Shown: positions 1 to 64,000 of the stretch, in pieces
Numbering within the stretch: position 1 is the first letter of the stretch
Layout of the letters: each line of letters opens with the position of its first letter
From: Candidatus Multivorans sp.
Lineage (GTDB): Bacteria; Acidobacteriota; Thermoanaerobaculia; Multivoradales; Multivoraceae
Assembly (NCBI GenBank): GCA_965247095.1
Contig: OZ251997.1
Location: 4,224,001-4,288,000, forward strand
Length of the DNA stretch: 64,000 nt
Reading direction: 5' to 3'
Notes under the pieces: generated by a model
The model's input: the letters and a program-made list of their open reading frames with translations, nothing else
What the model was told of the DNA's origin: nothing
The model's database searches: none
Program-made: the position numbers and the translations under genes

Positions 1-407
1 ACGCCGAGGATGATCGCCACCGCGGTCAGGAACCGGGTGGTCTCGCTCTGGTAGCGGAGCGCCACGGTGTCCGGCAGCGACACGGTCTGGTACACCTCGG
101 AGAAGATGCGCAGCCGCTTTGCCACCAGGAAGAAGGTGAAGCAGGCCGCCACCGTGCCGCAGACGATCATCCACACCGAACTCATGCCCTGGCTGTAGAC
201 GAGACCGGGGCCGCCGACGAAGCCGAAACCGGAGAGCGTGCTCGAGAAGAGCGCGAACGCCGTGACGATGACGCCGAGTTCGCGGCCGGCCATGAAGAAG
301 TCCTGGGACGACTTCGTGCGCCGCATCGCCCAGATGCCGACGCCGATGCACAGCGCAAAGTAGATGACGAGGCAGGTCAGGATGACGGCGTTGCGGCTCT
401 CTTCCAT
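1..407 (-). CDS. Sodium:solute symporter (SSS/PutP family), 5' part; runs off the window start
   Basis: Manual translation from ATG at 407: MEESRNAVILTCLVIYFALCIGVGIWAMRRTKSSQDFFMAGRELG...FSSTLSGFGFVGGPGLVYSQG, with the SSS N-terminal DFFxAGR and SG..FVG.PG motifs. Start overlaps the upstream TGA. Confidence 0.9.
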   Translation of the reverse strand, partial: MEESRNAVILTCLVIYFALCIGVGIWAMRRTKSSQDFFMAGRELGVIVTAFALFSSTLSGFGFVGGPGLVYSQGMSSVWMIVCGTVAACFTFFLVAKRLRIFSEVYQTVSLPDTVALRYQSETTRFLTAVAIILG

Positions 408-1045
408 CAGTCGCCTCCCGCCCGTGCCGTGTCGCCGCCGCCGGCTTCAAGCTCCTTCCGGCCCTCTCTCTCCTTCAGGCTTTGCGCCGCGGCGAGTTCC
501 GCGACCTTGCGTTCGTCCTCTTCGGTGAAGAACCAGCGGTCGAAGATTCGCATGTAGACGACCATGAGGAACACCGGGAACGGCCACACCGCGTAGAACA
601 CCCACGCCGTGGGCCTGGGGAAGCCCAGGAACAGGGTGTGCGTGTCCTCGGTGGCGTAGCGCTGGTACGAGAACACGAGCGCGGTGAAGATCGCGGCCAG
701 GACCAGGGTGAAGACGATCAGCGGCCGCTTGGCCGGCCCCAGGGACGCGCCCTCGGGGCGGCGCCGCTCCATGCCCATCGCCAGGCAGCCGCCGAAGAAG
801 AGGACCTGGAAGATCACGAACACCCAGCCGATCCACAGCGTTCTCGCGTGGCGCTCGGCGCCTGCCCCACCCTGGCGCATCGTCGCGAAGCGGTCGTGCT
901 CGAAGCCGCGGCTCTTGATCACCCGCTCCGTGGTGCCGTCCTCCAGGACCACGTCTTCATACGGCGTCTGCGGCGTCAGGAACGCCGCGCCCACGGTGAG
1001 GCACATGCCGATCAGAGCGAAGAAGACGAACCAGTGCAGCTTCAT
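407..1045 (-). CDS. Hypothetical membrane protein coupled to the symporter
   Basis: 212 aa with about 4 hydrophobic segments; stop overlaps the symporter ATG (TGATG). Confidence 0.75.
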   Translation of the reverse strand: MKLHWFVFFALIGMCLTVGAAFLTPQTPYEDVVLEDGTTERVIKSRGFEHDRFATMRQGGAGAERHARTLWIGWVFVIFQVLFFGGCLAMGMERRRPEGASLGPAKRPLIVFTLVLAAIFTALVFSYQRYATEDTHTLFLGFPRPTAWVFYAVWPFPVFLMVVYMRIFDRWFFTEEDERKVAELAAAQSLKEREGRKELEAGGGDTARAGGD

Positions 1046-1133
1046 GGATTGAGTTCCGGGAGCGGGGAGAGCAGCGGCAGCCTACCGCAGCCGCCATGCG
1101 ATCGGGGGGAGCGCGTTGCTATGGTCCCCCGCC

Positions 1134-2999
1134 ATGGACGGTGAGTCGGGAGGAATCCAGAAACCGCTCGCCCGCCTGTTCGCGTACATGCGCCTGGCGC
1201 CCGGCGCCTACGTCCTGGGCGGGGTTCTCACCCTCCTGTACGTCGCCTTCTTCCAGCTCATTCCGCTGGCGATTCGGAGCATCGTCGCCGCGCTCGAAGG
1301 TCCCGATCCCAGAGAGCTGATCCAGCGTCCGTTGCTGTACCTCGTGCTGGCCGCGTTCGGCCTGGCCACAACAAGGCTGTTCTCGCGGATCGTGATGTTC
1401 AACATCGGCCGCGAGATCGAGTACCGCATCCGCAACGACTACTTCGCCCACCTGCAGAGCCTGCCGCAGTCGTTCTACCTGGCGCATCGCACCGGCGATC
1501 TGATGTCGCGGGCCGTGAACGACATCAACAGCATCCGCATGTTTCTGGGGATGGGGCTCCTGAACCTGCTGCAGACGCCGGTGCTGTTCCTGGGCGGCCT
1601 GGTGGTCATGTTGCGCGTGGACGCTGCGCTGACCCTCTGGGCCATGGCGCCTTTCCCGCTCTTCGTGCTTGTTACACGGCACTACAGCCGGTACATGTTC
1701 CAGGCCAACCTGGCCGGCCAGGAGCAGCTCGGCAAGGTCTCGACCGTGGTGCAGGAGAACGCCTCGGGCGCTCTGGTGGTCAAGGCCTACGACCTGCCGG
1801 ACCTGGAGCGCGACCGCTTCGACGACCAGAACCAGGAGCTGTTCCGGCGCATGATGAAGGTCGGCGTCATGCAGACGACGATGTTCGCGTCCGTGAGTCT
1901 GGTGCCGTCCATCTCGGCTGCCCTGGTGCTGTGGCTGGGGGGCCAGAGGGTGCAGGCGGGCCTGCTCGGCATCGAGGATCTGTGGCTGTTCTGGGGCTAC
2001 ATCTTGATGCTGACCTTCCCGACCATGATGCTGGGGTTCGTCGTTTCGATCACCCAGCGCGGGCTCGCGGGGCTCGAGCGGTTGGGGACGGTGCTGGACA
2101 TCGTGCCCTCGATCCGCGACCGGGAGGATGTCGCGGAGGTCTCGGAGGTGGCCGGCCGGGTCGAGTTCCGCGACCTGACCTTCACCTATCCGGGCAGCTA
2201 CCTGCCGGCGCTCAGGGGGATCGACCTCGTCGTCGAAGCCGGCAGCACGGTCGGCATCGTGGGGCCGGTGGGGTCGGGCAAGACGACCCTGGTCAGCCTG
2301 GTGCCGCGGCTGCTGGAGGTCGACGATGGCGCGATCCTGATCGACGGCGTCGACCTCAACCGGATGCCGGTCCAGGTGCTGCGTTCGAGCATTGCCATGG
2401 TGCCGCAGGACAGCTTCCTGTTCTCCATCTCGGTGGCCGAGAACATCCGCTTCGGCGTTCCCGATGTCGATCTCGATGAGGTGCACCGGGCCGCGGCGCG
2501 GGCCCAGGTCGAGCGGGAGATCGAAGAGTTCGAGGACGGCTTCGAGACCGTCGTCGGCGAACGCGGCGTCACCCTCTCGGGCGGTCAGCGCCAGCGGGTC
2601 GCCCTGGCGCGGGCGATGATCCTGCGCCCCTCGATTCTCATCCTCGACGATTCGCTGTCGAGCGTCGACCACGGCACCGAGGAGGCGATCCTGGGCGACA
2701 TCGAGGGGAAGCGGCGCGGCCGCACCTGCTTCATCGTCGCGCACCGCATCTCGGCGGTGCGGAACGCCGATCAGATCGTCGTGCTCGAGAACGGCCGCAT
2801 CACGGAACGGGGGACGCACCGGGAACTGGTGGAGCTGGGCGGCTTCTACGCCCGCCTGCACCGTCGCCAGGAACTGCTGTCCGAGCTTGAACCCGGTTGG
2901 CGCGATCCCGCGCCAACCGCGAACCAGTCCGAGCGCCCGTCATCGGGCGCGCGGATGGCGCTCGGGGATGGCGGCGGCGTCGCTGGAGAGTCGAAGTGA
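1134..2999 (+). CDS. ABC exporter, fused TMD-NBD (heterodimer subunit 1)
   Basis: Membrane domain, Walker A GPVGSGKTT, signature LSGGQRQR, Walker B ILILDD (non-canonical D), H-loop IVAHR. Confidence 0.95.
   Translation: MDGESGGIQKPLARLFAYMRLAPGAYVLGGVLTLLYVAFFQLIPLAIRSIVAALEGPDPRELIQRPLLYLVLAAFGLATTRLFSRIVMFNIGREIEYRIRNDYFAHLQSLPQSFYLAHRTGDLMSRAVNDINSIRMFLGMGLLNLLQTPVLFLGGLVVMLRVDAALTLWAMAPFPLFVLVTRHYSRYMFQANLAGQEQLGKVSTVVQENASGALVVKAYDLPDLERDRFDDQNQELFRRMMKVGVMQTTMFASVSLVPSISAALVLWLGGQRVQAGLLGIEDLWLFWGYILMLTFPTMMLGFVVSITQRGLAGLERLGTVLDIVPSIRDREDVAEVSEVAGRVEFRDLTFTYPGSYLPALRGIDLVVEAGSTVGIVGPVGSGKTTLVSLVPRLLEVDDGAILIDGVDLNRMPVQVLRSSIAMVPQDSFLFSISVAENIRFGVPDVDLDEVHRAAARAQVEREIEEFEDGFETVVGERGVTLSGGQRQRVALARAMILRPSILILDDSLSSVDHGTEEAILGDIEGKRRGRTCFIVAHRISAVRNADQIVVLENGRITERGTHRELVELGGFYARLHRRQELLSELEPGWRDPAPTANQSERPSSGARMALGDGGGVAGESK
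2889..2966 (+). repeat. Double-hairpin element (family B), copy 1, in frame in the ABC subunit 1 C-terminus
   Basis: cggttggcgcg-atcc-cgcgccaaccg followed by ccagtccgagcgcccg-tcat-cgggcgcgcggatgg; homologous to copies at 4878 and 37727. Confidence 0.85.
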
Positions 3000-4855
3000 G
3001 CGAGGAACGCGGCGAAGCTACCGAGCCGGGTCGTGAGCGCGACCTGGGCAAGGTCTACGACAGGGCACTGCTCAAGCGGCTCTGGCCGTTCATGCGGCCC
3101 TACCGGGGCTGGATCGGCTTCAACTTCGCCCTGGTTCCGTTGCGTGCCGTCCTGGAGCTGATGCCGGCGCTAGTCGTGGGTGCGGCGCTCAACTACCTGA
3201 CCGAGGGTGTCGCGACGTCGGAGGTGGGGTGGATGGCGCCCTTCGTCGCGCCGCGGCTCGGCCTGCCGCCGCTGGCCTGGATGTTCATCCTGGTGCTCGG
3301 CATCTCGATGCTCACGCTGATCATGGAGTGGCTGCGCGCCTTCACCATGATCTCGCTCGGCCAGCGCACGATCCGCGACGTCCGGAGGACGCTGTTCGAT
3401 CACGTCCAGCGTCTGCCGATGCGCTTCTTCGACCGCTACCCGGTGGGCCGCCTGGTGACCCGGCTCACGAACGACCTGGAGAACCTGGCCGAGATGTTCT
3501 CGGCGGGCGTGATCGCGATGGTCGCGGACGTATTCGTGATGGTCGTGATCCTCTCCATGCTGTTTTCGATGGATCCCCGCTTGGCATTGGCGGCCCTCGC
3601 CCTAGTGCCCTTCCTGGGGATTGCGGCGGCGATCTTCCGCTACAAGGTGCGCGAGGCCTTCCGGGAGGTCCGGGTCAAGATCGCGCGCCTCAACGCCCAC
3701 CTGCAGGAAACGATCACCGGCATGAAGGTGGTTCAGTTGTTCGCCCGCGAACGGCGGAACCAGCGGGACTTCGAGCGCGAGAACGCCTCCCATCGCGATT
3801 CGTGGCTGCGTTCGATCCGCTACGACGCGTTGCTGTTCTCCTCCGTCGACCTGGCGACCAACCTGACCCGGGCGTTGATCTTCTGGTACGGCGCCAAGCT
3901 GCTCGGCGCCGGTGAGATCACGCTCGGCACGATCTACGTCTTCTCCGACTACATGGGCCGCTTCTTCCGGCCGCTGATGGACCTGTCGGCGAAGTACTCG
4001 GTAATGCAGTCCTCGATGGCGAGCGCCGAACGCGTGTTCCAGCTCCTCGACGAGCCGCGGGAGCCGGCGGGCCGGATCGAGTCGGCGGTCGAGGCTGCTG
4101 CCGGCCCGCAGCCCGGCGGCTGCGAGGTCGAGTTCGACGGCGTGACCTTCTCGTACGGCGCGGAGACGGTCCTGCGCGATGTCTCCTTCCGCGTCGCCGC
4201 CGGCGAGCGGGTGGCGATTGTCGGCCATACGGGCTCCGGCAAAACGACGACTCTCAAGCTGCTGGCGCGCCTCTACGAGCTGCAGGAGGGTTCGATCAAG
4301 GTCGACGGCCGGGACATCCGGGAGATCCCCAAGCCCGAACTGCGCCGCCGGATGGCCTTCGTGCTCCAGGACGTCTTTCTGTTCGACGGCGATCTGCGCT
4401 ACAACGTCGTCCTCGGCCGGAACGTCGCCGACGACGTGGTCGAGGAAGCCGCACGCGCCACCCACGTCGACGCCCTGATCGAGCAGTTGCCGAACGGCTG
4501 GCAGCACAAGGTCAGCGAGCGCGGCGTCAACTTCTCGACCGGCCAGCGGCAGTTGCTCTCCTTCGCCCGCGCCCTGGCGCGCGAACCCCAGCTCCTGCTC
4601 CTCGACGAAGCGACCTCCAGCGTCGACACCGAGACCGAGGCCCTGATCCAGGACGCCCTGCATCACCTGATGGAGGGCAAGACCTCGATCGTCGTCGCCC
4701 ACCGCCTGTCGACGATCAAGGACGTCGACCGCATCTACGTCTTCCACCACGGCGCCATCTGCGAGCACGGCAGCCACGACGAACTCCTCGACCAGCGCGG
4801 CGTCTACTGGCGGCTGTACCAGTTGCAGTACGCCCAGCAGGAGACGGCCGCGTAG
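2996..4855 (+). CDS. ABC exporter, fused TMD-NBD (heterodimer subunit 2)
   Basis: GTG start overlaps the previous TGA; GHTGSGKTT, degenerate signature FSTGQRQ, LLLLDE. Typical asymmetric heterodimeric exporter pair. Confidence 0.95.
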   Translation: MSEERGEATEPGRERDLGKVYDRALLKRLWPFMRPYRGWIGFNFALVPLRAVLELMPALVVGAALNYLTEGVATSEVGWMAPFVAPRLGLPPLAWMFILVLGISMLTLIMEWLRAFTMISLGQRTIRDVRRTLFDHVQRLPMRFFDRYPVGRLVTRLTNDLENLAEMFSAGVIAMVADVFVMVVILSMLFSMDPRLALAALALVPFLGIAAAIFRYKVREAFREVRVKIARLNAHLQETITGMKVVQLFARERRNQRDFERENASHRDSWLRSIRYDALLFSSVDLATNLTRALIFWYGAKLLGAGEITLGTIYVFSDYMGRFFRPLMDLSAKYSVMQSSMASAERVFQLLDEPREPAGRIESAVEAAAGPQPGGCEVEFDGVTFSYGAETVLRDVSFRVAAGERVAIVGHTGSGKTTTLKLLARLYELQEGSIKVDGRDIREIPKPELRRRMAFVLQDVFLFDGDLRYNVVLGRNVADDVVEEAARATHVDALIEQLPNGWQHKVSERGVNFSTGQRQLLSFARALAREPQLLLLDEATSSVDTETEALIQDALHHLMEGKTSIVVAHRLSTIKDVDRIYVFHHGAICEHGSHDELLDQRGVYWRLYQLQYAQQETAA

Positions 4856-4872
4856 GAGGAGTGGCATCCGCC

Positions 4873-4972
4873 CCTGGGAACCCGGGTGGCGCGATCCGCG
4901 CCACCCGTGAACCACTCCGTGCGCCCGTCATCGGGCGCACGGATGGCACCCGGGCGTCTCGCCCGCATCAGG
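4873..4972 (+). repeat. Family B double-hairpin element (4878-4954) nested inside a family A REP
   Basis: cctgggaac[ccgggtggcgcgatccgcgccacccg...cgggcgcacggatggcac]ccgggcgtctcgcccgcatc. Confidence 0.85.
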
Positions 4973-5022
4973 CGCGATGCCGCGAAGCGGCGAGCCCGAG
5001 CCGCCGCGCAACCGCCGCCCCT

Positions 5023-5760
5023 CTACCGCGGCCGCGACTGATGCCGCGGCGCCTCTACCTCCGTCTGCAGCCCCCGGTCCCCCTGATCCTCCATCCACGC
5101 CCGCAACCGGCTGAGCATCCCCTCGATCCGCCCCCCATGCTCCGACACCTCCGCCAGGTTCGTCATCTCATACGGGTCAACCTCGAGGACGAAGTCGTTG
5201 ATCAGATCGGGTCCAAAGACGTCCTCGCCCCAGGTCTCCTTCCGGTCGTTCGTCACCAGCGTCGGCCCCCAGTAGCGCGAGCCGCGCCCCTCGCGGCGGA
5301 GCTGCCACAGCCGGTGCTCGTCGAACCCCGCCTGCTGCGGCGAGGTGCCCTCGTGGACCACGAACAGGTTGTTCGTCAACTGCCACTTCCCCGAGATCAC
5401 CGTCCGGTACCCCGCCTGCGCCAGCACGTGGGCGAACGTGACGTCGCCCGCTTCGAGGTAGCTGAACTCCCGGTAGTTTCGGAAGTTGTGCAGCCCCGTC
5501 ATCAGCTTGACCCGGGTCGGCGTACACAGCGGCTGAGAGTGCCCGTTCTCGAACCGCATGCCCTCCGCCGCGATCCGGTCGAGTTCCGGCGTTTGGTACG
5601 ACGACCCGCCGTAGACGCCGAGGGTCTCGACGCCAAGGTCGTCGGCGAGGATGACGATGATGTTGGGTTGGTCTTGTTGCAGGGCGAAGGCTGCGCCGGT
5701 CGTCGTGAGCAGGGCCAGGCCGACCAGCAGGACGATTGCGAGGCGGGTCTTGGCTTGCAT
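5023..5760 (-). pseudogene. Sulfatase with a large in-frame internal deletion
   Basis: Signal peptide, PNIIVILADDLG, CTPTR, GKWQL; jumps from GPDLINDFVL directly to the C-terminal DPYEMTNLA; only about 245 aa. Confidence 0.8.
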
Positions 5761-5889
5761 GGACGTCAAGTTAGCAGCCGACCGGCGCTGGTCCGACGAC
5801 GTGCGACCGGCATGGAACCGGAGGCGGCGGCATACGGTTGCGCCGGTTCTGCCGTGGTAGCGTCCGAGCCGTACTTCGGGGGCGAGGCG

Positions 5890-6159
5890 ATGACTGTACC
5901 AAGCAGAAAATCCTACGACCGAGAACAGGTTGTTCGCTTGGTGGAGCAGTTGCCGGACCAGGAGATTCCGGCCGCCGGCCGCTATCTGGAGCAACTGGTC
6001 GAACGTCTGGAACCGTTCTCCAAGCATCTGATGGAAGCGCCCGACGACGACGAGGCCCTGAGTGAGAAAGGCAAGCGTCTTCTGGACGAGGGATATGAGG
6101 ACCTCGACGCCGGGCGAACTCACACTCTGGAGGAGGTAAAGCAGGAGCTTGACCTCTGA
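5890..6159 (+). CDS. Putative type II antitoxin
   Basis: 89 aa ending GYEDLDAGRTHTLEEVKQELDL, a typical RelE/ParE-partner C-terminus; overlaps the toxin start. Confidence 0.75.
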   Translation: MTVPSRKSYDREQVVRLVEQLPDQEIPAAGRYLEQLVERLEPFSKHLMEAPDDDEALSEKGKRLLDEGYEDLDAGRTHTLEEVKQELDL

Positions 6160-6422
6160 GGGTCGCCGTTGCGTTTAGTGGCCGGGCGCTGCGAGACCTG
6201 AAACGCACCGACAAGTCGCCCCGGAGGCGGATCACGGAAGCAATTGAGCGCTGTGCCTCGACGCAGGCCGGGGAGGTCAAGCGCCTGAGGGGATCCAACA
6301 GGCCGACGTGGCGGCTGCGAGTCGGGGATTGGCGGGTCCTGTTCGCTCACAACCCCGGTGAGAATCTCATTGAGGTCGTACGGGTTGCTCACCGCAGTCA
6401 GGTGTATCGGTGCCGCTCGTGA
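6156..6422 (+). CDS. RelE/ParE family toxin (CTG start, not in the ORF track)
   Basis: Manual translation: (M)RVAVAFSGRALRDLKRTDKSPRRRITEAIERCASTQAGEVKRLRGSNRPTWRLRVGDWRVLFAHNPGENLIEVVRVAHRSQVYRCRS. Confidence 0.85.
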   Translation: MRVAVAFSGRALRDLKRTDKSPRRRITEAIERCASTQAGEVKRLRGSNRPTWRLRVGDWRVLFAHNPGENLIEVVRVAHRSQVYRCRS

Positions 6423-6613
6423 GGCCTGATCGCTCGGGAAGAGGGCGAACCTGTTCTCAGGGATGTCGGCTACAGCGCAAGCGTCTCGCTAGTCAAGGTG
6501 ATGCTCGAGAAAGTGCGTGTCGAGCTGCTCGGCGGTGTGGGTGACTAGCTGTGTCTGGTGTCTTCTGATTGATTTTCCGGTGTGGATTGACCGAGCTTAG
6601 GGGTTGCTTCGCT

Positions 6614-7189
6614 TCAGGTCGATGGCGTTGGCTGCAACACGTCGAGGAACTCGGCCAGGATGTCGACCGCACTCGAACCCCGGTCGTCTTCTGCGACCAG
6701 CTCGATGGGTGCGAACTCGGGGTTCAGCGGTTCCAGCGTGATCCGGACGTGGCGCCAGGGACCGTCTTCAGCGGATCGCTTCTCGCTCCGGTAGCGCTTC
6801 ACCGTGAACCGCTCGCCGGTCTCCGGGTCGACTGCGTCCCGTAGACGTGCCAGAACGATCCGCCCGTTGCGGCTGCCAGCAGCGGGGCGACGGAAGAGGC
6901 AGACTGAGCCCTCCGGGATCCGGGGTTCCATCGATCGCCCGACGACGGCGGCTGTGAACATGTCCGCGGTCAACCGACGCCCGGAATCGACCTCGATCCA
7001 GCGCGTCGAGGGGTCGGTCACTTCACCCAGAAGCCCGAGGGCTTCGCTGAAGCCGCCCGCCGCCACCTTGAGCAGGCGGCCCGCTTCACCGTCGTAGGGA
7101 GCTACGCCGGCGACGATGCCGCGCCGGTTGCGGACGTGCGCCAGCATGCCGACGCGGGGTACGTCGGTGCTTGTTTGTGTCTGCTGCAT
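6614..7189 (-). pseudogene. Chimeric ORF: short helicase-like N-terminus fused to an S24 peptidase-like C-terminal domain
   Basis: N-terminal VPRVGMLAHVRNRRGIVAGVAPYDGEAGRL, then LKVAAGGFS...VVGRSMEPRIPEGSVCLFR...FTVKRY...LEPLNPEF (S24 Ser/Lys motifs); no HTH. Confidence 0.6.
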
Positions 7190-7316
7190 TCCATCTCTTG
7201 CCGGCCCGATTCTCGGGTGCCGCCGAATGGCGGACACGTGTCCGATGGCGGGTTGTGTTCTTGAGTTCCGAGAGTGTATTCGTGCCGGGCCGATTTGGTC
7301 TCGATGCGGGGAGCCT

Positions 7317-7383
7317 GTGACGGTGGAGGGTAGTGAGACGGTGGGCACTCCGAGATTTCAGGGTGGTTGACTCCGAGATTCCC
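7317..7383 (+). repeat. Left direct-repeat block: gtgacggtggag plus two (g/c)actccgagatt(t/c)c units
   Basis: Units at 7346-7360 and 7369-7383. Confidence 0.8.
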
Positions 7384-7437
7384 CCTTTACTCCAGCGGTG
7401 CGTTGACGAGCAACGGTTGTCGGCATAGGCTTGGCAT

Positions 7438-7704
7438 ATGCCGAACGTTGACGGAAGAGCAGAGCCGGTACCGACACGAGTAGCTCGCCTGTTTCGCAAC
7501 GGCCGAAATCAGGCGATTCGGATCCCCCGCGAGTTCGAACTGGATGCCGACGAGGTGGTCATTTACCGAGAACACCGGCGCCTGATCATCGAACCGGTTG
7601 ACCGGAAACCGTCGCTTGCAGCGGTGCTCGCTCGACTCGAACCGCTCGAGGAGGACTTCCCCGAGATCGAGGATCCTCCGACCAGGCCGGAAGATCTCCT
7701 CTGA
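7438..7704 (+). CDS. vapB: VapB antitoxin (AbrB/MazE/SpoVT fold)
   Basis: ARLFRNGRNQAIRIPREFEL motif. Confidence 0.9.
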   Translation: MPNVDGRAEPVPTRVARLFRNGRNQAIRIPREFELDADEVVIYREHRRLIIEPVDRKPSLAAVLARLEPLEEDFPEIEDPPTRPEDLL

Positions 7705-7716
7705 CCCGGCGGGACC

Positions 7717-8115
7717 GTGCTGCGGTACCTACTGGACACCAACGCCGTGTCCCAACTCGTCCGGCAGCCCGACGGTGAGGTCGCTCGGCGAGTCGCCGCA
7801 CTCGAACCGGGGAGCTTCGCCATCAGCGTCGTAGTGGCGGCTGAGCTTCGGTACGGCGCCGAACGTCGTGGTTCGTCGCGCCTCACAAGGCAGTTGGAGG
7901 CCGTCTTCTCGGCCATCGACGTGCTGCCGCTCGAGGAGCCCGTAGACCGCCACTACGGCGCCATTCGTAGCGAACTGGAGCGAGTCGGCCAGCCGATCGG
8001 GTCCAACGACTTGTTGATCGCCGCACACGCGAAGGCGCTTGGCGTGACATTGGTGACGAACAACCTCGGCGAGTTTCGGCGCGTGTCCGGGCTTGTCGTC
8101 GAGGATTGGCAGTGA
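7717..8115 (+). CDS. vapC: VapC PIN-domain toxin
   Basis: YLLDTN, AELRYG, IGSNDLLIAAHA, LVTNNLGEFRRVSGL motifs. Confidence 0.95.
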   Translation: MLRYLLDTNAVSQLVRQPDGEVARRVAALEPGSFAISVVVAAELRYGAERRGSSRLTRQLEAVFSAIDVLPLEEPVDRHYGAIRSELERVGQPIGSNDLLIAAHAKALGVTLVTNNLGEFRRVSGLVVEDWQ

Positions 8116-8214
8116 CGGTGGAGTGGCGCGAGTACAGTGCCTTCCCACAGGACTCGACTCCGAGATTTCATGGTTTAGATTCCGAGATTTCCGGGATGAG
8201 ACTCCGAGATTTCA
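8112..8214 (+). repeat. Right direct-repeat block: gtgacggtggag plus three ga(c/t)tccgagatttc(a/c) units at 22-bp period
   Basis: Units at 8156-8170, 8178-8192 and 8200-8214. Confidence 0.85.
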
Positions 8215-10428
8215 AGGTTCTGCGGCCCTCCGACGAAACATTGCCGCCCCGATGACGAGCACGGCAGCCGCCGCGTAAGCCAGCGCCAGCAGGCGGATCA
8301 CCACAGGCACGTGGGCCTGCGTGTGGGCGAAGAACACGACGTACCAGGCGGGGACGGACCAGCCGGCGGCGAGGATGCCGGCCCAGCGCCAGGGGTCTTC
8401 GAGGGTCCACCAGTGGCGGAGGACGTAGAGGGTGGCGCCGGCCAGCGTAGCCGCGGCGGCGCCGATGAGGACGAGGGCCAGAGTCGGCGAGCCGAGGCCG
8501 ACGGTACCGAGGTTGTCTCCGATCCTCTCTAGGAACCGCTCCATGGTGGGTCGGCTGGCGTAGAAGGGGTCGATATCCGGGTGGATCGAACTGCGGGGAG
8601 CGCCGTACAGCCGGAAGGTGAGCTGGTCCCAGAACTTGAACAACACCGGCTCGCGAAACACGAGTTCGGCGAGGAGGACGCGGAGCAGGAAGACGGCGGT
8701 GAGGCAGCCGACGTAGGCGCCGGCGCAGCGGATCAGCAGCCCGCGGCGCCAGGTCCGCGGATCGCCGGGGCAGTCGGACGGTTCGGCGCCGTCGCCACTG
8801 GCCGGCGGCGGCGCCACGGCCAGAGCCAGGAGCAGGCCGGCAAGCCCGATCAGGGCGCTGCCGAACAGGAGCTCGTGGTAGGCGATCAGGGCGCCGAAGG
8901 CGGAAAAGAGAACGACCTGGCGGCTCGGCCGCCAGTGCGCGGCGCGGGATCTCGGCACGGCGAGGAACAGGAAGACCGTCAGCACGTTCGAGGCGCCGGC
9001 GGTGAAGCTGCCGGCGCGGTCGTCGAGGTCGAGGAAGAGCAGGAGGCTGCCGAAGAGCGCGGCGAGCGCAACGGCCTGGAACTGGGTCTGGCGCCTCACT
9101 AGTGGGTTCGCCTTCGCTCCTGGAACGAGCGGGAGACCGAGCCTTCGCCGGAGGCTGGCTGGACGCGCGGGTTCCCAGGCCCGAGGTAGGGCGGCTATTG
9201 CCGTTGCGATTACCAGCGCGCCGAAAAGTCCCAGGCCTAGCAGGCCGAACGTCAGCTCACGCAGCAGGCGCCGCAGTCCGTCGACCCCGATCCGCGGCAG
9301 CAGCCACTGCAGCATGACCCGCTGGCCGGCCCAGTACTGGTGGTAGAAGACGCTCAGGTAGTCCGAATCGTCGACGGCGCCCTGGTCGAGGCGTTGCTTG
9401 AGCGCGTCGCAGGGCCGCTGCGGGCGCGTATAGCGGTACACGCGGCGGGGGGAGATGGTCCGCTCCAGGGTGGATCCGTAGCGGTCGAGCGTCATCAGGC
9501 TGATCAGGCAGTCGTTGAAGCTTTCGGACGAGTCTCCGATCGTGCGTCCCGGCTGTTCGTAGGAGGCGCGCAACGCCTCTGCTACAGGCTCCGGATCGGC
9601 GCGCACGGCGAGCCAGTTCAGCGCCAGGAAGAACGCGGTGGCCACGACGGTGACGGTGGCGACCAGGGCGGTGGCGCGAAGGGGGCCGAGGCGCTGCTGG
9701 CGCACGGGCCGGATGGCAGTTGCTGTGCCTCCAGAATGCGGGCTGGAAGCCCGCGTTGCCAAGATTGGTGAGAAGAGCGTACGCAGGATGCGCATGCCGT
9801 CATGGAACGCTCTCAGCTTGCTCGACGAGCCTTCCGGCCGGGCGAAGTAGGGGCAGTGGACTTCAGTCCAGGCGAGGTCCGAGGACGCCGCGAACAGGGT
9901 CAGTTCGGTCTCGATCTCGAACCCGTTCGACCGCGCCGGGAAGCGGTCGACGAAGCGGCGCGAGAAGGCCCGGTAGCCGGACAGAAGGTCTAGAACCTGC
10001 GGGCCGCAGCGCCAGCGGGCGAGCGCGGTGAACAGCCGGTTGCCGAGGCTGCGCAGCGGCGTGTAGGCGTGTGCGTCGGCGCGTTTGCGGGCCGCCACGA
10101 GCATGTCGAGGTCACGCTCCTGGAGGGTCGAGACGAGTCGGCCGGCGCTCTCGGCGTCGTAGGTGTGGTCGCCGTCGGCCATCAGGTAGATGTCGGCGTC
10201 CACCTCATGGAACAGGCGCCGGATGGCCCGGCCCTTGCCGCGCCGGGGCTCCGCGATGACGGTTGCGCCGGCTGCCGCGGCGGCTTCGGCGGTGCCGTCG
10301 TCGGACCCGTTGTTGCAGACGTAGATGGCGGCGTCAGGCAGGGTGCGCTGGAACGCGGCCACGACGTCGGCGATCGTCGCCTGCTCGTTGAGGCAGGGGA
10401 GGAGGACGGCGATGCGAGCGCGGTTCAG
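8212..10428 (-). CDS. GT2 glycosyltransferase (DPM/GtrB-like) fused to a polytopic membrane domain
   Basis: Frame extends upstream of the track start to (CTG)NRARIAVLLPCLNEQATI; NNGSDDGT, GKG, ADGDHTY, SGYRAFSR, FEIETEL motifs; many C-terminal TM segments. Confidence 0.85.
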   Translation of the reverse strand: MNRARIAVLLPCLNEQATIADVVAAFQRTLPDAAIYVCNNGSDDGTAEAAAAAGATVIAEPRRGKGRAIRRLFHEVDADIYLMADGDHTYDAESAGRLVSTLQERDLDMLVAARKRADAHAYTPLRSLGNRLFTALARWRCGPQVLDLLSGYRAFSRRFVDRFPARSNGFEIETELTLFAASSDLAWTEVHCPYFARPEGSSSKLRAFHDGMRILRTLFSPILATRASSPHSGGTATAIRPVRQQRLGPLRATALVATVTVVATAFFLALNWLAVRADPEPVAEALRASYEQPGRTIGDSSESFNDCLISLMTLDRYGSTLERTISPRRVYRYTRPQRPCDALKQRLDQGAVDDSDYLSVFYHQYWAGQRVMLQWLLPRIGVDGLRRLLRELTFGLLGLGLFGALVIATAIAALPRAWEPARPASLRRRLGLPLVPGAKANPLVRRQTQFQAVALAALFGSLLLFLDLDDRAGSFTAGASNVLTVFLFLAVPRSRAAHWRPSRQVVLFSAFGALIAYHELLFGSALIGLAGLLLALAVAPPPASGDGAEPSDCPGDPRTWRRGLLIRCAGAYVGCLTAVFLLRVLLAELVFREPVLFKFWDQLTFRLYGAPRSSIHPDIDPFYASRPTMERFLERIGDNLGTVGLGSPTLALVLIGAAAATLAGATLYVLRHWWTLEDPWRWAGILAAGWSVPAWYVVFFAHTQAHVPVVIRLLALAYAAAAVLVIGAAMFRRRAAEP
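9119..9179 (-). repeat. Degenerate REP-like doublet inside the GT2 fusion gene
   Basis: Reverse complement cctgggaacccgcgcgtccagccagcctcc...cgttccagg; encodes the hydrophilic AWEPARPASLRRRLGLPLVPG stretch between TM helices. Confidence 0.5.
9731..9763 (-). repeat. REP family A variant in the GT2 interdomain linker
   Basis: Reverse complement cttggcaacgcgggcttccagcccgcattctgg, with a gcgggc/gcccgc stem. Confidence 0.7.
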
Positions 10429-11816
10429 GGCGCTCCGGCGTTGCCAGTCGACTGCGCCGTCCTGCCCTCAGCCGGGCCGAGCGCAAAGAGGTGTTCGCGG
10501 GCGCGCACGTAGAGCCGGTCGCCGACGATCGCGGGCGTGGCCCAGACCGACTCGCCGAGCGAGAAGCTGCCGAGCACTTCGTGCGTCCGCCCGGCGCGCA
10601 TGATCGCGATGTCGCCGTCGGTGTTGACCATCAGGATCCGGCCGCCGCCGCCGACCATGGAGGCGGAGTAGCGGCCGCGGATCGGCAGCCGACCGCCTTC
10701 GTAGACCACCTCGCCGGTGCGCGCGTCGAGGCAGGTGATCACGCCGCCGTCATTGGTCAGGTAGAGCAGTCCCTCGTAGAGGAGGTTCGAGGGCACGTAG
10801 CCGGTGCCCTTGCGGTAGGTCCACACCCGCGGGTCGCCGCCGGTCAGATCGCCGCGGCTGTCGAGACGGATGGCGAAGACGACCTTGCCCGGGTAGCCCG
10901 AAGTGAACACGGCCAGATCGCCGACCGTCATCGGGGAGTGGATCGCGTTGTTCTGGAGTCCCGTGGCGCGCCAGAGTTCGCCGCCGTCGGCGGGGTCGTA
11001 GGCGATCACCAGCTCGTTGCCGCTGGTGATCAACTGCTTCTGGCCGTCGTGCTCGACCACGATCGGCGTCGCCCAGCTCGCCTGCACCGGCCGCTCGCGC
11101 TTCCAGACTTCCTTGCCGGTTGCGGGGTCGAGCGCGACGATGAAGGAGTCGTCGCCACTGTCCTCGTCGGCTTGGATGATGAGCAGACCGCCGGTGAGCA
11201 CCGGTGACGTGCCGACGCCGAGGCCGACCGTCTTGATGTCGCCGATGTCGCGCTCCCACACCGGCTCGCCGTCCAGGGTGTAGGCGTAGACGCCCTCGGA
11301 ACCGAAATAGGCGTACACCCGCTCACCGTCGGTGACCGGAGTCGGCGAGGCGTAGGACGACTCGGAATGGCGGTCGTCGAAGACGCGGCCCGCGTAGGCG
11401 GTGTGCGACCAGAGGACCTTCCCCGAGTCGGCGTCGAGGCCGATCACCTTCATCGTGTGGTGGCGGTTGCCGTCGGTGGCCTGCGGATGCACGAACGGCT
11501 GCCCGCCGAAGGTGTGATCGGGAGGGCCGGCGCCCGGAATCACGCGGCCTGTGATCGCCGTGGTCAGGAACACGCGGCCGCCCGAGATGACCGGCGAGGA
11601 GTGGCCGCGACCTTCGATCGGGGTCTTCCAGAGCAGGTTGCGTTCGACTGTGAGGTCGGCCGCCGGGCCGGGGCCGGAACGTGCGATGCCGCTGCCGTCG
11701 GCGCCGCGAAAGCCGGTCCAGTCGTTGGAGGCTGCTTCCGCGGCGAGGGCGGTCGCCGCCGCAAGTGCGGTGGCGATCAGAATGGCTGCTGGTGAACCGT
11801 GGCGCGTAGCCTGCAT
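10425..11816 (-). CDS. PQQ-like beta-propeller protein (BamB-like)
   Basis: Signal peptide, DWTGFRG, GHSSPVI, YASPTPVTDGERVY, SWATPI, WATPAI repeats; start ATG at 11816. Confidence 0.9.
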   Translation of the reverse strand: MQATRHGSPAAILIATALAAATALAAEAASNDWTGFRGADGSGIARSGPGPAADLTVERNLLWKTPIEGRGHSSPVISGGRVFLTTAITGRVIPGAGPPDHTFGGQPFVHPQATDGNRHHTMKVIGLDADSGKVLWSHTAYAGRVFDDRHSESSYASPTPVTDGERVYAYFGSEGVYAYTLDGEPVWERDIGDIKTVGLGVGTSPVLTGGLLIIQADEDSGDDSFIVALDPATGKEVWKRERPVQASWATPIVVEHDGQKQLITSGNELVIAYDPADGGELWRATGLQNNAIHSPMTVGDLAVFTSGYPGKVVFAIRLDSRGDLTGGDPRVWTYRKGTGYVPSNLLYEGLLYLTNDGGVITCLDARTGEVVYEGGRLPIRGRYSASMVGGGGRILMVNTDGDIAIMRAGRTHEVLGSFSLGESVWATPAIVGDRLYVRAREHLFALGPAEGRTAQSTGNAGAP

Positions 11817-11839
11817 TGGAGTCTCGCGGGTTGTCGATG

Positions 11840-14800
11840 CTATGGCGTCTTGATCGGGTCGGCCGGGCGGCCGGGCAGGGTCCGGGGATCCTCGGCCAGT
11901 TTCTCGAGCAGCAGGTCGACTGCCTTCTCGAGTTGCGGATCGCGGCCGTTGAGGATGTCGCGCGGCAGGTTGGTGACTTCGATGTCCGGCTCGACGCCGT
12001 AGCCCTCGATCACCCAGTTGCCCTCGGGGTCGGCGGAGCCGGCCTCGGGTACGTTGACGGTGCCGCCGTCGATCAGGGGCGCCCGGCCGTAGATGCCGAC
12101 CACGCCGCCCCAGCTTCGCTTGCCGACGATCGGCCCTAGGCCGGCGCGGCGGAACTGGTAGGCGAACTGGTCGCCGTCCGAAGCGGTGTCCTCGTCGATC
12201 ACGCAGGCGAGGTAGCCGTGGAAGACGCCGCCGGGCGAGGTGTCGACCGAGTCGCGGTTGCGCTCGAAGTCGAGCATCAGGGTCTCGCGGCGGAGGCGCT
12301 CGATGATCATCGGCGAGACGTTGCCGCCGCCGTTCGAGCGCACGTCGACGACCATCGCCTCGGCGCGGACCTGGCCGTAGTACCACTTGATCCACTCGCG
12401 GATGCCGTCGGCCGACATGTCGGGGATGTGGAGGTAGCCGATCCGGCCGCCGCCGCGTTCGGCGACGATGCGGCGGCTGCGCTCGGTCCAGGCCAGGTAG
12501 ATCAGCGCGTCTTCGCTCGAGATCGGATCGACCAGGACGTTCCGCGCCTCGCCGCGTTCGGCGCTGGAGCCTGTGGTCAGCTCGAGCGGCCCGCGTCCGG
12601 CCTCGCGCAGGAGCTGGAAGGGGTTGCCGTTTGCTGTCAGCTCGCGGCCCTGGATGGCGAACAGGTAGTCGCCCTCGCCAACGCCGACGCCGACCTCGGT
12701 CAGCGGTGAGCGGTATCGCGGTTCCTCGTTCTGGCCGTCGAAGATGCGGGCGATCCGGTAGCGCCCGGCGCCGGAATCGAGTTCGAATCGGGCGCCGAGC
12801 AGGGCCGCCCGCGGCCGGCTCGGGGTCTCGTAGTCGCCGCCGCTGACGTAGGCATGCGAGACGTTGAGCTCCGCGACCATCTCGCTCATCACGTAGTTCA
12901 GGTCGCTGCGGTGGCCGACATGGGCGAGCAGGGGACGGTACTGCTCGCGCAGCGCCTCCCAGTCGTAGCCGTGCATGTTCGGGGCGTAGAAGAAGTCGCG
13001 GAAGCGGCGCCAGACCTCGTCGAAGATCTGCGCCCACTCTTCGGTCGGCACCCGGTCGACGGCCAGGCCGGCGAGGGACAGCGTCTTTGCGTCGCCGCCG
13101 TTGGCATCGAGCAGGCGGAATGACCGGCCCTCCCGGACCAGCAGCTTCTTGCCGTCGCGGGACAGGTCCAGGCCGCCGATGCCCTTTGCCAGGCTCTTGC
13201 CCTCGCGCTTCTTCAGGTCGTAGGCGAAGAGCTCGGGTTGTATGTCCGAGGAGCGGCCCAGGTAGCCGGCGCCGGTGCGCACGTAGAACAACTTCCCCTT
13301 GGCAGCGCCCAGGCCGCCGTAGTTGTCGGCGTCCACGGGTACGCGGGCGACGCGGCTCGCAAGACCGTCGAGGTCGACCCGGTCGCGGGCTTCCCCGTCG
13401 TCGTCGCCGTGGCCGTCGTCTTCGTCGTCGTCATCGCCGGCGTGCTCGCCGTCCTCGTCGCCGTCCTCGTGTTCGCCGTCCTCGTGCTCGCCGTTGCCGT
13501 CTTCGTCCGCCTCGCCGTCGTCCGCCTGGTCGTCGTCCTCGATTTCGACCTCGTCGCTACGGGGCGGGAAGGGGTGGGGCGTGTCCTCGCGCAGGGCGAG
13601 CGCGTAGATGTACGTCTCGCGGTCGGCGGCGTAGTTGAACTCGAAGCTCCCGATCTGCGGCTGGAACTGCCGGTCGGAGAGGAAGTAGAGGTAGTCGCCG
13701 CCGGGGTCGAACACGGGCGAGAAGTCGTTCCAGAGCTCCGACGTCACCCGGGTCATGGTCCGGGTCTCGACCTCGAACAGATGGATCGAACCGAACTCGT
13801 TCGGGTCGCCGAGCTCGACCGCCAGGAAGGCGCCGTTGGGCGACCAGTCGTAGGCGGTGCCGAAGGGCCGTGGATCGTCGGCGACCTCGATGATCTGCCG
13901 CGGGCCGGTCGGCGCGTCACCGCCGCTTCGATCGCTTGCGTCGACGATGCCCAGCCGCCCCTGCTGGTCGACAAAGGCGATGCGGTCACTGGCAGGCGAC
14001 CACAGCAGGTTGTTGTAGTGGCGGCCGACGCTGCCCTCGGTGAGCTGAACCGGTTCGCTGTTGCCGTCCTGGTTCGTGACCCAGATCTCGGTTTCGCCGC
14101 TCTGGTCGGAGACGAAGGCGATGCGCCGGCCGTCCGGCGACCAGGCCGGCTCGCGGTCGTTGGCGCCGGAGCTGCGCGTCAGGTTGCGGGTCGGTCCATG
14201 TTCGATCGGCACGCTGAAGATGTCGCCGCGGGCCGAGAAGGCGGCCCGCTTCGCCTTCGGGCTGAGCGAGAACCCGGACACCAGGTTCGCCGCCGGGACC
14301 CTGCTCGGCCGGCGGGCGAGCTGGTCCGTCGGTACATGGATGGGGATCGCCCGCGCGTTCCCCGAGGCCAGGTCGAGGATCTCGAGCGAGCCGGCCTTCT
14401 CATACACGATCCGGCGGTTCGCCTTGTCCGCGCTCGGCCAGCGCACGTCCCATTCGTCCTCGCCGGTGAGCTGGGCGAGTTCACCCGAATCGACGTCGTA
14501 CGAGTACAGGTTCAGGGTGCCGTCGCGGTCTGAGGAGAAGTAGATCCGGTCGTCGATCCACATCGGGTCGCGGTCCGAGCGCCGATGGTTCGTGACCTGG
14601 ATCGACTCCAGGCTGTCCAGGTCGAGGATCCACAGGTCCTGCGCCCAGCCGCCCTCGTACCGCTTCCAGTGCCGGAAGTCGCGGGTCACCGGCGAGTAGA
14701 CGACGCGCCGGGCGTCGGGCGAGAGATCGCCGCCGCCGGACTCGGGCATCGGCAGCGCCCGGGGCAATCCCCCGGCCGTGTCGACCAGGAACAGCTTCGT

Positions 14801-15262
14801 GTCGCCCAGGTCCCAGCCGTCGCGCAGCGACCGGAACAACACGGACTTGCCGTCAGGAGACCAGCCGTAGACCTGGTAGTCGTAGCCCCAGCGCGGCGCC
14901 AGCGGCCCGGCGGCCGGGTAGAAGGTCAGTTGACGAGGCGCACCGCCCGCCGCCTCTACGACGTAGACCTGCTCGTCGCCGTCGTACTGGCCGGTGAAGG
15001 CGATCATGGAACCGTCGGGCGAGAATTTGGCGAACAGCTCCAGGCCGGCGTGGGAGGTGAGTCGTGTCGCCGTGCCGCCGTCCGTCGAGGCGAGCCAGAT
15101 GTCGCCGGCGTAGGTGAACGCGATCCGGTCGCCGGAGAGGTCCGGGAAGCGGAGCAGCCTGGTCGGCTCGCCGGTCTGCGCCAGTCCGGGCGGCGCCAGC
15201 GCGGCGAGGGCCAGGAGGGTGGCGCCCAGCGTGGCGCGCGGCACTTGACGGGAAACGATCAT
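11840..15262 (-). CDS. Tricorn protease (S41)
   Basis: LLRFPD..GDRIAFTYAGDIW, PD40-type propellers, ELNVSHAY, GYLHIPDM, DVRSNGGG, ASDGD, GKRSWGG. Confidence 0.95.
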   Translation of the reverse strand: MIVSRQVPRATLGATLLALAALAPPGLAQTGEPTRLLRFPDLSGDRIAFTYAGDIWLASTDGGTATRLTSHAGLELFAKFSPDGSMIAFTGQYDGDEQVYVVEAAGGAPRQLTFYPAAGPLAPRWGYDYQVYGWSPDGKSVLFRSLRDGWDLGDTKLFLVDTAGGLPRALPMPESGGGDLSPDARRVVYSPVTRDFRHWKRYEGGWAQDLWILDLDSLESIQVTNHRRSDRDPMWIDDRIYFSSDRDGTLNLYSYDVDSGELAQLTGEDEWDVRWPSADKANRRIVYEKAGSLEILDLASGNARAIPIHVPTDQLARRPSRVPAANLVSGFSLSPKAKRAAFSARGDIFSVPIEHGPTRNLTRSSGANDREPAWSPDGRRIAFVSDQSGETEIWVTNQDGNSEPVQLTEGSVGRHYNNLLWSPASDRIAFVDQQGRLGIVDASDRSGGDAPTGPRQIIEVADDPRPFGTAYDWSPNGAFLAVELGDPNEFGSIHLFEVETRTMTRVTSELWNDFSPVFDPGGDYLYFLSDRQFQPQIGSFEFNYAADRETYIYALALREDTPHPFPPRSDEVEIEDDDQADDGEADEDGNGEHEDGEHEDGDEDGEHAGDDDDEDDGHGDDDGEARDRVDLDGLASRVARVPVDADNYGGLGAAKGKLFYVRTGAGYLGRSSDIQPELFAYDLKKREGKSLAKGIGGLDLSRDGKKLLVREGRSFRLLDANGGDAKTLSLAGLAVDRVPTEEWAQIFDEVWRRFRDFFYAPNMHGYDWEALREQYRPLLAHVGHRSDLNYVMSEMVAELNVSHAYVSGGDYETPSRPRAALLGARFELDSGAGRYRIARIFDGQNEEPRYRSPLTEVGVGVGEGDYLFAIQGRELTANGNPFQLLREAGRGPLELTTGSSAERGEARNVLVDPISSEDALIYLAWTERSRRIVAERGGGRIGYLHIPDMSADGIREWIKWYYGQVRAEAMVVDVRSNGGGNVSPMIIERLRRETLMLDFERNRDSVDTSPGGVFHGYLACVIDEDTASDGDQFAYQFRRAGLGPIVGKRSWGGVVGIYGRAPLIDGGTVNVPEAGSADPEGNWVIEGYGVEPDIEVTNLPRDILNGRDPQLEKAVDLLLEKLAEDPRTLPGRPADPIKTP

Positions 15263-15326
15263 CGGAACCTCCGGTCGCGGGGCGGCGCTTCGGAGCGATC
15301 AGCGCCGCGGCATTGTCTCACGTTCG

Positions 15327-15355
15327 CTGGGTGCGCCGGCGTCCCCGCCGGCTCC
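15327..15355 (+). repeat. REP variant (ctgggtgcgccggcgtccccgccggc)
   Basis: Near-identical inverted copy at about 27871-27900. Confidence 0.7.
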
Positions 15356-15376
15356 GTACCGGGCCGCGCGGAGTGC

Positions 15377-16942
15377 TTTCCAATCCTGAAATGAGCGTGA
15401 ACGGGACCGTCATGGAGAGTCGAGTCGGGTCGGTCTCGGGGTAGTTCTGGGGCGGCAGACGGTTCTGCACCGTCTGCCGCCTAGGGTAGCGCCCGCTGCG
15501 AGGCCGCGGCGGTTGCGGGCGTTGTGTTCCGGCCTGGGCCGATGGTGTTGTGCGGTGTATGGCATCGGGCTGCGCGGTCTGCGGTTCAGGCGCTCCGGCG
15601 CCGGTGGGGATCGGACTCCCGGTCGATGAGTTCAAAGAGTCTGGCACGAGCCAGCTTGAGGGCGATCGCGGCGTCGAGGTCGCTCGTGGCGCCGGCCTGG
15701 TCTTGGAGGGCGGCGATGGTGACGCCGGGCCTGAGGTACCGCTCCGCGTCCGGCAGGGACTTGAGCTTCTCGAACGGCGTCATGGTGTCCTGGTAGCGGT
15801 AGCGTTTCCTGGTGCGGCCCTTCCTGTCGGTGACCTCGGTGGGAAACAGGCACGGGCGATGGAAGTTGAGGAAGGGGGTGAGCACATCGCGTGCGAAGAC
15901 GTTGATCTCGCGGGCGAAGAGCTTGGGGATGTGCCGGTATCCGAACTGGCGCCGGATCACGTTGCCGTTCTTGCTCTCGACCAGGGCGTTGTCGTTGGTG
16001 TGCCGGCTGCGGGACTTGGTGAACTCGGGGACGTGCAGTTGGTTGAGCATCTCGGCGACCTTGCGGTTGATGTACTCGGAGCCGTTGTCGGCGTGGAAGC
16101 CCAGCACCTTGAAGGGGCAGGACTCGATGAGCTCCTTGAGCACCGGCACGAGACACCGTTGGGAGATGGCCCGTACCGTCGCCACGTGCTCCCACTGCAA
16201 CACCTCGTCCACGAGGTTGATGTGGTACACGCCCTTCTCGCCGTCTTTGTCCCCCTGATGCACCGTGTCCACCCGCAGGTAGCCCGGCTTCCCCTCCGGC
16301 TGGGGCTTGCGTCGTTCCCCGATCCCGACCGCGGTCGACCGCGTCTTCTTGAACGTCGTCCGGCGCCGCTGGTAGGTGGTCGACTTGCGCAGGTTGTAGA
16401 ACTGGCCGTTCGAGATCACAGCCAGACGCTCGAAGCGCTCGTCGCCGTACACCTCGAACTGGCGCCGCATCACCGCCCGCGTGCTGTGACCGCACATCTG
16501 GCCCAGTGCCGCGTCGACCTCGGCGAGAAGGCCGATGTCGGCCTTCGTGTAACGCCGCCCGAATGCGTGAGGCGGCGCACCGCGGCGGTCCTCGATGCGG
16601 CCCGTCTCCCGGTGCTGCCGGATCAGCCGCGTCAACTGCGACTCGGACTTCCCGGTCATCTTCATCAGGTAGCGCCGAATCATGCCCTTGTCGCGCCTCA
16701 CAAGCGCCCGGTAGCGGAACCTGACCAGCGTCTCACGGATGAACTCGTACGTCGATCCGCGGTCCACCACCACGAAGTCCACCGCCTCGTTGCCGGCCAC
16801 GAAACTGCGGACCTCACAAAGAGTCTGAAGTCGGCCTGTCTGGAGCGTCACGATCATCCTCCGATGATCCCCGATACCGGCGCTTCACGCTCACTTCTCG
16901 CTGGATTCACGCACCCCGCTCACGCTCACTTCTCGCTGGACA
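15377..16942 (-). mobile_element. Insertion sequence with rve/DDE transposase (ISNCY/IS481-like), copy A
   Basis: Ends TGTCCAGCGAGAAGTGAGCGTGA (reverse complement, from 16942) and TTTCCAATCCTGAAATGAGCGTGA (from 15377); internal exact 21-bp copy of the upstream end at 16885-16905. Confidence 0.8.
15586..16857 (-). CDS. Transposase, integrase core (rve) domain
   Basis: PGYLRVDTVHQGD, GFHADNGSEYIN, NDNALVESKNG DDE motifs. Confidence 0.92.
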   Translation of the reverse strand: MIVTLQTGRLQTLCEVRSFVAGNEAVDFVVVDRGSTYEFIRETLVRFRYRALVRRDKGMIRRYLMKMTGKSESQLTRLIRQHRETGRIEDRRGAPPHAFGRRYTKADIGLLAEVDAALGQMCGHSTRAVMRRQFEVYGDERFERLAVISNGQFYNLRKSTTYQRRRTTFKKTRSTAVGIGERRKPQPEGKPGYLRVDTVHQGDKDGEKGVYHINLVDEVLQWEHVATVRAISQRCLVPVLKELIESCPFKVLGFHADNGSEYINRKVAEMLNQLHVPEFTKSRSRHTNDNALVESKNGNVIRRQFGYRHIPKLFAREINVFARDVLTPFLNFHRPCLFPTEVTDRKGRTRKRYRYQDTMTPFEKLKSLPDAERYLRPGVTIAALQDQAGATSDLDAAIALKLARARLFELIDRESDPHRRRSA

Positions 16943-17016
16943 GCTCTCGCGGGCGAGGCCGGTGCCTTCCTCCTGTATCATTGATGGTCTCCACTCAGAC
17001 ATTCGGAGGGCTCGCG

Positions 17017-18936
17017 ATGCCCGCGACGATGCTCGGACGGTCCGCTCTACTGGCGTTCGCCGTAACCGCCCTTTCCTGCTCCGCCCCTTCGGCCGAGGAC
17101 GCTGCCGACGCTCCGCGGCCCGGGAACGCGGGCGTCCCACCCGTATCCGCCGCCCACCGGGTCGCCCTGTTCGGCGACCTGCACATCCACACGATGTACT
17201 CGCACGACGCGTTCATGGGCACCGTGCGGACGACGCCTGACGACGCCTACCGGTACGCCAAGGGGGAGGCGATTCCGCACCCCTCGGGCGAACAGTTGCG
17301 GCTCTCCGGCGCGCCGCTCGACTTCCTCGCGGTGACCGACCATGCGGAGTACCTGGGCGCTCTGGCAGCGCTGATCGATCCGTCGAGCGCGACCTACGGA
17401 CATCCCCTGACCGAGGATCTCTTCGGCGGGCTTGGCCGCGGCAACCGGGCGCGGTTGGGAGCGCTGGCCCGGATGCGGGAACTGGCGCGTGCGGGCGACC
17501 CGATCAACGGCCCGGAGGTACGGGGAAGCGCCTGGCAGCGGATCATCGAGGCCGCCGAACGGCACAATGACCCGGGCCGGTTCACGGCGCTGATCGGCTA
17601 CGAGTACACGATGGGGGTGAGTAGCCGCCACTTGCACCGGAACGTGATCTTCCGCGGCAGCGAGGTGCCGGAGCTGCCCTTCAGTTCTCTCGACGGCGAT
17701 CCCGAGGACCTCTGGACCTGGCTCGATGGGCTGCGCGAGGAGGGGATCGAGGCGTTGGCCATGCCGCACAACATGAACCAGAGCGACGGTCTGGCCTTTC
17801 CCGACCGGGAGACCTGGAAGGGCGCGGAGATCGACGCGGCGTTCGCGGCCAAGCGGATACGGAACGAACCGGTGGCCGAGATCAGCCAGCAGAAGGGCAC
17901 CTCGGAGGTCCATCCGTCGCTGTCGCCCAACGACGAGTGGGCCGACTTCCAGATCGTCCAGTACTTCCTGGACCGGGTGAACAACACGGATCCGATCTCG
18001 GTCTTCAAGGGCGGCTACTACCGGGACGCGTTGCTGACCGGGCTGGAGATGGGCGAGAGCCTGGGCGTGAACCCCTACGCTCTCGGTGCGATCGGTTCGA
18101 GCGACAGCCACGTCAGCGCCGGTTCCTTCGAGGAGGACAATCGCTTCTCGGGGAGGGCGAATACGCCCCAGTCCCGCGGTTCCGCCTACAGCGAGGAGGA
18201 CGGCGGCTGGGAGAACTTCTGGACGCCGCGCCAGGCGACCCACGGCAGCGGCGGCCTGGCCGGGGTGTGGGCCGGCGAGAACACCCGTGCGGCGATCTTC
18301 GACGCGCTGAAGCGGCGCGAGTCGTTCGCCACTTCGGGCACGCGCATCCGGGTGCGCTTCTTCGGCGGCTTCGGGCTCGAGGAAGCGCTCGGGGGTGAAC
18401 CCGATGCCGTCGCCGCGGCGTACGAGCACGGCGTGCCGATGGGCGGCGACCTCTCGGGCGGTCAAACCGACGAGTCTCCTGGGAACGCGGGCGTCTCGCC
18501 CGCATCCGGCGCCGGCGCCCCGAGCTTCCTGGTCTGGGCGCTGCGCGACCCGGAGAACGGCTGGCTGCAGCGGGCCCAGGTCATCAAGGGCTGGCTGGAA
18601 GACGGCCAAGCGATGGAGCAGGTCTACGACGTCGGCTGCTCGGACGGCCTGGAGCCCGACCCCGAAACCCACCGCTGCGCCGACAACGGCGCCCTGGTGA
18701 ACCTCGCCGACTGCTCCATCAGCCGCGACAAGGGTGCGGTGGAACTGAGCGCCACCTGGACCGACCCGGACTTCGACCCCGGCGCGCGCTCCTTCTACTA
18801 CGTCCGGGTGCTCGAGAACCCCACCTGCCGCTGGTCCACGTGGGACGCTTTGGGACTCGGCATCGAGCCGAACCCCGACCTGCCCGCGACCCACCAGGAA
18901 CGGGCGTGGAGCTCGCCCATCTGGTACACGCCATGA
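17017..18936 (+). CDS. DUF3604 (PHP-like metallohydrolase) lipoprotein
   Basis: FGDLHIHTMYSHDA, LDFLAVTDHAE, GYEYT, LHRNVIFRG, SSDSH, QERAWSSPIWY; lipobox-like ALSC. Confidence 0.9.
   Translation: MPATMLGRSALLAFAVTALSCSAPSAEDAADAPRPGNAGVPPVSAAHRVALFGDLHIHTMYSHDAFMGTVRTTPDDAYRYAKGEAIPHPSGEQLRLSGAPLDFLAVTDHAEYLGALAALIDPSSATYGHPLTEDLFGGLGRGNRARLGALARMRELARAGDPINGPEVRGSAWQRIIEAAERHNDPGRFTALIGYEYTMGVSSRHLHRNVIFRGSEVPELPFSSLDGDPEDLWTWLDGLREEGIEALAMPHNMNQSDGLAFPDRETWKGAEIDAAFAAKRIRNEPVAEISQQKGTSEVHPSLSPNDEWADFQIVQYFLDRVNNTDPISVFKGGYYRDALLTGLEMGESLGVNPYALGAIGSSDSHVSAGSFEEDNRFSGRANTPQSRGSAYSEEDGGWENFWTPRQATHGSGGLAGVWAGENTRAAIFDALKRRESFATSGTRIRVRFFGGFGLEEALGGEPDAVAAAYEHGVPMGGDLSGGQTDESPGNAGVSPASGAGAPSFLVWALRDPENGWLQRAQVIKGWLEDGQAMEQVYDVGCSDGLEPDPETHRCADNGALVNLADCSISRDKGAVELSATWTDPDFDPGARSFYYVRVLENPTCRWSTWDALGLGIEPNPDLPATHQERAWSSPIWYTP
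17119..17150 (+). repeat. REP family A, in frame (PGNAGVPPVSA) in the DUF3604 N-terminal linker
   Basis: cccgggaacgcgggcgtcccacccgtatccgc. Confidence 0.75.
18478..18510 (+). repeat. REP family A, in frame (PGNAGVSPASG) inside DUF3604
   Basis: cctgggaacgcgggcgtctcgcccgcatccggc; absent at the equivalent position of the paralogue (GGDLLANGDRAPKL). Confidence 0.9.
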
Positions 18937-18999
18937 GGGGGCTTGCTGTGCTTTCGGAGGTGCTGATGCCGAATCGGCAGCGGAATTGGCAGTTCAGGC

Positions 19000-19400
19000 G
19001 TCGCTCGAGGAGATGGCGTTGGACGTGGCGGCCGCGACGGTCTGGCTAGGCGATCACACGGCGAAGTACGGCGGCGACCCGGAACGGATCTTCCTGATGG
19101 GCCACTCGGCCGGCGCCCACCTCGTCTCCCTCGTGGGCACGAACGGAACCCTGCTGGAGCGGCCGGCGGTTCGCTCGAGGATCTGCGCGGCGTCATCTCG
19201 CTGGACACGGCGATGTACAACGTGCCCCTGCAGATGGAGGTCGCCGGGGAATCCCAGCGTCAGGCATTCGGCGAGGACCCGGCGGTGTGGCGCAGGGCGT
19301 CGCCCTGGCACTACGTCGAAGCGGGCAAGGGGATTCCGCCGTTCCTCGTGTTCATCTCCGACGGCCGCGCGCAGGGCCCGGTGCAACCGATTCCGTTCAC
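19000..19400 (+). pseudogene. Alpha/beta hydrolase (carboxylesterase-like) fragment, frameshifted
   Basis: YGGDPERIFLMGHSAGAHL in one frame, GVISLDTAMYNV...ASPWHYVEAGKGIPPFLV in another; both termini missing. Confidence 0.75.
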
Positions 19401-19425
19401 GAACCGGATGCCCGCGATGGCGGCC

Positions 19426-20721
19426 CTAGCCGCCCGAGACGGTCTCTTCCTCGGTCGCCTTCTTCTCGACCGGTTCGAGCTTCAGCACCGCGGCGTTGTT
19501 CTCCTCCGTGAGGATGTAGAGCAGGTCGTCGGGGCCCTGGCGGACGTCGCGGATGCGCTTGCGGATGTCCGTGAGTAGCCACTCGCGGCCGAGCTCTTCG
19601 CCCTTGGGGCTGAAGATGAGCCGTTCGACGTGCCCGGTGTTCGGCATGCGACCGGTCATCAGAGCCCCGGCGAACAGATTGCCCTTCCACTCGGGGAAGG
19701 CGTCGCCGGTGTAGAAGGCGAGTCCGGAAGGGGCGATGGACGGCAGCCAGAAGATCGCCGGCTCCTCCATGCCTTCGGCCCAGAAGCGCTCGGAGATGCG
19801 GACTCCGTTGTAGTGGCGGCCGTAGGAGACCACGGGCCAGCCGTAGTTCTTGCCCGCCTCGATCGCGTTCAGCTCGTCGCCGCCCTGCGGGGCGTGTTCC
19901 GTGGTCCAGGGGACGCCGGTCTCGGGGTGGAGCGCCAGCCCCATCTGGTTCCGGTGGCCCATGGAGTAGACCTCCGGCTTGTGCCCTTCCTTGCCAACGA
20001 ACGGGTTGTCGTCAGGCGCGCTGCCGTCGAGGCGCATGCGCAGCAGCTTGCCGGCGTGGCTGTTCGGGTCCTGGGCCAGTTTGGCCTGGCCGAAGAAGCT
20101 CTGCGTGCCGTCGACGAGGTCGGCGCCGAAGGCGCCGCCCATGGTCATGAACATGATGTCCTCGCCGGGCACGAAGGCGAGCCGGGCGGCGGCGACCGAG
20201 CCGCCCCAGGGCTCGGCGACGAACACGTCCTCGACATCGACCAGGGACGTGCCGTCGAGCCGGCCGCGGACGAGGGCCACGGTACCCTCGCGGCCGGAAG
20301 TCTGCCGAGTGTAGGTCAGGTAGACGTACCCGTTGTCGGCGAAGTGCGGGTGCACCGCGACCTCCATCATGCCGGCGAGACTGCGGGCCAGGACATCGTC
20401 GGGCACGCCGGCGATCGGCTCGTCAACGAGCACGCCGTCGCGGATCAGGCGCAGGGCGCCCTTGCGCTCGGTCACCAGCATGTCGCCCTTGGGCAGGAAG
20501 GCCAGGGACCAGGGATGGTCGAGGCCCCGGGCGACGACGGAGACGCGCACCTCGGGAATCATGTGGGTGTTCATGATCCACGGCTCGTCCGGCAGTTCGA
20601 CCCGGGGGATGCCGCTTCCCCTGCCGCCATACCCGGTTTGGGCGGCGGCCCCGCCGGTGACGGCGGCGGCGAGTAGGAGCATGGCGATCGCGGTCAGTCG
20701 CGTTTTGGTCGTTCGGTTCAT
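19426..20721 (-). CDS. PQQ-dependent soluble sugar (glucose/sorbosone) dehydrogenase
   Basis: GLDHPWSLAFLP, GHRNQMGL, EHAPQGGDELN, GKNYGWP, RIRDVRQGPD. Confidence 0.92.
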   Translation of the reverse strand: MNRTTKTRLTAIAMLLLAAAVTGGAAAQTGYGGRGSGIPRVELPDEPWIMNTHMIPEVRVSVVARGLDHPWSLAFLPKGDMLVTERKGALRLIRDGVLVDEPIAGVPDDVLARSLAGMMEVAVHPHFADNGYVYLTYTRQTSGREGTVALVRGRLDGTSLVDVEDVFVAEPWGGSVAAARLAFVPGEDIMFMTMGGAFGADLVDGTQSFFGQAKLAQDPNSHAGKLLRMRLDGSAPDDNPFVGKEGHKPEVYSMGHRNQMGLALHPETGVPWTTEHAPQGGDELNAIEAGKNYGWPVVSYGRHYNGVRISERFWAEGMEEPAIFWLPSIAPSGLAFYTGDAFPEWKGNLFAGALMTGRMPNTGHVERLIFSPKGEELGREWLLTDIRKRIRDVRQGPDDLLYILTEENNAAVLKLEPVEKKATEEETVSGG

Positions 20722-20749
20722 CGTGTGTCTCCGTCTGGTTTTCGCCGGC

Positions 20750-20781
20750 CCTGGGAACGCGGGCGTCTCGCCCGCATCCGC
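20750..20781 (+). repeat. REP family A, intergenic
   Basis: cctgggaacgcgggcgtctcgcccgcatccgc. Confidence 0.9.
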
Positions 20782-21231
20782 TTAGCCGTCCTCTTCATCC
20801 GACTCCGACTCGGGGTCCGATTCCGGTTCCGAGTCGGATTCCGGCCACTCCGCACCCTGTTCGATCCACAGACGGATCGTCTCGATCTGCTCGACCGTCA
20901 ACTGGGTGCCCGCCTCGTGCGGCGGCATCCGCATCTCCGCGAATTCGGAACTGACCCGGAGGTAGAGCTCGCTGTCGTCGGGGTCGCCGGGCGCGATATT
21001 GGGATAGCCGCCGAGGTCGGCGAAAGCGCGCTCCTTGATGTCGAGCCTGAGATTCGCCTCCCGGCGCGCACGGTCGGGACCATGGCACTCGTAGCAGAAG
21101 GCCTCGAGAATGGGCTGCACCTGGGTGGCGTAGTCGACCTTGTCCTCGGTGTGGCCGTTCGCCCGCGGGGCCCCGATCCAGCCCGCGGCGAGCAGAGCCA
21201 GCGGAATGGTGAACAGACGGCGTGCTCTCAT
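20782..21231 (-). CDS. Planctomycete-type cytochrome c domain protein
   Basis: Signal peptide, VQPILEAFCYECHG, LRLD, PGDPDDSEL, RMPP, IRLWIEQGA. Confidence 0.85.
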   Translation of the reverse strand: MRARRLFTIPLALLAAGWIGAPRANGHTEDKVDYATQVQPILEAFCYECHGPDRARREANLRLDIKERAFADLGGYPNIAPGDPDDSELYLRVSSEFAEMRMPPHEAGTQLTVEQIETIRLWIEQGAEWPESDSEPESDPESESDEEDG

Positions 21232-21344
21232 TCCTCCCTTCCCTCCAAGCGGAGAGACCCGCGACGGCTCAGCGGCTCGAGCTGCTCGCAGCGGGTCTCG
21301 GCTAAAGTGTAGCCCTTTTGGTGCAGCGGAGCAGCGGGTAGCCT

Positions 21345-22890
21345 TGTCCCATGACAGATGAGCCTGAAGGAGCGGCGTCAATCCCTCGAGAGATGAGCCT
21401 GAGAGTGGGTTGGGGATCATTGGAGGATGATCTTGCGACTCGATATCGAACGGCTGCGGACCCTCGACGAGGTCCGCGACTTCATGGTCGGCAGCGCGCC
21501 GGTCGACTTCCGCTTCGTGAAGCGGGCCCATGCGTACGATTTTGTGCGGCGGGTTCTGGTGCGTTCGCGCTACTTTCGACTGTCGAGGCCCGACAAGGGT
21601 CTGGTGCGGCGCTTCCTGGTCAAGGTGACGGGGTTCAGTCGGGCGCAGATCGCGCGGTTGATCTCTCAGTACCGGGATACGGGGCGCATCGAGGATCGGC
21701 GCCGGGGTCCGAAGCGTCCGTTTCCCCGGCGCTACACGAAGGCGGACATCGGTCTGCTGGCCGAGGTGGACGAGACCCTTGGCGGTCTGTGCGGCGCGGT
21801 CACTCGGCGCATGATGCAGCGCCAGTACGCGGTGTTCGGGGATGTGCGGTTCGAGCGTCTGGCGGGGCTCTCGAACAGCCATCTGTACCGGCTTCGCCAG
21901 TCGACAGCGTACCGGCGCCGTCGCCTGACGGTGGCCAGGACGCGGTCGACGCAGGTACGCATCGGGGAGCGCCGCAAGCCTCATCCCGCGGGTCGGCCGG
22001 GCTTTCTGCGAGTGGATTCGATCCATCAGGGCGACCTGGACGGGGAGAAGGGTCTGTACGAGATCAATCTTGTGGACGAGGTCACGCAGTACGAGTTCGT
22101 GGCCGCTGTAGAGGGCATTTCGGAGCGTTTCCTGGTTCCGGCCCTGGAAGGGTCGATCGAGGCTTTCCCCTTCATCATCCGCGGCTTCCACGCCGACAAC
22201 GGCTCCGAGTACATCAACTACCGGGTGGCCGCGCTGCTGCGCAAGCTGCACATCGAGGAGTTCACCAAGTCCCGCCCGAGGCGCTGCAACGACAACGCCC
22301 TGGTCGAGAGCAAGAACGCCTCGGTGGTGCGGCGGTACCTCGGCTACGACCACATTCCCCGGCGTCATGCCGCACTCGTCAACGACTTCCTGCGCGACGC
22401 GCTCGCTCCGTTCCTCAACTACCACCGGCCCTGCCACTTCCCCGTCGAGACGACAGACGCCAAGGGTCGCAAGCGAAAGACCTACCCCTTCGACAACGTC
22501 ACCACGCCCTACCTCAAGCTGAAGTCGCTCGACGGCGCCGCCCTCTGCCTGCGACAAGGCGTCACCTTCGAGAAACTCGACCAACAGGCCCTGGCACTCG
22601 ACGACCTCACCGCGGCCAGCGCCGTCAACGACGCCCTCGTCGCACTGTTCGCCGAAATCCACCGCCGCGAAGCCACCGTCGCATGAGCAAGCCGCCGCCG
22701 CCCCCGTCTCTCGCGCCTCGCGCCACGCACTTCGTGCACCTCCACCGCGGCTCGCGGTCCCCGCGCTACCGTTGGTCCCTGGTGCCGATCTCCGCTTCGC
22801 TTCGATCAGCAGCCCTGAAACTCGCCCCGCCGCACTCTCTCGCCGCAACTCCCGAAGGAGCCCCCTTCAGGCTCATCTCTGAATGGGACT
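21345..22890 (+). mobile_element. Insertion sequence with rve/DDE transposase, copy B (same family as copy A)
   Basis: Ends TGTCCCATGACAGATGAGCCTGAA and reverse complement AGTCCCATTCAGAGATGAGCCTGAA; internal gatgagcctga repeat 35 bp inward. Confidence 0.82.
21427..22686 (+). CDS. Transposase, integrase core (rve) domain
   Basis: PGFLRVDSIHQGD, GFHADNGSEYIN, NDNALVESKN; colinear with 15586-16857. Confidence 0.92.
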   Translation: MILRLDIERLRTLDEVRDFMVGSAPVDFRFVKRAHAYDFVRRVLVRSRYFRLSRPDKGLVRRFLVKVTGFSRAQIARLISQYRDTGRIEDRRRGPKRPFPRRYTKADIGLLAEVDETLGGLCGAVTRRMMQRQYAVFGDVRFERLAGLSNSHLYRLRQSTAYRRRRLTVARTRSTQVRIGERRKPHPAGRPGFLRVDSIHQGDLDGEKGLYEINLVDEVTQYEFVAAVEGISERFLVPALEGSIEAFPFIIRGFHADNGSEYINYRVAALLRKLHIEEFTKSRPRRCNDNALVESKNASVVRRYLGYDHIPRRHAALVNDFLRDALAPFLNYHRPCHFPVETTDAKGRKRKTYPFDNVTTPYLKLKSLDGAALCLRQGVTFEKLDQQALALDDLTAASAVNDALVALFAEIHRREATVA

Positions 22891-22898
22891 ATGCTCGG

Positions 22899-24761
22899 GT
22901 GAAACAACAGGCGAGGATCGCAACCGTGGCGGCGGTGTTTGCAGCGGCCCTGCTTTCCTGCGGAGCGGCCTCGGACGGCGCGGGCGACGGCGACTGGCCC
23001 ATGTACCGGGGCGACGCGGCCGGTACGGGCTACTCGCCGCTCGACGAACTGAACGCCGCGAACGTCGCCGGTCTCGCGCAGGCCTGGAGCTACTCCCTGG
23101 CGTCGGCGCCGGTGGCCGGTGATGACGGAACCGAGCAGTCGCGGCCCGCCCGCTCCCAGGCGACGCCGATCGTCGTGGACGGCGTGATGTACCTGCCGAC
23201 GGCGGACGCGGTGGTCGCACTCGATCCGGCCACGGGCGAGGAGATCTGGCGGCGACCCGTGACCGGCGGAGCGCCGTCCCGCCGCGGTGTCTCGTTCTGG
23301 CCGGGCGGCGGCGCGGACGACCTCGCGCCCCGCATCCTGTTCTGCGCCGGCGAGCGGCTGATCGCGCTCGACGCCGCGTCCGGCGCGCCGGTCCCGGACT
23401 TCGGCAGCGGTGGCGAGGTCGACATCGGCGTGCCCTACAACTCGGTGCCCCTGGTGTGGGAGGACATCGTGGTCGTGGGCGCGAACACGCCGCGCGGGGC
23501 GCCGGGCGGCATCGGCAACGCGCGGGCCTTCAGCGCCGTGACTGGTGCGAAGCTGTGGGAGTTCAACTCCGTGCCGCAGCCGGGGGAGGTCGGCCATGAC
23601 ACCTGGGACGGCGACAGTTGGCGCGGCCGGCTGGGCGCGAACGCCTGGCCGTTCTACTTCACGGTCGACGACGAGCGGGAGCTCGTGTTCCTGCCGCTCG
23701 CTTCGCCGATTCCGTTCGCCTACGGCGGCGACCGGCCCGGGGCCAACCTGTTCGCCAACGCGGTGGTCGCGGTAAACCTCCGGACCGGCGAGTACCGCTG
23801 GCACTTCCAGACCATCCACCACGACATCTGGGACCACGACCCGCCGGCGCCGCCGGTGCTCTTCGACATCGAGCGCGGCGGCGAGACGATCGACGCCCTC
23901 GCGGTGACGACGAAGTCCGGCTATCTCTTCATCCTGAGCCGGGAGACCGGCGAACCGGTCTTCGGCGTCGAGGAGGCGCCGATGCCGGCTAGCGAGGCGC
24001 CCGGGGAACGGACCCACCCCACGCAACCGATTCCGGGGACACCGGCGTTGGCGCGGGTCGGCTACGTGCCGGCGGACCTGGTCAGTGCGGAGGACACGAC
24101 GGCGGAACACGCCGAAGCCTGCGCCGAACTCGTCGACAGCGCCGGTCCGCTCCACAACGAGGGTCCGTACACGCCGTGGCTTCACAAGGGCGACGGGGAC
24201 AGCGGCGCGACCCTGCTCTTCCCGGGGCTGGCAGGCGGCCCGAACTGGGGCGGCGTCGCGTTCGACCCGGCCAACCGCCGGCTGCTGGCCTTCAGCCAGG
24301 ACGTCGGCGCGATGGCCTGGGTGGAGGAGGATCCGGAGGCGGACCCCGCCACCTACGTCCTGCGGGTGGCCCGGCCGTTCTCCTTCGCGGTTCGCATCGG
24401 CGATCAGTCCTGGCCGTGCCAGAAGCCGCCGTGGGGTCAGGTGACCGCGGTTGACGCCGACACCGGCGAGGTCGCATGGCAGCGGCCGGTTGGGGTCACC
24501 GAAGGCCTGCCGGTCGAGAAGCAGGAGACCGGCCGTCCGGGCCGCGCCTCGGCGATCGTCACCGCCGGTGGCCTCGCCTTCATCGCCGCCACCGACGACC
24601 GTCGGTTTCGGGCGCTCGACGCCGCCACCGGCGACGAGTTGTGGTCGACGGAGTTGCCACTCCAGGGGAACGCGAATCCGCTGACCTACCTGGGCGTCGA
24701 CGGCCGGCAGTACCTGGCGATCGCGGCGACGGAGGAGGTGCTGGCGTTCCGGCTGCCGTAG
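22899..24761 (+). CDS. PQQ-dependent dehydrogenase (quinoprotein glucose dehydrogenase-like), lipoprotein
   Basis: DWPMYRGD..GTGYSPL, QATPIVVDGVMY, WHFQTIHHDIWDHD, GGPNWGG, CQKPPWG, NPLTY; start probably GTG at 22899. Confidence 0.9.
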   Translation: MKQQARIATVAAVFAAALLSCGAASDGAGDGDWPMYRGDAAGTGYSPLDELNAANVAGLAQAWSYSLASAPVAGDDGTEQSRPARSQATPIVVDGVMYLPTADAVVALDPATGEEIWRRPVTGGAPSRRGVSFWPGGGADDLAPRILFCAGERLIALDAASGAPVPDFGSGGEVDIGVPYNSVPLVWEDIVVVGANTPRGAPGGIGNARAFSAVTGAKLWEFNSVPQPGEVGHDTWDGDSWRGRLGANAWPFYFTVDDERELVFLPLASPIPFAYGGDRPGANLFANAVVAVNLRTGEYRWHFQTIHHDIWDHDPPAPPVLFDIERGGETIDALAVTTKSGYLFILSRETGEPVFGVEEAPMPASEAPGERTHPTQPIPGTPALARVGYVPADLVSAEDTTAEHAEACAELVDSAGPLHNEGPYTPWLHKGDGDSGATLLFPGLAGGPNWGGVAFDPANRRLLAFSQDVGAMAWVEEDPEADPATYVLRVARPFSFAVRIGDQSWPCQKPPWGQVTAVDADTGEVAWQRPVGVTEGLPVEKQETGRPGRASAIVTAGGLAFIAATDDRRFRALDAATGDELWSTELPLQGNANPLTYLGVDGRQYLAIAATEEVLAFRLP

Positions 24762-24776
24762 CGCTGCCGCTTCGCG

Positions 24777-24808
24777 GCGGATGCGGGCGAGACGCCCGCG
24801 TTCCCAGG
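24777..24808 (-). repeat. REP family A, intergenic, inverted
   Basis: gcggatgcgggcgagacgcccgcgttcccagg. Confidence 0.9.
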
Positions 24809-24892
24809 TCGGACGCCGACGCGCTCAAAGCGCCGTTGCGGACTGTTACAGTTGCCGCTTGCGTTTGCAGCACCGGCGTAGCCGCGAGAGGG

Positions 24893-25948
24893 ATGTCTTC
24901 ACACGACGAGAGCAAGGGCCCGGAGGGTTACGATCAGCCTGCGGTTGAGGCTTGGATCGCCGAACACGTCGACGCCCTGCGACCGCCGCTCCGGTGGACG
25001 CGGCTCGAGGGCGGTCACTCGAATCTGACCTACCGGCTCGACGACGCCGACGGCAGGAAGGCGGTTATCCGGCGTCCGCCACAGGGCAAGCTGCTGCCCA
25101 AGGCGCACGACATGAGTCGCGAGTGGTCGTTGATCTCGGCGCTCGGGCCGACGCCGGTGCCGGTGCCGCCGGCGCTCGCGTTCTGCGAGAGCCCGGACAT
25201 CACCGGCGCCTGGTTCTACGTCATGGGCCTGGTCGACGGGCGCCCGCTCTACAGCTCCGTTCACACCGAGGAGTGGGTGCCCGAGGAGCGGCGCGTGAAG
25301 CTCGCGCATTCCTTCATCGACGTGCTTGCCGAGCTCCATGCCGTCGATCCGGATGAGGTGGGGCTCGGCGCGCTCGGCAAGCGGGACAGTTACGTTGGAC
25401 GGCAACTGCGGACCTGGTACCGGTCCTGGACCGCGTCCGTGGCGCCGGCGAACCTCGACGACCCGCGCGCCCACGAACTGCAGCGGTACTTCCTGGACCA
25501 TCTGCCGGACCAGGGGCCGGCGCGCGTCGTCCACGGCGACTACGGGCTGCACAACTGCCTCGTTGGACCGGAGTCTGTGATCGCCGCCGTCGTCGACTGG
25601 GAGATCTCGACCCTCGGCGATCCGCTGGCCGACCTCGCCTACGCGATGAACCAGTGGACGCCGGCGGTGAACACCATGCCGAGCGGCGGCGGCGGCGCCA
25701 CCGGGGCGCCCGGCTTTCCGGCGCGCGAGGCTCTTCTGGAGCGCTACGCCGAGCGCACCGGCAGGGATATCTCGCACCTCGACTACTACGTCGGCTTCAA
25801 CCGCTGGAAGTCGGCGGCGATCGTCCACGGCGTCTACGCGCGTTACATGGAAGGCAAGAAGAGCACCGAGGGCGTCGACATGGACGAGATGCGCCAGCGC
25901 ATCGTGAGGACGCTGGACCTGGCAGAAGAGGCGGTGAGCCGGCTCTGA
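24893..25948 (+). CDS. Phosphotransferase family protein (APH/ACAD10-like)
   Basis: GGHSNLTY, RRPP.G.LLPKAHDMSRE, VHGDY, DWEISTLGDPLADL. Confidence 0.9.
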   Translation: MSSHDESKGPEGYDQPAVEAWIAEHVDALRPPLRWTRLEGGHSNLTYRLDDADGRKAVIRRPPQGKLLPKAHDMSREWSLISALGPTPVPVPPALAFCESPDITGAWFYVMGLVDGRPLYSSVHTEEWVPEERRVKLAHSFIDVLAELHAVDPDEVGLGALGKRDSYVGRQLRTWYRSWTASVAPANLDDPRAHELQRYFLDHLPDQGPARVVHGDYGLHNCLVGPESVIAAVVDWEISTLGDPLADLAYAMNQWTPAVNTMPSGGGGATGAPGFPAREALLERYAERTGRDISHLDYYVGFNRWKSAAIVHGVYARYMEGKKSTEGVDMDEMRQRIVRTLDLAEEAVSRL

Positions 25949-25958
25949 GGAGACCAAC

Positions 25959-27203
25959 ATGAGCAAGCGGAAAGCCGCAGACGTCACCCCAACGAGAAGA
26001 CGACAGGAGCGGCCCAGCCGCCGTGCCTTCATGGGGCTTGCCGGTATGGCTGCCGCGGGCTCACTGGGCGCCGCCCGGGCGCAGACATCAGGTGAGATCC
26101 GGGATCTCGGCGAGACGCCCAGCGAGTACGGGCAGCCGTCGCCGTTTGCCGGCGCCAAGCGGTGGAGCCGCGCCCCAGACGCGACGGCGTCGTCCTCGAA
26201 CACGCCGCTCGCGGACACCGAGGGCATCGTCACGCCGTCCGGATTGCACTTCGAGCGCCATCACACCGGCGTACCGGGGATCGACCCGGACACCCACCGC
26301 CTGACCATCCACGGCCTGGTCGACCGGCCGCTGGTCTTCTCGATGGACGATCTGGTCCGCATGCCGTCGGTGTCCCGGTTCCACTTCATCGAGTGCTCGG
26401 GGAACAGCGCCCGCGAGTGGTCGCCGGCCGGCGCCGCGAGCGTGCAGCTCAGCCACGGGCTCGCGAGCTGCAGCGAGTGGACCGGCGTGCTGCTCGCGGA
26501 TCTGTTGGCCGAGGCCGGCGTCAAGCCGGAGGCGAGCTGGGTCGTCGCCGAAGGCGCCGACGCGGGCCTGATGAGCCGCAGCGTGCCGATCGAGAGGGCG
26601 CTCGACGACGTGATCATCGCTTACGGCCAGAACGGTGAGCCGGTGCGGCCCGAGCAGGGATATCCGCTGCGGCTACTGGCGCCGGGCTGCGAGGGCAGCG
26701 TCAACGTCAAGTGGCTGCGCCGGCTCGAGGTGGCGCACATGCCCTCGATGGCCCGTGACGAGACCTCCAAGTACACGGACCTCCTGCCCGACGGCAAGGC
26801 GCGCCAGTTCACCCTGGTCATGGACGCCAAGTCCGTGATCACGCGGCCCTCGGGCGAGCAGAAGCTGAACGGGCCTGGTTTCCACGAGATCCGCGGTCTG
26901 GCCTGGTCGGGCCGCGGCGCGATCAGCCGTGTCGAGGTGTCGACGGACGGCGGCCGCTCGTGGAGCGACGCCGAGATCGACGGCCCGCGCCACGCCAAGG
27001 CCTTCACCCGCTTCCGGTCGCCCTGGCGCTGGGACGGCGGCCGCCACGTCCTGATGTCCCGGGCCACCGATGACACCGGCTACGTGCAGCCGACCCTGGC
27101 CGCGCTGCTCGAGGCGAGGGGCCGGTCGACCATCTACCACAACAACCGGATCAAGGCCTGGGAGGTCAAGGAGTCGGGGGAGGTGACGAATGTCGAGGCC
27201 TAG
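25959..27203 (+). CDS. soxC: SoxC-like molybdopterin sulfite/sulfane dehydrogenase
   Basis: Tat signal SRRAFM, TPSGLHFERHH, FIECSGNS, EQGYPLRL, GLAWSGRG, ATDDTGYVQP. Confidence 0.88.
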   Translation: MSKRKAADVTPTRRRQERPSRRAFMGLAGMAAAGSLGAARAQTSGEIRDLGETPSEYGQPSPFAGAKRWSRAPDATASSSNTPLADTEGIVTPSGLHFERHHTGVPGIDPDTHRLTIHGLVDRPLVFSMDDLVRMPSVSRFHFIECSGNSAREWSPAGAASVQLSHGLASCSEWTGVLLADLLAEAGVKPEASWVVAEGADAGLMSRSVPIERALDDVIIAYGQNGEPVRPEQGYPLRLLAPGCEGSVNVKWLRRLEVAHMPSMARDETSKYTDLLPDGKARQFTLVMDAKSVITRPSGEQKLNGPGFHEIRGLAWSGRGAISRVEVSTDGGRSWSDAEIDGPRHAKAFTRFRSPWRWDGGRHVLMSRATDDTGYVQPTLAALLEARGRSTIYHNNRIKAWEVKESGEVTNVEA

Positions 27204-27825
27204 CGGACTGCACGGCAGAACGACCTGCAGCTCCGTTCCTGGGAACGCGGGCGTCTCGCCCGCATCCGGCGCGAAGCGCCGGCCCGTAGGCGCCAGTGCG
27301 ATCTTCCTGTTCGCCCTGCTCGGCGCCACGGGCATGGCTGTTGCCGCCGAGGAGTCGGAGCGCACCGGTCTCGGCCACGAAGCCACCGCCGCGGAACTCC
27401 AGGCGGCCGGCTTCACCGTCTTTCCCGACGGCAAGGGCTTGCCGGAAGGCCAGGGAACCGCGCGCGAGGGTAGGGCCGTCTACCAGCAATTCTGCGCCGC
27501 CTGCCATGGGCGAAACGCCGGCGGAGAGGACGCTGCGGCGCTGGTCGGCGGCCGCGGCAGCCTGACCTCGGAGCGGCCTCGGCGGACGGTTGAGAGCTAT
27601 TGGCCCTACGCCACGACCGTCTGGGACTACATCCGCCGCTCCATGCCCTACGAGGCGCCCGGCTCACTCACAGACGACGAGATCTACGCCGTCGTCGCCC
27701 ACCTGCTGCACCTCGGCGGGATCGTCGGCGAGGACGAAGTGCTCGACCGCGAGAGCCTGCCGCGGGTCGAGATGCCGAACCGCGACGGGTTCGTACCGGA
27801 CGACCGGCCCGACACGGGCCCTTAG
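27190..27825 (+). CDS. SoxD-like monoheme cytochrome c
   Basis: PDGKGLPEGQGT, CAACHG, YWPYATTVWDYIRRSMP, MPNRDGF. Confidence 0.88.
   Translation: MSRPSGLHGRTTCSSVPGNAGVSPASGAKRRPVGASAIFLFALLGATGMAVAAEESERTGLGHEATAAELQAAGFTVFPDGKGLPEGQGTAREGRAVYQQFCAACHGRNAGGEDAAALVGGRGSLTSERPRRTVESYWPYATTVWDYIRRSMPYEAPGSLTDDEIYAVVAHLLHLGGIVGEDEVLDRESLPRVEMPNRDGFVPDDRPDTGP
27238..27270 (+). repeat. REP family A in the cytochrome c 5' region (PGNAGVSPASG if translated from 27190)
   Basis: Identical to 18478-18510. Confidence 0.9.
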
Positions 27826-27835
27826 CCCGACTATC

Positions 27836-27900
27836 GGTGTGCCGGCGTCTCCGTCGGCGCACCCAGCCCAGAGGCCGGCGGGGACGCCGGCGCACCCAGG
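27836..27900. repeat. Pair of REP variants between convergent genes
   Basis: ggtgtgccggcgtctccgtcggcgcaccc and gaggccggcggggacgccggcgcacccagg. Confidence 0.7.
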
Positions 27901-27926
27901 GGACGACCGTTGCCGATCTTGACGCT

Positions 27927-28862
27927 CTACTGCAGTTGCAGTAGATCCTGTTGCCGGGCAGGCGACCGCTCGATCCGCGGATAGTCGGCGCCGACCGGAC
28001 ACACGAGTTGACAGCTCTGGCAGCCGGTGTAGGCGCCCTGCCGCTGGACGGTGAGGTTGTAGAAGATCTGCTGCGTCACCGGGCTCCTGGCGATCTCGAC
28101 TGCTTCGGCGGCGGACTTCGAATCGAACAGGTCCTCGAGATGCTCCACCATGCGATCGGGGCCGAAGGGCTGGCAAGCCCGGGCGCAGGCCTCGGCGTCG
28201 AGTCCTTGGACCTCGGCCAGCGGCGCCCCGGGGGGCGCCGACCTCGGAATCGCCCCAACGGGGCAGACCTCGGCGCAGCGGCCGCACTCCTCGAGTCCGG
28301 GGCAGAGTTCCTCGGTTAGTGGCTGCCCGCACTCGACAGCGGCATCGGTCAGGACCCCGGCGAGGAAGATCCGCGGACCGTACTCCGGGGTCAGGATCAT
28401 CTCGTTGAGGCCAAGCGTTCCCAGGCCGCTGGCGACCGCCGCCTGCCTCAGGAGCAGGGAACCCTGGCCGCCCGGACCGGCGTAGGCCATGGGCTGACGT
28501 CTGAGGTCCGGGATGGTCGCCGAGAGCACGCAGGCGATCGCGTCCCGCTGCTCCAGCCAGTAGGCGAGTTCGCCCGCGGCCTCCTCGAGATGGCGCGCCA
28601 CGCGGCCGTTGGCGTACTGGCGGAAGGCGGCGTCGGGCGAGCAGGCGACGCCGGTCGGGTAGCGCTTGGCGAGCACGATCAGGCGCGAGAGGTAGGTCGA
28701 GAGCTGCGACGGCTTGTCGTAGTCCGGCGCCTGCCCCTCCAGCTCCTGCCACGAGCAGAAACCGATCAGGTCGATGCCGAGGGTCTTCGCCTTCGCTTCG
28801 ATTGCCTCGGTGTTCAGCCTCGGGCCTGCGCCGTTGCCGTTTCTGCTCACCGGGTCGGTCAT
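27927..28862 (-). CDS. QueG/RdhA-like cobalamin-type 2x[4Fe-4S] reductase, paralogue 3
   Basis: MTDPV start; GIDLIGF, AVASGLGTLGLNEMILTPEYGPRIFL, CPGLEECGRCAEVCPVGAI, AC, GCQSCQLVCPVG. Confidence 0.85.
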   Translation of the reverse strand: MTDPVSRNGNGAGPRLNTEAIEAKAKTLGIDLIGFCSWQELEGQAPDYDKPSQLSTYLSRLIVLAKRYPTGVACSPDAAFRQYANGRVARHLEEAAGELAYWLEQRDAIACVLSATIPDLRRQPMAYAGPGGQGSLLLRQAAVASGLGTLGLNEMILTPEYGPRIFLAGVLTDAAVECGQPLTEELCPGLEECGRCAEVCPVGAIPRSAPPGAPLAEVQGLDAEACARACQPFGPDRMVEHLEDLFDSKSAAEAVEIARSPVTQQIFYNLTVQRQGAYTGCQSCQLVCPVGADYPRIERSPARQQDLLQLQ

Positions 28863-29851
28863 CTGGCCCCTATGCGCACAAGATGATCGAAGTCGCGGTC
28901 GCGAATGTACTCCCGGTCCCGCTCGCTGGGCGGGCCGCGAAAGACGAGTTCGTGCTCCTCGTCGCCGCGGATGTGCACCACGCTGCCGGGCGGCAGGTCC
29001 TGCCGCCGGTAGGGGATGCGCATGACCTTGCGGATGTCCTTCGACCCCACCGGGCAGATGTACATGCACTCGAAGCAGGCGGCGAAGGCGCCGCGCTTAC
29101 TGTTCGTGGCGAGGAAGAAGTCCCGCCAGTAGCGGTTGTCGAGCACCTGGGAGACGTCGAGATCGATCTCGGCGCCCAGCAGCTTGCGCAGCACGACGTA
29201 CAGCGAGCGGATGCTGATGCGCATCGCCGCCTGCGAGCAGCCCCGCTGGTCGAGATCGCGGATGTCGTTGACGCTGCTCTCGTTCGACGCCTTGAGCGGA
29301 ATCGCCTGCGGCGGACAGATCACGGCGCAGCGGCCGCAGCGAAGCCCGGGGCAGAGGTCGTGGCCGAGAGGTTGGTCGGGTTCGAGTTCGGCGTCGGTGA
29401 TCAGCGCCCCCAGGTAGACGCGGGATCCGTACTCCGGGGTCAGGAAGTTGAGGTTGAGCCCGACGTGGCCGAGCCCTGCGAATTCGGCCGTCCACTTGAG
29501 ATCGAGCAGGCCGGCGCCGGTCCACTTCAAGTCGAGGTCGGCGTACTCGCCCGAGACCGGCAGGGCGCAGTGGCCGCGCTCCTCGAGCCACTCCGCGATC
29601 TCATAGGTGATCTCCTCGGCGGAGTCGAGTGAAAGGTGCGAGTTCGTCGACTGGGTCGCCACGTCCTGTAGCGCCATCGCGCCGGTCAGGAGGTGCTTGG
29701 TGACCACGACGATGCTCTTCATCCCCTCGCACAGGTAGTCCGGCACCTGCCCGCTCTGGGTGATGGCGGTGTAGGCCGCGACATCGGCGACGCCGACCGA
29801 ATCGGCGCCCCGCTCGAGCGCGAAACGGGCGAGTTGCTCCTTCAGGCTCAC
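28859..29851 (-). CDS. QueG/RdhA-like cobalamin-type 2x[4Fe-4S] reductase, paralogue 2
   Basis: GTG start (SLKEQL); GADSVGVA, AEFAGLGHVGLNLNFLTPEYGSRVYL, CPGLRCGRCAVICPPQAI, GC, ACFECMYICPVG. Confidence 0.85.
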   Translation of the reverse strand: MSLKEQLARFALERGADSVGVADVAAYTAITQSGQVPDYLCEGMKSIVVVTKHLLTGAMALQDVATQSTNSHLSLDSAEEITYEIAEWLEERGHCALPVSGEYADLDLKWTGAGLLDLKWTAEFAGLGHVGLNLNFLTPEYGSRVYLGALITDAELEPDQPLGHDLCPGLRCGRCAVICPPQAIPLKASNESSVNDIRDLDQRGCSQAAMRISIRSLYVVLRKLLGAEIDLDVSQVLDNRYWRDFFLATNSKRGAFAACFECMYICPVGSKDIRKVMRIPYRRQDLPPGSVVHIRGDEEHELVFRGPPSERDREYIRDRDFDHLVRIGAR

Positions 29852-30834
29852 CGGCGCTCCTGGTCCCAGGTCGTGCGGCGGCGGACCTGCGGCCCCAGGT
29901 TCTCGATCTCGACGAATCCGTCCGCGTGCCGCCGCGGCAGCCGGTCGGGCAGGTCGTGTCGGCGGTGCGTGGACGCACTCAAGCGCTCGTAGTCCCGGCC
30001 GACGGGGCACACCTGGACGCACTCGCTGCAGCCGGTGAGCGAGGCCTCCTTCATCATCGCCATCTCCGACCAGATCTCGCCGGACTTGCGGCCGCGCATC
30101 CGCTGCCACATCTCGTCGCCGGCGCGCGCCTCGAAGATCGAAGCGAGATGCTCGCTGAAGGCCTCGAAACCGAAGGGTTGGCAGCTCTGCGCACAGGCTC
30201 GCTCGTCAAGGCCGCGGATCGTGGTGAGGCGGGCGCCGCGGGGGGCTCGCCTCGGGATCGCGTCTGCCGGGCAGATCGCGGCGCAGCGGCCGCATTCCTC
30301 GAGCCCGAGGCAGAGTTCCTCGGGGAGTTCGCCGCCCGGCTCGATCTCCGCCGAGATCAGGACGCCGGCGAAGAAGACCCGCGGACCGTACTCCGGCGTC
30401 AGCACCATCCGGTTGAGGCCGAGCGTGCCGAGTCCGGCTAGCACGGCGCCCTCGCGCAGGAGGGGCGAGCCCTGGCCGGCGGGGAGGAGGTCTTCGGGTT
30501 TCCTGCGGTCGAAGTCGAGCGACGCCGGTGACACGGGCAAGGCGAGAAGGCCCCGTTCCTCGAGGCGAAACGCGATCCGCTCGGCGGCGAACTCCAGGGC
30601 GCGCAGGGTGCGGCCGCCGGCGAGCTGCTTGCTCGGCAAGTGCTTCGCCCACAGCACGCCGCGCAGCGTGCGCTTGCCGAGCACGATGAGAGTTCGGGAC
30701 TCCGCGCTCAGCGTGGAAGGTCGGTGCCGTTCATCGAGCCGCTCCTCGAGATCGGCCATCGACGCGAAGCCGATCAGGTCGACTGCGAGGTCCGTGGCCA
30801 GCTCACGGACGGCGCCTTCCAGCGTCTCGGCCAT
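29848..30834 (-). CDS. QueG/RdhA-like cobalamin-type 2x[4Fe-4S] reductase, paralogue 1
   Basis: MAETL start; VDLIGFA, AVLAGLGTLGLNRMVLTPEYGPRVFF, CLGLEECGRCAAICPADAI, AC, GCSECVQVCPVG. Confidence 0.85.
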   Translation of the reverse strand: MAETLEGAVRELATDLAVDLIGFASMADLEERLDERHRPSTLSAESRTLIVLGKRTLRGVLWAKHLPSKQLAGGRTLRALEFAAERIAFRLEERGLLALPVSPASLDFDRRKPEDLLPAGQGSPLLREGAVLAGLGTLGLNRMVLTPEYGPRVFFAGVLISAEIEPGGELPEELCLGLEECGRCAAICPADAIPRRAPRGARLTTIRGLDERACAQSCQPFGFEAFSEHLASIFEARAGDEMWQRMRGRKSGEIWSEMAMMKEASLTGCSECVQVCPVGRDYERLSASTHRRHDLPDRLPRRHADGFVEIENLGPQVRRRTTWDQERR

Positions 30835-32357
30835 CAGGGCAGCGGCATCTGTTCGCTTTCCACCTCGCGGGCCTGGTCGAATGCGGCCACGGGCTCCGCG
30901 GTGCGCACCTGCTCGAGCCAGAACACGCCGTCGAACTGGGCGCTGTTGCCGCGCGTGCCAACGAAGTCGACATCGCCGTCGCCGTCCATGTCGCGGGCGA
31001 CGAAGCTGTCGAACATGCCGCGCTTGCGCCGCGAGATGTCGTGCCGGGTCCACTCGGCGTCGATGTCGCCGGGGTTCTCGAACCAACTGAGCCGTCCGAG
31101 CGGTGTGTCGGGCTCGACCTCGCGGTCTTCCGCCCGCCCGCTGCGGCTGTAGGCGCCGGACATGGCATCCAAGTCGCCGTCGCCGTCGATGTCGGCGAAC
31201 GCGAAGCCGACCAGGCTGTCCGGGGTCAGCCGGCCGATCGGCCGCAACTGCCAGGTGTCTCCCGGATCGGCCGGCTGCTCCAGCCACACCAGGACACCGC
31301 CGAACTCCACCGTCGCGAGGTCCAGCCGGCCGTCGCCGGAGAGATCGACGAAAGCCATGTTGAAGCCGTTGACGAGTGCGCCCGAGTGGGGGGCGTTCGG
31401 CGGCCGGACGGTGTCGGCGGTGGTCGTGGTGCCCTCGATCCGGATCGCGTGCTCGACGAGTTCGACGGCGCCGGCGCTCCGGTTCTCGAACCAGAAGATC
31501 CGCCCCTCGCCGGTCGATCCGCCGACGATGTCCATGTCTCCGTCCTGATCGAGATCGACGGTTTGGGAATTGATCGGCCAGATCACCTGGACGATCTCGT
31601 GCTCGATCCACTGCCCGGAAAGCGGGTCGGCCGTGGTGTCGAACCAGGAGATCGGGTGCTTGGCGGTGCTTCTCCGATCGGGGTTCTGCGCACCCTTGTT
31701 CGGGGCGATGACCTCCGGCCGGCCGTCGCCGTCGAGGTCGCCGGTGAACACCCGGATGTACGAGCCCCGGTCCTTGGTCGCCGGCGGAATAACCCTCGGC
31801 CAGTCGCCGCTGCGGAGAGCGGCGGCCCCCTCTTCGGTCCCGGCGCCGGGGTTCTCGAAGTAGATCAGGTGGGCCAGCTCGCAGGCGGCAACGACGTCGA
31901 GATCGCCGTCGCCGTCGAAGTCGGAGATGGCGACATCCTCGGATCCGGCGGCCTCCGGCCCTTCGGCGAGGGTCGCCAGATGCCAGGTGTCGGGGTCTTC
32001 GGTGCCGAAGGCGAGCCGGACGTGACCCGCCCCTTCGTTGCCGTACTCGGTATCCGCCTCGTGGACGGAGACGATGTCGAGGTGGCCGTCGCCGTCGAGA
32101 TCGCCCATCTTGAGCCCGTCGCCGCCGCGGATCGCGACGCCGCCGAGCTCCGCGTCGTCGATGATGTGTTCGCTCCAGGAGATCCACTGTCCGTCCTGGG
32201 ACTGGGCGCGAGTCGGCGTGTCGGCGACCAGGTTGGAGGTGGGATCGGCCTCGGTCTCGCCGATCTGGCAGGCCGGCAGCGTCATGGCGAACGCCAGGAT
32301 CAGGCAAGGCGCCGCAGTCCGGCGCATGCGCGGCGAGACCTCGCGCAAACCGCTCAC
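30834..32357 (-). CDS. FG-GAP/VCBS repeat lipoprotein
   Basis: Repeated DxDGDGxxD motifs; LPAC lipobox; start GTG 32357 (overlapping the upstream stop) or ATG 32327. Confidence 0.88.
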   Translation of the reverse strand: MSGLREVSPRMRRTAAPCLILAFAMTLPACQIGETEADPTSNLVADTPTRAQSQDGQWISWSEHIIDDAELGGVAIRGGDGLKMGDLDGDGHLDIVSVHEADTEYGNEGAGHVRLAFGTEDPDTWHLATLAEGPEAAGSEDVAISDFDGDGDLDVVAACELAHLIYFENPGAGTEEGAAALRSGDWPRVIPPATKDRGSYIRVFTGDLDGDGRPEVIAPNKGAQNPDRRSTAKHPISWFDTTADPLSGQWIEHEIVQVIWPINSQTVDLDQDGDMDIVGGSTGEGRIFWFENRSAGAVELVEHAIRIEGTTTTADTVRPPNAPHSGALVNGFNMAFVDLSGDGRLDLATVEFGGVLVWLEQPADPGDTWQLRPIGRLTPDSLVGFAFADIDGDGDLDAMSGAYSRSGRAEDREVEPDTPLGRLSWFENPGDIDAEWTRHDISRRKRGMFDSFVARDMDGDGDVDFVGTRGNSAQFDGVFWLEQVRTAEPVAAFDQAREVESEQMPLP

Positions 32358-34213
32358 GGCCGGTACCAGATCGGTGACGACCAGGCCCGTTCCTGGATCG
32401 TCGGTGGCAGGTCGGGGCGCGGCTCGACACCGGCCCGGATCGCGTCCCAGGTCGACCAGCGGCAGGTCGGGTTCTCGAGCACCCGCAGGTAGTAGACCGC
32501 CCGCTGGCCGGGATCGAACCCGGGATCCTCGAACACGGTCCGGAGTTCCCCGGCGCCCAGGTCGGCCGAGATGCTGCAGTCGGAGACGTCCACCGTGGCG
32601 CCGTTGTCGGGGCAGCGCGGAGGATCGCCCGACGGCATGCCGCCGTCGGAGCAGGCGACGTCGAAGATCTTCTCGTGGGCTGCGCCGCCGTCGACCCAGC
32701 CCTTCACGACCTGGAGCCGCTGCAATCCGGCGCTTTCCGGGTCGCCCGAGGCCCAGAGCAGCAGCTTGGGCGCGCGGTCGCCGTTCGCCAGCAGGTCGCC
32801 CCCCATCGCGACGCCTTGCTCGTAGGCCTTGGCGATCATGTCGGGATCGTCGGCGAGATCCGCGTCCAGGTCGTAGCCGCCGAAGAACCGCACCTGGATC
32901 CGCGGTCCGCTGGTGGCGAACGTCTCCTTGCGGCGGAAGGCGTCGTAGATCGAGTCCCGGGTGTTCTCCTCGGCCCAGGCGCCGGTCAGACCGGAGGCGC
33001 CCCAGTTGTGGAAGTAGGTCTGGGCGTAGGCCGGGGAACCGTCCTCGTTCGGTTCGTCGAGCGGCACGGAGCCACGCAGTTGCGGCGTGCCGTCCCGGTT
33101 GCCGACCTTGCTGTGAAAGTTGTCCTCGTCCGGCGTGCCGCCGGCGTTGTGTGTGTCGGTGGCGCCGACGAGGCCGAAACGGAAGGGATTGAATCCCTGG
33201 GTCTCCTCGAGCAGCAACCCGTCGAGGTAGGCGGTGCGCACGTAGCTGCCCTTGGGCTCGCTGTAGAGCGTGGTCGCGATGCGGTGGGGCATGATCTCGA
33301 AGTCGGCCCACTCGTCGTTCGGCGACAGCAGCGGATGGACCTCGGACGTGCCCTTGACCTGGGTTACCTCGACCAGCGGCTCGTTGCGCATCCGGGTCTC
33401 GACGTACTCGGCGTCGAGCGGATCGCCACCGAACGTCATGAGGCTGAACATGTTGCCGTTGCTGCCGTTCGAGTTATGGGGGATGGCGAGCGCTTCGACA
33501 CCGTCGGCGCGCAGGCCGTCGAGCCAGGCCCACAGGTCCTCCGGATTGGCCGAGTCCATCGCGGTGAACGGGACCTCCGGCGCTTCGCTGCCGCGGAAGA
33601 TCACGTTGCGGTGGAGGTTGCCCTGGTCGGCAGCGATGGAGGTGTACTCGTAGCCGATGAAGGTGGTGAAGGCGCCGGGGTCGTTGTGCTGCTCCGCGGA
33701 CTCGACGATGCGCTGCCAGGCGGAGCGATTCGTCTGGGCCGCGTCGATCTCGTGAAACTCGCCGGCACGGTAGGCCTGCAGCGCGCGTTGGAAGCCCTCG
33801 GCGGGTCCCAGTTCGCGCAGCTCACTGGCGAGCGGGACTTCGTACAGCGGATCCTCCGGGTCGTCCATCGCCGGCAGAACGCCGAGCAGGATGCCGTGGT
33901 CGGTGACGGCCTGGAAGTCCAGCGGCCGGCTGAGCTGCATCGCGTGCCCGGCGGGGTGGAGGAGGGGCTCGCCGCGGGCGAAGCGGTAGGCGTCGTCGGG
34001 GCTGGCCCGGACCTCGAAGATGTAGGCGTCCATCGAGAAGCGGGTGTGGACGTGCAGATCGCCGAAGTAGGCGTTGCGCAGGGGATTGGGCTGTGGCGCA
34101 CTCGCCGCGTCCGACCCGTCAGTCCCGGCGCCGGCGCCATCGTCGGCTTCCCCGCAGCCGATCAGCAGCATCGGAACGACAAGCGCGAGCGCTGGAAGGC
34201 GTGTCCATCTCAT
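32354..34213 (-). CDS. DUF3604 (PHP-like metallohydrolase) lipoprotein, paralogue 2
   Basis: LIGC lipobox, YFGDLHVHTRFSMDA, VTDH, NLHRNVIFRG, ATDTHN, QERAWSSPIWY. Confidence 0.9.
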   Translation of the reverse strand: MRWTRLPALALVVPMLLIGCGEADDGAGAGTDGSDAASAPQPNPLRNAYFGDLHVHTRFSMDAYIFEVRASPDDAYRFARGEPLLHPAGHAMQLSRPLDFQAVTDHGILLGVLPAMDDPEDPLYEVPLASELRELGPAEGFQRALQAYRAGEFHEIDAAQTNRSAWQRIVESAEQHNDPGAFTTFIGYEYTSIAADQGNLHRNVIFRGSEAPEVPFTAMDSANPEDLWAWLDGLRADGVEALAIPHNSNGSNGNMFSLMTFGGDPLDAEYVETRMRNEPLVEVTQVKGTSEVHPLLSPNDEWADFEIMPHRIATTLYSEPKGSYVRTAYLDGLLLEETQGFNPFRFGLVGATDTHNAGGTPDEDNFHSKVGNRDGTPQLRGSVPLDEPNEDGSPAYAQTYFHNWGASGLTGAWAEENTRDSIYDAFRRKETFATSGPRIQVRFFGGYDLDADLADDPDMIAKAYEQGVAMGGDLLANGDRAPKLLLWASGDPESAGLQRLQVVKGWVDGGAAHEKIFDVACSDGGMPSGDPPRCPDNGATVDVSDCSISADLGAGELRTVFEDPGFDPGQRAVYYLRVLENPTCRWSTWDAIRAGVEPRPDLPPTIQERAWSSPIWYRP

Positions 34214-34267
34214 GGCGGATTTCCTCGAACGTAGTTGGGAGGTAGGATGCTGAGTGTAGCGTTTGCG

Positions 34268-34296
34268 AATCCGGCGCTTTGCGCCGGGTTCCCAGG
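34268..34296 (-). repeat. REP-like palindrome in the divergent promoter region
   Basis: Reverse complement cctgggaacccggcgcaaagcgccggatt. Confidence 0.6.
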
Positions 34297-34309
34297 ATCG
34301 GAACGAGAA

Positions 34310-35296
34310 GTGAGCGGAAACCGGAGCAACAAAGTGATCTGTCTCGTGCCCCCAGGTCCGCGCGATCAGATCGCCCGGTTCCCGGAGCACTGGGCGCCTC
34401 GCTTCGTCCATCGCAACGACGACCTCACCGCCGAACTGACGGAGGGCGCCCGCGCTCTGCTGACCACCCACCCGTACCTGGTGGGACGGACCGAGCTGGA
34501 ACTCCTGAACGGCGTGGAACTCGTGCAGCAGGTCGGTGTCGGCATCGACAACATCGACGTGGCAGCGGCCCGCGAACTCGGGGTCCCTGTCTGCAACGTG
34601 CCCCAGGCCAACGCCGTGTCGGTGGCCGAGTACGTGATCATGGCGTGCATCTTCCTGTTGCGCCGGATGGAGGAGGCGGCGGCGGCCCTGCGAAGGCTGG
34701 AGAACCCGTACCCGGCTCTGTTCGTCAAGGGAAGCCACGAGGTCCGAGGGAAGAGGCTCGGGCTGATCGGCTACGGGGCGATCGCGCACGAAGTCGCGAA
34801 GCGGGCCCGGGCGCTCGAGATGGAGCTTCTTTCCGCCGCCACCCCGGAACGTGAGCGCGAGCGCGGATTGGCGCCGAGCCCGGACGAGCGCCAGCTCGGT
34901 GTCGAGCGCATGTCGTTCGAGCGCCTGCTACGGGAGGCCGACGTGGTCAGCCTCCACGTGCCGCTGACCGATTCCACGCGGGATCTGATCGGCGCCCGGG
35001 AATTGGGGCTGATGAAGCCGTCGGCGTTTCTCATCAACACGTCGCGCGGAGGTATCGTCAACGAAGAGGAACTCGCTGCGGCGCTCTCCTGTGGGCGGAT
35101 CGCCGGCGCCGCCATCGACGTCTTCAGCGTGGAGCCGATCCGGTCGGACAATCCCCTGCTTTCAGCCCCCAATGCCTTCCTCTCTCCCCACAGCGGCGGC
35201 AGCACGAACGAGTGCGTGATAGACGCGATCCGGGAGAGCATCGCCAACGTCGACCGTGTCCTGCGCGGAGAGGAGCCGCACCATCGTGTCTGCTGA
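34310..35296 (+). CDS. D-isomer specific 2-hydroxyacid dehydrogenase
   Basis: GVGIDNIDV, GLIGYGAIA, SLHVPLT, INTSRGGIV, IDVFSVEP, SPHSGG. Confidence 0.92.
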   Translation: MSGNRSNKVICLVPPGPRDQIARFPEHWAPRFVHRNDDLTAELTEGARALLTTHPYLVGRTELELLNGVELVQQVGVGIDNIDVAAARELGVPVCNVPQANAVSVAEYVIMACIFLLRRMEEAAAALRRLENPYPALFVKGSHEVRGKRLGLIGYGAIAHEVAKRARALEMELLSAATPERERERGLAPSPDERQLGVERMSFERLLREADVVSLHVPLTDSTRDLIGARELGLMKPSAFLINTSRGGIVNEEELAAALSCGRIAGAAIDVFSVEPIRSDNPLLSAPNAFLSPHSGGSTNECVIDAIRESIANVDRVLRGEEPHHRVC

Positions 35297-35627
35297 CGTT
35301 TCACCGGTGAGCCCGGTTGCAAGCAACGACGGCGCCTCGGGCCACGTCATCGAGGCCAGGGAAGTGCCGCGGCCGAAGGTCCAGCGCGGCTACATCGAGA
35401 TCTTCGAGCAGCTCTGCAAGGGCTGCGATCTCTGCATCCCGGCCTGCCCGGTACGCATCATCGAGCCGGGGCGGGGCGCCAACATGATGGGCTGGAGGCC
35501 GGTGGTGGTGGAGGCGGACGCGATGAAGTACTGCATCGGCTGCAATCTCTGCGCGATGGTCTGCCCCGATCAGGCGATCGAGGTCCACCGTTTCGAGCGG
35601 CCGATTCCCCACGAGGAGTTGCCATGA
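35286..35627 (+). CDS. 2-oxoacid:ferredoxin oxidoreductase delta subunit (2x[4Fe-4S] ferredoxin)
   Basis: CKGCDLCIPACP and CIGCNLCAMVCPD. Confidence 0.9.
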   Translation: MSADVSPVSPVASNDGASGHVIEAREVPRPKVQRGYIEIFEQLCKGCDLCIPACPVRIIEPGRGANMMGWRPVVVEADAMKYCIGCNLCAMVCPDQAIEVHRFERPIPHEELP

Positions 35628-36883
35628 GCGAGAAGCCCTTCGAGCCGCCGATCGGCAAGCCGACGATGGGCGCTCACGCGATGGGGATCGGCGCCATGGT
35701 CGCCGGCCTCGACTACTTCGCCGGCTATCCGATCACCCCACAGACCGAACTGCTCGAGTACGTAGCGGAGGCCCTGCCCGAGCATGGCGGCGTCTTCCAG
35801 CAACTCGGCGACGAGATCTCGAGCGTCATGGCGGTGTTCGGCGCCGCCGCGTGCGGCAAGCGGGCGATGACCGCCTCGGTCGGCCCGGGACTGACGCTCA
35901 TGATCGACGGCCTGACCAACGCCGCCGGCGCCGAGACGCCGATGGTGCTGGGGGCGCTCACCCGCGCCCATGTCGGCGTCTCGGGCGGTCTCTATCCGGC
36001 GCAGTCGGACATTCGCATGCTGCGGGGTCTTGGCAACGGCGACTACCAGTTGCCGCTCTACGCGCCGTCGACGATCACCGAGACGGTCCAGTTCACCGCC
36101 GAGGCGTTCGACGTCGCCGATCTCTACAGCATCCCGGCGGTGGTCTGCATCGACGGCAAGATGGCGAACATGATCGAGACGCTGCAGCCGTTCGAGGTGC
36201 CGGAGCGCGACCTGCCGGACAAGACCTGGGCGCTCGACCGTTCGCTTAGGGAGAAGCGCCGGGTGGTGGGCGCGGCCCGAACGCCCGAACTCGACACGAT
36301 GGTCTGCTACGAGATCCAGAACAAGCTCGAGCGGATGCGCGCGGAGGAGACGCGCTGGGACACCTTCCTCTGCGACGACGCCGAGTTCGTCGTAGTCGCC
36401 TACGGCATCATGGCGAGGATCGCGAGAGAGGCGGTCAAGCGGGCGCGCGAGGAAGGGATCAAGGTCGGGCTCTTCCGGCCGATCACCCTCTTCCCGTTCC
36501 CGGAGGCGCCGCTCGGCGACCTCGCCGCCAGCGCCCGGGAGATGCTGATGGTCGAGATCAACTTCGGCCAGGTCCTCACCGACGTGCGCCTGGCGGTCGC
36601 CGGTCGGTGCCCTGTCCAGTTCCTGGGACAGCCGGCCCTGGCGATCCCGGCCGGGGCCGTGCTCGAAGCCATCCGGCAGATGGCAGCCGGGCAGCCGGTC
36701 GAGCCGCGGGACTTCTTCGACATCCATCCCACCGCCTTCCACCTCGCCGACACCCATCCCCCGGCGAGAAGGCAGATGCTCGACCAACTCGCCGCCAAAC
36801 GGGGGCGCGACAGCGCCCAGGGGATGCTCGACAACCTGCTGGGCATCCGCAAGAACTCGGTGATCCCGGAGATTGGAAAGTGA
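35624..36883 (+). CDS. 2-oxoacid:ferredoxin oxidoreductase alpha subunit (Vor/Kor-like)
   Basis: FAGYPITPQTE, RAMTASVGPG, GLFRPITLFPFP, VEINFGQ. Confidence 0.92.
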   Translation: MSEKPFEPPIGKPTMGAHAMGIGAMVAGLDYFAGYPITPQTELLEYVAEALPEHGGVFQQLGDEISSVMAVFGAAACGKRAMTASVGPGLTLMIDGLTNAAGAETPMVLGALTRAHVGVSGGLYPAQSDIRMLRGLGNGDYQLPLYAPSTITETVQFTAEAFDVADLYSIPAVVCIDGKMANMIETLQPFEVPERDLPDKTWALDRSLREKRRVVGAARTPELDTMVCYEIQNKLERMRAEETRWDTFLCDDAEFVVVAYGIMARIAREAVKRAREEGIKVGLFRPITLFPFPEAPLGDLAASAREMLMVEINFGQVLTDVRLAVAGRCPVQFLGQPALAIPAGAVLEAIRQMAAGQPVEPRDFFDIHPTAFHLADTHPPARRQMLDQLAAKRGRDSAQGMLDNLLGIRKNSVIPEIGK

Positions 36884-37716
36884 CTGAACCAGCCGCACGG
36901 TCGACGAAGCGCTACACGCCGCCCGAGGGCGCTGCCGCGCGCAAGATCTCGCCCCAGCTCGATGTCCATACCGGGCTGCCGTCGTCCTGGTGTCCGGGGT
37001 GCGGGCACGGGTCGGTCAGCCAGATCCTGTGCGATCTGGTGACCGAGCTCGATCTGGCCGAGAGGACGATCCTGGCCCTGGGCGTCGGCTGCGGCTCGGC
37101 GATCGCGGCGCAGATGGAGGTGAACACGGTGCTCTCGCCGCACGGCCGCGCCAGCGACACCGCCACCGGCGTCTCGCGCATGGTCCCCGACCGCGTCGTC
37201 GTCCAGTACTCGGGCGACGGCGACTCCTGCGGCATCGGGCTGGCGGGCCTGATGCACGCCTGCAACCGGCGCGAGAACTTCATCGTCGTCATCTACAACA
37301 ACAACGCCTATGGCATGACCGGCGGCCAGATGGGCCCGACCACCACCAAGGACGTGCCGACGACCAACTTCCAGGGCGGCCGCGACGAGGAGGTCATGGG
37401 CTATCCCATGGACATCATCAAGACCCTGGCGCACTTTCCCGGCGTGGTCTATGCGGGGCGTTGCGCTCTGACCTCGGGTGTCCGCTACGGGGAGGCGAGC
37501 CGGATGATCCGGCGGGCCTTCGAAATTCACCTCGCCGGCATCAAGGGGATGAAGGTCATCGACTGCCTCGGCAACTGCAACGTGAACTGGAAGGGCGGCG
37601 GCGTGACCTTCACGCCGGAGAGCTCGAACCAGTTCATCGAAGACAAGATCATGAAGTACTTCGAGATGGGCGAGGCGACGGTGCCTGAGGGCTACCCGCC
37701 GATCCGCGTGCGATGA
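36880..37716 (+). CDS. 2-oxoacid:ferredoxin oxidoreductase beta subunit (TPP-binding)
   Basis: WCPGCGHG, GVGC, HGRA, GDGD...NNNAYGMTGGQMGPTT; GTG start overlapping the alpha stop. Confidence 0.92.
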   Translation: MTEPAARSTKRYTPPEGAAARKISPQLDVHTGLPSSWCPGCGHGSVSQILCDLVTELDLAERTILALGVGCGSAIAAQMEVNTVLSPHGRASDTATGVSRMVPDRVVVQYSGDGDSCGIGLAGLMHACNRRENFIVVIYNNNAYGMTGGQMGPTTTKDVPTTNFQGGRDEEVMGYPMDIIKTLAHFPGVVYAGRCALTSGVRYGEASRMIRRAFEIHLAGIKGMKVIDCLGNCNVNWKGGGVTFTPESSNQFIEDKIMKYFEMGEATVPEGYPPIRVR

Positions 37717-38369
37717 CGGCGGGCGCGAACCCGGGTGGCGCGATCTCGCGCCACCCGCGAACCACTCCGTGTGCCCGTCATCGGGCGCACGGATGGAACC
37801 CGGGCAGGCCTGTGGTCGAGCGCGTCGGCGGCGCCGGCACCGGCGGCGCCGGTCTGCTGACCTGCCTCAAGACGCTCGGCTACGCGGCCGCCGCCAAGGG
37901 CTGGCACATGGCCTACACCTCCGACTACAACCCGGAGACCCGCGGCGGCCTGGTGGAGGGCACGGTCGTCCTGTCGAGCGACGAGCCGATCGACAACCCG
38001 GTGATCGAGTCGTACACCGCGGTGCTGGCGTTCGATCACGCCGGCTACCTGTCCTACGGCCCGGGCGTCGAGCCCGGCGGGCTCATCCTGTGGGACAGTT
38101 CGAGGGTCAGGAATCCGCCACCCCTGGTGGGCGTCCGGTCGTACGGCGTGCCGGTGTTCCAGTTGGCGCGCGACGGCGGCGCCCCGGGCCTCGCGAACAT
38201 GGGCATGCTGGGCCTCTACAACCGGATCGCCGGTCACTTCACCATCGACGAACTGCTCGCCGGCATGGAGGACTACCTGCCGGTCTGGCGTCACAAGCTG
38301 CTGCCGGGCAATCGGGCGGTGCTCGAAGCGGTGTCCCGGATCGATCCCGAGGAGTACCGGGTTGCCTGA
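37713..38369 (+). CDS. 2-oxoacid:ferredoxin oxidoreductase gamma subunit
   Basis: GAGTGGAGLL, YNPETRGG, SSDEPIDNP, ANMGMLG; N-terminus carries a family B element. Confidence 0.88.
   Translation: MTAGANPGGAISRHPRTTPCARHRAHGWNPGRPVVERVGGAGTGGAGLLTCLKTLGYAAAAKGWHMAYTSDYNPETRGGLVEGTVVLSSDEPIDNPVIESYTAVLAFDHAGYLSYGPGVEPGGLILWDSSRVRNPPPLVGVRSYGVPVFQLARDGGAPGLANMGMLGLYNRIAGHFTIDELLAGMEDYLPVWRHKLLPGNRAVLEAVSRIDPEEYRVA
37727..37804 (+). repeat. Family B double-hairpin element, copy 3, in frame, bounded by direct gaacccggg
   Basis: gaacccggg at 37727-37735 and 37796-37804 (69 bp apart, 23 codons). Confidence 0.9.
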
Positions 38370-38378
38370 GGAGCTCTC

Positions 38379-39866
38379 ATGATCAGACGATCTCTCTTCG
38401 TGGCAGTGGCGTTGGGCGCCGTGCTTGGCTGCGGCCAGGATCCGGCCGGCGAAGCGGTGGACGGCGAGGCGCAGCGGCCGCCCAACGTCGTGTTCATCCT
38501 GGCCGACGATCTCGGCTACGGCGATCTCGGGCTCTACGGCAGCGACATCATCGAGACGCCGCACATCGACGCGCTCGCCGCCGCCGGCGTGCGGTTCGAC
38601 GCCGGCTACGTGACCGCCGCGGTCTGCAGCCCGTCCCGGGCCGGTCTGATGACCGGCCGCTACCCGCAGCGTCACGGCTACGAGTTCAACCCGTCGGGCC
38701 AGGACTACGGATTGAGCCTCGACGAGACGACGCTGGCCGAAGTGCTCCGAGCCGCGGGCTACGCGACCGGCGCCGTGGGCAAGTGGCAGCTCGGCTGGGG
38801 CGACGGCAAACACCCGCTCGACCGCGGCTTCGACGAGTTCTTCGGCATGCAGAGCGGGTCGATCTACATCGAACCGTCTACCGAAGGAGTCGAGAACTGG
38901 AGTCCGCTGCCGCTGCCCGAGGTGCGGCGGCGGCCGATCTTCCGCGGGCGTGAAGTCGTCGAGGAGACCGAGTACCTGACCGAGGTCTTGACCCGCGAGG
39001 CCCTCGACTTCATCGACCGGCACCACGACCGGCCGTTCTTCCTCTACCTGGCGCACTACACGCCCCACGTTCCTCTCCAGGCGACGGCGAAGTACCTCGA
39101 CCGCTACCGCCACATCGAGGACCAGAAGACCCGCATCTTCGCGGCGATGGTCGCGGCCCTCGACGACAGCGTCGGCGAGGTCAGGGCCCGGCTGCGGGAG
39201 CACGGCGTCGAGGACGACACCCTGATCGTCTTCCTCTCCGACAACGGTTGCGCCTTCTACCTCCAGGGCGGATGCACCAACGGTCCGCTCAGCGGCGGCA
39301 AGCGCTGGTTCTTCGAAGGCGGCATCCGGGTGCCCTTCCTGCTGAACTGGCCGGGAAAGGTGGAACCGGGCCAGGTCTACCGGCCGGCGGTGTCGTCACT
39401 CGATCTGCTGCCCACGCTGGCGGCGGCGGCCGGCGCTTCGCTGCCCGAGAAGCCGCTCGACGGCGTCGATCTCCTTCCTTACCTTCGCGGCGAGGTCGAC
39501 GGCGTTCCCCACGAGTACCTGTTCTGGCGGGCCGGTCCGAACCGCGCCGTCCGCCGCGGCGACTGGAAGCTCTGGCAGGTCAACCGCGCCTCGGAGGAAC
39601 AGGTCGCTTCGCTCCCGCTGCTTGGCGCCCTGTTCCCGGACTGGGAAGCGCCCCACGGGTCGCCGCTCGGCCAGTTGAACCGGCTGCACGACCTGGAGAA
39701 CGACCTCGGCGAGCGGATTCCCGTCGCCGACGACGAGCAGGCGGTGCTCGAAGAGCTCAGGCGCGCCCTCGATGCCTGGGAGAGCGAACTCGTCGAGCCG
39801 CGGTGGTGGAGCAACCGGGGCACCGCCGGCATGGTCGACGACGAAGCGATCGAACTCATCTTCTGA
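38379..39866 (+). CDS. Sulfatase (Cys-type, lipoprotein)
   Basis: PNVVFILADDLGYGD, CSPSRAGLMTGRYP, GKWQLG, SDNG, EGGIRVP. Confidence 0.95.
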   Translation: MIRRSLFVAVALGAVLGCGQDPAGEAVDGEAQRPPNVVFILADDLGYGDLGLYGSDIIETPHIDALAAAGVRFDAGYVTAAVCSPSRAGLMTGRYPQRHGYEFNPSGQDYGLSLDETTLAEVLRAAGYATGAVGKWQLGWGDGKHPLDRGFDEFFGMQSGSIYIEPSTEGVENWSPLPLPEVRRRPIFRGREVVEETEYLTEVLTREALDFIDRHHDRPFFLYLAHYTPHVPLQATAKYLDRYRHIEDQKTRIFAAMVAALDDSVGEVRARLREHGVEDDTLIVFLSDNGCAFYLQGGCTNGPLSGGKRWFFEGGIRVPFLLNWPGKVEPGQVYRPAVSSLDLLPTLAAAAGASLPEKPLDGVDLLPYLRGEVDGVPHEYLFWRAGPNRAVRRGDWKLWQVNRASEEQVASLPLLGALFPDWEAPHGSPLGQLNRLHDLENDLGERIPVADDEQAVLEELRRALDAWESELVEPRWWSNRGTAGMVDDEAIELIF

Positions 39867-41295
39867 ACCACCTGGAACGCGCTTGCGAGGTCCCTCGCGG
39901 CAGCGGCGGCAAGGAGAGACCTTCGGCCTCGCGAGTTGAGTCCGGTCGCCGCCGCTCCGCGACCTCCGCCGCGCGTTCGAGGTCGATCCGCTCAATGTCG
40001 TTCCACGGCACGTACTCCGCACCCTCGCCGCCGCCGGTGAAGATCAGCATGCCGGCGTTCGCCGCGCCGAGATCTCCGGCGCACTCCAGTTGCAGGATCT
40101 CGCCGTTGTGGAGCGTTACTCCGGCGCGTCGTCCGGCGGCGCACGCCTCACGGTCGAGAGGCGCAATCGAGGCGACCAGACCGAAGGGGATCGTGTAGTC
40201 GACGCCGCGGGCCGGGGCGTCGAGCGTCTCGGTCGTTTCGCTCTCGTCGAGGTCGTAGACGAGCCGACCGGTGAGACGGCGGCCGGTGCGGGTGGTGACG
40301 CTGCCCACAAGCGGTCGCCCCGGCGGGAAGTCGTCGTAGGCCGGGCCGCTGCCGCCGGGGTTGAAGTCGAGGTGCTCGAAAGCGTTCCACGAGACCAGCA
40401 CCCGGCCGTAGCGCCGGTCGTCGACGTAGATCCCGCGATTGCCGCGGCCGACCTCGCGGGTACCGGAGAGCACGAGCTCGCGGCCGTCGAGCAACGTGAC
40501 CAGGGAGCTGTCGTCCGACTCGCGCGCGATGGTGCGGATGGCGTCGAACCGCAGGCTGAGTTCACCGTCGGCGGTGCGGCCCTTGAGCTCATCGGCGCCG
40601 ACGCACTTCTCCCGGTCCCACTGGAGGAAGCCGGTGAAGTCGCCCTGGGGCGTGCGCACCGTACCGTGCAGCCGGTCGGGGGCGGCTGTCAGCCCGGCGG
40701 TGGGGAGAAACTCGATGGCGCGTGTGAGGCGTTCGCCGAGGTCCACGACGCCGTGCCTGCCGTTCCACACCCGCACGCCGTCCGCCAGGTCGTCGGCTGC
40801 GAAGCGGTCGAGGATGAACTCGGTCCCGCTCTTGAGCGTCACCAGGATGTCGCGGCCGCGTGGCTCGATGCGCTTAATGTCGCCGAAGCGGGCCATGAAT
40901 GGCCGACCGAGAGGAATCGGACGCTCCCGCTGGGCGATCTCGACGCCGAAGATCTTGATCGGGCGGCTCTGCTTCAGCCGCTCGGGAGGCGCGTCGGCGG
41001 CCCAGGGGTTCTCTTTCTTGAAGCCGTTGAAGTAGTCGCCCCAGAATGCCTCTTCGTCGCCCCCCCAGCGCAGCCGCCCTTCGTACGTGGCGGCGTCATG
41101 GGTTGTGATGCGGCCGTAGATGAAGCCTTGGTGGGCCTCGGACCCCTCCGCGTCGGTCAGTTGGCTGATCGCGGGCGAGATCGCCGCGTCCGGCTCGCCG
41201 TTCTGCCTGGACAGCAGGCGGCCGAAGGTGAGGGCGAGAGCGAGGGAGAGGAGGACGAGCACCGCGGCGGCCCCAGCGATCGTGGCTCTCGTCAT
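39856..41295 (-). CDS. Hypothetical exported protein with internally repeated beta-rich units
   Basis: N-terminal TM; repeats of G(R/T/S)(I/V)xTxxGxxxxGx(L)xW/YDxxE. Confidence 0.75.
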   Translation of the reverse strand: MTRATIAGAAAVLVLLSLALALTFGRLLSRQNGEPDAAISPAISQLTDAEGSEAHQGFIYGRITTHDAATYEGRLRWGGDEEAFWGDYFNGFKKENPWAADAPPERLKQSRPIKIFGVEIAQRERPIPLGRPFMARFGDIKRIEPRGRDILVTLKSGTEFILDRFAADDLADGVRVWNGRHGVVDLGERLTRAIEFLPTAGLTAAPDRLHGTVRTPQGDFTGFLQWDREKCVGADELKGRTADGELSLRFDAIRTIARESDDSSLVTLLDGRELVLSGTREVGRGNRGIYVDDRRYGRVLVSWNAFEHLDFNPGGSGPAYDDFPPGRPLVGSVTTRTGRRLTGRLVYDLDESETTETLDAPARGVDYTIPFGLVASIAPLDREACAAGRRAGVTLHNGEILQLECAGDLGAANAGMLIFTGGGEGAEYVPWNDIERIDLERAAEVAERRRPDSTREAEGLSLPPLPRGTSQARSRWFRR

Positions 41296-41364
41296 GGCCG
41301 GTACATTCTGTCCGAACCTGGGGCGGCCACCGCCTAGGCCGGCAAACTAAACTTGGAATCGCGC

Positions 41365-42432
41365 ATGAACCTCGACCAGGCCAATGCCCTCCGCTGGACT
41401 GCCGCCGTCCGCGGCTACTACGAGGTCTACTACCTGACCCTCAACGACCTGGCGAGCGAGACGGGCTGCTGGATCCGGTACGTGGTCCAGGCGCCCGAGC
41501 AGGCGGAGCGCAGCCCCGGTTTGGAGATCTGGTTCAGCTTCTTCGACCGCAGGAAACCCACGCGCACTTTCGGCGTGTTCGAGCACCGTCCCCTCGCGAC
41601 GCTCCAGTCCCGGACCGCCCCCTTTCGTCTCGGCTTCGGCGGCGGTCCGGTCGACGGAGGTCGCTTCGACGCTGCGGAACTACGCAACGGGCTGTCGCGG
41701 GGAGCGATCGGTTCGGGCGACCGGCGAGTCCGATGGGATCTGGAGTGGCCGGCGGAGTCCGAACTCATCCTGCCCTTTCCCGAAGAGCTCTACAGCTCGG
41801 GCGACGTGCCCGCAGCGATGCTCTACGCGTATCCGGCGACGAAGTTCGCCGGGACGATCGAGATCGGGGACCGCCGGCTCCTGATCGAGGGCGCGCCGGG
41901 CGAGCAGAGCCACATCTGGGGCCGGAAACACCCGCCCCACTGGCTCTGGGCCCACTGCAACCGGTTCGCCGACGATCCGGCAGGCTACCTGGAGGTTTCC
42001 TGCATCCCGGCGTCCGCGGACGGACCGCCTCCCGTCCACATGATGATCGCCCGCATCCATGGCCGCGAAGTGCGGCTGATCTCGCCGCTGGACGGTTCCG
42101 CTGCAACCAGCGATTCGACTCCGGGCCGGTGGCGCTTTTCGGCCGAATCGGAGCGCGAACGGCTCGAGCTGGAGGTGACCTGTCCTCTGGAGCTGATCCT
42201 CGAGGCGCCGTACACCGACCCGGACGGGTCGAGCTGCTTCTGTCTCCACAGCGATCTGGCGAGCTGCCGGCTACGCCTCTTCGAGCGTTGCGGCGGGGAG
42301 GACTCCGGCTCGCAACCGGAGTGGGAGAATGTCGGAGAGATCACCAGTGACGGCTGTTGCCATGTGGAGTGGGGGGACTGGCATGAGCATCTCGAGATCG
42401 ACGGACGGATCCAGCGCGTCGGGCCAGCCTGA
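41365..42432 (+). CDS. Tocopherol-cyclase-like hypothetical protein
   Basis: GYYEVYYL, WIRY, WDLEW, GEQSHIWGRKHPPHWLWAHCN, YTDPDG. Confidence 0.6.
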   Translation: MNLDQANALRWTAAVRGYYEVYYLTLNDLASETGCWIRYVVQAPEQAERSPGLEIWFSFFDRRKPTRTFGVFEHRPLATLQSRTAPFRLGFGGGPVDGGRFDAAELRNGLSRGAIGSGDRRVRWDLEWPAESELILPFPEELYSSGDVPAAMLYAYPATKFAGTIEIGDRRLLIEGAPGEQSHIWGRKHPPHWLWAHCNRFADDPAGYLEVSCIPASADGPPPVHMMIARIHGREVRLISPLDGSAATSDSTPGRWRFSAESERERLELEVTCPLELILEAPYTDPDGSSCFCLHSDLASCRLRLFERCGGEDSGSQPEWENVGEITSDGCCHVEWGDWHEHLEIDGRIQRVGPA

Positions 42433-43936
42433 GCGAGCGCTGACTTCCAGACTCGGCGGCTGGCCTCTGGCGCTCGGCGCCCTGCTGGGGTCGCTCGCGC
42501 TCCTGGCCGGCTGCGCTCCCGCCGGTACGGACGCCGTCGACCCGGCGGCTTCCGGCGGGCCGCTCACGGTGGCCGAGACACCCTCTTCTGCACAAACCGC
42601 GGGCGGCGAGTTCATCTCCTGGCGTGAGCACCGCATCGACGACGAGGAACTCTCCGGCGGCGTCCCGCTGCGCGGCGCCGACGGCCTGAAGATGGCCGAC
42701 CTCGACGGCGATGGACACCTGGACATCGTCTCCGTCCATGAGGACAGCGACCACGTTCGGCTCCACTTCGGGAGCGACGATCCCGACCGCTGGGCCAGCG
42801 TCACGCTGGCCGGGGGCAAGGAGGCGGCCGCGGCCGAGGACATCGCGATCGGCGACGTGAACAACGACGGTCTGCTGGACGTGCTGGTGGCGTGCGAGCT
42901 TGACCACCTGACCTACTTCCAGAACCCGGGAACGGGAGTTCGGGACGGTCGCTGGCCGCGTCTGATCCCGTCGGTGACGGCGGGGCGGGGCTCCTGGATC
43001 CGGGTCTTTCTGGCGGATCTCGACCAGGACGGTCGGCTCGAGGCCATCGCGCCGAACAAGGGAGCGCAACAGCCGGAGGGCGAGCCGGTGCCCGACACCT
43101 TCCCCCTCGAGGAAGTGTCCCTGTTCAGGATCGACGGCGATCCCCTGGTCGATTCGAGCTGGACGGAGACCGTGCTGGCGACAGTCACCGTGCCGATGAA
43201 CTCGCGGCCGGTCGACCTGGACGGGGACGGCGATCTGGACATCCTCGCGGGCAGCCGCTCGGAAGCGAGGATCTTCTGGCTGGAGAACCTGCTCGAAGCC
43301 GGATCGGGAGAGCTGGCGTTCGAGGAGCATCCGATCGAGATCGCCGGCAGAACCGTGCCGTGGCAGCCGGGGCCGCGGCGCCTCACCGGCATGAACGTCG
43401 AGTTCGCCGACCTGAACCACGACGGCAGGCTCGACCTGGTCCTCCAGGAGACGCCGGTGCTCAACGTCTGGCTCGAGCAGCCGCCGGACCCGACTGTGGA
43501 ACCGTGGACGATTCACGTGATCGGGGACACGGCGCCCGACAATCCGACCGGTCTCGCGCTGTTCGACATCGACGACGACGGCGACCTCGATCTCTGGAGC
43601 GGCGGCTACAGCTCGCGGCCGCGCGACCGCGACGGCGAGGACAAGACTGCCAAGAGCGTCGCCGGCCGCCTGGGCTGGTTCGCCAATCCCGGCGATCCGA
43701 CCGGCGAGTGGACCCGGCACGACGTCTCCCGCCGCGTGCGCGGCATGTTCGACGAGTTCGTCGTCCTCGACATGGACCAGGACGGAGACAGCGATCTGGT
43801 CGCAACCCGCGGCAACAGCGGCCGCTACGACGGCGTCTTCTGGCTCGAACAGGTCCGCACCGCCGAACCCCGGCGCTCCTTCTTCCCGGCCCGCGAGTCC
43901 GAGAGCCGGCACCTGCCGCTGCCGCCGGGCGACTGA
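42383..43936 (+). CDS. FG-GAP/VCBS repeat lipoprotein, paralogue of 30834-32357
   Basis: LAGC lipobox, DLDGDGHLDIVSVHE, WTRHDVSRRVRGMFD, TRGNSGRYDGVFWLEQVRT; start uncertain. Confidence 0.88.
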   Translation: MSISRSTDGSSASGQPERALTSRLGGWPLALGALLGSLALLAGCAPAGTDAVDPAASGGPLTVAETPSSAQTAGGEFISWREHRIDDEELSGGVPLRGADGLKMADLDGDGHLDIVSVHEDSDHVRLHFGSDDPDRWASVTLAGGKEAAAAEDIAIGDVNNDGLLDVLVACELDHLTYFQNPGTGVRDGRWPRLIPSVTAGRGSWIRVFLADLDQDGRLEAIAPNKGAQQPEGEPVPDTFPLEEVSLFRIDGDPLVDSSWTETVLATVTVPMNSRPVDLDGDGDLDILAGSRSEARIFWLENLLEAGSGELAFEEHPIEIAGRTVPWQPGPRRLTGMNVEFADLNHDGRLDLVLQETPVLNVWLEQPPDPTVEPWTIHVIGDTAPDNPTGLALFDIDDDGDLDLWSGGYSSRPRDRDGEDKTAKSVAGRLGWFANPGDPTGEWTRHDVSRRVRGMFDEFVVLDMDQDGDSDLVATRGNSGRYDGVFWLEQVRTAEPRRSFFPARESESRHLPLPPGD

Positions 43937-43958
43937 AGGTCCGTCGCCGCGCCGCGCC

Positions 43959-45110
43959 TCACGCCCGCCCGTCGTAGAACCGTTCACCGAAGCTCTGCAG
44001 CTTGTCCTCGTCGATCACGATGCCCAGGCCGGGGTGCGGCGGCAGGTGGACGTAGCCGTCGCGGTCGACTCCGGTGGGTTCGGCGAGGAGCGCGTCGCGG
44101 CCCTCGAGCGTCCAGCCCGGCGGCTCGTAGGGGAACTCGCACCACTCGCAGTTGGGGCTGGCGGCCATCAGGTGGAGATTGGCGAGCAGGGCGAAGCCGT
44201 TGTTCCAGGTGTGGGCGGCGAATGCGAGGCCGTGGGTCTCGGCGAGAGCCGCCACCTTGCGGCAGCCCGCGATACCGCCGAAGAACATGGCGTCGGCCTG
44301 GAGGACGTCGAGACACTGCTTCTCGACCAGCAGTCCGTACTCGTTGAACCGCCAGTTCAGCTCGCCGCCGGCTAGGGGAATCGAGGTCCGCTGACGGAGT
44401 TCGGCCAGTGCCGCATAGTCGTTGCGGTCGAGCGGTTCCTCCAGCCAGGTCATGTCGCAGGGCTCGATGGCCTGGGCGAAGGCGGCGGCCGTGTCGGTGT
44501 CCCACTTCGGCGGTGCTCCCGGCCGGAGGGAGAAGTGGAAACCCTGGTTCGCGTCGACCATGAGCTTGAGGTCGGCGCCGACCGCGTCCCGCGCTCTCTC
44601 GATCACGGCCACGTCGTCGTGCCAGTCGTGGTGGTGGGCGCGAAGCTTGACGCCCTGGAAGCCCGTCTCCTTCAGTCGGAGCAGATTCTCGGCGCGCTCG
44701 TCCGGAGGGCGGAGTTCGGAAGTCGATGCGTAGGCCTTGATCCGGGTCCGGGTTCCGCCCAGCAACCGGTAGACCGGTTCGCCCTCCACTTTGCCGGCGA
44801 TGTCCCACAGCGCCGGCTCGAGCCAGGCCAGGCGGATGCCGAGCGCCTCCCCGGCGTCGAGCACGCTGCCGAAGCCCTCGATGTCTAGCGGGTCGCGGCC
44901 GAGGATGAAATGGCCCAGAGCGTCGCCGAGGCCGGCGTGAAACCGGCTCACGGTCATTCCCGCCGACTCGCCGACGACACCTTCGTCGGTCGTCATGCGG
45001 ACGAAGGTCAGCTCGTTGTGCGTCTGTCCGACGCCGGGCTGCGCGGCAACGTGGAGAGGCGCCGGCAGGGGCGACGCGACGTGGTACAGCTCGAGCCGGT
45101 CGATCCTCAA
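43959..45110 (-). CDS. Mandelate racemase/muconate lactonizing enzyme family (enolase superfamily)
   Basis: ALWDIAGK, KAYAS, GVKLR, MVDANQ, WLEEP, AGGE. Confidence 0.92.
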   Translation of the reverse strand: MRIDRLELYHVASPLPAPLHVAAQPGVGQTHNELTFVRMTTDEGVVGESAGMTVSRFHAGLGDALGHFILGRDPLDIEGFGSVLDAGEALGIRLAWLEPALWDIAGKVEGEPVYRLLGGTRTRIKAYASTSELRPPDERAENLLRLKETGFQGVKLRAHHHDWHDDVAVIERARDAVGADLKLMVDANQGFHFSLRPGAPPKWDTDTAAAFAQAIEPCDMTWLEEPLDRNDYAALAELRQRTSIPLAGGELNWRFNEYGLLVEKQCLDVLQADAMFFGGIAGCRKVAALAETHGLAFAAHTWNNGFALLANLHLMAASPNCEWCEFPYEPPGWTLEGRDALLAEPTGVDRDGYVHLPPHPGLGIVIDEDKLQSFGERFYDGRA

Positions 45111-46120
45111 GGCGGCGGGCTGCCGAAGTCGACCGTCTCGAAGTCGAGCTGGTTGGGCACTCTCGGCGCGTAGCGGCCGCTCTGCTTGGCCCTGGCCAGG
45201 TGGTTCTCGGCCTGCGGGTCGGGCCCTTCGGGACGCAGCGCGCGCTGGAAGAAGCCGAGCATGTTCTCGATCCGCCGTGGGACCGAGCGGCCGGTGTGGG
45301 CGGCGCCCCGGACCAGGTGGTATTCGTGCGGGATGGCCGCGTCGAAGAGCAGGCGATGAACCAGCTCGGCGCTCAGGAACGTCAGGTTGGCGTCCTCGTC
45401 GCCGGCCTCGACCAGGAGTTGCAGACCCGATTCGCGTAGCCGGTCGGCGCTGTCGATCACGATCGTCGGCGGGTGACGCGCCCGCCAGTACTCGATGTCA
45501 ACGGGGTTGCCGAAGCGCTCGTGGAGGAACCGCATCGCGCCGGGACCGTAGGGCGTGATGTCGAGGTCGGCGAAGGAGGCTACCGGTGGGAATCCCGGTT
45601 CGAGAGCCGCCGCGGCCGCGAACGTCTCGGGATTGCGGAGGCCGATCCGGAGCGTGCCCTGGCCCCCCGCGGAGCCGCCGCCAAGCACGGTGCCGGCCCG
45701 GTCCTGTGCCACGTTGTAGTGACTTCTCACGTGGGGCAGCAGTTCCTGGAGTATGAAGGTCTCCCAACTCTTCCCTCCGCCCTTCCAGTCGATGTAGTAG
45801 GAGCCGCCTGTGATCGGAGTGACGACCACGATGTGCTCGATCGTTCCCTCGTCCCAAGCGCGTTCGAGATGGGCGCGAAGACGACGCTCCAAGTTGCCCT
45901 CGCCGCTGGAGCCGCCGTGAAGCCAGAGCAGGAGCGGGTAGGGCTCGGCGCGTTCCGGGTCATAGGCCGGCGGCAGCAGCAGGTCGAACCGCGCCTCGCC
46001 GGGCACCAGGTCGGTGGCGACGCTGTGGTTCGAGAGAGCGGACTCCTGGGCGTGGCTCGCCGCGGCGACCAGGATGATGGCGAACAGCGGAAGTGCGGTT
46101 GTCGGTGGAACTCGACGCAT
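45107..46120 (-). CDS. Putative esterase (alpha/beta hydrolase), exported
   Basis: LLPPAYD...YPLLLWLHGG, GGSAGG nucleophile elbow, GDED, GAAH. Confidence 0.85.
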   Translation of the reverse strand: MRRVPPTTALPLFAIILVAAASHAQESALSNHSVATDLVPGEARFDLLLPPAYDPERAEPYPLLLWLHGGSSGEGNLERRLRAHLERAWDEGTIEHIVVVTPITGGSYYIDWKGGGKSWETFILQELLPHVRSHYNVAQDRAGTVLGGGSAGGQGTLRIGLRNPETFAAAAALEPGFPPVASFADLDITPYGPGAMRFLHERFGNPVDIEYWRARHPPTIVIDSADRLRESGLQLLVEAGDEDANLTFLSAELVHRLLFDAAIPHEYHLVRGAAHTGRSVPRRIENMLGFFQRALRPEGPDPQAENHLARAKQSGRYAPRVPNQLDFETVDFGSPPP

Positions 46121-46206
46121 GATGGGGCCTCCTCGCTCGTAACCGGGGTGTTCGGAACGTAGTCTCTCCAGTCTATGCACCGATTGCACATGAGGGTCCG
46201 CTCCGA

Positions 46207-47727
46207 ATGAACGCGGCACAGCTCGCCATCGACAGCCTCGCCCGCTTCGGCGTCTACGACGCGGTGCGCTTCGGGGGCGCGACCAGAACCAACGAGGAGC
46301 AGGAGCTGTTGGCGCGCAAGCTGGCCGCGGTGTTGCGCTCGCGCGGCGTCGGAACAGGCGACCGGGTGGTCGTCATGATGCCGAACTGCCCCGAGATCTT
46401 CAGCGCCTTCCAGGCGGTGTGGAAGCTGGGCGCCGTCATCCTGCCGGTCATGCCCCAGCTCGGGGAGCGCGAGGTCGGCTATCTGCTCGAAGACTCGGGG
46501 GCGAAGGTCGCCCTCGTGGCGCCCGTCCTCGCTCCGGTGGTCGACGCGGCCAGGCGCGACGGCTCGACCTGCGAAGCGCTCCTCAGCCTGGGCTCCGTCG
46601 AGACGGCTGACGCATGCGACATCACCGCCGAGCTCGAAGCGGCGGCGCCCCTCGACATCCTGGTCGACCGGGCGGGCGACGACCTGGCCCTCCTGCTCTA
46701 CACGTCGGGCACGACCGGGCGGCCCAAGGGAGTCATGCTCACCCACGACAACATTCTGTGGTCGTCGCAGCAGATCGCCGGCATGGCCGAGATGCCGGAG
46801 GGAATGCCGATCCTGCACGTGATGCCGATGGCCCACTCCTTCGGCGTGCTGATGATGTGCGTCGGCTTCGTCAAGGGCTTCAAGGCCACGCTGATGGTGC
46901 GCTGGGACACCCGCCAGGTGTTCGAGAACATCGAGCGCTACCGGATCGAGCGGCTGGGCATGGTGCCGACGATGCTCACCTACATGCTCCACTTTCCGGA
47001 GCGCGAGCGCTACGACACGAGTTCCGTCAACTGGGTGTGGTCGGGCGGCGCGGCGCTCGCCAACGAGGTCCGCGTCGATTTCGAGCGCGAGTTCGCCTGC
47101 ACGGTCCGCGACGGCTACGGGTTGACCGAGTCCACCGCGGTCGCGACCGCGTACTCCGACAGCGATGAGTACCGAACAGGCTCCTGCGGCCGTGCGGTCG
47201 ACGGAGTCGAGGTTGCCGTCCTGGACGACGATCACAACCGGCTGCCGGCCGGGGCGGCTGGCGAGGTGTGCATCCGCGGCCGCAACGTGATGAAGGGCTA
47301 CTGGGGCAAGCCGGAGGCCACCGCCGAAGCGGTCCGCGACGGCTGGCTGCACTCGGGCGACATCGGAACCCTGGACGCGGACGGCTTCCTCCGGATCACC
47401 GATCGCAAGAAGGACCTGATCATCAAGGGCGGCGAGAACATCTCACCGCGCGAGATCGAAGAGGCGCTCTACGAGCATCCGGCGATCTCGGAAGTTGCGG
47501 TGGTTGCGGTGCCGCACAAGACGTACGGCGACGACATCTGGGCGGCGGTGGCGTTCAAACCCGGCGCTGCCGCCAGCGACGACGAGCTCCGCGCCCACAC
47601 GGCGGGCTTCGTGACCCGCTTCAAGATCCCGAGCCGCTTCGTTGTCCAGGCGGAGCTGCCGAAGAACGCGGTCGGCAAGATTCTGAAGCGCGAAGTGAGG
47701 GAGCGGCTGCTCCGGCAGCAGCCCTAG
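46207..47727 (+). CDS. Acyl-CoA synthetase (AMP-binding)
   Basis: YTSGTTGRPKG, GYGLTE, GWLHSGDIG, DRKKDLIIKGGENI, PKNAVGKI. Confidence 0.95.
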   Translation: MNAAQLAIDSLARFGVYDAVRFGGATRTNEEQELLARKLAAVLRSRGVGTGDRVVVMMPNCPEIFSAFQAVWKLGAVILPVMPQLGEREVGYLLEDSGAKVALVAPVLAPVVDAARRDGSTCEALLSLGSVETADACDITAELEAAAPLDILVDRAGDDLALLLYTSGTTGRPKGVMLTHDNILWSSQQIAGMAEMPEGMPILHVMPMAHSFGVLMMCVGFVKGFKATLMVRWDTRQVFENIERYRIERLGMVPTMLTYMLHFPERERYDTSSVNWVWSGGAALANEVRVDFEREFACTVRDGYGLTESTAVATAYSDSDEYRTGSCGRAVDGVEVAVLDDDHNRLPAGAAGEVCIRGRNVMKGYWGKPEATAEAVRDGWLHSGDIGTLDADGFLRITDRKKDLIIKGGENISPREIEEALYEHPAISEVAVVAVPHKTYGDDIWAAVAFKPGAAASDDELRAHTAGFVTRFKIPSRFVVQAELPKNAVGKILKREVRERLLRQQP

Positions 47728-47755
47728 CAACTTGCGGGGCTCCGCCCGCATCCGC

Positions 47756-48661
47756 TCAGATCCCCGGGTCCACCCCGGTCATCTCCACCGACAGCTCCCA
47801 CAACCGCCTGCCGAGTCTCGGGTCGCGGCTCGTCGGCGTCGACCAGGCCTTGGCGGCGGGACCGCTCAGCTCTCCCCAGTTCCTCGGCCGGTAGTAGTCA
47901 CCGCCAGCGACGCCGGCCGCCGTCGCGGCCATGAGCGTCGGCCATGCCCCCATCGCCTGGGTATTGAAGAAGGTGCGAACCAGGGGCGCCGCGAACTGGA
48001 TCAAGGGGAAGTGGCGGCCGATCTCGGTCTGGGCCAGGCCTGGATGGCAGGCGACCGCGACTGTCCGGGAACCGCGGGCCTTGAGCCGCCGGTCGAGTTC
48101 GAACATGTGCAGCAGGTTCGCCAGCTTGCTTTGCTGATAGCGAGCCTGGCGGCCGTAGAGCTTCGCGCCGTCGATGTCGTCCCAGTGGATGCGGCCGCCC
48201 CGATGGGCCAGGCTGCTGGTGATGACGACGCGGCTGCCCTCGGTTTCCTCGAGCTTGGGCAGGAGGTGCGCCGTGAGCGCGAACGTGCCGAGGTGATTGA
48301 CGGCGAACTGTGACTCGAAGCCGTCCACGGTCAGAGCGCGGGGCGGCATCATGATGCCCGCGTTGTTGACGAGCACGTCGATGCGCCGCTCCGCGGCCGC
48401 CTGCGCGGCCGCGGTGCGGACGCTCGCAAGGTCCGCCTGATCGAGCGGCAGGAACTCGACGTCCGCCTCAGGCGATTCGGCGCGGATCTTCGCGATGGCG
48501 TCCGTTGCGCGCTGCTCGGATCGGCATCCCAGCAACACCCGCCCACCGCGCTTCGCCAGCAACTTCGCTGTCTCGAACCCGATGCCGGTGTTCGCGCCGG
48601 TGACGATGAACGTGCGGCCCGACTGGTCTGCTACTTCGCGGTCGGTGAATCCTTGTGGCAT
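47756..48661 (-). CDS. Short-chain dehydrogenase/reductase (retinol dehydrogenase-like)
   Basis: TGANTGIG, NNAG, YQQSK, HPG. Confidence 0.95.
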   Translation of the reverse strand: MPQGFTDREVADQSGRTFIVTGANTGIGFETAKLLAKRGGRVLLGCRSEQRATDAIAKIRAESPEADVEFLPLDQADLASVRTAAAQAAAERRIDVLVNNAGIMMPPRALTVDGFESQFAVNHLGTFALTAHLLPKLEETEGSRVVITSSLAHRGGRIHWDDIDGAKLYGRQARYQQSKLANLLHMFELDRRLKARGSRTVAVACHPGLAQTEIGRHFPLIQFAAPLVRTFFNTQAMGAWPTLMAATAAGVAGGDYYRPRNWGELSGPAAKAWSTPTSRDPRLGRRLWELSVEMTGVDPGI

Positions 48662-48738
48662 GAGCGTGGTCTCCTCGTGGTGCTTGCGTAGCCGATCCGG
48701 GAAGCGGCATCGTATGGATCTTCCGCCAGCATGGGACG

Positions 48739-49023
48739 CTACCGATACGCGGCGCCACGATGGGCGGCGGCGAGAAGGAAGACGATCCGTTCCTCTTCAT
48801 CGATCTCGTAGAAGAAGCGCCAGGCCCCGATGCGGTAGCGCCAGGTCGGCGGCTCATAGCCTTTGAGGCGCCGAATGTGCGGCCCCGTGTGGGGATGCTG
48901 GCGCAACTGCGGGTACACCACCCTTCTCAGCTTGTCGACGATGGCTTGATGGCCCGCGCGGGAGATCCGGCGTAGGTCCCGATCGAACCGCTCGGTCTCG
49001 AACAGCCGATCGTCAGTCAACAA
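48739..49023 (-). CDS. RelE/ParE family toxin
   Basis: GPHIRRLKGYEPPTWRYRIGAWRFFYEID...HRGAAYR. Confidence 0.88.
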   Translation of the reverse strand: MLTDDRLFETERFDRDLRRISRAGHQAIVDKLRRVVYPQLRQHPHTGPHIRRLKGYEPPTWRYRIGAWRFFYEIDEEERIVFLLAAAHRGAAYR

Positions 49024-49255
49024 ACGAGCCCTTGCGCTCCAACGCCTGGCGCGAGCCCTCCTTCAGCCGGTGGAGCAACGACTCGTCCTCCAGGATCTCG
49101 GCCATCTCAGCGTCGTCCACGAACTGCTGCTCGCGTACCTTGGCGAGCGCCGCCGTCTGGATGAGATTCGACAGAGGCCTGTTCTCCGCGCGTGCGGCTT
49201 CCTTGAGCTCCTCGTAAGTCGCCTCGTCAAGCCTCAGGGTGACCGTCTTGCCCAT
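49013..49255 (-). CDS. Ribbon-helix-helix antitoxin
   Basis: MGKTVTLRLDEATYEELKEAARAENRPLSNLI; overlaps the toxin gene. Confidence 0.85.
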   Translation of the reverse strand: MGKTVTLRLDEATYEELKEAARAENRPLSNLIQTAALAKVREQQFVDDAEMAEILEDESLLHRLKEGSRQALERKGSFVD

Positions 49256-49348
49256 GGAGAACACAATAGCATGCAAATGTGTTCTACTTCGGCTCTGGAG
49301 TGGCGAGACCGGCTCAAAGGAGGTGACCAACGTGACTCTGAGCGACAG

Positions 49349-51151
49349 ATGAACAGGCGCAGTGTCACGTTCCTCGCGCTGTCGACTGCCCTTGCGGTCG
49401 CGTGGCCGGCCGTAGAGGGCGCGGCCGCTGGGGCACAGGGAGCACAGGAGTCTTCGTCCGGCAACTTCGTCCCGGTCACCGACGCCATGCTGCAGAACCC
49501 CGAGCCGGAAGACTGGCTCAGCTTTCGCCGCACCCTCGACGCCTGGGGCTACAGCCCGCTCGACCAGATCACGAGGGAGAACGTCGCGCGGATCCGGATG
49601 GAGTGGACCCGATCCATGGCCTCAGGAAGCGCCGAGACCACGCCGCTGGCGTACGACGGTGTCCTGTACCTGGCCAATGCGCAGGACATCGTCCAGGCGC
49701 TGTCCGCCGAGACCGGGGATCTGATCTGGGAGTACCGGCGCGATCTGCCGGAGGGCGTCTGGGGTTACGTCGGTCCACTCGCTCGCAAGACGCGCAACAT
49801 CGCCATCTGGGGCGAGTACATCCTCGGCACCAGCGCCGACCTCTACGCCTACGCTCTCAATGCTGTGACCGGCGAACTCGCGTGGGAGACCCGGATCCTC
49901 GACTACAAGGCCAACCCGGCCCATCACAGCGCTGGGCCGATCGTCGCCGACGGCAAGCTCATCTCGGGGCGGAGCTGCAGGCCCCTCGGGGGCCCCGACG
50001 CGTGCGTCATCCTCGCCCATGACGCCCAGACCGGTCGGGAACTCTGGCGACGCCGCACGTTGCCGGCGCCCGGCGAGCCGGGAGACGAGACCTGGGGCGC
50101 GGTGCCCTACGAAGACCGCCGGCACGTTGGGACCTGGATGCCACCGAGCTACGACCCGGACCTGGAACTCGTCTACATCGGCACCGGCGTCACGGCGCCG
50201 GCGCCGAGGTTCATGCTCGGCGGCGCCGATCTCACGCACCTGTACCACAACTCGACCTTGGCTCTTGACGTCTCGACCGGCGAGATCCGCTGGTACTACC
50301 AGCATCTGAACGACTCCTGGGACCTCGATCATGTGTTCGAGCGCATCCTGGTCGACACGGTGGTCGCGCCGGCGCCGGAAACGGTCCAGTGGATCAACCC
50401 GCGGCTCAAGACGGGCGAGGTGCGTAAGGTCGTCACCGGTATCCCCGGCAAGACCGGCCTGGTCTACACCCTCGATCGTGCCACCGGTGAGTTTCTCTGG
50501 GCGACGCCGACGGTGCCGCAGAACGTGATCATAGGCATCGACGGCGCCACCGGTGAGGTCAGCCTGAACGAAGAGGTGATCTTCCGCGAACTTGAGCAGG
50601 TGATGTTCATCTGTCCCTCGTGGGCGGGTGGCAAGGACTGGGAAGCAGGGGCCTACAGCCCACTCACGCGCACCATGTACTTCCCACTGCGCCAGGCGTG
50701 CGCTGAGATGCTTGTGACGACCGACTTCGAGAGCGAGAAAGTCAAGGCCCTGGACCAGACCGTCGCGCACTACGCCCTGGGCGCCAACCACCGGGTGGCG
50801 CCTGGCACTGATCTCCTCGGCACGGTGTGGGCGATCTCGGTGGAGACCGGTGAGACGCAGTGGGTCTACGAAACGCGGGCCGCCACCTTCTCGCTGCTTG
50901 CTACCGGCGGGGCTTTGCTGTTCGGGGGCGACCAGGGCGGCCGTTTCCGGGCCCTGGACCAGGAGACCGGCGATGTGCTGTGGGAGATCAACCTGGGCGC
51001 GCCGGTGATGGGCTTCCCGATCACGTACTCCCACTCCGGCCGCCAGTACGTGGCCGTCAACACCGGTCCGGGCCGGCTGACCAACGCGCGCATGACGCCC
51101 GAACTCCGCCCGAGCCGTGCCAGCAATCTGTTCGTGTTTGCGTTGCCTTAG
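49349..51151 (+). CDS. PQQ-dependent dehydrogenase (alcohol dehydrogenase-like propeller)
   Basis: VTDAMLQNP, WGYSPLDQI, ETTPLAYDGVLY, SYDPDLELVYIGTG, DSWDLDH, GGKDW, PITY. Confidence 0.9.
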   Translation: MNRRSVTFLALSTALAVAWPAVEGAAAGAQGAQESSSGNFVPVTDAMLQNPEPEDWLSFRRTLDAWGYSPLDQITRENVARIRMEWTRSMASGSAETTPLAYDGVLYLANAQDIVQALSAETGDLIWEYRRDLPEGVWGYVGPLARKTRNIAIWGEYILGTSADLYAYALNAVTGELAWETRILDYKANPAHHSAGPIVADGKLISGRSCRPLGGPDACVILAHDAQTGRELWRRRTLPAPGEPGDETWGAVPYEDRRHVGTWMPPSYDPDLELVYIGTGVTAPAPRFMLGGADLTHLYHNSTLALDVSTGEIRWYYQHLNDSWDLDHVFERILVDTVVAPAPETVQWINPRLKTGEVRKVVTGIPGKTGLVYTLDRATGEFLWATPTVPQNVIIGIDGATGEVSLNEEVIFRELEQVMFICPSWAGGKDWEAGAYSPLTRTMYFPLRQACAEMLVTTDFESEKVKALDQTVAHYALGANHRVAPGTDLLGTVWAISVETGETQWVYETRAATFSLLATGGALLFGGDQGGRFRALDQETGDVLWEINLGAPVMGFPITYSHSGRQYVAVNTGPGRLTNARMTPELRPSRASNLFVFALP

Positions 51152-51185
51152 AGTCCGCCCAACCAGCACCTACGGGAGTCACGCC

Positions 51186-51962
51186 ATGTCTGAAATCCGC
51201 ATGCGCCAGATCTGCCTGGTCGCCCACGACCTCGATCGCATCCAGCAGCAGGTCGAGGGCGTGTTCGGCGTCGAGGTCTGCTACCGCGACCCCGGGGTGG
51301 GGAAGTACGGTCTCCACAACTTCCTGATTCCCTTCGGCAACCAGTTCCTCGAGACGGTCTCACCCCAGCCCGGCGAACACGACACACCAGGGGGCCGCTA
51401 CCTGCAGCGCCGGGGTGGCGATGGCGGCTACATGGTGATCATGCAGGTCCCGCGCGACAGCTATGCCGGCTACCAGCAGCGGGTCGCGGACCTCGGCATC
51501 CGCCTGGTCTCGGAGCCCGGCCGGAACGAACACGGTATGGGGATGCAGCTTCACCCGAGGGACGTACCCGGCGCCATCCCGGAGCTGCGCTGGAACGTCG
51601 ACGAGGAGCGTTCGGACGGTGCCTGGTGGCCGGCGGGAGCGGACTGGCAGCGCGCCAAGCACACGGAGATCGTCGACGGCATCCGCGCCGCCGAGATCCA
51701 GACCGCGGATCCAGGGGCGGTGGCCGCCCGCTGGAGCGAGGTGCTCGGCGAGCCGGTGGGCGGCGACGACGTGCCGACGATCGCGCTACGAGACGCCGAG
51801 ATTCGGTTCGTGCCCCCGCGCGATGGCCGCCCCGAAGGCCTCGGGGGCCTGGACGTTCATGTGACAGACCGAGCGCGGGCGCTCGCCAACGCCGAGGCGG
51901 CCGGCTGCCGCACCGGCGACGATCTCGTGACGATCTGCGGCATGCGCCTGCGACTCGTCTGA
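51186..51962 (+). CDS. VOC/glyoxalase-like protein
   Basis: MRQICLVA, RDPGVGKYGLHN, QFLE, RRGGDGGYMVI, QLHPRDVPG. Confidence 0.85.
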   Translation: MSEIRMRQICLVAHDLDRIQQQVEGVFGVEVCYRDPGVGKYGLHNFLIPFGNQFLETVSPQPGEHDTPGGRYLQRRGGDGGYMVIMQVPRDSYAGYQQRVADLGIRLVSEPGRNEHGMGMQLHPRDVPGAIPELRWNVDEERSDGAWWPAGADWQRAKHTEIVDGIRAAEIQTADPGAVAARWSEVLGEPVGGDDVPTIALRDAEIRFVPPRDGRPEGLGGLDVHVTDRARALANAEAAGCRTGDDLVTICGMRLRLV

Positions 51963-51964
51963 GT

Positions 51965-52125
51965 TCAGGGCGGCGCGGACCGCACGAGGCGATCGCGCAG
52001 CGCCGAGCGCGCCTCTTCGTACTGCGCGATGATCTCGTCGCACAACTCGACGGTCGTCTTGCTCTCGTGCACCATGCCGACGCCCTGGCCGGCCGAGAAG
52101 ATCTTGTTGTAGCGCCCTCGCGCTT
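51965..52125 (-). pseudogene. 3' fragment resembling a nitronate monooxygenase C-terminus
   Basis: Manual translation RYNKIFSAGQGVGMVHESKTTVELCDEIIAQYEEARSAL...; the rest of the gene is absent. Confidence 0.6.
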
Positions 52126-52374
52126 CCGGCCGGTCAATCCTCCGTCAGGTACGCCATGACCGGACTGATGTTCGTGCTGCTGGGTGCGAGCTTCTGGTAC
52201 TGGCGCACCGGCTCGGCGATGGTGGCGGGCGGAGCTGAGGTGGGCGAGTAGAAACAGGACCAGCTTGCCGCTACTCTCCCACAACTGGGCCAAGCGCCGA
52301 ATTAGTGTTCGGCGGAGCCTCTACTGCTCTGACTCCTCCACGATTCCACCGACCGGCGAGACTCCCACGTCCAG

Positions 52375-52859
52375 ATGGCAGAGAAGATCCAGTTGCTACC
52401 CGGTGGGCCCGAGCTACCCACCGAACTCCTCGACTCGATACTGGAGGGCGAAGCCGTGTTCCTTTGTGGTGCGGGGGTCAGTGCTCCGCAGTTGCCGGAC
52501 TTCGGGAAGCTCGTTTGCCAAACATACGAAAAGCTGCGTGTCGACCCATCGGGTGCCGAGAAGAAGGCATTCGCCGAGGAGCGCTACGAAGAGGTTCTGG
52601 GTGCACTTGAGGGACGACTGGCGGACCCGTCTGCGGTAGAGAGGACGGTGTCGGACCTCTTAGCCGTGCCCGAGACTCCTGACCTTGAACAGCACAAGAT
52701 AGTGCTTCGCCTGTCCCGTGGTCTCGACAATCACGTCTCCGTAGTGACCACAAACTTCGACACGCTCTTTGAGAGGGCCGGAGCCGAGTTGCATGGCACT
52801 CAAGGCCTAGGCCCCAAGAGCTACGCAGGGCAAGCGTTGCCGGCACCCGGTACGGAACC
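52375..52859 (+). pseudogene. SIR2-domain protein (DSR1-like N-terminus) truncated by IS3
   Basis: GGPELPTELLDSILEGEAVFLCGAGVS..LPDF, VVTTNFDTLFERAG; stops before the LHG motif at the IS end. Confidence 0.75.
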
Positions 52860-52892
52860 TGTCAACGACATTGACACAGCGGGGTTCTGGAT

Positions 52893-53891
52893 TTACTGAG
52901 TCGTCTCTGCAGTCTCGTTGTCGGGCTTGTTGATCCAGACGGCCTGGGGCAGTGGCGTGTGCATCGGTTGGCCGCCGACGAATCGTTCGGGGGAGCTTTC
53001 CCAGGCGGCGCTCAGCGTGCGTTGGCGCTGCTCGATCACGGCTTGCGCCCGGCCGTAGTGGACGGTCTCGGGGGTCAGCATGGCGATGCCGGCGTGGCGG
53101 TGTTCCGTGTTGTACCAGGGGAAGAAGGACCTGCAGTAGTCGGTCGCGGCGTCCTGGTTGGGGAAGCGGCTGGGGAAGTCGGGGTGGTACTTGAGGGTCT
53201 TGAACTGTGCTTCGGAGTAGGGGTTGTCGTCGCTGACCCGCGGGCGGCCCAGGGACCGGTTCACGCCGAGGCGGGCGAGCAGTTGGGCGGTACCCTGGCT
53301 GGTCATGGGGGCGCCTCGATCGGAATGCAGGGTCAGGACATGGGGCTTGACGCCGTGCTTGAGGCAGGTCTCCTCGATGAGCCTTTGGGCGAGCGCGGAG
53401 TTCTCGCGGTCGGCGACCATCCAGCCGACCGCGTAGCGGCTTAGGAGGTCAAGCAGGACGTAGAGGTAGTAGTAGGTCCAGGTCTGCGGTCCGAGCAGCC
53501 TGGTGATGTCCCACGACCAGACCTGGTTGGGCGCGACAGCGACCAGCTCCGGCTTGGCGTACGACGGATGGACGCGCTGGTTGCGGCGGTCCCTCACGGG
53601 GTGGTTCGCTTCGAGGATGCGGTACATCGTGCGCTCCGAGCACAGGTAGCGGCCCTCGTCGAGCAGGGTGGCCACCACTTCTCCCGGCGAACGATCGACG
53701 AAACGCGGCGACGCAAGCGTGGCCTCGACCCGTTTCCGCTCGATCTGGCTCAGTGCCCGGGCAGGCGTGGGGCGGGGCTGCCGTCGCCCGGGAGCGGGCC
53801 TCGCACGACGATAGAAGGTCGATCGCGATACGCCCAGCGCCCGGCACGCCGGCGCGACGCCGACCTGCCGGGCCAGGGACCTTGCCGCCAT
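52893..53891 (-). CDS. IS3 transposase OrfB (DDE)
   Basis: PNQVWSWDIT, LHSDRG, DDNPYSEAQFKTLKY, WYNTEHRH. Confidence 0.92.
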   Translation of the reverse strand: MAARSLARQVGVAPACRALGVSRSTFYRRARPAPGRRQPRPTPARALSQIERKRVEATLASPRFVDRSPGEVVATLLDEGRYLCSERTMYRILEANHPVRDRRNQRVHPSYAKPELVAVAPNQVWSWDITRLLGPQTWTYYYLYVLLDLLSRYAVGWMVADRENSALAQRLIEETCLKHGVKPHVLTLHSDRGAPMTSQGTAQLLARLGVNRSLGRPRVSDDNPYSEAQFKTLKYHPDFPSRFPNQDAATDYCRSFFPWYNTEHRHAGIAMLTPETVHYGRAQAVIEQRQRTLSAAWESSPERFVGGQPMHTPLPQAVWINKPDNETAETTQ

Positions 53892-54376
53892 CAGCAGTCC
53901 TTCCCGTCTTCGAGGCTGAATCCCAGCAGCCCTGCAACTTTTCCCTGGACGTCCAGGATCGTGTGCGCGGCGGCGACTTCCCTCTCGAGACGCTTGACCT
54001 TCGCTTCCAGCCGCTTCACCTTCGGCATCAGAGGGTTGGCCTCGTTCGGCTTGCGGCCCCGCTTCTTCGGCCTCAGACCGGAAAGCGCGCCCTCGCGCCG
54101 CGCCTTGCGCCAGTTGGCCAGATGGGAGCTGTACAGACCCTCTCGCCGCAGCAGCCGACCCACCTCGCCGCGGTGGGTGCATCGGTCCGCTTCCTCCAGA
54201 ATCCGCAGCCGGTACTCCGCCGTGAACTGCCGCCTGGTCGGTCTCGCCAGCACTTCCGGGTCGGGAACCGCCCCGGCGGGCGCCGCGCCGGCCGCGGGGG
54301 CCTCGTCGCTACGCTCCTCAACCCCCGCGGCCGGGAGCTCCGAGCCGCCGCCAAACCTCTGCTCTCGTCTTGACAT
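53891..54376 (-). CDS. IS3 transposase OrfA (HTH)
   Basis: RRQFTAEYRLRILEEAD, LLRREGLYSSHLANWR, coiled coil; TGATG overlap with orfB. Confidence 0.9.
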   Translation of the reverse strand: MSRREQRFGGGSELPAAGVEERSDEAPAAGAAPAGAVPDPEVLARPTRRQFTAEYRLRILEEADRCTHRGEVGRLLRREGLYSSHLANWRKARREGALSGLRPKKRGRKPNEANPLMPKVKRLEAKVKRLEREVAAAHTILDVQGKVAGLLGFSLEDGKDC

Positions 54377-54444
54377 TGATCCTCCTTGCCAACGTGTGCC
54401 CTCCACTATTCAACGGGATGGCCGCTGTGTCACGTACGTTGGCA

Positions 54445-54948
54445 GAGAGGGCCACGCCGACGCTCCCCAGCGGGTACAACAACTACAAGACCATCGTCCA
54501 GACCGAGGACCACGTCATGATCCTGATCGAGATGGTCCACGACGCGCGGGTGGTGCGGATGAAGTCCGAGGGGCGCGCCGTGGCGCATCTGCCGTCAGAG
54601 ATCAAGAAGTGGACCGGCGATTCGATCGGGTGGTGGGAGGGCGACACGTTGGTCGTCGACACTACGAACTTCCATCCCGAGGCGTTTCTCCGTGGTGGCT
54701 CCACGGAGATGCACGTTGTCGAGCGCTTTACCAAGCTCGAGGACGGCGACGTGCTCTACCGCTTCACGGTGGACGATCCCTCATCGTGGACAGCGCCTTG
54801 GACCGGCGAGTATGTGTTGCGTTCGACGACCGACCGAGTCTTCGAGTACGCCTGCCACGAGGGGAACTACGCCATGGGGAACATCCTGCGCGGCGCTCGC
54901 GTGCTCGAGGCGGACGCGCTGGGGAAGGTTGTCTCGAGTCGTGACTGA
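54445..54948 (+). pseudogene. C-terminal half of a conserved hypothetical exported protein, 5'-truncated by IS3
   Basis: YNNYKTIVQT...EMVHDAR...GDSIGWWEGDTLVVDTTNF...FEYACHEGN. Confidence 0.7.
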
Positions 54949-55096
54949 GCAATCCCTAGAGCGCATCGAGATCGAGCACACCTGCACGCAGCTTTCGATC
55001 GCCTATGCGCGCCACATCGACTTTCGAGAGTACGACGCCTTTGTCGAGCTCTTTGCCGAGGACGCCCATCTCAACGCCGGCTACCCCTTCGATGGC
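54941..55096 (+). pseudogene. SnoaL/NTF2-like protein N-terminal fragment
   Basis: IEHTCTQLSIAYARHIDFREYDAFVELFAEDA, then loses coherence. Confidence 0.6.
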
Positions 55097-55363
55097 AAGG
55101 TCGTCAGCGACGATGACGATGATGTTGGGCTGTGTACAAACACCCGTCTCACGCCTCTGCCGAGGAGCTCTGTGACGAGTGGGAGCGCCGTAACTTCGAG
55201 TCGTTTCGAGAGCGTCGCTCTCAGGGCTGGCTGTGAGCGCGGTTTCGGCCGTGAGATGAGCTCAATCGTGCAGGACCTCGACCTGCACGAACCCTTCGGG
55301 CACTTCGAGTGGGGAGGATCGTACTGGGGATTCTACTCAAACGCTGCCCGGGCGGTGCGCCCC

Positions 55364-55430
55364 CCGTCACCTGCGTCGGCGCATCCTGAATGGTCGTGAA
55401 GTCCGGCGTCGGCAGCGGAGGATCATATCT
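55364..55430 (-). pseudogene. Tannase 5' fragment (third copy)
   Basis: ccgtcacctgcgtcggcgcatcctgaatg is identical to 56882-56910; similar RBS-containing spacer. Confidence 0.7.
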
Positions 55431-55442
55431 CCTTTGTTGACC

Positions 55443-57050
55443 TCAGGGACGCTCCGGTTCTACAGGCTCGAAGCTCCGATAGTCGTTCGGATCGCCGCTG
55501 CCCTTGTATCGCGCCTGCAGCGGGTAGGGATAATGGGGCCGCGTGAACGTGTAGCTATCGGGGACCGAAGTATTCGCTTTGACCCAAGCTGCCCCACTCC
55601 GTGGGCCGGATGGCATTTCTTCGGGATGGTAGCCGACGATCATGTCGGGCGCCTGACCCTCTTCGACCCAGGCTTCGAGATAGCTGAGAAAATCGCCGCT
55701 GGCCGCGCCAACGCCACCATAGCAATGCGTACGGCCCGGAATCATGAACAGCCGAACCGCCTCTTGGGTGCTGGCTCGCCCGCCCATGATGCGTTCCGCC
55801 ATCTCATAGTAGTCGACGCTGACTTGCGGCGAGGGCAGACCCGAGTCTTCCCAACCCTGGATGATCAGCAGCTTGCCACCCGCAGCCTTGAAATTGCGCA
55901 GATCGGGATTGCTGTAACCATTCACCAGCGCATCCATCATCCCGGTGCGCTTGTAATCGTGGTCGAAATCGAAGTCGGTCGCCGTCCAGCTCGGTCCCGG
56001 ATCCGGGTTGAACCCCATGAACCGCCACCACGAGGTGGGGCCGTCGAGGCCCATGGAGAAGTAGTTGCCCTTCTCCGAGCCGGGCATGGCGGGGTACCAC
56101 GGGAAGTATTTGCTGAGCTTCTCCCCGGTCGATGTCACCGGCCCGCTGTACACTTTCCTGGCCGCCTCCACCTGGACCGGCGATAGACAGCCCGATGTCT
56201 GCCCCGACGCGCAGGTCAGGTCGGCCGGATCGAATTGGCAGGTCCGGGGATCGCCACCGATGATTCCATCCTCGAGGCCATCGTCCGCATCGCAGGCGGC
56301 AATGGCCCCCGCGTGCAGCACGTCCAGATCGGCGGGTGTGAACAGCGGCTGGCCGTCCGCGTCATGCGTTGCCAAGGCGTTCCACAGGATCATCACACCC
56401 GAGGCCGTTACACTCGCGGGCTCCTGGACGAGAATGCCGTCGAAGTTCCAGGGAAAGCGATTCGCTTGGACCATCCCCTGCTTCCCGCCGGCGGAACAGC
56501 CCACATGATAGGAGAACGCCGGCGCCCGGCCGTAGTAGTGTTCGGTGATGGCCTTGCCCGCCAGGGCGGCGACATGGTGACCGCGGATGCCGTAATCGAA
56601 CTCCGCCTGGAGATTGTTGTAGGCCCACGAGGCCCTTCTTGTTCTGCCGAAATGCCCCGTATCGTGTGAGAGACAGGCATAGCCTCTCCGCAAGGCCTCA
56701 TCGCACCAGGCGGCCATCGATTCCGTCGAGCCGCCATAGCCACCAGGGCTCGCCTCCAAAAACCTACCGCTCCACGCGGCGCTGTTCGGCAGGCGTACCA
56801 CGATCCGGACATTGGGCGCGACATACCCCTCCACCCGGCAATGGGCGGGCACCTCGCCGGCGGCCTCCACCATTCGGGTCGCCGTCACCTGCGTCGGCGC
56901 ATCCTGAATGCTCGTGAAGTCCATCGTCGGCAGCGCCTCGCAGTCATCAACGGCCGGGAGCGTACCGGCGCGCAAGCTGCCGGCCCCGACCCCCATCGCG
57001 CCCATCGCCAGCGCTAGAACCAACGGGAATCTCTTGAAGGTGCGCGTCAT
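55443..57050 (-). CDS. Tannase/feruloyl esterase family hydrolase
   Basis: Signal peptide, HCRVEG, DTGH, GCSAGGKQG, CDADDGLEDG, GGKLLIIQGWED, RLFMIPGRTHC, ARYKGSGD. Confidence 0.92.
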   Translation of the reverse strand: MTRTFKRFPLVLALAMGAMGVGAGSLRAGTLPAVDDCEALPTMDFTSIQDAPTQVTATRMVEAAGEVPAHCRVEGYVAPNVRIVVRLPNSAAWSGRFLEASPGGYGGSTESMAAWCDEALRRGYACLSHDTGHFGRTRRASWAYNNLQAEFDYGIRGHHVAALAGKAITEHYYGRAPAFSYHVGCSAGGKQGMVQANRFPWNFDGILVQEPASVTASGVMILWNALATHDADGQPLFTPADLDVLHAGAIAACDADDGLEDGIIGGDPRTCQFDPADLTCASGQTSGCLSPVQVEAARKVYSGPVTSTGEKLSKYFPWYPAMPGSEKGNYFSMGLDGPTSWWRFMGFNPDPGPSWTATDFDFDHDYKRTGMMDALVNGYSNPDLRNFKAAGGKLLIIQGWEDSGLPSPQVSVDYYEMAERIMGGRASTQEAVRLFMIPGRTHCYGGVGAASGDFLSYLEAWVEEGQAPDMIVGYHPEEMPSGPRSGAAWVKANTSVPDSYTFTRPHYPYPLQARYKGSGDPNDYRSFEPVEPERP

Positions 57051-57069
57051 CGTATCTCCTTTGTTGCCT

Positions 57070-57420
57070 TCAGCGACGCCTCGGTTCGACAGGCTCGAAA
57101 CTCCGATAGTCGTTCGGATCGCCGCTGCCCTTGTATCGCGCCTGCAGCGGATAGGGATAATGCGGCCGCGTGAAGTCGTAGCTGTCGGGTACCGAGGCAT
57201 TCGCTTCAACCGAGTTCAACCCTGCGGCGTGGTAGCCGATGATCATATCGGGCCCCTGACCCTCCTCCACCCAGGCCTCGAGATAGCTGAGAAAGTCACC
57301 GCTGGCGGCACCGACACCCCGTTACCAGTGCGACCGTCCAGGAATCATGAAGAGACGATAGAAGTCCTGGGTGGCGGCCCGGTCGCCGATGATGCGTTCC
57401 GCCATCTCATAGTAGTCGAC
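57070..57420 (-). pseudogene. Tannase 3' fragment, frameshifted
   Basis: VDYYEMAERIIG...RLFMIPGRSH and EEGQGPD...FTRPHYPYPLQARYKGSGDPND in different frames; near-identical to the end of 55443-57050. Confidence 0.85.
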
Positions 57421-57883
57421 CACCGCCAGCACAGGGAACAGGACCCGGCGGCGGAGCATCAGCTGGGCTCGCCTGCTGCGCAAGGTGTACGAGATCGATC
57501 CCCTGCTGTGCTCGTACTGCGGCGGCGAAGTGAGAATCGTGGCCTTCGTCACCAAGCTCTCTTCCATCCGCAGGCCCCTCGCTCACTCACCGCCAGCCCC
57601 CGAGCTGGTCTATGAGCCTGTCTGAGACACCCATCCCTGCCGACACAAAGAGCGCCTGACGCTCCCGGGGGACCCTCGACTCCTCTGGCCCCCCTCCGGG
57701 GACTCCTGGGGGGCCCCGCTGCCGCGCACGCCCCCAAGCACTCTCGCGACCCACCTGCCGCCAGGCCCGCGCACTCTAATCCCGCTGTCGAGCCGCCGAG
57801 AAGTCGCCCCCAGGACCTCCAGCTCTCGCCCAGGTCTCCGAAAACCCTCATGCTCCTCATGCTCAGAAAAGCGATTTCCTACC
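57421..57883 (+). mobile_element. IS91/ISCR-like transposase 3' remnant with putative oriIS end
   Basis: Manual translation SWARLLRKVYEIDPLLCSYCGGEVRIVAFVT (stop at 57625); non-coding tail ending gcgatttcctacc exactly where the next truncated gene begins. Confidence 0.7.
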
Positions 57884-57884
57884 C

Positions 57885-58639
57885 GTGCCCACACTGCCGG
57901 CCGCCTTCGATCGCCAGGGCATGACGCTCGACGACGTGATCGACTTCACGCCGGAGCTCCACGCCGAAGCCCTCGAGATCCTCGAGCCCTACAAGCTCGG
58001 ACCGCTCTACGAGCTTCCGTCGCCCGAAGGAACGATTCAGATGCCGGGCTTCGGCGGCGGCGGAAACTGGGGTGGCGCGGCCTTCGACCCCGAGACGCAG
58101 TGGCTTTTCGTGCCGTCGATGACGGCTCCCATTCGCGTCGCCGTTGGACCGCCGCCGGATCCCTCGCGGACCGAGTTCGATCAAGCCGTGATCATGCGCG
58201 TACGGCTGGAGGGTCCACGCGGCCTGCCCTACGTCAAGCCGCCCTACGGCCGGGTGACGGCCATCAACCTCAAAACCGGCGAGCACGAGTGGATGGTGCC
58301 CAACGGCGCCGGCCCACGCGACCACGAGGCGTTGGCGCATCTCGACCTGCCGCCGCTGGGTTGGGCGCGGATCGTGGGCGTACTGGTGACGCCGGAGCTG
58401 CTCTTCGTCCCCGGCCGCGGCTCGATGCTGAGTCGTGGCGATGCAACGAGTCCGTATCTCTACGTGCGCGACAAGACGAGCGGAGAGCTCTTGCACGTGA
58501 GCTGCCCCTACCGGCCGAGGGCCGGGCGCCGCCAATGACCTACGCTCTCGACGGTCGCCAGTACATCGCGACCGCGGTCGGCATGCCCGGTGAGCCCGAG
58601 TCGCTCGTCGTCTGGGCCCTACCCGAACCCACCGACTAG
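57885..58639 (+). pseudogene. PQQ glucose dehydrogenase-like 3' fragment, frameshifted near 58499
   Basis: GGGNWGGAAFDPET, KPPYGRVTAINL, then APPMTYALDGRQYIA in a second frame. Confidence 0.8.
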
Positions 58640-58647
58640 GCCGTGCC

Positions 58648-59769
58648 CTAGCGCACGGATTCGGCGATCCGCCGGATCAGCTCGGCGAAGAAGTTGTCTT
58701 CCGCGTTGATCGAGCCCCGACCCCCACCGGTCCGTACGATCACGAGCCGCAGACTCGGAACGCCGGCCACCAGCTGGCCGCCCGAGCCGAACATCAGGAA
58801 GGTGTCGTCGGGCGCGCCCGGAACGAGCTTTCGATCGATCCGCTCGGGCACCGAGTAGGCGCGGAAGAAGTCGCCCGCGTTCAAGTGGTGAAAGAGCCCG
58901 AAAGACGGGTTGACTCGGGGAGCCGGTGACTCGACGAGGGCCGCCGTGTAGCTCTGAGGCAGATAGCGCTCTCCGTTCCACACACCACCGTCGAGGATCA
59001 CCTGGGCGGATTTCGCGAAGTCCCGAGGCGTGAGGCGGATCGATTGGTAGCCGATGAAGGTCTCGGTGTCGCCATCGACGGCGTAGAGCCGCACCCAATA
59101 GGCGCCGTCGATGGAGAGCGGCGCCAGAGCCTCCTCCGCGGTCAGTTCCTCCAGGCTCTTTCCAGAGGCTCGCTCCAAGCCGGTGAAGAGCAGACGGTAG
59201 ACGACGTTGTTGTAGTGATAGCGCTCGAAGGGAGCCGCGATGATCCTGCGCTCCAAGGCGATCTCGAGCTGCGTCCTGCCGCTGCGTCCCAGGCCCTCGA
59301 TCTCCGGCGAGTTCTCCACCCCCGATTCCATGGCCAGCACACTGCGGAAGGTGACGGCTGACTGTTCTTCGGGCATCTCGGGAACGAGCTCGTGCACCGG
59401 CTGGTCGAGATCGCGAAGGTAGCCACGCTCGATGGCACGTCCCACGACGAGCGCAAAGAGCGACTTCGTACCCGAGTAGGTCTGCTGCACGTCGCCCGGT
59501 CCTTTGCCGTTCCAGTAGCGTTCGAGCACGATCGCTCCGTCGTGAATGACGAGGAGGCTGTCGGACTCGTTGCCGGCAGCGAGCCGGGCGGCGCCCTCCA
59601 AACGGTCGGCGTCGATGCCCCGGTCCTGAGGGTCGGCGGTCGGCCAGCTGTGGTCCGGTCCGCCGCCGGATACCCGACCGGGCCGTTGCTCGATCCGGGG
59701 CTGAGCCACCGTCAGGCTAGGCAGCAGCACGACCGCCAGCGTCAAAGCGACGACCGCTCTTGCTCTCAT
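58648..59769 (-). CDS. Serine hydrolase (class C beta-lactamase-like)
   Basis: Signal peptide, SGTK (SxxK), YHYNN, LTPRDFAK, GSGGQ. Confidence 0.88.
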   Translation of the reverse strand: MRARAVVALTLAVVLLPSLTVAQPRIEQRPGRVSGGGPDHSWPTADPQDRGIDADRLEGAARLAAGNESDSLLVIHDGAIVLERYWNGKGPGDVQQTYSGTKSLFALVVGRAIERGYLRDLDQPVHELVPEMPEEQSAVTFRSVLAMESGVENSPEIEGLGRSGRTQLEIALERRIIAAPFERYHYNNVVYRLLFTGLERASGKSLEELTAEEALAPLSIDGAYWVRLYAVDGDTETFIGYQSIRLTPRDFAKSAQVILDGGVWNGERYLPQSYTAALVESPAPRVNPSFGLFHHLNAGDFFRAYSVPERIDRKLVPGAPDDTFLMFGSGGQLVAGVPSLRLVIVRTGGGRGSINAEDNFFAELIRRIAESVR

Positions 59770-59925
59770 CCTTCGATTATAGGGCGGGACCGGCGTCCGC
59801 CCCGGTCCATGCCCGTTCGGTATGCTTGCGGAACGACCCTCGGTTGTGGGAGCAGGCTCGAGGCGAGCCCCGAGCTCTTGAGCACCTCTGCCGAGGTCGT
59901 GCGGACGCGCCGACTGGAGACTGCT

Positions 59926-60528
59926 ATGAAGACCTCGACCCGCTCTGCGACTCCGGCTTTCTTTTCCGCCCTTCCCGTGGCGTGCTCGGGCACGGCGCTG
60001 GCCTCCGAGAGTTGGACCGCGCCGAAGACTCCTTGGGGCGATCCCGATCTCTCGGGCATCTACACGAACACCACCCTGACGCCCTTCGAGCGCCCCGCCG
60101 ATCTCGGTGACAAAGCCTTCCTCACCGAGGAGGAAGTTGCCGAACTGGAGAGCGGTCGAGCCGAGCAGATCGAAGGACTCCATGCACGCCCGGCTTCCGA
60201 GACGCAGGCCGGAGGCAGCATCGGCGCCTACAACCTTCATTGGATGGAGCTCGGAATGAAAGTCGTCGGCAGCCGGAGCACGTCGCTGGTGGTCGACCCG
60301 CCCAACGGCCGCGTTCCCGTTCGCCCGGAAGCCGAGGAGGAGCGGCGCTATCACCTCGAGCGCATCGCCGACTCCTACGAGCATATGAGTGTCTGGGATC
60401 GCTGCATCACGAGGGGAGTGCCCGGAGGCATGTTCCCTGCAGGCTACAACAACGGGTACCAGGTCCACGCCGAGCGCCTGATCTGCAACTTCATCGGCGC
60501 CACCGTCCGGGCTGGCTACTACGATTGA
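59926..60528 (+). pseudogene. N-terminal half of a conserved hypothetical exported protein (same family as 54445-54948), 3'-truncated
   Basis: KTPWGDPDLSGIYTN.TLTPFERP, TSLVVDPPNGRVP, DRCI, YNNGYQ, then unrelated sequence. Confidence 0.7.
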
Positions 60529-60608
60529 GTTGATCGATACACATGTTCACCGAGTGGTAATGCAATCGTGATCAGCGATGCAGAAAGTAGAAGCCAGATG
60601 GGTTATAA

Positions 60609-61886
60609 CCATTGCTGTCCCACAAACTTCAGAGTAGAGCGAGTTGAGTTCGCGTGTTGTTCGGGTCGGGTGGTCCGCTCGGAGGTTCGAAGAGGTCCAG
60701 CAGCGATCTTCGGTCGAACAGGTTGAGTTGCAGAAGGCGCAGGATCCGGCTCATGCTCCAGGACATCTTGTTGACGAACTTCAGGTAGGCGAGCAGGAGA
60801 TGGACGCACACGGCGATCCAGATCTGCGTCATGACCGCGTTGGGCGAGGCGCCGACGAAACTCTTGATGCGCAGGTTCTGTTTGATCCACTTGAAGAAGA
60901 GCTCGACCTGCCAGCGCGCCTTGTAGATGTCCGCGATGGTCTTCGGGGCGAGGCTGAAGTTGTTGGTCAGGAACTTGTAGTGCCGGCCCGTCTCCGGGTC
61001 GCGATAGCCGACCCGACGCAACGGAATCGGGCACCGCTTGCGCCCCTTGACGCTGGTCAGCTCGATGGTCTGGTCCGACGTCACGCCCCGGCCGCGAGCG
61101 AACGAGCGCCGCTCCCGAACCGCGTACTTGACCTTGCGCTTCAGGCGGGTGACCAGGAAAACCCCTTGTGCATCAAGGTCCTTCAGCCATCCGAAGTCGA
61201 GGTACAGACGGTCCGCCGCCACGATGCTCCCCTTCGGAAGACGAAGCGACCGGGCCACCTCGAGGTCCGAGCCCTTGCCGTCGGTGACGTGCAGGAACGA
61301 CGGCAGACAGCCCTCGTGGTCGAGACCCACGTGCAGCTTCAACGCCCCCTTGGTCTTGCGGTACCGCGCCCAGGGAAACACCTTCAGGCACAGGTCCACG
61401 TACGTGGCGTCGAGCGACAACAGCTTGTTCCGGAAACGGAACCCATGCCCCGGCGCCGCCGCCTGACAACGGCTCAGAAGGCGACCGAACAGCGCCTCGT
61501 ACAGTTCGTGAGGCTGCTCTCTGTTCACCCGCGCCAGCGAAGATCGGGCTACCCGGCCAACGCCGAGATGGTACAGCTTGTGAGCCTGCGCATCCAGGTT
61601 CGACACGATGTCTCGCAGACTGCGCCGCCCGGAAAGCTGCGCCATCGCCATCGCTACGAACTGGCCCCAGCGGCTCATCGAGCGCAGCTTGCGTCCCCTG
61701 TGATGCCGCCGGGCCTCCCGCTCGAACTCATGTCTCGACACCAGCTTGAGGAACTGGCCAAGTACGGTACTATTGTGCGCCATGGGTCTGGATCTCCTTG
61801 CCGTCATTGGCTTTGCTTGAACACCAATCATGCGACAAGGCACGGTTCAGACCCATCCTTCCTCCCCGTTTGTGGGACAGCACTGG
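60609..61886 (-). mobile_element. IS4-family element
   Basis: IRs ccattgctgtcccacaaac and gtttgtgggacagcactgg; no evident target duplication. Confidence 0.88.
60629..61783 (-). CDS. IS4-family transposase (DUF4372 plus DDE)
   Basis: QLSGRRSLRDI, LDAT, KLHVGLD, DRLY, YKARWQVELFFKWIKQNL. Confidence 0.93.
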   Translation of the reverse strand: MAHNSTVLGQFLKLVSRHEFEREARRHHRGRKLRSMSRWGQFVAMAMAQLSGRRSLRDIVSNLDAQAHKLYHLGVGRVARSSLARVNREQPHELYEALFGRLLSRCQAAAPGHGFRFRNKLLSLDATYVDLCLKVFPWARYRKTKGALKLHVGLDHEGCLPSFLHVTDGKGSDLEVARSLRLPKGSIVAADRLYLDFGWLKDLDAQGVFLVTRLKRKVKYAVRERRSFARGRGVTSDQTIELTSVKGRKRCPIPLRRVGYRDPETGRHYKFLTNNFSLAPKTIADIYKARWQVELFFKWIKQNLRIKSFVGASPNAVMTQIWIAVCVHLLLAYLKFVNKMSWSMSRILRLLQLNLFDRRSLLDLFEPPSGPPDPNNTRTQLALL

Positions 61887-62776
61887 TACTGGGTGAACGG
61901 GGACCGCAATGCGGCTGTCGCTCCGTTGATATGCGAAGGGCGCTTGAGTGGGGGAGCGGCGGCGCTCGATCCAGGGGGTGTAGAGACCACGCGAAGCGTA
62001 TTCGGGACCGGCAGCCTGTTCGTGCATGACACGCAGGGTCTAATGGGGATTGTTCCCCACTTGTCTGGATCTGCGGGCGGACCAGGGAATGACGGCGCCG
62101 GCAGAGAATGTACGGACACCAGATCCCTGGCGTTGCGCCATGATTCCTACTTCGGAGACCACGGCGTAGTCGGGGAGTGGGATGGAACCCCGTTTCGTGT
62201 GGACATGGTGCGCAACTTTCCCGAGTTCGTCACCGACACAGATCTCCAGCAGTTGCTCGATCCGATCGGTCGACTCGCCGATCAGATCGAAGCGCAGCTC
62301 GGGTACCGGATCGTTGAGATGGGCGAGTTGATCGAGGTCCCGTCCAGCGCACCAGCGCGTTGGGATCAGGAATTCGGTCGCTTCTCGCAGTCCTATCTGC
62401 TTCGCGAGCGCGGTCAGATCCTTGTGTTCTACATGAACGACGATAACCCTCAGGATTGGGATGGCAGGGGGGCTCAATAATGAGCGCCCATGCCTGTTGC
62501 GGGACTCTGAGCTACAACAAACGCGCCCTGGGGCCATGGTGGACCGATGACGATCCTTGTTGTCAGGGGAACGCCAATCGACGCGACGGAGAGGTCATCG
62601 TCCACGAGTTGTTTCATCTCCTGGGTTTCAAGCACGCCTTGGATCAGCCCGAGTTGATCGGAGTTGAAATGTCGCGCGGTGCGCTCGATGTTCCGTGGGA
62701 GACCGGATCTCGGGTTTTCTACGCGACAAAGAGCGATGTGGACAATCTCGGGTGCATCTTTCCTGAAGGCGGATGA
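61887..62776 (+). pseudogene. Putative zinc metallopeptidase, 5' end at IS4 and frameshifted at a G6 tract
   Basis: HELFHLLGFKH (HExxHxxGxxH) plus downstream Met in 62456-62776; the upstream half is in another frame ending at 62480. Confidence 0.65.
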
Positions 62777-62790
62777 AGTGCTTGATCGTG

Positions 62791-64000
62791 CTACCGGAAG
62801 TCGTGGCTCGGTACTCTCTCCAGCCGGTCGATGGGCCAGAACTTGTCCGCCTTGACGGATAGCGAGCCGTCCTTCTTCTGCAGTACGCCTTCGACGATCA
62901 GGCCGGAGGACGAGACGATCGTGCGGCGGTGCTTCTTGAGCTGGTCCGGCATGACGACCGCCTGGCTCATGCCGGTCTCATCCTCCAGGGTCAGGAACAG
63001 GAGGCCGCGGGCGGTGCCCGGGCGTTGGCGGACGATGACCGAGCCGGCGGTACGTACGCGGCGGCCGGCGGGCCGGTCCGGGAGTGCGGCCGCGGTCACG
63101 ACCCGGCGGCGGTCGAGCGCGCGGCGGTAGTACTCCATCGGGTGAGGGCCGGTGGTGATGGAGGCGATGGCGAAATCGGCGGCGGTCTCTTCCATCGGCG
63201 TCATCTCGTCGAGCGGCGAGGGAGTGGCGGTTGGAAGGTCCGCGAACAGGGGCCCCTTCGGTTTGTCGACCTGGGCCACCTGCCAGAGTGCGGCGCGCCG
63301 GCCGCGCCCAGGCAACGCGCCAATGGACGCCAGGGCCGCGAGCTCATGCCGGCGCAGGCGGCAGCGCTCGGCCAGATCCTCGATGGAACGGAACCGCCTC
63401 GCCGCCTGCTCGGCCTCGATCCGCTCCGCCGCTTCGCGCCGCATCCCCTTGATGTAGCGGAGCCCGAGGCGGATCGCGCCGGGCGGGGGCGGTTCGCCCG
63501 GCCGCGCCGCCCCGTCGTTCTCCACCGGCCGGTCCTGCCAGCGGCACCTGACCCCCGATTCGTTCACGTCGATCGGCAGCACGACGCTGCCCGCGCGCTG
63601 CGCTTCGCGGACCAGGGTCGCCGGGTGGTAGAAGCCCATCGGCCAGGCGTTCAGGAGCGAAAGGAAGAAGGCGGTCGGGTGGTGGCGCTTGAGGTAGGCG
63701 CTGGCGTAGGCGATCAGGGCGAAGCTGGCGGAGTGCGACTCGGGGAAACCGTAGAGCGCGAACGACGTGATCGCCTTGACGATCTGCTCCTGGGCCTGGC
63801 CGCGAATACCGCGCTCGTTCATGCCGGAGCGCAGCCGCTGTTCGATCTGCTGCATGCGCTCGACGGAACGCTTGAAGCCCATCGCGCGCCGCAGATCCTC
63901 CGCCTCGCCGCCGGAGAAGCCGGCCGCGACCATGGCGATCTTGAGAATCTGCTCCTGGAAGATCGGGACACCGAGGGTGCGGCGCAGGATCGGTTCGAGC
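62791..64000 (-). CDS. dnaE2: Error-prone DNA polymerase DnaE2, 3' part (runs off the window end)
   Basis: RTLGVPIFQEQ, AAGFSGGEAEDLRRAM, YGFPESHSASFA, LLNAWPMGFY, RQRPGTARG, SHDFR C-terminus. Confidence 0.95.
   Translation of the reverse strand, partial: LEPILRRTLGVPIFQEQILKIAMVAAGFSGGEAEDLRRAMGFKRSVERMQQIEQRLRSGMNERGIRGQAQEQIVKAITSFALYGFPESHSASFALIAYASAYLKRHHPTAFFLSLLNAWPMGFYHPATLVREAQRAGSVVLPIDVNESGVRCRWQDRPVENDGAARPGEPPPPGAIRLGLRYIKGMRREAAERIEAEQAARRFRSIEDLAERCRLRRHELAALASIGALPGRGRRAALWQVAQVDKPKGPLFADLPTATPSPLDEMTPMEETAADFAIASITTGPHPMEYYRRALDRRRVVTAAALPDRPAGRRVRTAGSVIVRQRPGTARGLLFLTLEDETGMSQAVVMPDQLKKHRRTIVSSSGLIVEGVLQKKDGSLSVKADKFWPIDRLERVPSHDFR

Follow-up and report, generated by a model that had tools for sequence, protein, structure and literature searches.

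A 64,000-nt stretch of a 'Candidatus Multivorans' genome (the window) carries three copies of an element composed of two hairpins, which very probably belong to a family of small, inserted, non-autonomous and structured DNA repeats of the Thermoanaerobaculia, present in 'Ca. Multivorans' and its relatives. The element inserts 3' of GAA without target duplication, and some of its copies lie in frame inside protein-coding genes.

Copies in the Window and Structure of the Element

The limits of the window copies were fixed by comparing filled with empty sites, and are as follows:

2892-2960, + strand: copy 1, 69 nt, with GAA directly 5' (2889-2891)
4881-4948, + strand: copy 2, 68 nt, with GAA directly 5' (4878-4880)
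37730-37798, + strand: copy 3, 69 nt, with GAA directly 5' (37727-37729)

All three were found where an earlier note on this DNA had placed them. A covariance model, built from 97 sequences that include the window copies and run with filters off, identified these three alone in the window (91-103 bits); its other, weak matches there are reverse-strand images of the palindromes. Folding of the + strands of the three copies gave -53 to -60 kcal/mol (z = -4.4, -6.5, and -6.1 against shuffles). A search with an 18-mer and 3 mismatches was uninformative, as its 3 matches (1.18 expected) were equalled in 11 of 100 shuffles.

The element is 68 or 69 nt long, runs from CCCGGG to GGATGG(C/A)A, and has a GC content of about 74%. 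It consists of two different GC-rich hairpins (25 and 35 nt) in direct order, lacks terminal inverted repeats, and has GAAC in front of each hairpin in the consensus of 97 copies. In copy 2 the hairpins are:

4883-4907, + strand: hairpin 1, a 3-nt loop closed by 11 bp (4883-4893 paired with 4897-4907)
4912-4946, + strand: hairpin 2, a TCAT loop (4928-4931) on a stem of 3+12 bp that has a single bulged base

Copies 1 and 3 are 69 nt long because the loop of their hairpin 1 has 4 nt. Two stem variants described earlier are both present: a paired T-A/G-C swap (hairpin 1, copy 1) and a G-T pair (hairpin 2, copy 3). The direct (GA)ACCCGGG repeat said to flank the unit is perfect only in copy 3, the other two copies having imperfect versions. 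Hairpin 2 of copy 1 also contains an A-G mismatch that had not been mentioned. An outer closing stem, considered as a further part of the element, was rejected: it is paired in 66.7% of cells and belongs to one class of host context.

Conservation of the Hairpins and Distribution of the Family

A genome scan located at least 102 loci in at least 21 assemblies, with up to 14 per assembly among the matches listed. Hairpin 2, at the minimum, is present at 98 or more loci in 19 assemblies labelled Acidobacteria or Thermoanaerobaculia, MAGs of 'Ca. Multivorans' included, again among the matches listed. In 648 kb of loci, the covariance model recovered another 14 copies, next to a density of 3 per 64 kb in the window.

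Pairing is conserved throughout the family. Among 94 distinct rows of the alignment, hairpin 1 is paired in 97.8% of cases, with both sides changed at 6 of its 11 pairs, and hairpin 2 in 98.4%, with both sides changed at 2 pairs. None of 500 shuffles reached any of these measures, and slid partners pair in 31-48%. Invariance at 20 positions of hairpin 2 is uninformative, because the retrieval pattern prescribed them. In the 14 copies retrieved without this pattern, the loop of hairpin 2 reads TCAT in 10, a conservation beyond the needs of pairing that points to recognition by a protein. On the given strand, G-T pairs (36) outnumber A-C mismatches (13), demonstrating a strand asymmetry. Orthologous copies located upstream of rpsD are 99-100% identical, in comparison with 84-98% for their flanks. 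Template switching, or gene conversion among copies, can also produce compensatory changes in a DNA palindrome without any selection.

Copies Inside Genes and Empty Orthologous Sites

Two of the window copies lie in or next to reading frames of the following genes:

1134-2999, + strand: ABC exporter gene 1 (ABC_membrane and ABC_tran), start at 1116 or 1134, tail carrying copy 1
2996-4855, + strand: ABC exporter gene 2, its GTG start overlapping the stop of gene 1
36880-37716, + strand: OFOR beta subunit (TPP_enzyme_C), its TGA (37714-37716) overlapping ATG 37713
37713-38369, + strand: OFOR gamma subunit, start at ATG 37713 or GTG 37812, with a POR domain (residues 44-206, numbered on the long ORF)

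Copy 1 is in frame in the ORF 1116-2999, where its 23 codons (PGWRDPAPTANQSERPSSGARMA) form part of the C-terminal tail of ABC exporter 1, as had been claimed. This frame has no stop before 2997, and its TGA (2997-2999) overlaps the GTG at 2996 of ABC gene 2. Three orthologues (P0047, P0052, and P0054) have an exact 23-residue gap at the position of copy 1, and two others (P0045 and P0069) carry the element.

Copy 3, whose reading frame differs from that of copy 1, lies between the stop codon of the OFOR beta gene (37714-37716) and the in-frame GTG 37812. If the gamma subunit starts at ATG 37713, the copy is read as NPGGAISRHPRTTPCARHRAHGW; if it starts at GTG 37812, the copy lies in an untranslated spacer of 95 nt. 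A gamma orthologue that is 97% identical (P0002) lacks exactly 23 residues at this site. Many orthologues start at the position of GTG 37812, directly after the element, and our own gene caller selects this codon as well; the gamma subunit may therefore start there. The proposed location of copy 3 in the gamma N-terminus thus holds for the longest ORF (37713-38369), in which it is in frame, and is not established for the protein, because so many orthologues start at GTG 37812.

In relatives, one copy lies within the beta-barrel domain of SelB and another between the DEAD and Helicase_C domains of the helicase Lhr, in both genes hundreds of codons from either end. These copies agree with the proposal that the element adds peptide segments inside genes in the manner of Rickettsia palindromic elements (RPEs). 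Of 10 aligned SelB orthologues, 8 show an exact 23-residue gap, among them the most distant one (73% identity). The insertion in SelB is 69 nt long and the copy there is of the 68-nt form, such that one extra G must be assumed. Since close orthologues lack exactly 23 residues, the copies in ABC1, gamma, and SelB are insertions, and the empty sites that the earlier note had suggested looking for exist at all three genes. With the genome scan and the covariance model, these gaps bear out its view of a structured multi-copy element that differs in presence and absence among close orthologues. The sole difference between two orthologous Lhr copies is one compensatory T-A to C-G pair.

The association of the 69-nt length with coding positions, suggested from the window copies, extends to the family: the length is divisible by three in 9 of 11 copies in ORFs versus 22 of 69 intergenic copies (Fisher p = 0.0025, or p = 0.005 when one of the two orthologous Lhr copies is removed). 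Intragenic copies with a length that is a multiple of three and an open frame would persist, and would be translated as a loop or tail of 23 residues. We also considered whether the element is always extragenic and only seems to lie in genes because GC-rich DNA contains long open frames. The gamma copy, as a possible spacer before a GTG at which many orthologues and our own caller place the start, would fit this explanation, and N-terminal positions of REPs are often annotation artefacts, according to PMC3733652. It is refuted for ABC1, with a frame open until 2997, and for SelB and Lhr, in which the copies lie between domain matches and far from the gene ends; the enrichment of lengths divisible by three in ORFs argues against it as well, and for the family as a whole we regard it as very unlikely.

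Target Site and Ends

The four bases directly 5' of the element read NGAA in 76 of 94 distinct rows, and all six reconstructed targets end in GAA, with no duplicated bases. The six bases 3' of the element read CNCGGG in 29 of the 94 rows. ACCCGGG, which had been proposed as the target, is therefore not a general one: the constant feature is the GAA on the 5' side, and the right-hand repeat, present in about a third of the copies, is due to host sequence that by chance reads CNCGGG. Two other definitions of the unit were tried and rejected. Parsed as GAACCC...GGATGG, it fits SelB and fails at ABC1; a target duplication of GAA or AAC is contradicted by locus L038 and by the GGCA that prevails at the right end.

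These junctions bear on an explanation by DNA-level processes alone, in which intrastrand template switching and gene conversion shape the element, recombination at short GAAC(N)CGGG homology spreads it, and neither selection nor a dedicated enzyme is required. In agreement with such an origin, the two junctions are alike (GAA followed by CCCGGG on the left, G(C/A)A followed by CNCGGG on the right) in the 29 rows mentioned, head-to-tail dimers exist at two loci (L001 and L097), and the identity of 99-100% between orthologous copies is above that of neighboring coding DNA. Yet the right-hand homology is absent from two-thirds of the copies, the insertion sites are unrelated and have GAA alone in common, and the TCAT loop is kept beyond what pairing needs. 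We consider this explanation improbable.

Genomic Context and Association With Other Repeats

According to our own gene caller, a crude one based on codon usage, 69 of 91 sampled copies are intergenic and 11 (about 12%) lie in ORFs; by the same calls, the intergenic copies are located between 40 tandem, 25 convergent, and 4 divergent gene pairs. We found no orientation bias with respect to the strand of the neighboring gene (42 versus 48) or to the local GC skew of 8-kb flanks (47 versus 43), a weak proxy for the direction of replication. Inspection by eye of the positions and strands on two complete chromosomes, among the matches listed, revealed no two-replichore pattern.

Copy 2 is intergenic, begins 22 nt after the stop codon of ABC gene 2, and interrupts a copy of another short hairpin repeat, here called B:

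4949-4975, + strand: hairpin of repeat B, directly after copy 2

The consensus of repeat B begins with CCTGGGAA, and copy 2 is positioned between this sequence and the B hairpin. The element is often found in or beside other short palindromic repeats, in regular arrangements: either 5' of the B hairpin, or in the loop of a related hairpin in the opposite orientation. Such nesting resembles that of BIMEs, which are mosaics of alternating REP copies, and differs from it in that one repeat lies inside another. Where the element is combined with repeat B, the composite usually begins 5-40 nt past a stop codon; between tandem genes, such composites are sense in 7 cases and antisense in 2. An outer-repeat motif seen at some loci is absent from the window. 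Five loci (L005, L017, L018, L043, and L070) share long identical flanks, for which an IS carrying the element was considered and rejected; as their neighboring genes all differ, the shared part is another short repeat.

Could the element be, in the first place, a cis-acting RNA structure, such as a 3'-UTR stabilizer, an attenuator, or a processing site, with its spread secondary? The preference for convergent (25) over divergent (4) pairs would suit such a role, as would the location of the B composites shortly past stop codons with their bias to the sense strand, the tolerance of G-U-type pairs (36 to 13), and the better conservation of orthologous copies than of their flanks. The sense bias of the composites may belong to repeat B instead, and the element alone has no orientation preference in tandem pairs (17 sense, 23 antisense). 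Copies inside SelB and Lhr argue against an RNA function too, and neither the window nor 18 loci gave an Rfam match at the gathering score. Copies 1 and 2 have no T-tract terminator, and a scan of positions 2700-5200 for terminators and promoters found nothing. On balance, a primary role as an RNA structure appears unlikely.

Search for a Mobilizing Enzyme

The earlier note had seen no cognate enzyme in the window, and a scan of 54 window proteins likewise identified no Y1/HUH, RAYT, or IS110-type gene. It had also advised a search for such genes adjacent to copies; the 136 ORFs (100-260 aa) scanned beside copies contained none, in DNA that amounts to <1% of the host genomes. All transposases seen are of DDE types, two of them in the window:

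52893-54376: rve/HTH_Tnp_1 transposase
60629-61783: DDE_Tnp_1 transposase

A fragment with an rve domain adjoins the copy at L028. Together with the two window genes, it would be in line with a classical MITE that is cut and pasted by a DDE transposase of the host. The ends of the element, CCCGGG... and ...GGATGG(C/A)A, do not form an inverted repeat, and the six reconstructed sites have no target duplication, which brings this explanation close to refuted.

Instead, we tentatively propose that active transposition would occur in trans and as single-stranded DNA, by a hairpin-recognizing enzyme of the HUH/Y1 type, as for REP/RAYT or IS200/IS605. Its cleavage sites would follow GAA at the left end and G(C/A)A at the right. 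For the single-strand mechanism taken by itself we put the chances at somewhat below even. The lack of orientation bias, measured by a weak proxy, would count against an insertion that is strand-specific and linked to the replication fork, because such an insertion predicts a bias. The explanation as a whole, a non-autonomous repeat targeted to GAA, with in-frame survivors and mobilization in trans by an HUH/Y1-type enzyme, is the best we can offer, and we consider it probable.

Comparison With Known Systems

The element resembles RPEs in that it is palindromic, non-autonomous, and inserted in frame in unrelated housekeeping genes, with a conserved peptide and the gene left intact (PMC10969869). 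RPEs are about 150 bp long, AT-rich, and limited to Rickettsia, whereas the element is 68-69 nt long, about 74% GC, located after GAA, and found in Acidobacteriota. RPEs end in CGTC (PMC3733652), and nearly half of them, from three of ten families, sit in ORFs, according to PMC10969869, compared to 11 of 91 copies of the element (about 12%). By host, size, and composition, it is an analogue of RPEs and not a member.

REPs associated with RAYTs are also short GC-rich hairpins of high copy number that lie mainly between convergent or tandem genes, tolerate G-T pairs, form compensatory sub-families, are sometimes intragenic, and insert into small palindromes; REPs inside genes and REPs in small palindromes are both on record in PMC3733652. 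In contrast to these, the element has no GTAG or CGTC tag at its foot (tags as given in PMC3733652), CGTC occurring only at the top of hairpin 2. It is made up of two unlike hairpins in direct order, not of a single REP or an inverted REPIN pair, and no RAYT is found near the sampled copies.

Miniature derivatives of IS200/IS605 are known as PATEs. With IS200/IS605 elements themselves, as described in PMC6006769, the element shares a hairpin near each end and the lack of inverted repeats and of target duplication; both also insert on the 3' side of a short sequence that is constant. It differs in that hairpin 1 begins 2 nt from the left end, leaving no room for the usual guide sequence, and that neither an orientation bias nor a TnpA gene near the sampled copies was seen.

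Y1 transposases with atypical hairpins of high copy number do occur in Acidobacteria (PMC6006769). Class 3 TnpA-Y1, from Acidobacteria and Planctomycetes, is found in the same phylum as the element and has about 600 hairpin copies in Solibacter usitatus, according to the same source. The hairpins of this class have a CnGA foot there (PMC6006769); inspection of the consensus revealed none at either hairpin of the element. No class 3 TnpA-Y1 gene was detected among the flanking ORFs or window proteins scanned.

Implications

Our literature search turned up no account of these elements; it returned no paper on 'Candidatus Multivorans' or 'azotirespirans', and, among the papers listed, none that links Thermoanaerobaculia with REP, MITE, or palindromic repeats. 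As a speculation that we hold to be unlikely, hairpin modules tagged with GAAC could be a third REP-like class beside those with GTAG and CGTC, moved in Thermoanaerobaculia by an unrecognized enzyme acting on single-stranded DNA. The 69-nt form would then be a frame-neutral sub-family that regularly provides essential proteins, such as SelB, Lhr, and an ABC exporter, with loops of 23 residues, and the hairpin would be selected even in coding sequence, at which the compensatory pair between the two Lhr copies hints.

For the annotation of MAGs from this lineage, the family serves as a warning that N-terminal extensions and odd C-terminal tails derived from the element are common. It also offers a defined substrate, two hairpins with putative cleavage sites behind GAA and G(C/A)A, with which a mobilizing enzyme could be sought where no RAYT is evident. 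Frequent in-frame palindromic insertions have so far been documented chiefly in Rickettsia, and intragenic REPs in several other species. The family extends this pattern to a GC-rich, free-living, and uncultured lineage of Acidobacteriota, with unusually clean evidence in the form of the exact presence or absence of 23 residues at three genes and of a frame-neutral length that is enriched in ORFs.

Three Copies of the Element and Their Gene Context

The window contains three copies of a double-hairpin DNA element of 68–69 nt:

2892–2960, +, copy 1, within the final 36 codons of an ABC exporter ORF (ABC1; ABC_membrane and ABC_tran)
4881–4948, +, copy 2, starting 22 nt past the stop of the second ABC gene
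37730–37798, +, copy 3, between the TGA of OFOR beta (37714–37716) and an in-frame GTG at 37812

The copies are alignable over approximately 72 positions, and their flanks are unrelated. The + strand of each folds into two hairpins (−53 to −60 kcal/mol; fold z-scores between −4.4 and −6.5 relative to dinucleotide-shuffled sequences) in a window of 64–71% GC. Two features described in an earlier note are present: the hairpin 1 swap (T-A in copy 1, G-C in the other two) and, in copy 3, a G-T pair within hairpin 2. Hairpin 2 of copy 1 has an additional A-G mismatch. A covariance model run with filters off identified no fourth copy in the window.

The ABC1 stop codon (TGA 2997–2999) overlaps the GTG of the second ABC gene. 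OFOR gamma starts either at GTG 37812 or at ATG 37713, which overlaps the beta stop; with ATG 37713 as the start, copy 3 lies inside gamma. The hairpin 1 loop is one base longer in the two “coding” copies (69 nt) than in the intergenic copy (68 nt). The OFOR operon (35307–38369) comprises ferredoxin (35307–35627), alpha (35624–36883), beta (36880–37716) and gamma, with overlapping stops and starts, and is followed by a sulfatase gene (38406–39866). The window is rich in sulfatases, FG-GAP proteins, PQQ dehydrogenases and DUF3604 proteins.

The Element Family in Thermoanaerobaculia

Species-representative genomes were scanned with a 24-position pattern taken from hairpin 2. At least 102 loci from at least 21 assemblies match; among the matches listed, 19 assemblies are labelled Ca. 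Multivorans (placed in Thermoanaerobaculia, Acidobacteriota), Thermoanaerobaculia, Acidobacteria or Vicinamibacteraceae. The matches in the remaining two assemblies (L073 and L090) lack hairpin 1 and were rejected as chance matches. We aligned 94 loci with the three window copies, leaving out L003, L067, L073 and L090 (hairpin 1 missing), L029 (contig end) and L026, L063 and L079 (internal deletions). A covariance model built from the trimmed alignment retrieved 14 additional copies in 648 kb of loci. Copies occur at 3 per 64 kb in the window and at approximately 1 per 46 kb in the flanks, which by extrapolation rather than counting suggests a hundred or more copies per 4.4–5.4 Mb genome.

At the centre of L003 and L067, from genomes that also hold full copies, hairpin 2 occurs without hairpin 1, and the unit may therefore be built of separable modules. 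Head-to-tail dimers were also observed (L001, 3998–4208; L097, 123–327), the second copy beginning immediately past the ...ACA end of the first.

Conservation of the Paired Structure

Over 94 distinct rows, 97.8% of cells are paired in hairpin 1, with changes on both sides in 6 of 11 pairs, and 98.4% in hairpin 2, with both-sided changes in two pairs. The constancy of 20 hairpin 2 positions is uninformative, because they were fixed by the retrieval pattern; in the 14 copies retrieved without the pattern, the TCAT loop of hairpin 2 is present in 10 and further compensatory pairs occur. None of 500 shuffles matched the observed pairing values, and sliding the partners left 31–48% paired, against 91.4%. 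The strand shown has 36 G-T pairs and 13 A-C mismatches. This excess, inflated by copies related through descent, speaks modestly for one of the strands being the one that folds.

Copies upstream of rpsD, orthologous in three species, are 99–100% identical, compared to 84–98% in the 200-nt flanks. The copies in the Lhr helicase genes of two species (L004 and L022) are 96% identical, with two of their three differences forming a compensatory T-A to C-G pair, and the adjoining upstream linker is strongly diverged. Such conservation fits either selection on structure or homogenisation among copies.

Empty Sites and Copies Inside Genes

The gamma orthologue P0002 (97% identity; 195 aa, versus 218) lacks exactly 23 residues at the element position, and the window gamma leader minus 69 nt equals the P0002 leader in length. 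The element is absent from all seven aligned gamma orthologues, whose leaders place 0–14 residues ahead of the conserved ERxGGAG. Similarly, the ABC1 orthologues P0047, P0052 and P0054 (each approximately 83–91% identical) read SELE-LGDG, where the window protein has SELE, 23 residues and LGDGG; the element is present in P0045 and P0069, decayed in P0046, and P0055 has a short tail. The earlier note had read the element as an insertion, and the objection that empty sites are lacking does not hold, because gamma and ABC1 orthologues without the element exist.

The intragenic copies are real. In SelB of L050 (658 aa) the element encodes residues 311–335, within the beta-barrel domain match; exactly 23 residues are missing from 8 of 10 aligned orthologues (five of them 635 aa; the most distant 73% identical), and one of the ten shares the insertion. 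A further orthologue, P0188 (691 aa), carries a different, longer insert of 56 Pro/Ala/Gly/Gln-rich residues at exactly this position; possible explanations are a hot spot and, for P0188, an old insertion that has expanded. In both Lhr proteins the element encodes residues 320–344, between the DEAD and Helicase_C matches, a stretch where mycobacterial Lhr has a loop of comparable length. Further in-ORF copies lie in one FG-GAP/ASPIC protein and, in other proteins, close to the termini.

Of 94 rows, 53 have a 68-nt element and 30 a 69-nt one, the remainder being 67 nt (5 rows) or 66 nt (6 rows). Lengths divisible by three are found in 9 of 11 in-ORF copies versus 22 of 69 intergenic copies (Fisher p = 0.0025; p = 0.005 with one of the two orthologous Lhr copies removed), and this enrichment makes the link between 69 nt and coding, which had been noted for the window, a property of the family. 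Copy 3, at 69 nt, has C at the sole position where T would give an in-frame TGA, which, together with the family-wide link, lends mild support to the gamma leader being translated.

The gamma query also hit three unrelated predicted proteins (P0042–P0044; an ABC ATPase and two DSBA-like proteins), and the peptide encoded by the element is all that these matches rest on. Protein similarity searches in this lineage are therefore contaminated by the repeat.

Boundaries and Target

Filled sites were set against their hosts: repeat B, a second short hairpin repeat, in occupied and unoccupied form; a related hairpin, occupied in its loop; ABC1; gamma; SelB; and a short repeat holding the element at two different places (L038, L070). 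A single parse results, in which the unit begins with CCCGGG and ends with GGATGG(C/A)A, immediately 3′ of GAA and with no duplicated bases. NGAA precedes the unit in 76 of 94 rows, and GAAC precedes each hairpin of the element as well as the repeat B hairpin. The element ends are not inverted repeats. The SelB site requires one extra G to reach 69 nt, for which frame restoration is the only account offered.

The bounding direct repeat and ACCCGGG target proposed earlier do not generalise. The host sequence after the unit is CNCGGG in only 29 of 94 rows, GGCCGG in 16, GACCCG in 8 and other in the remainder; since it varies, the direct repeat is a feature of some targets only.

Genomic Placement

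Gene context was assigned for 91 copies (loci >3 kb and the window) with our own crude codon-usage gene caller.

Context of element copies
Intergenic, convergent genes: 25
Intergenic, tandem genes, antisense: 23
Intergenic, tandem genes, sense: 17
Intergenic, divergent genes: 4
Gene end partly overlapped: 11
Entirely within ORF: 11 (8 sense, 3 antisense)

The context-sorted copies show no orientation bias relative to transcription. Element strand is likewise unbiased when compared with adjacent genes (42 v 48) or with flank GC skew (47 v 43). In L001, L010, L015, L053, L054 and L058, and cut short in L079, genes of the opposite strand terminate inside the element. Their last residues (...HP[C/S/R]AR) and their TGA stop are encoded by the complementary strand of hairpin 2 with its TCAT loop, and the repeat therefore provides a new C-terminus and stop codon.

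Repeat B

Repeat B consists of CCTGGGAAC and a hairpin with a 7-bp stem, often with a second hairpin. One of its copies holds copy 2 of the element.

17118–17153, 18477–18512, 20749–20784 and 27237–27290, +, repeat B copies
24766–24808, −, repeat B copy
near 9739, −, degenerate repeat B copy
4949–4975, repeat B adjoining copy 2

Repeat B likewise occurs in frame within genes. Relative to its paralogue (32354–34171), the DUF3604 protein at 17017–18936 has a gap-free insert of 15 residues where the 18477 copy lies. In a cytochrome c protein, the 27237 copy encodes residues preceding a hydrophobic stretch that resembles a signal peptide; the start codon of this protein, ATG 27190, has a strong Shine-Dalgarno sequence. 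With a simple pattern, 30 B copies without the element were found in 712 kb. Around the central copy of L012, L048, L056, L062 and L079, a longer inverted repeat, with an outer pair of approximately 10–12 bases, surrounds composites of the element with repeat B, sometimes with CTA adjoining both sides. This looks like a classical MITE with smaller repeats nested inside; the outer motif is absent from the 64-kb window.

Relation to Known Mobile Elements

The only transposases in the window are DDE-type, an IS3-type pair (52893–54376, −) and an IS4-like DDE transposase with DUF4372 (60629–61783, −), in agreement with the remark that no cognate enzyme is visible there. The adjacent RAYT/HUH or IS110 genes that the earlier note had suggested looking for were not seen: Y1, RAYT and IS110 domains are absent from all 136 ORFs of 100–260 aa in the loci.

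The stretch 52000–64000, which includes these transposases, has a lower GC content (64–66%) and a 1.6-kb internal duplication around a tannase-like gene (55364–55817 versus 56882–57420), and is probably a mobile or recently rearranged region. Two small toxin-antitoxin-like pairs (7438–8115 and 48739–49264) consist of a MazE-like and a PIN domain protein, and of a ParE-like protein with a small upstream ORF.

With hairpins close to both ends, a short invariant target on the 5′ side, and neither duplication nor inverted repeats, the anatomy is closest to that of single-strand HUH systems (PMC6006769) and REPs (PMC3733652). These papers report REPs within genes and inserted in small palindromes, as well as high-copy hairpins accompanying Y1 genes in Acidobacteria (PMC6006769; PMC3733652); RPEs are the classic in-frame case (PMC10969869). 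The original observation is confirmed and its interpretation largely right, with the target corrected and two candidate start codons for gamma. The mechanism of movement we infer; the element itself is a new family within an already known kind of element.
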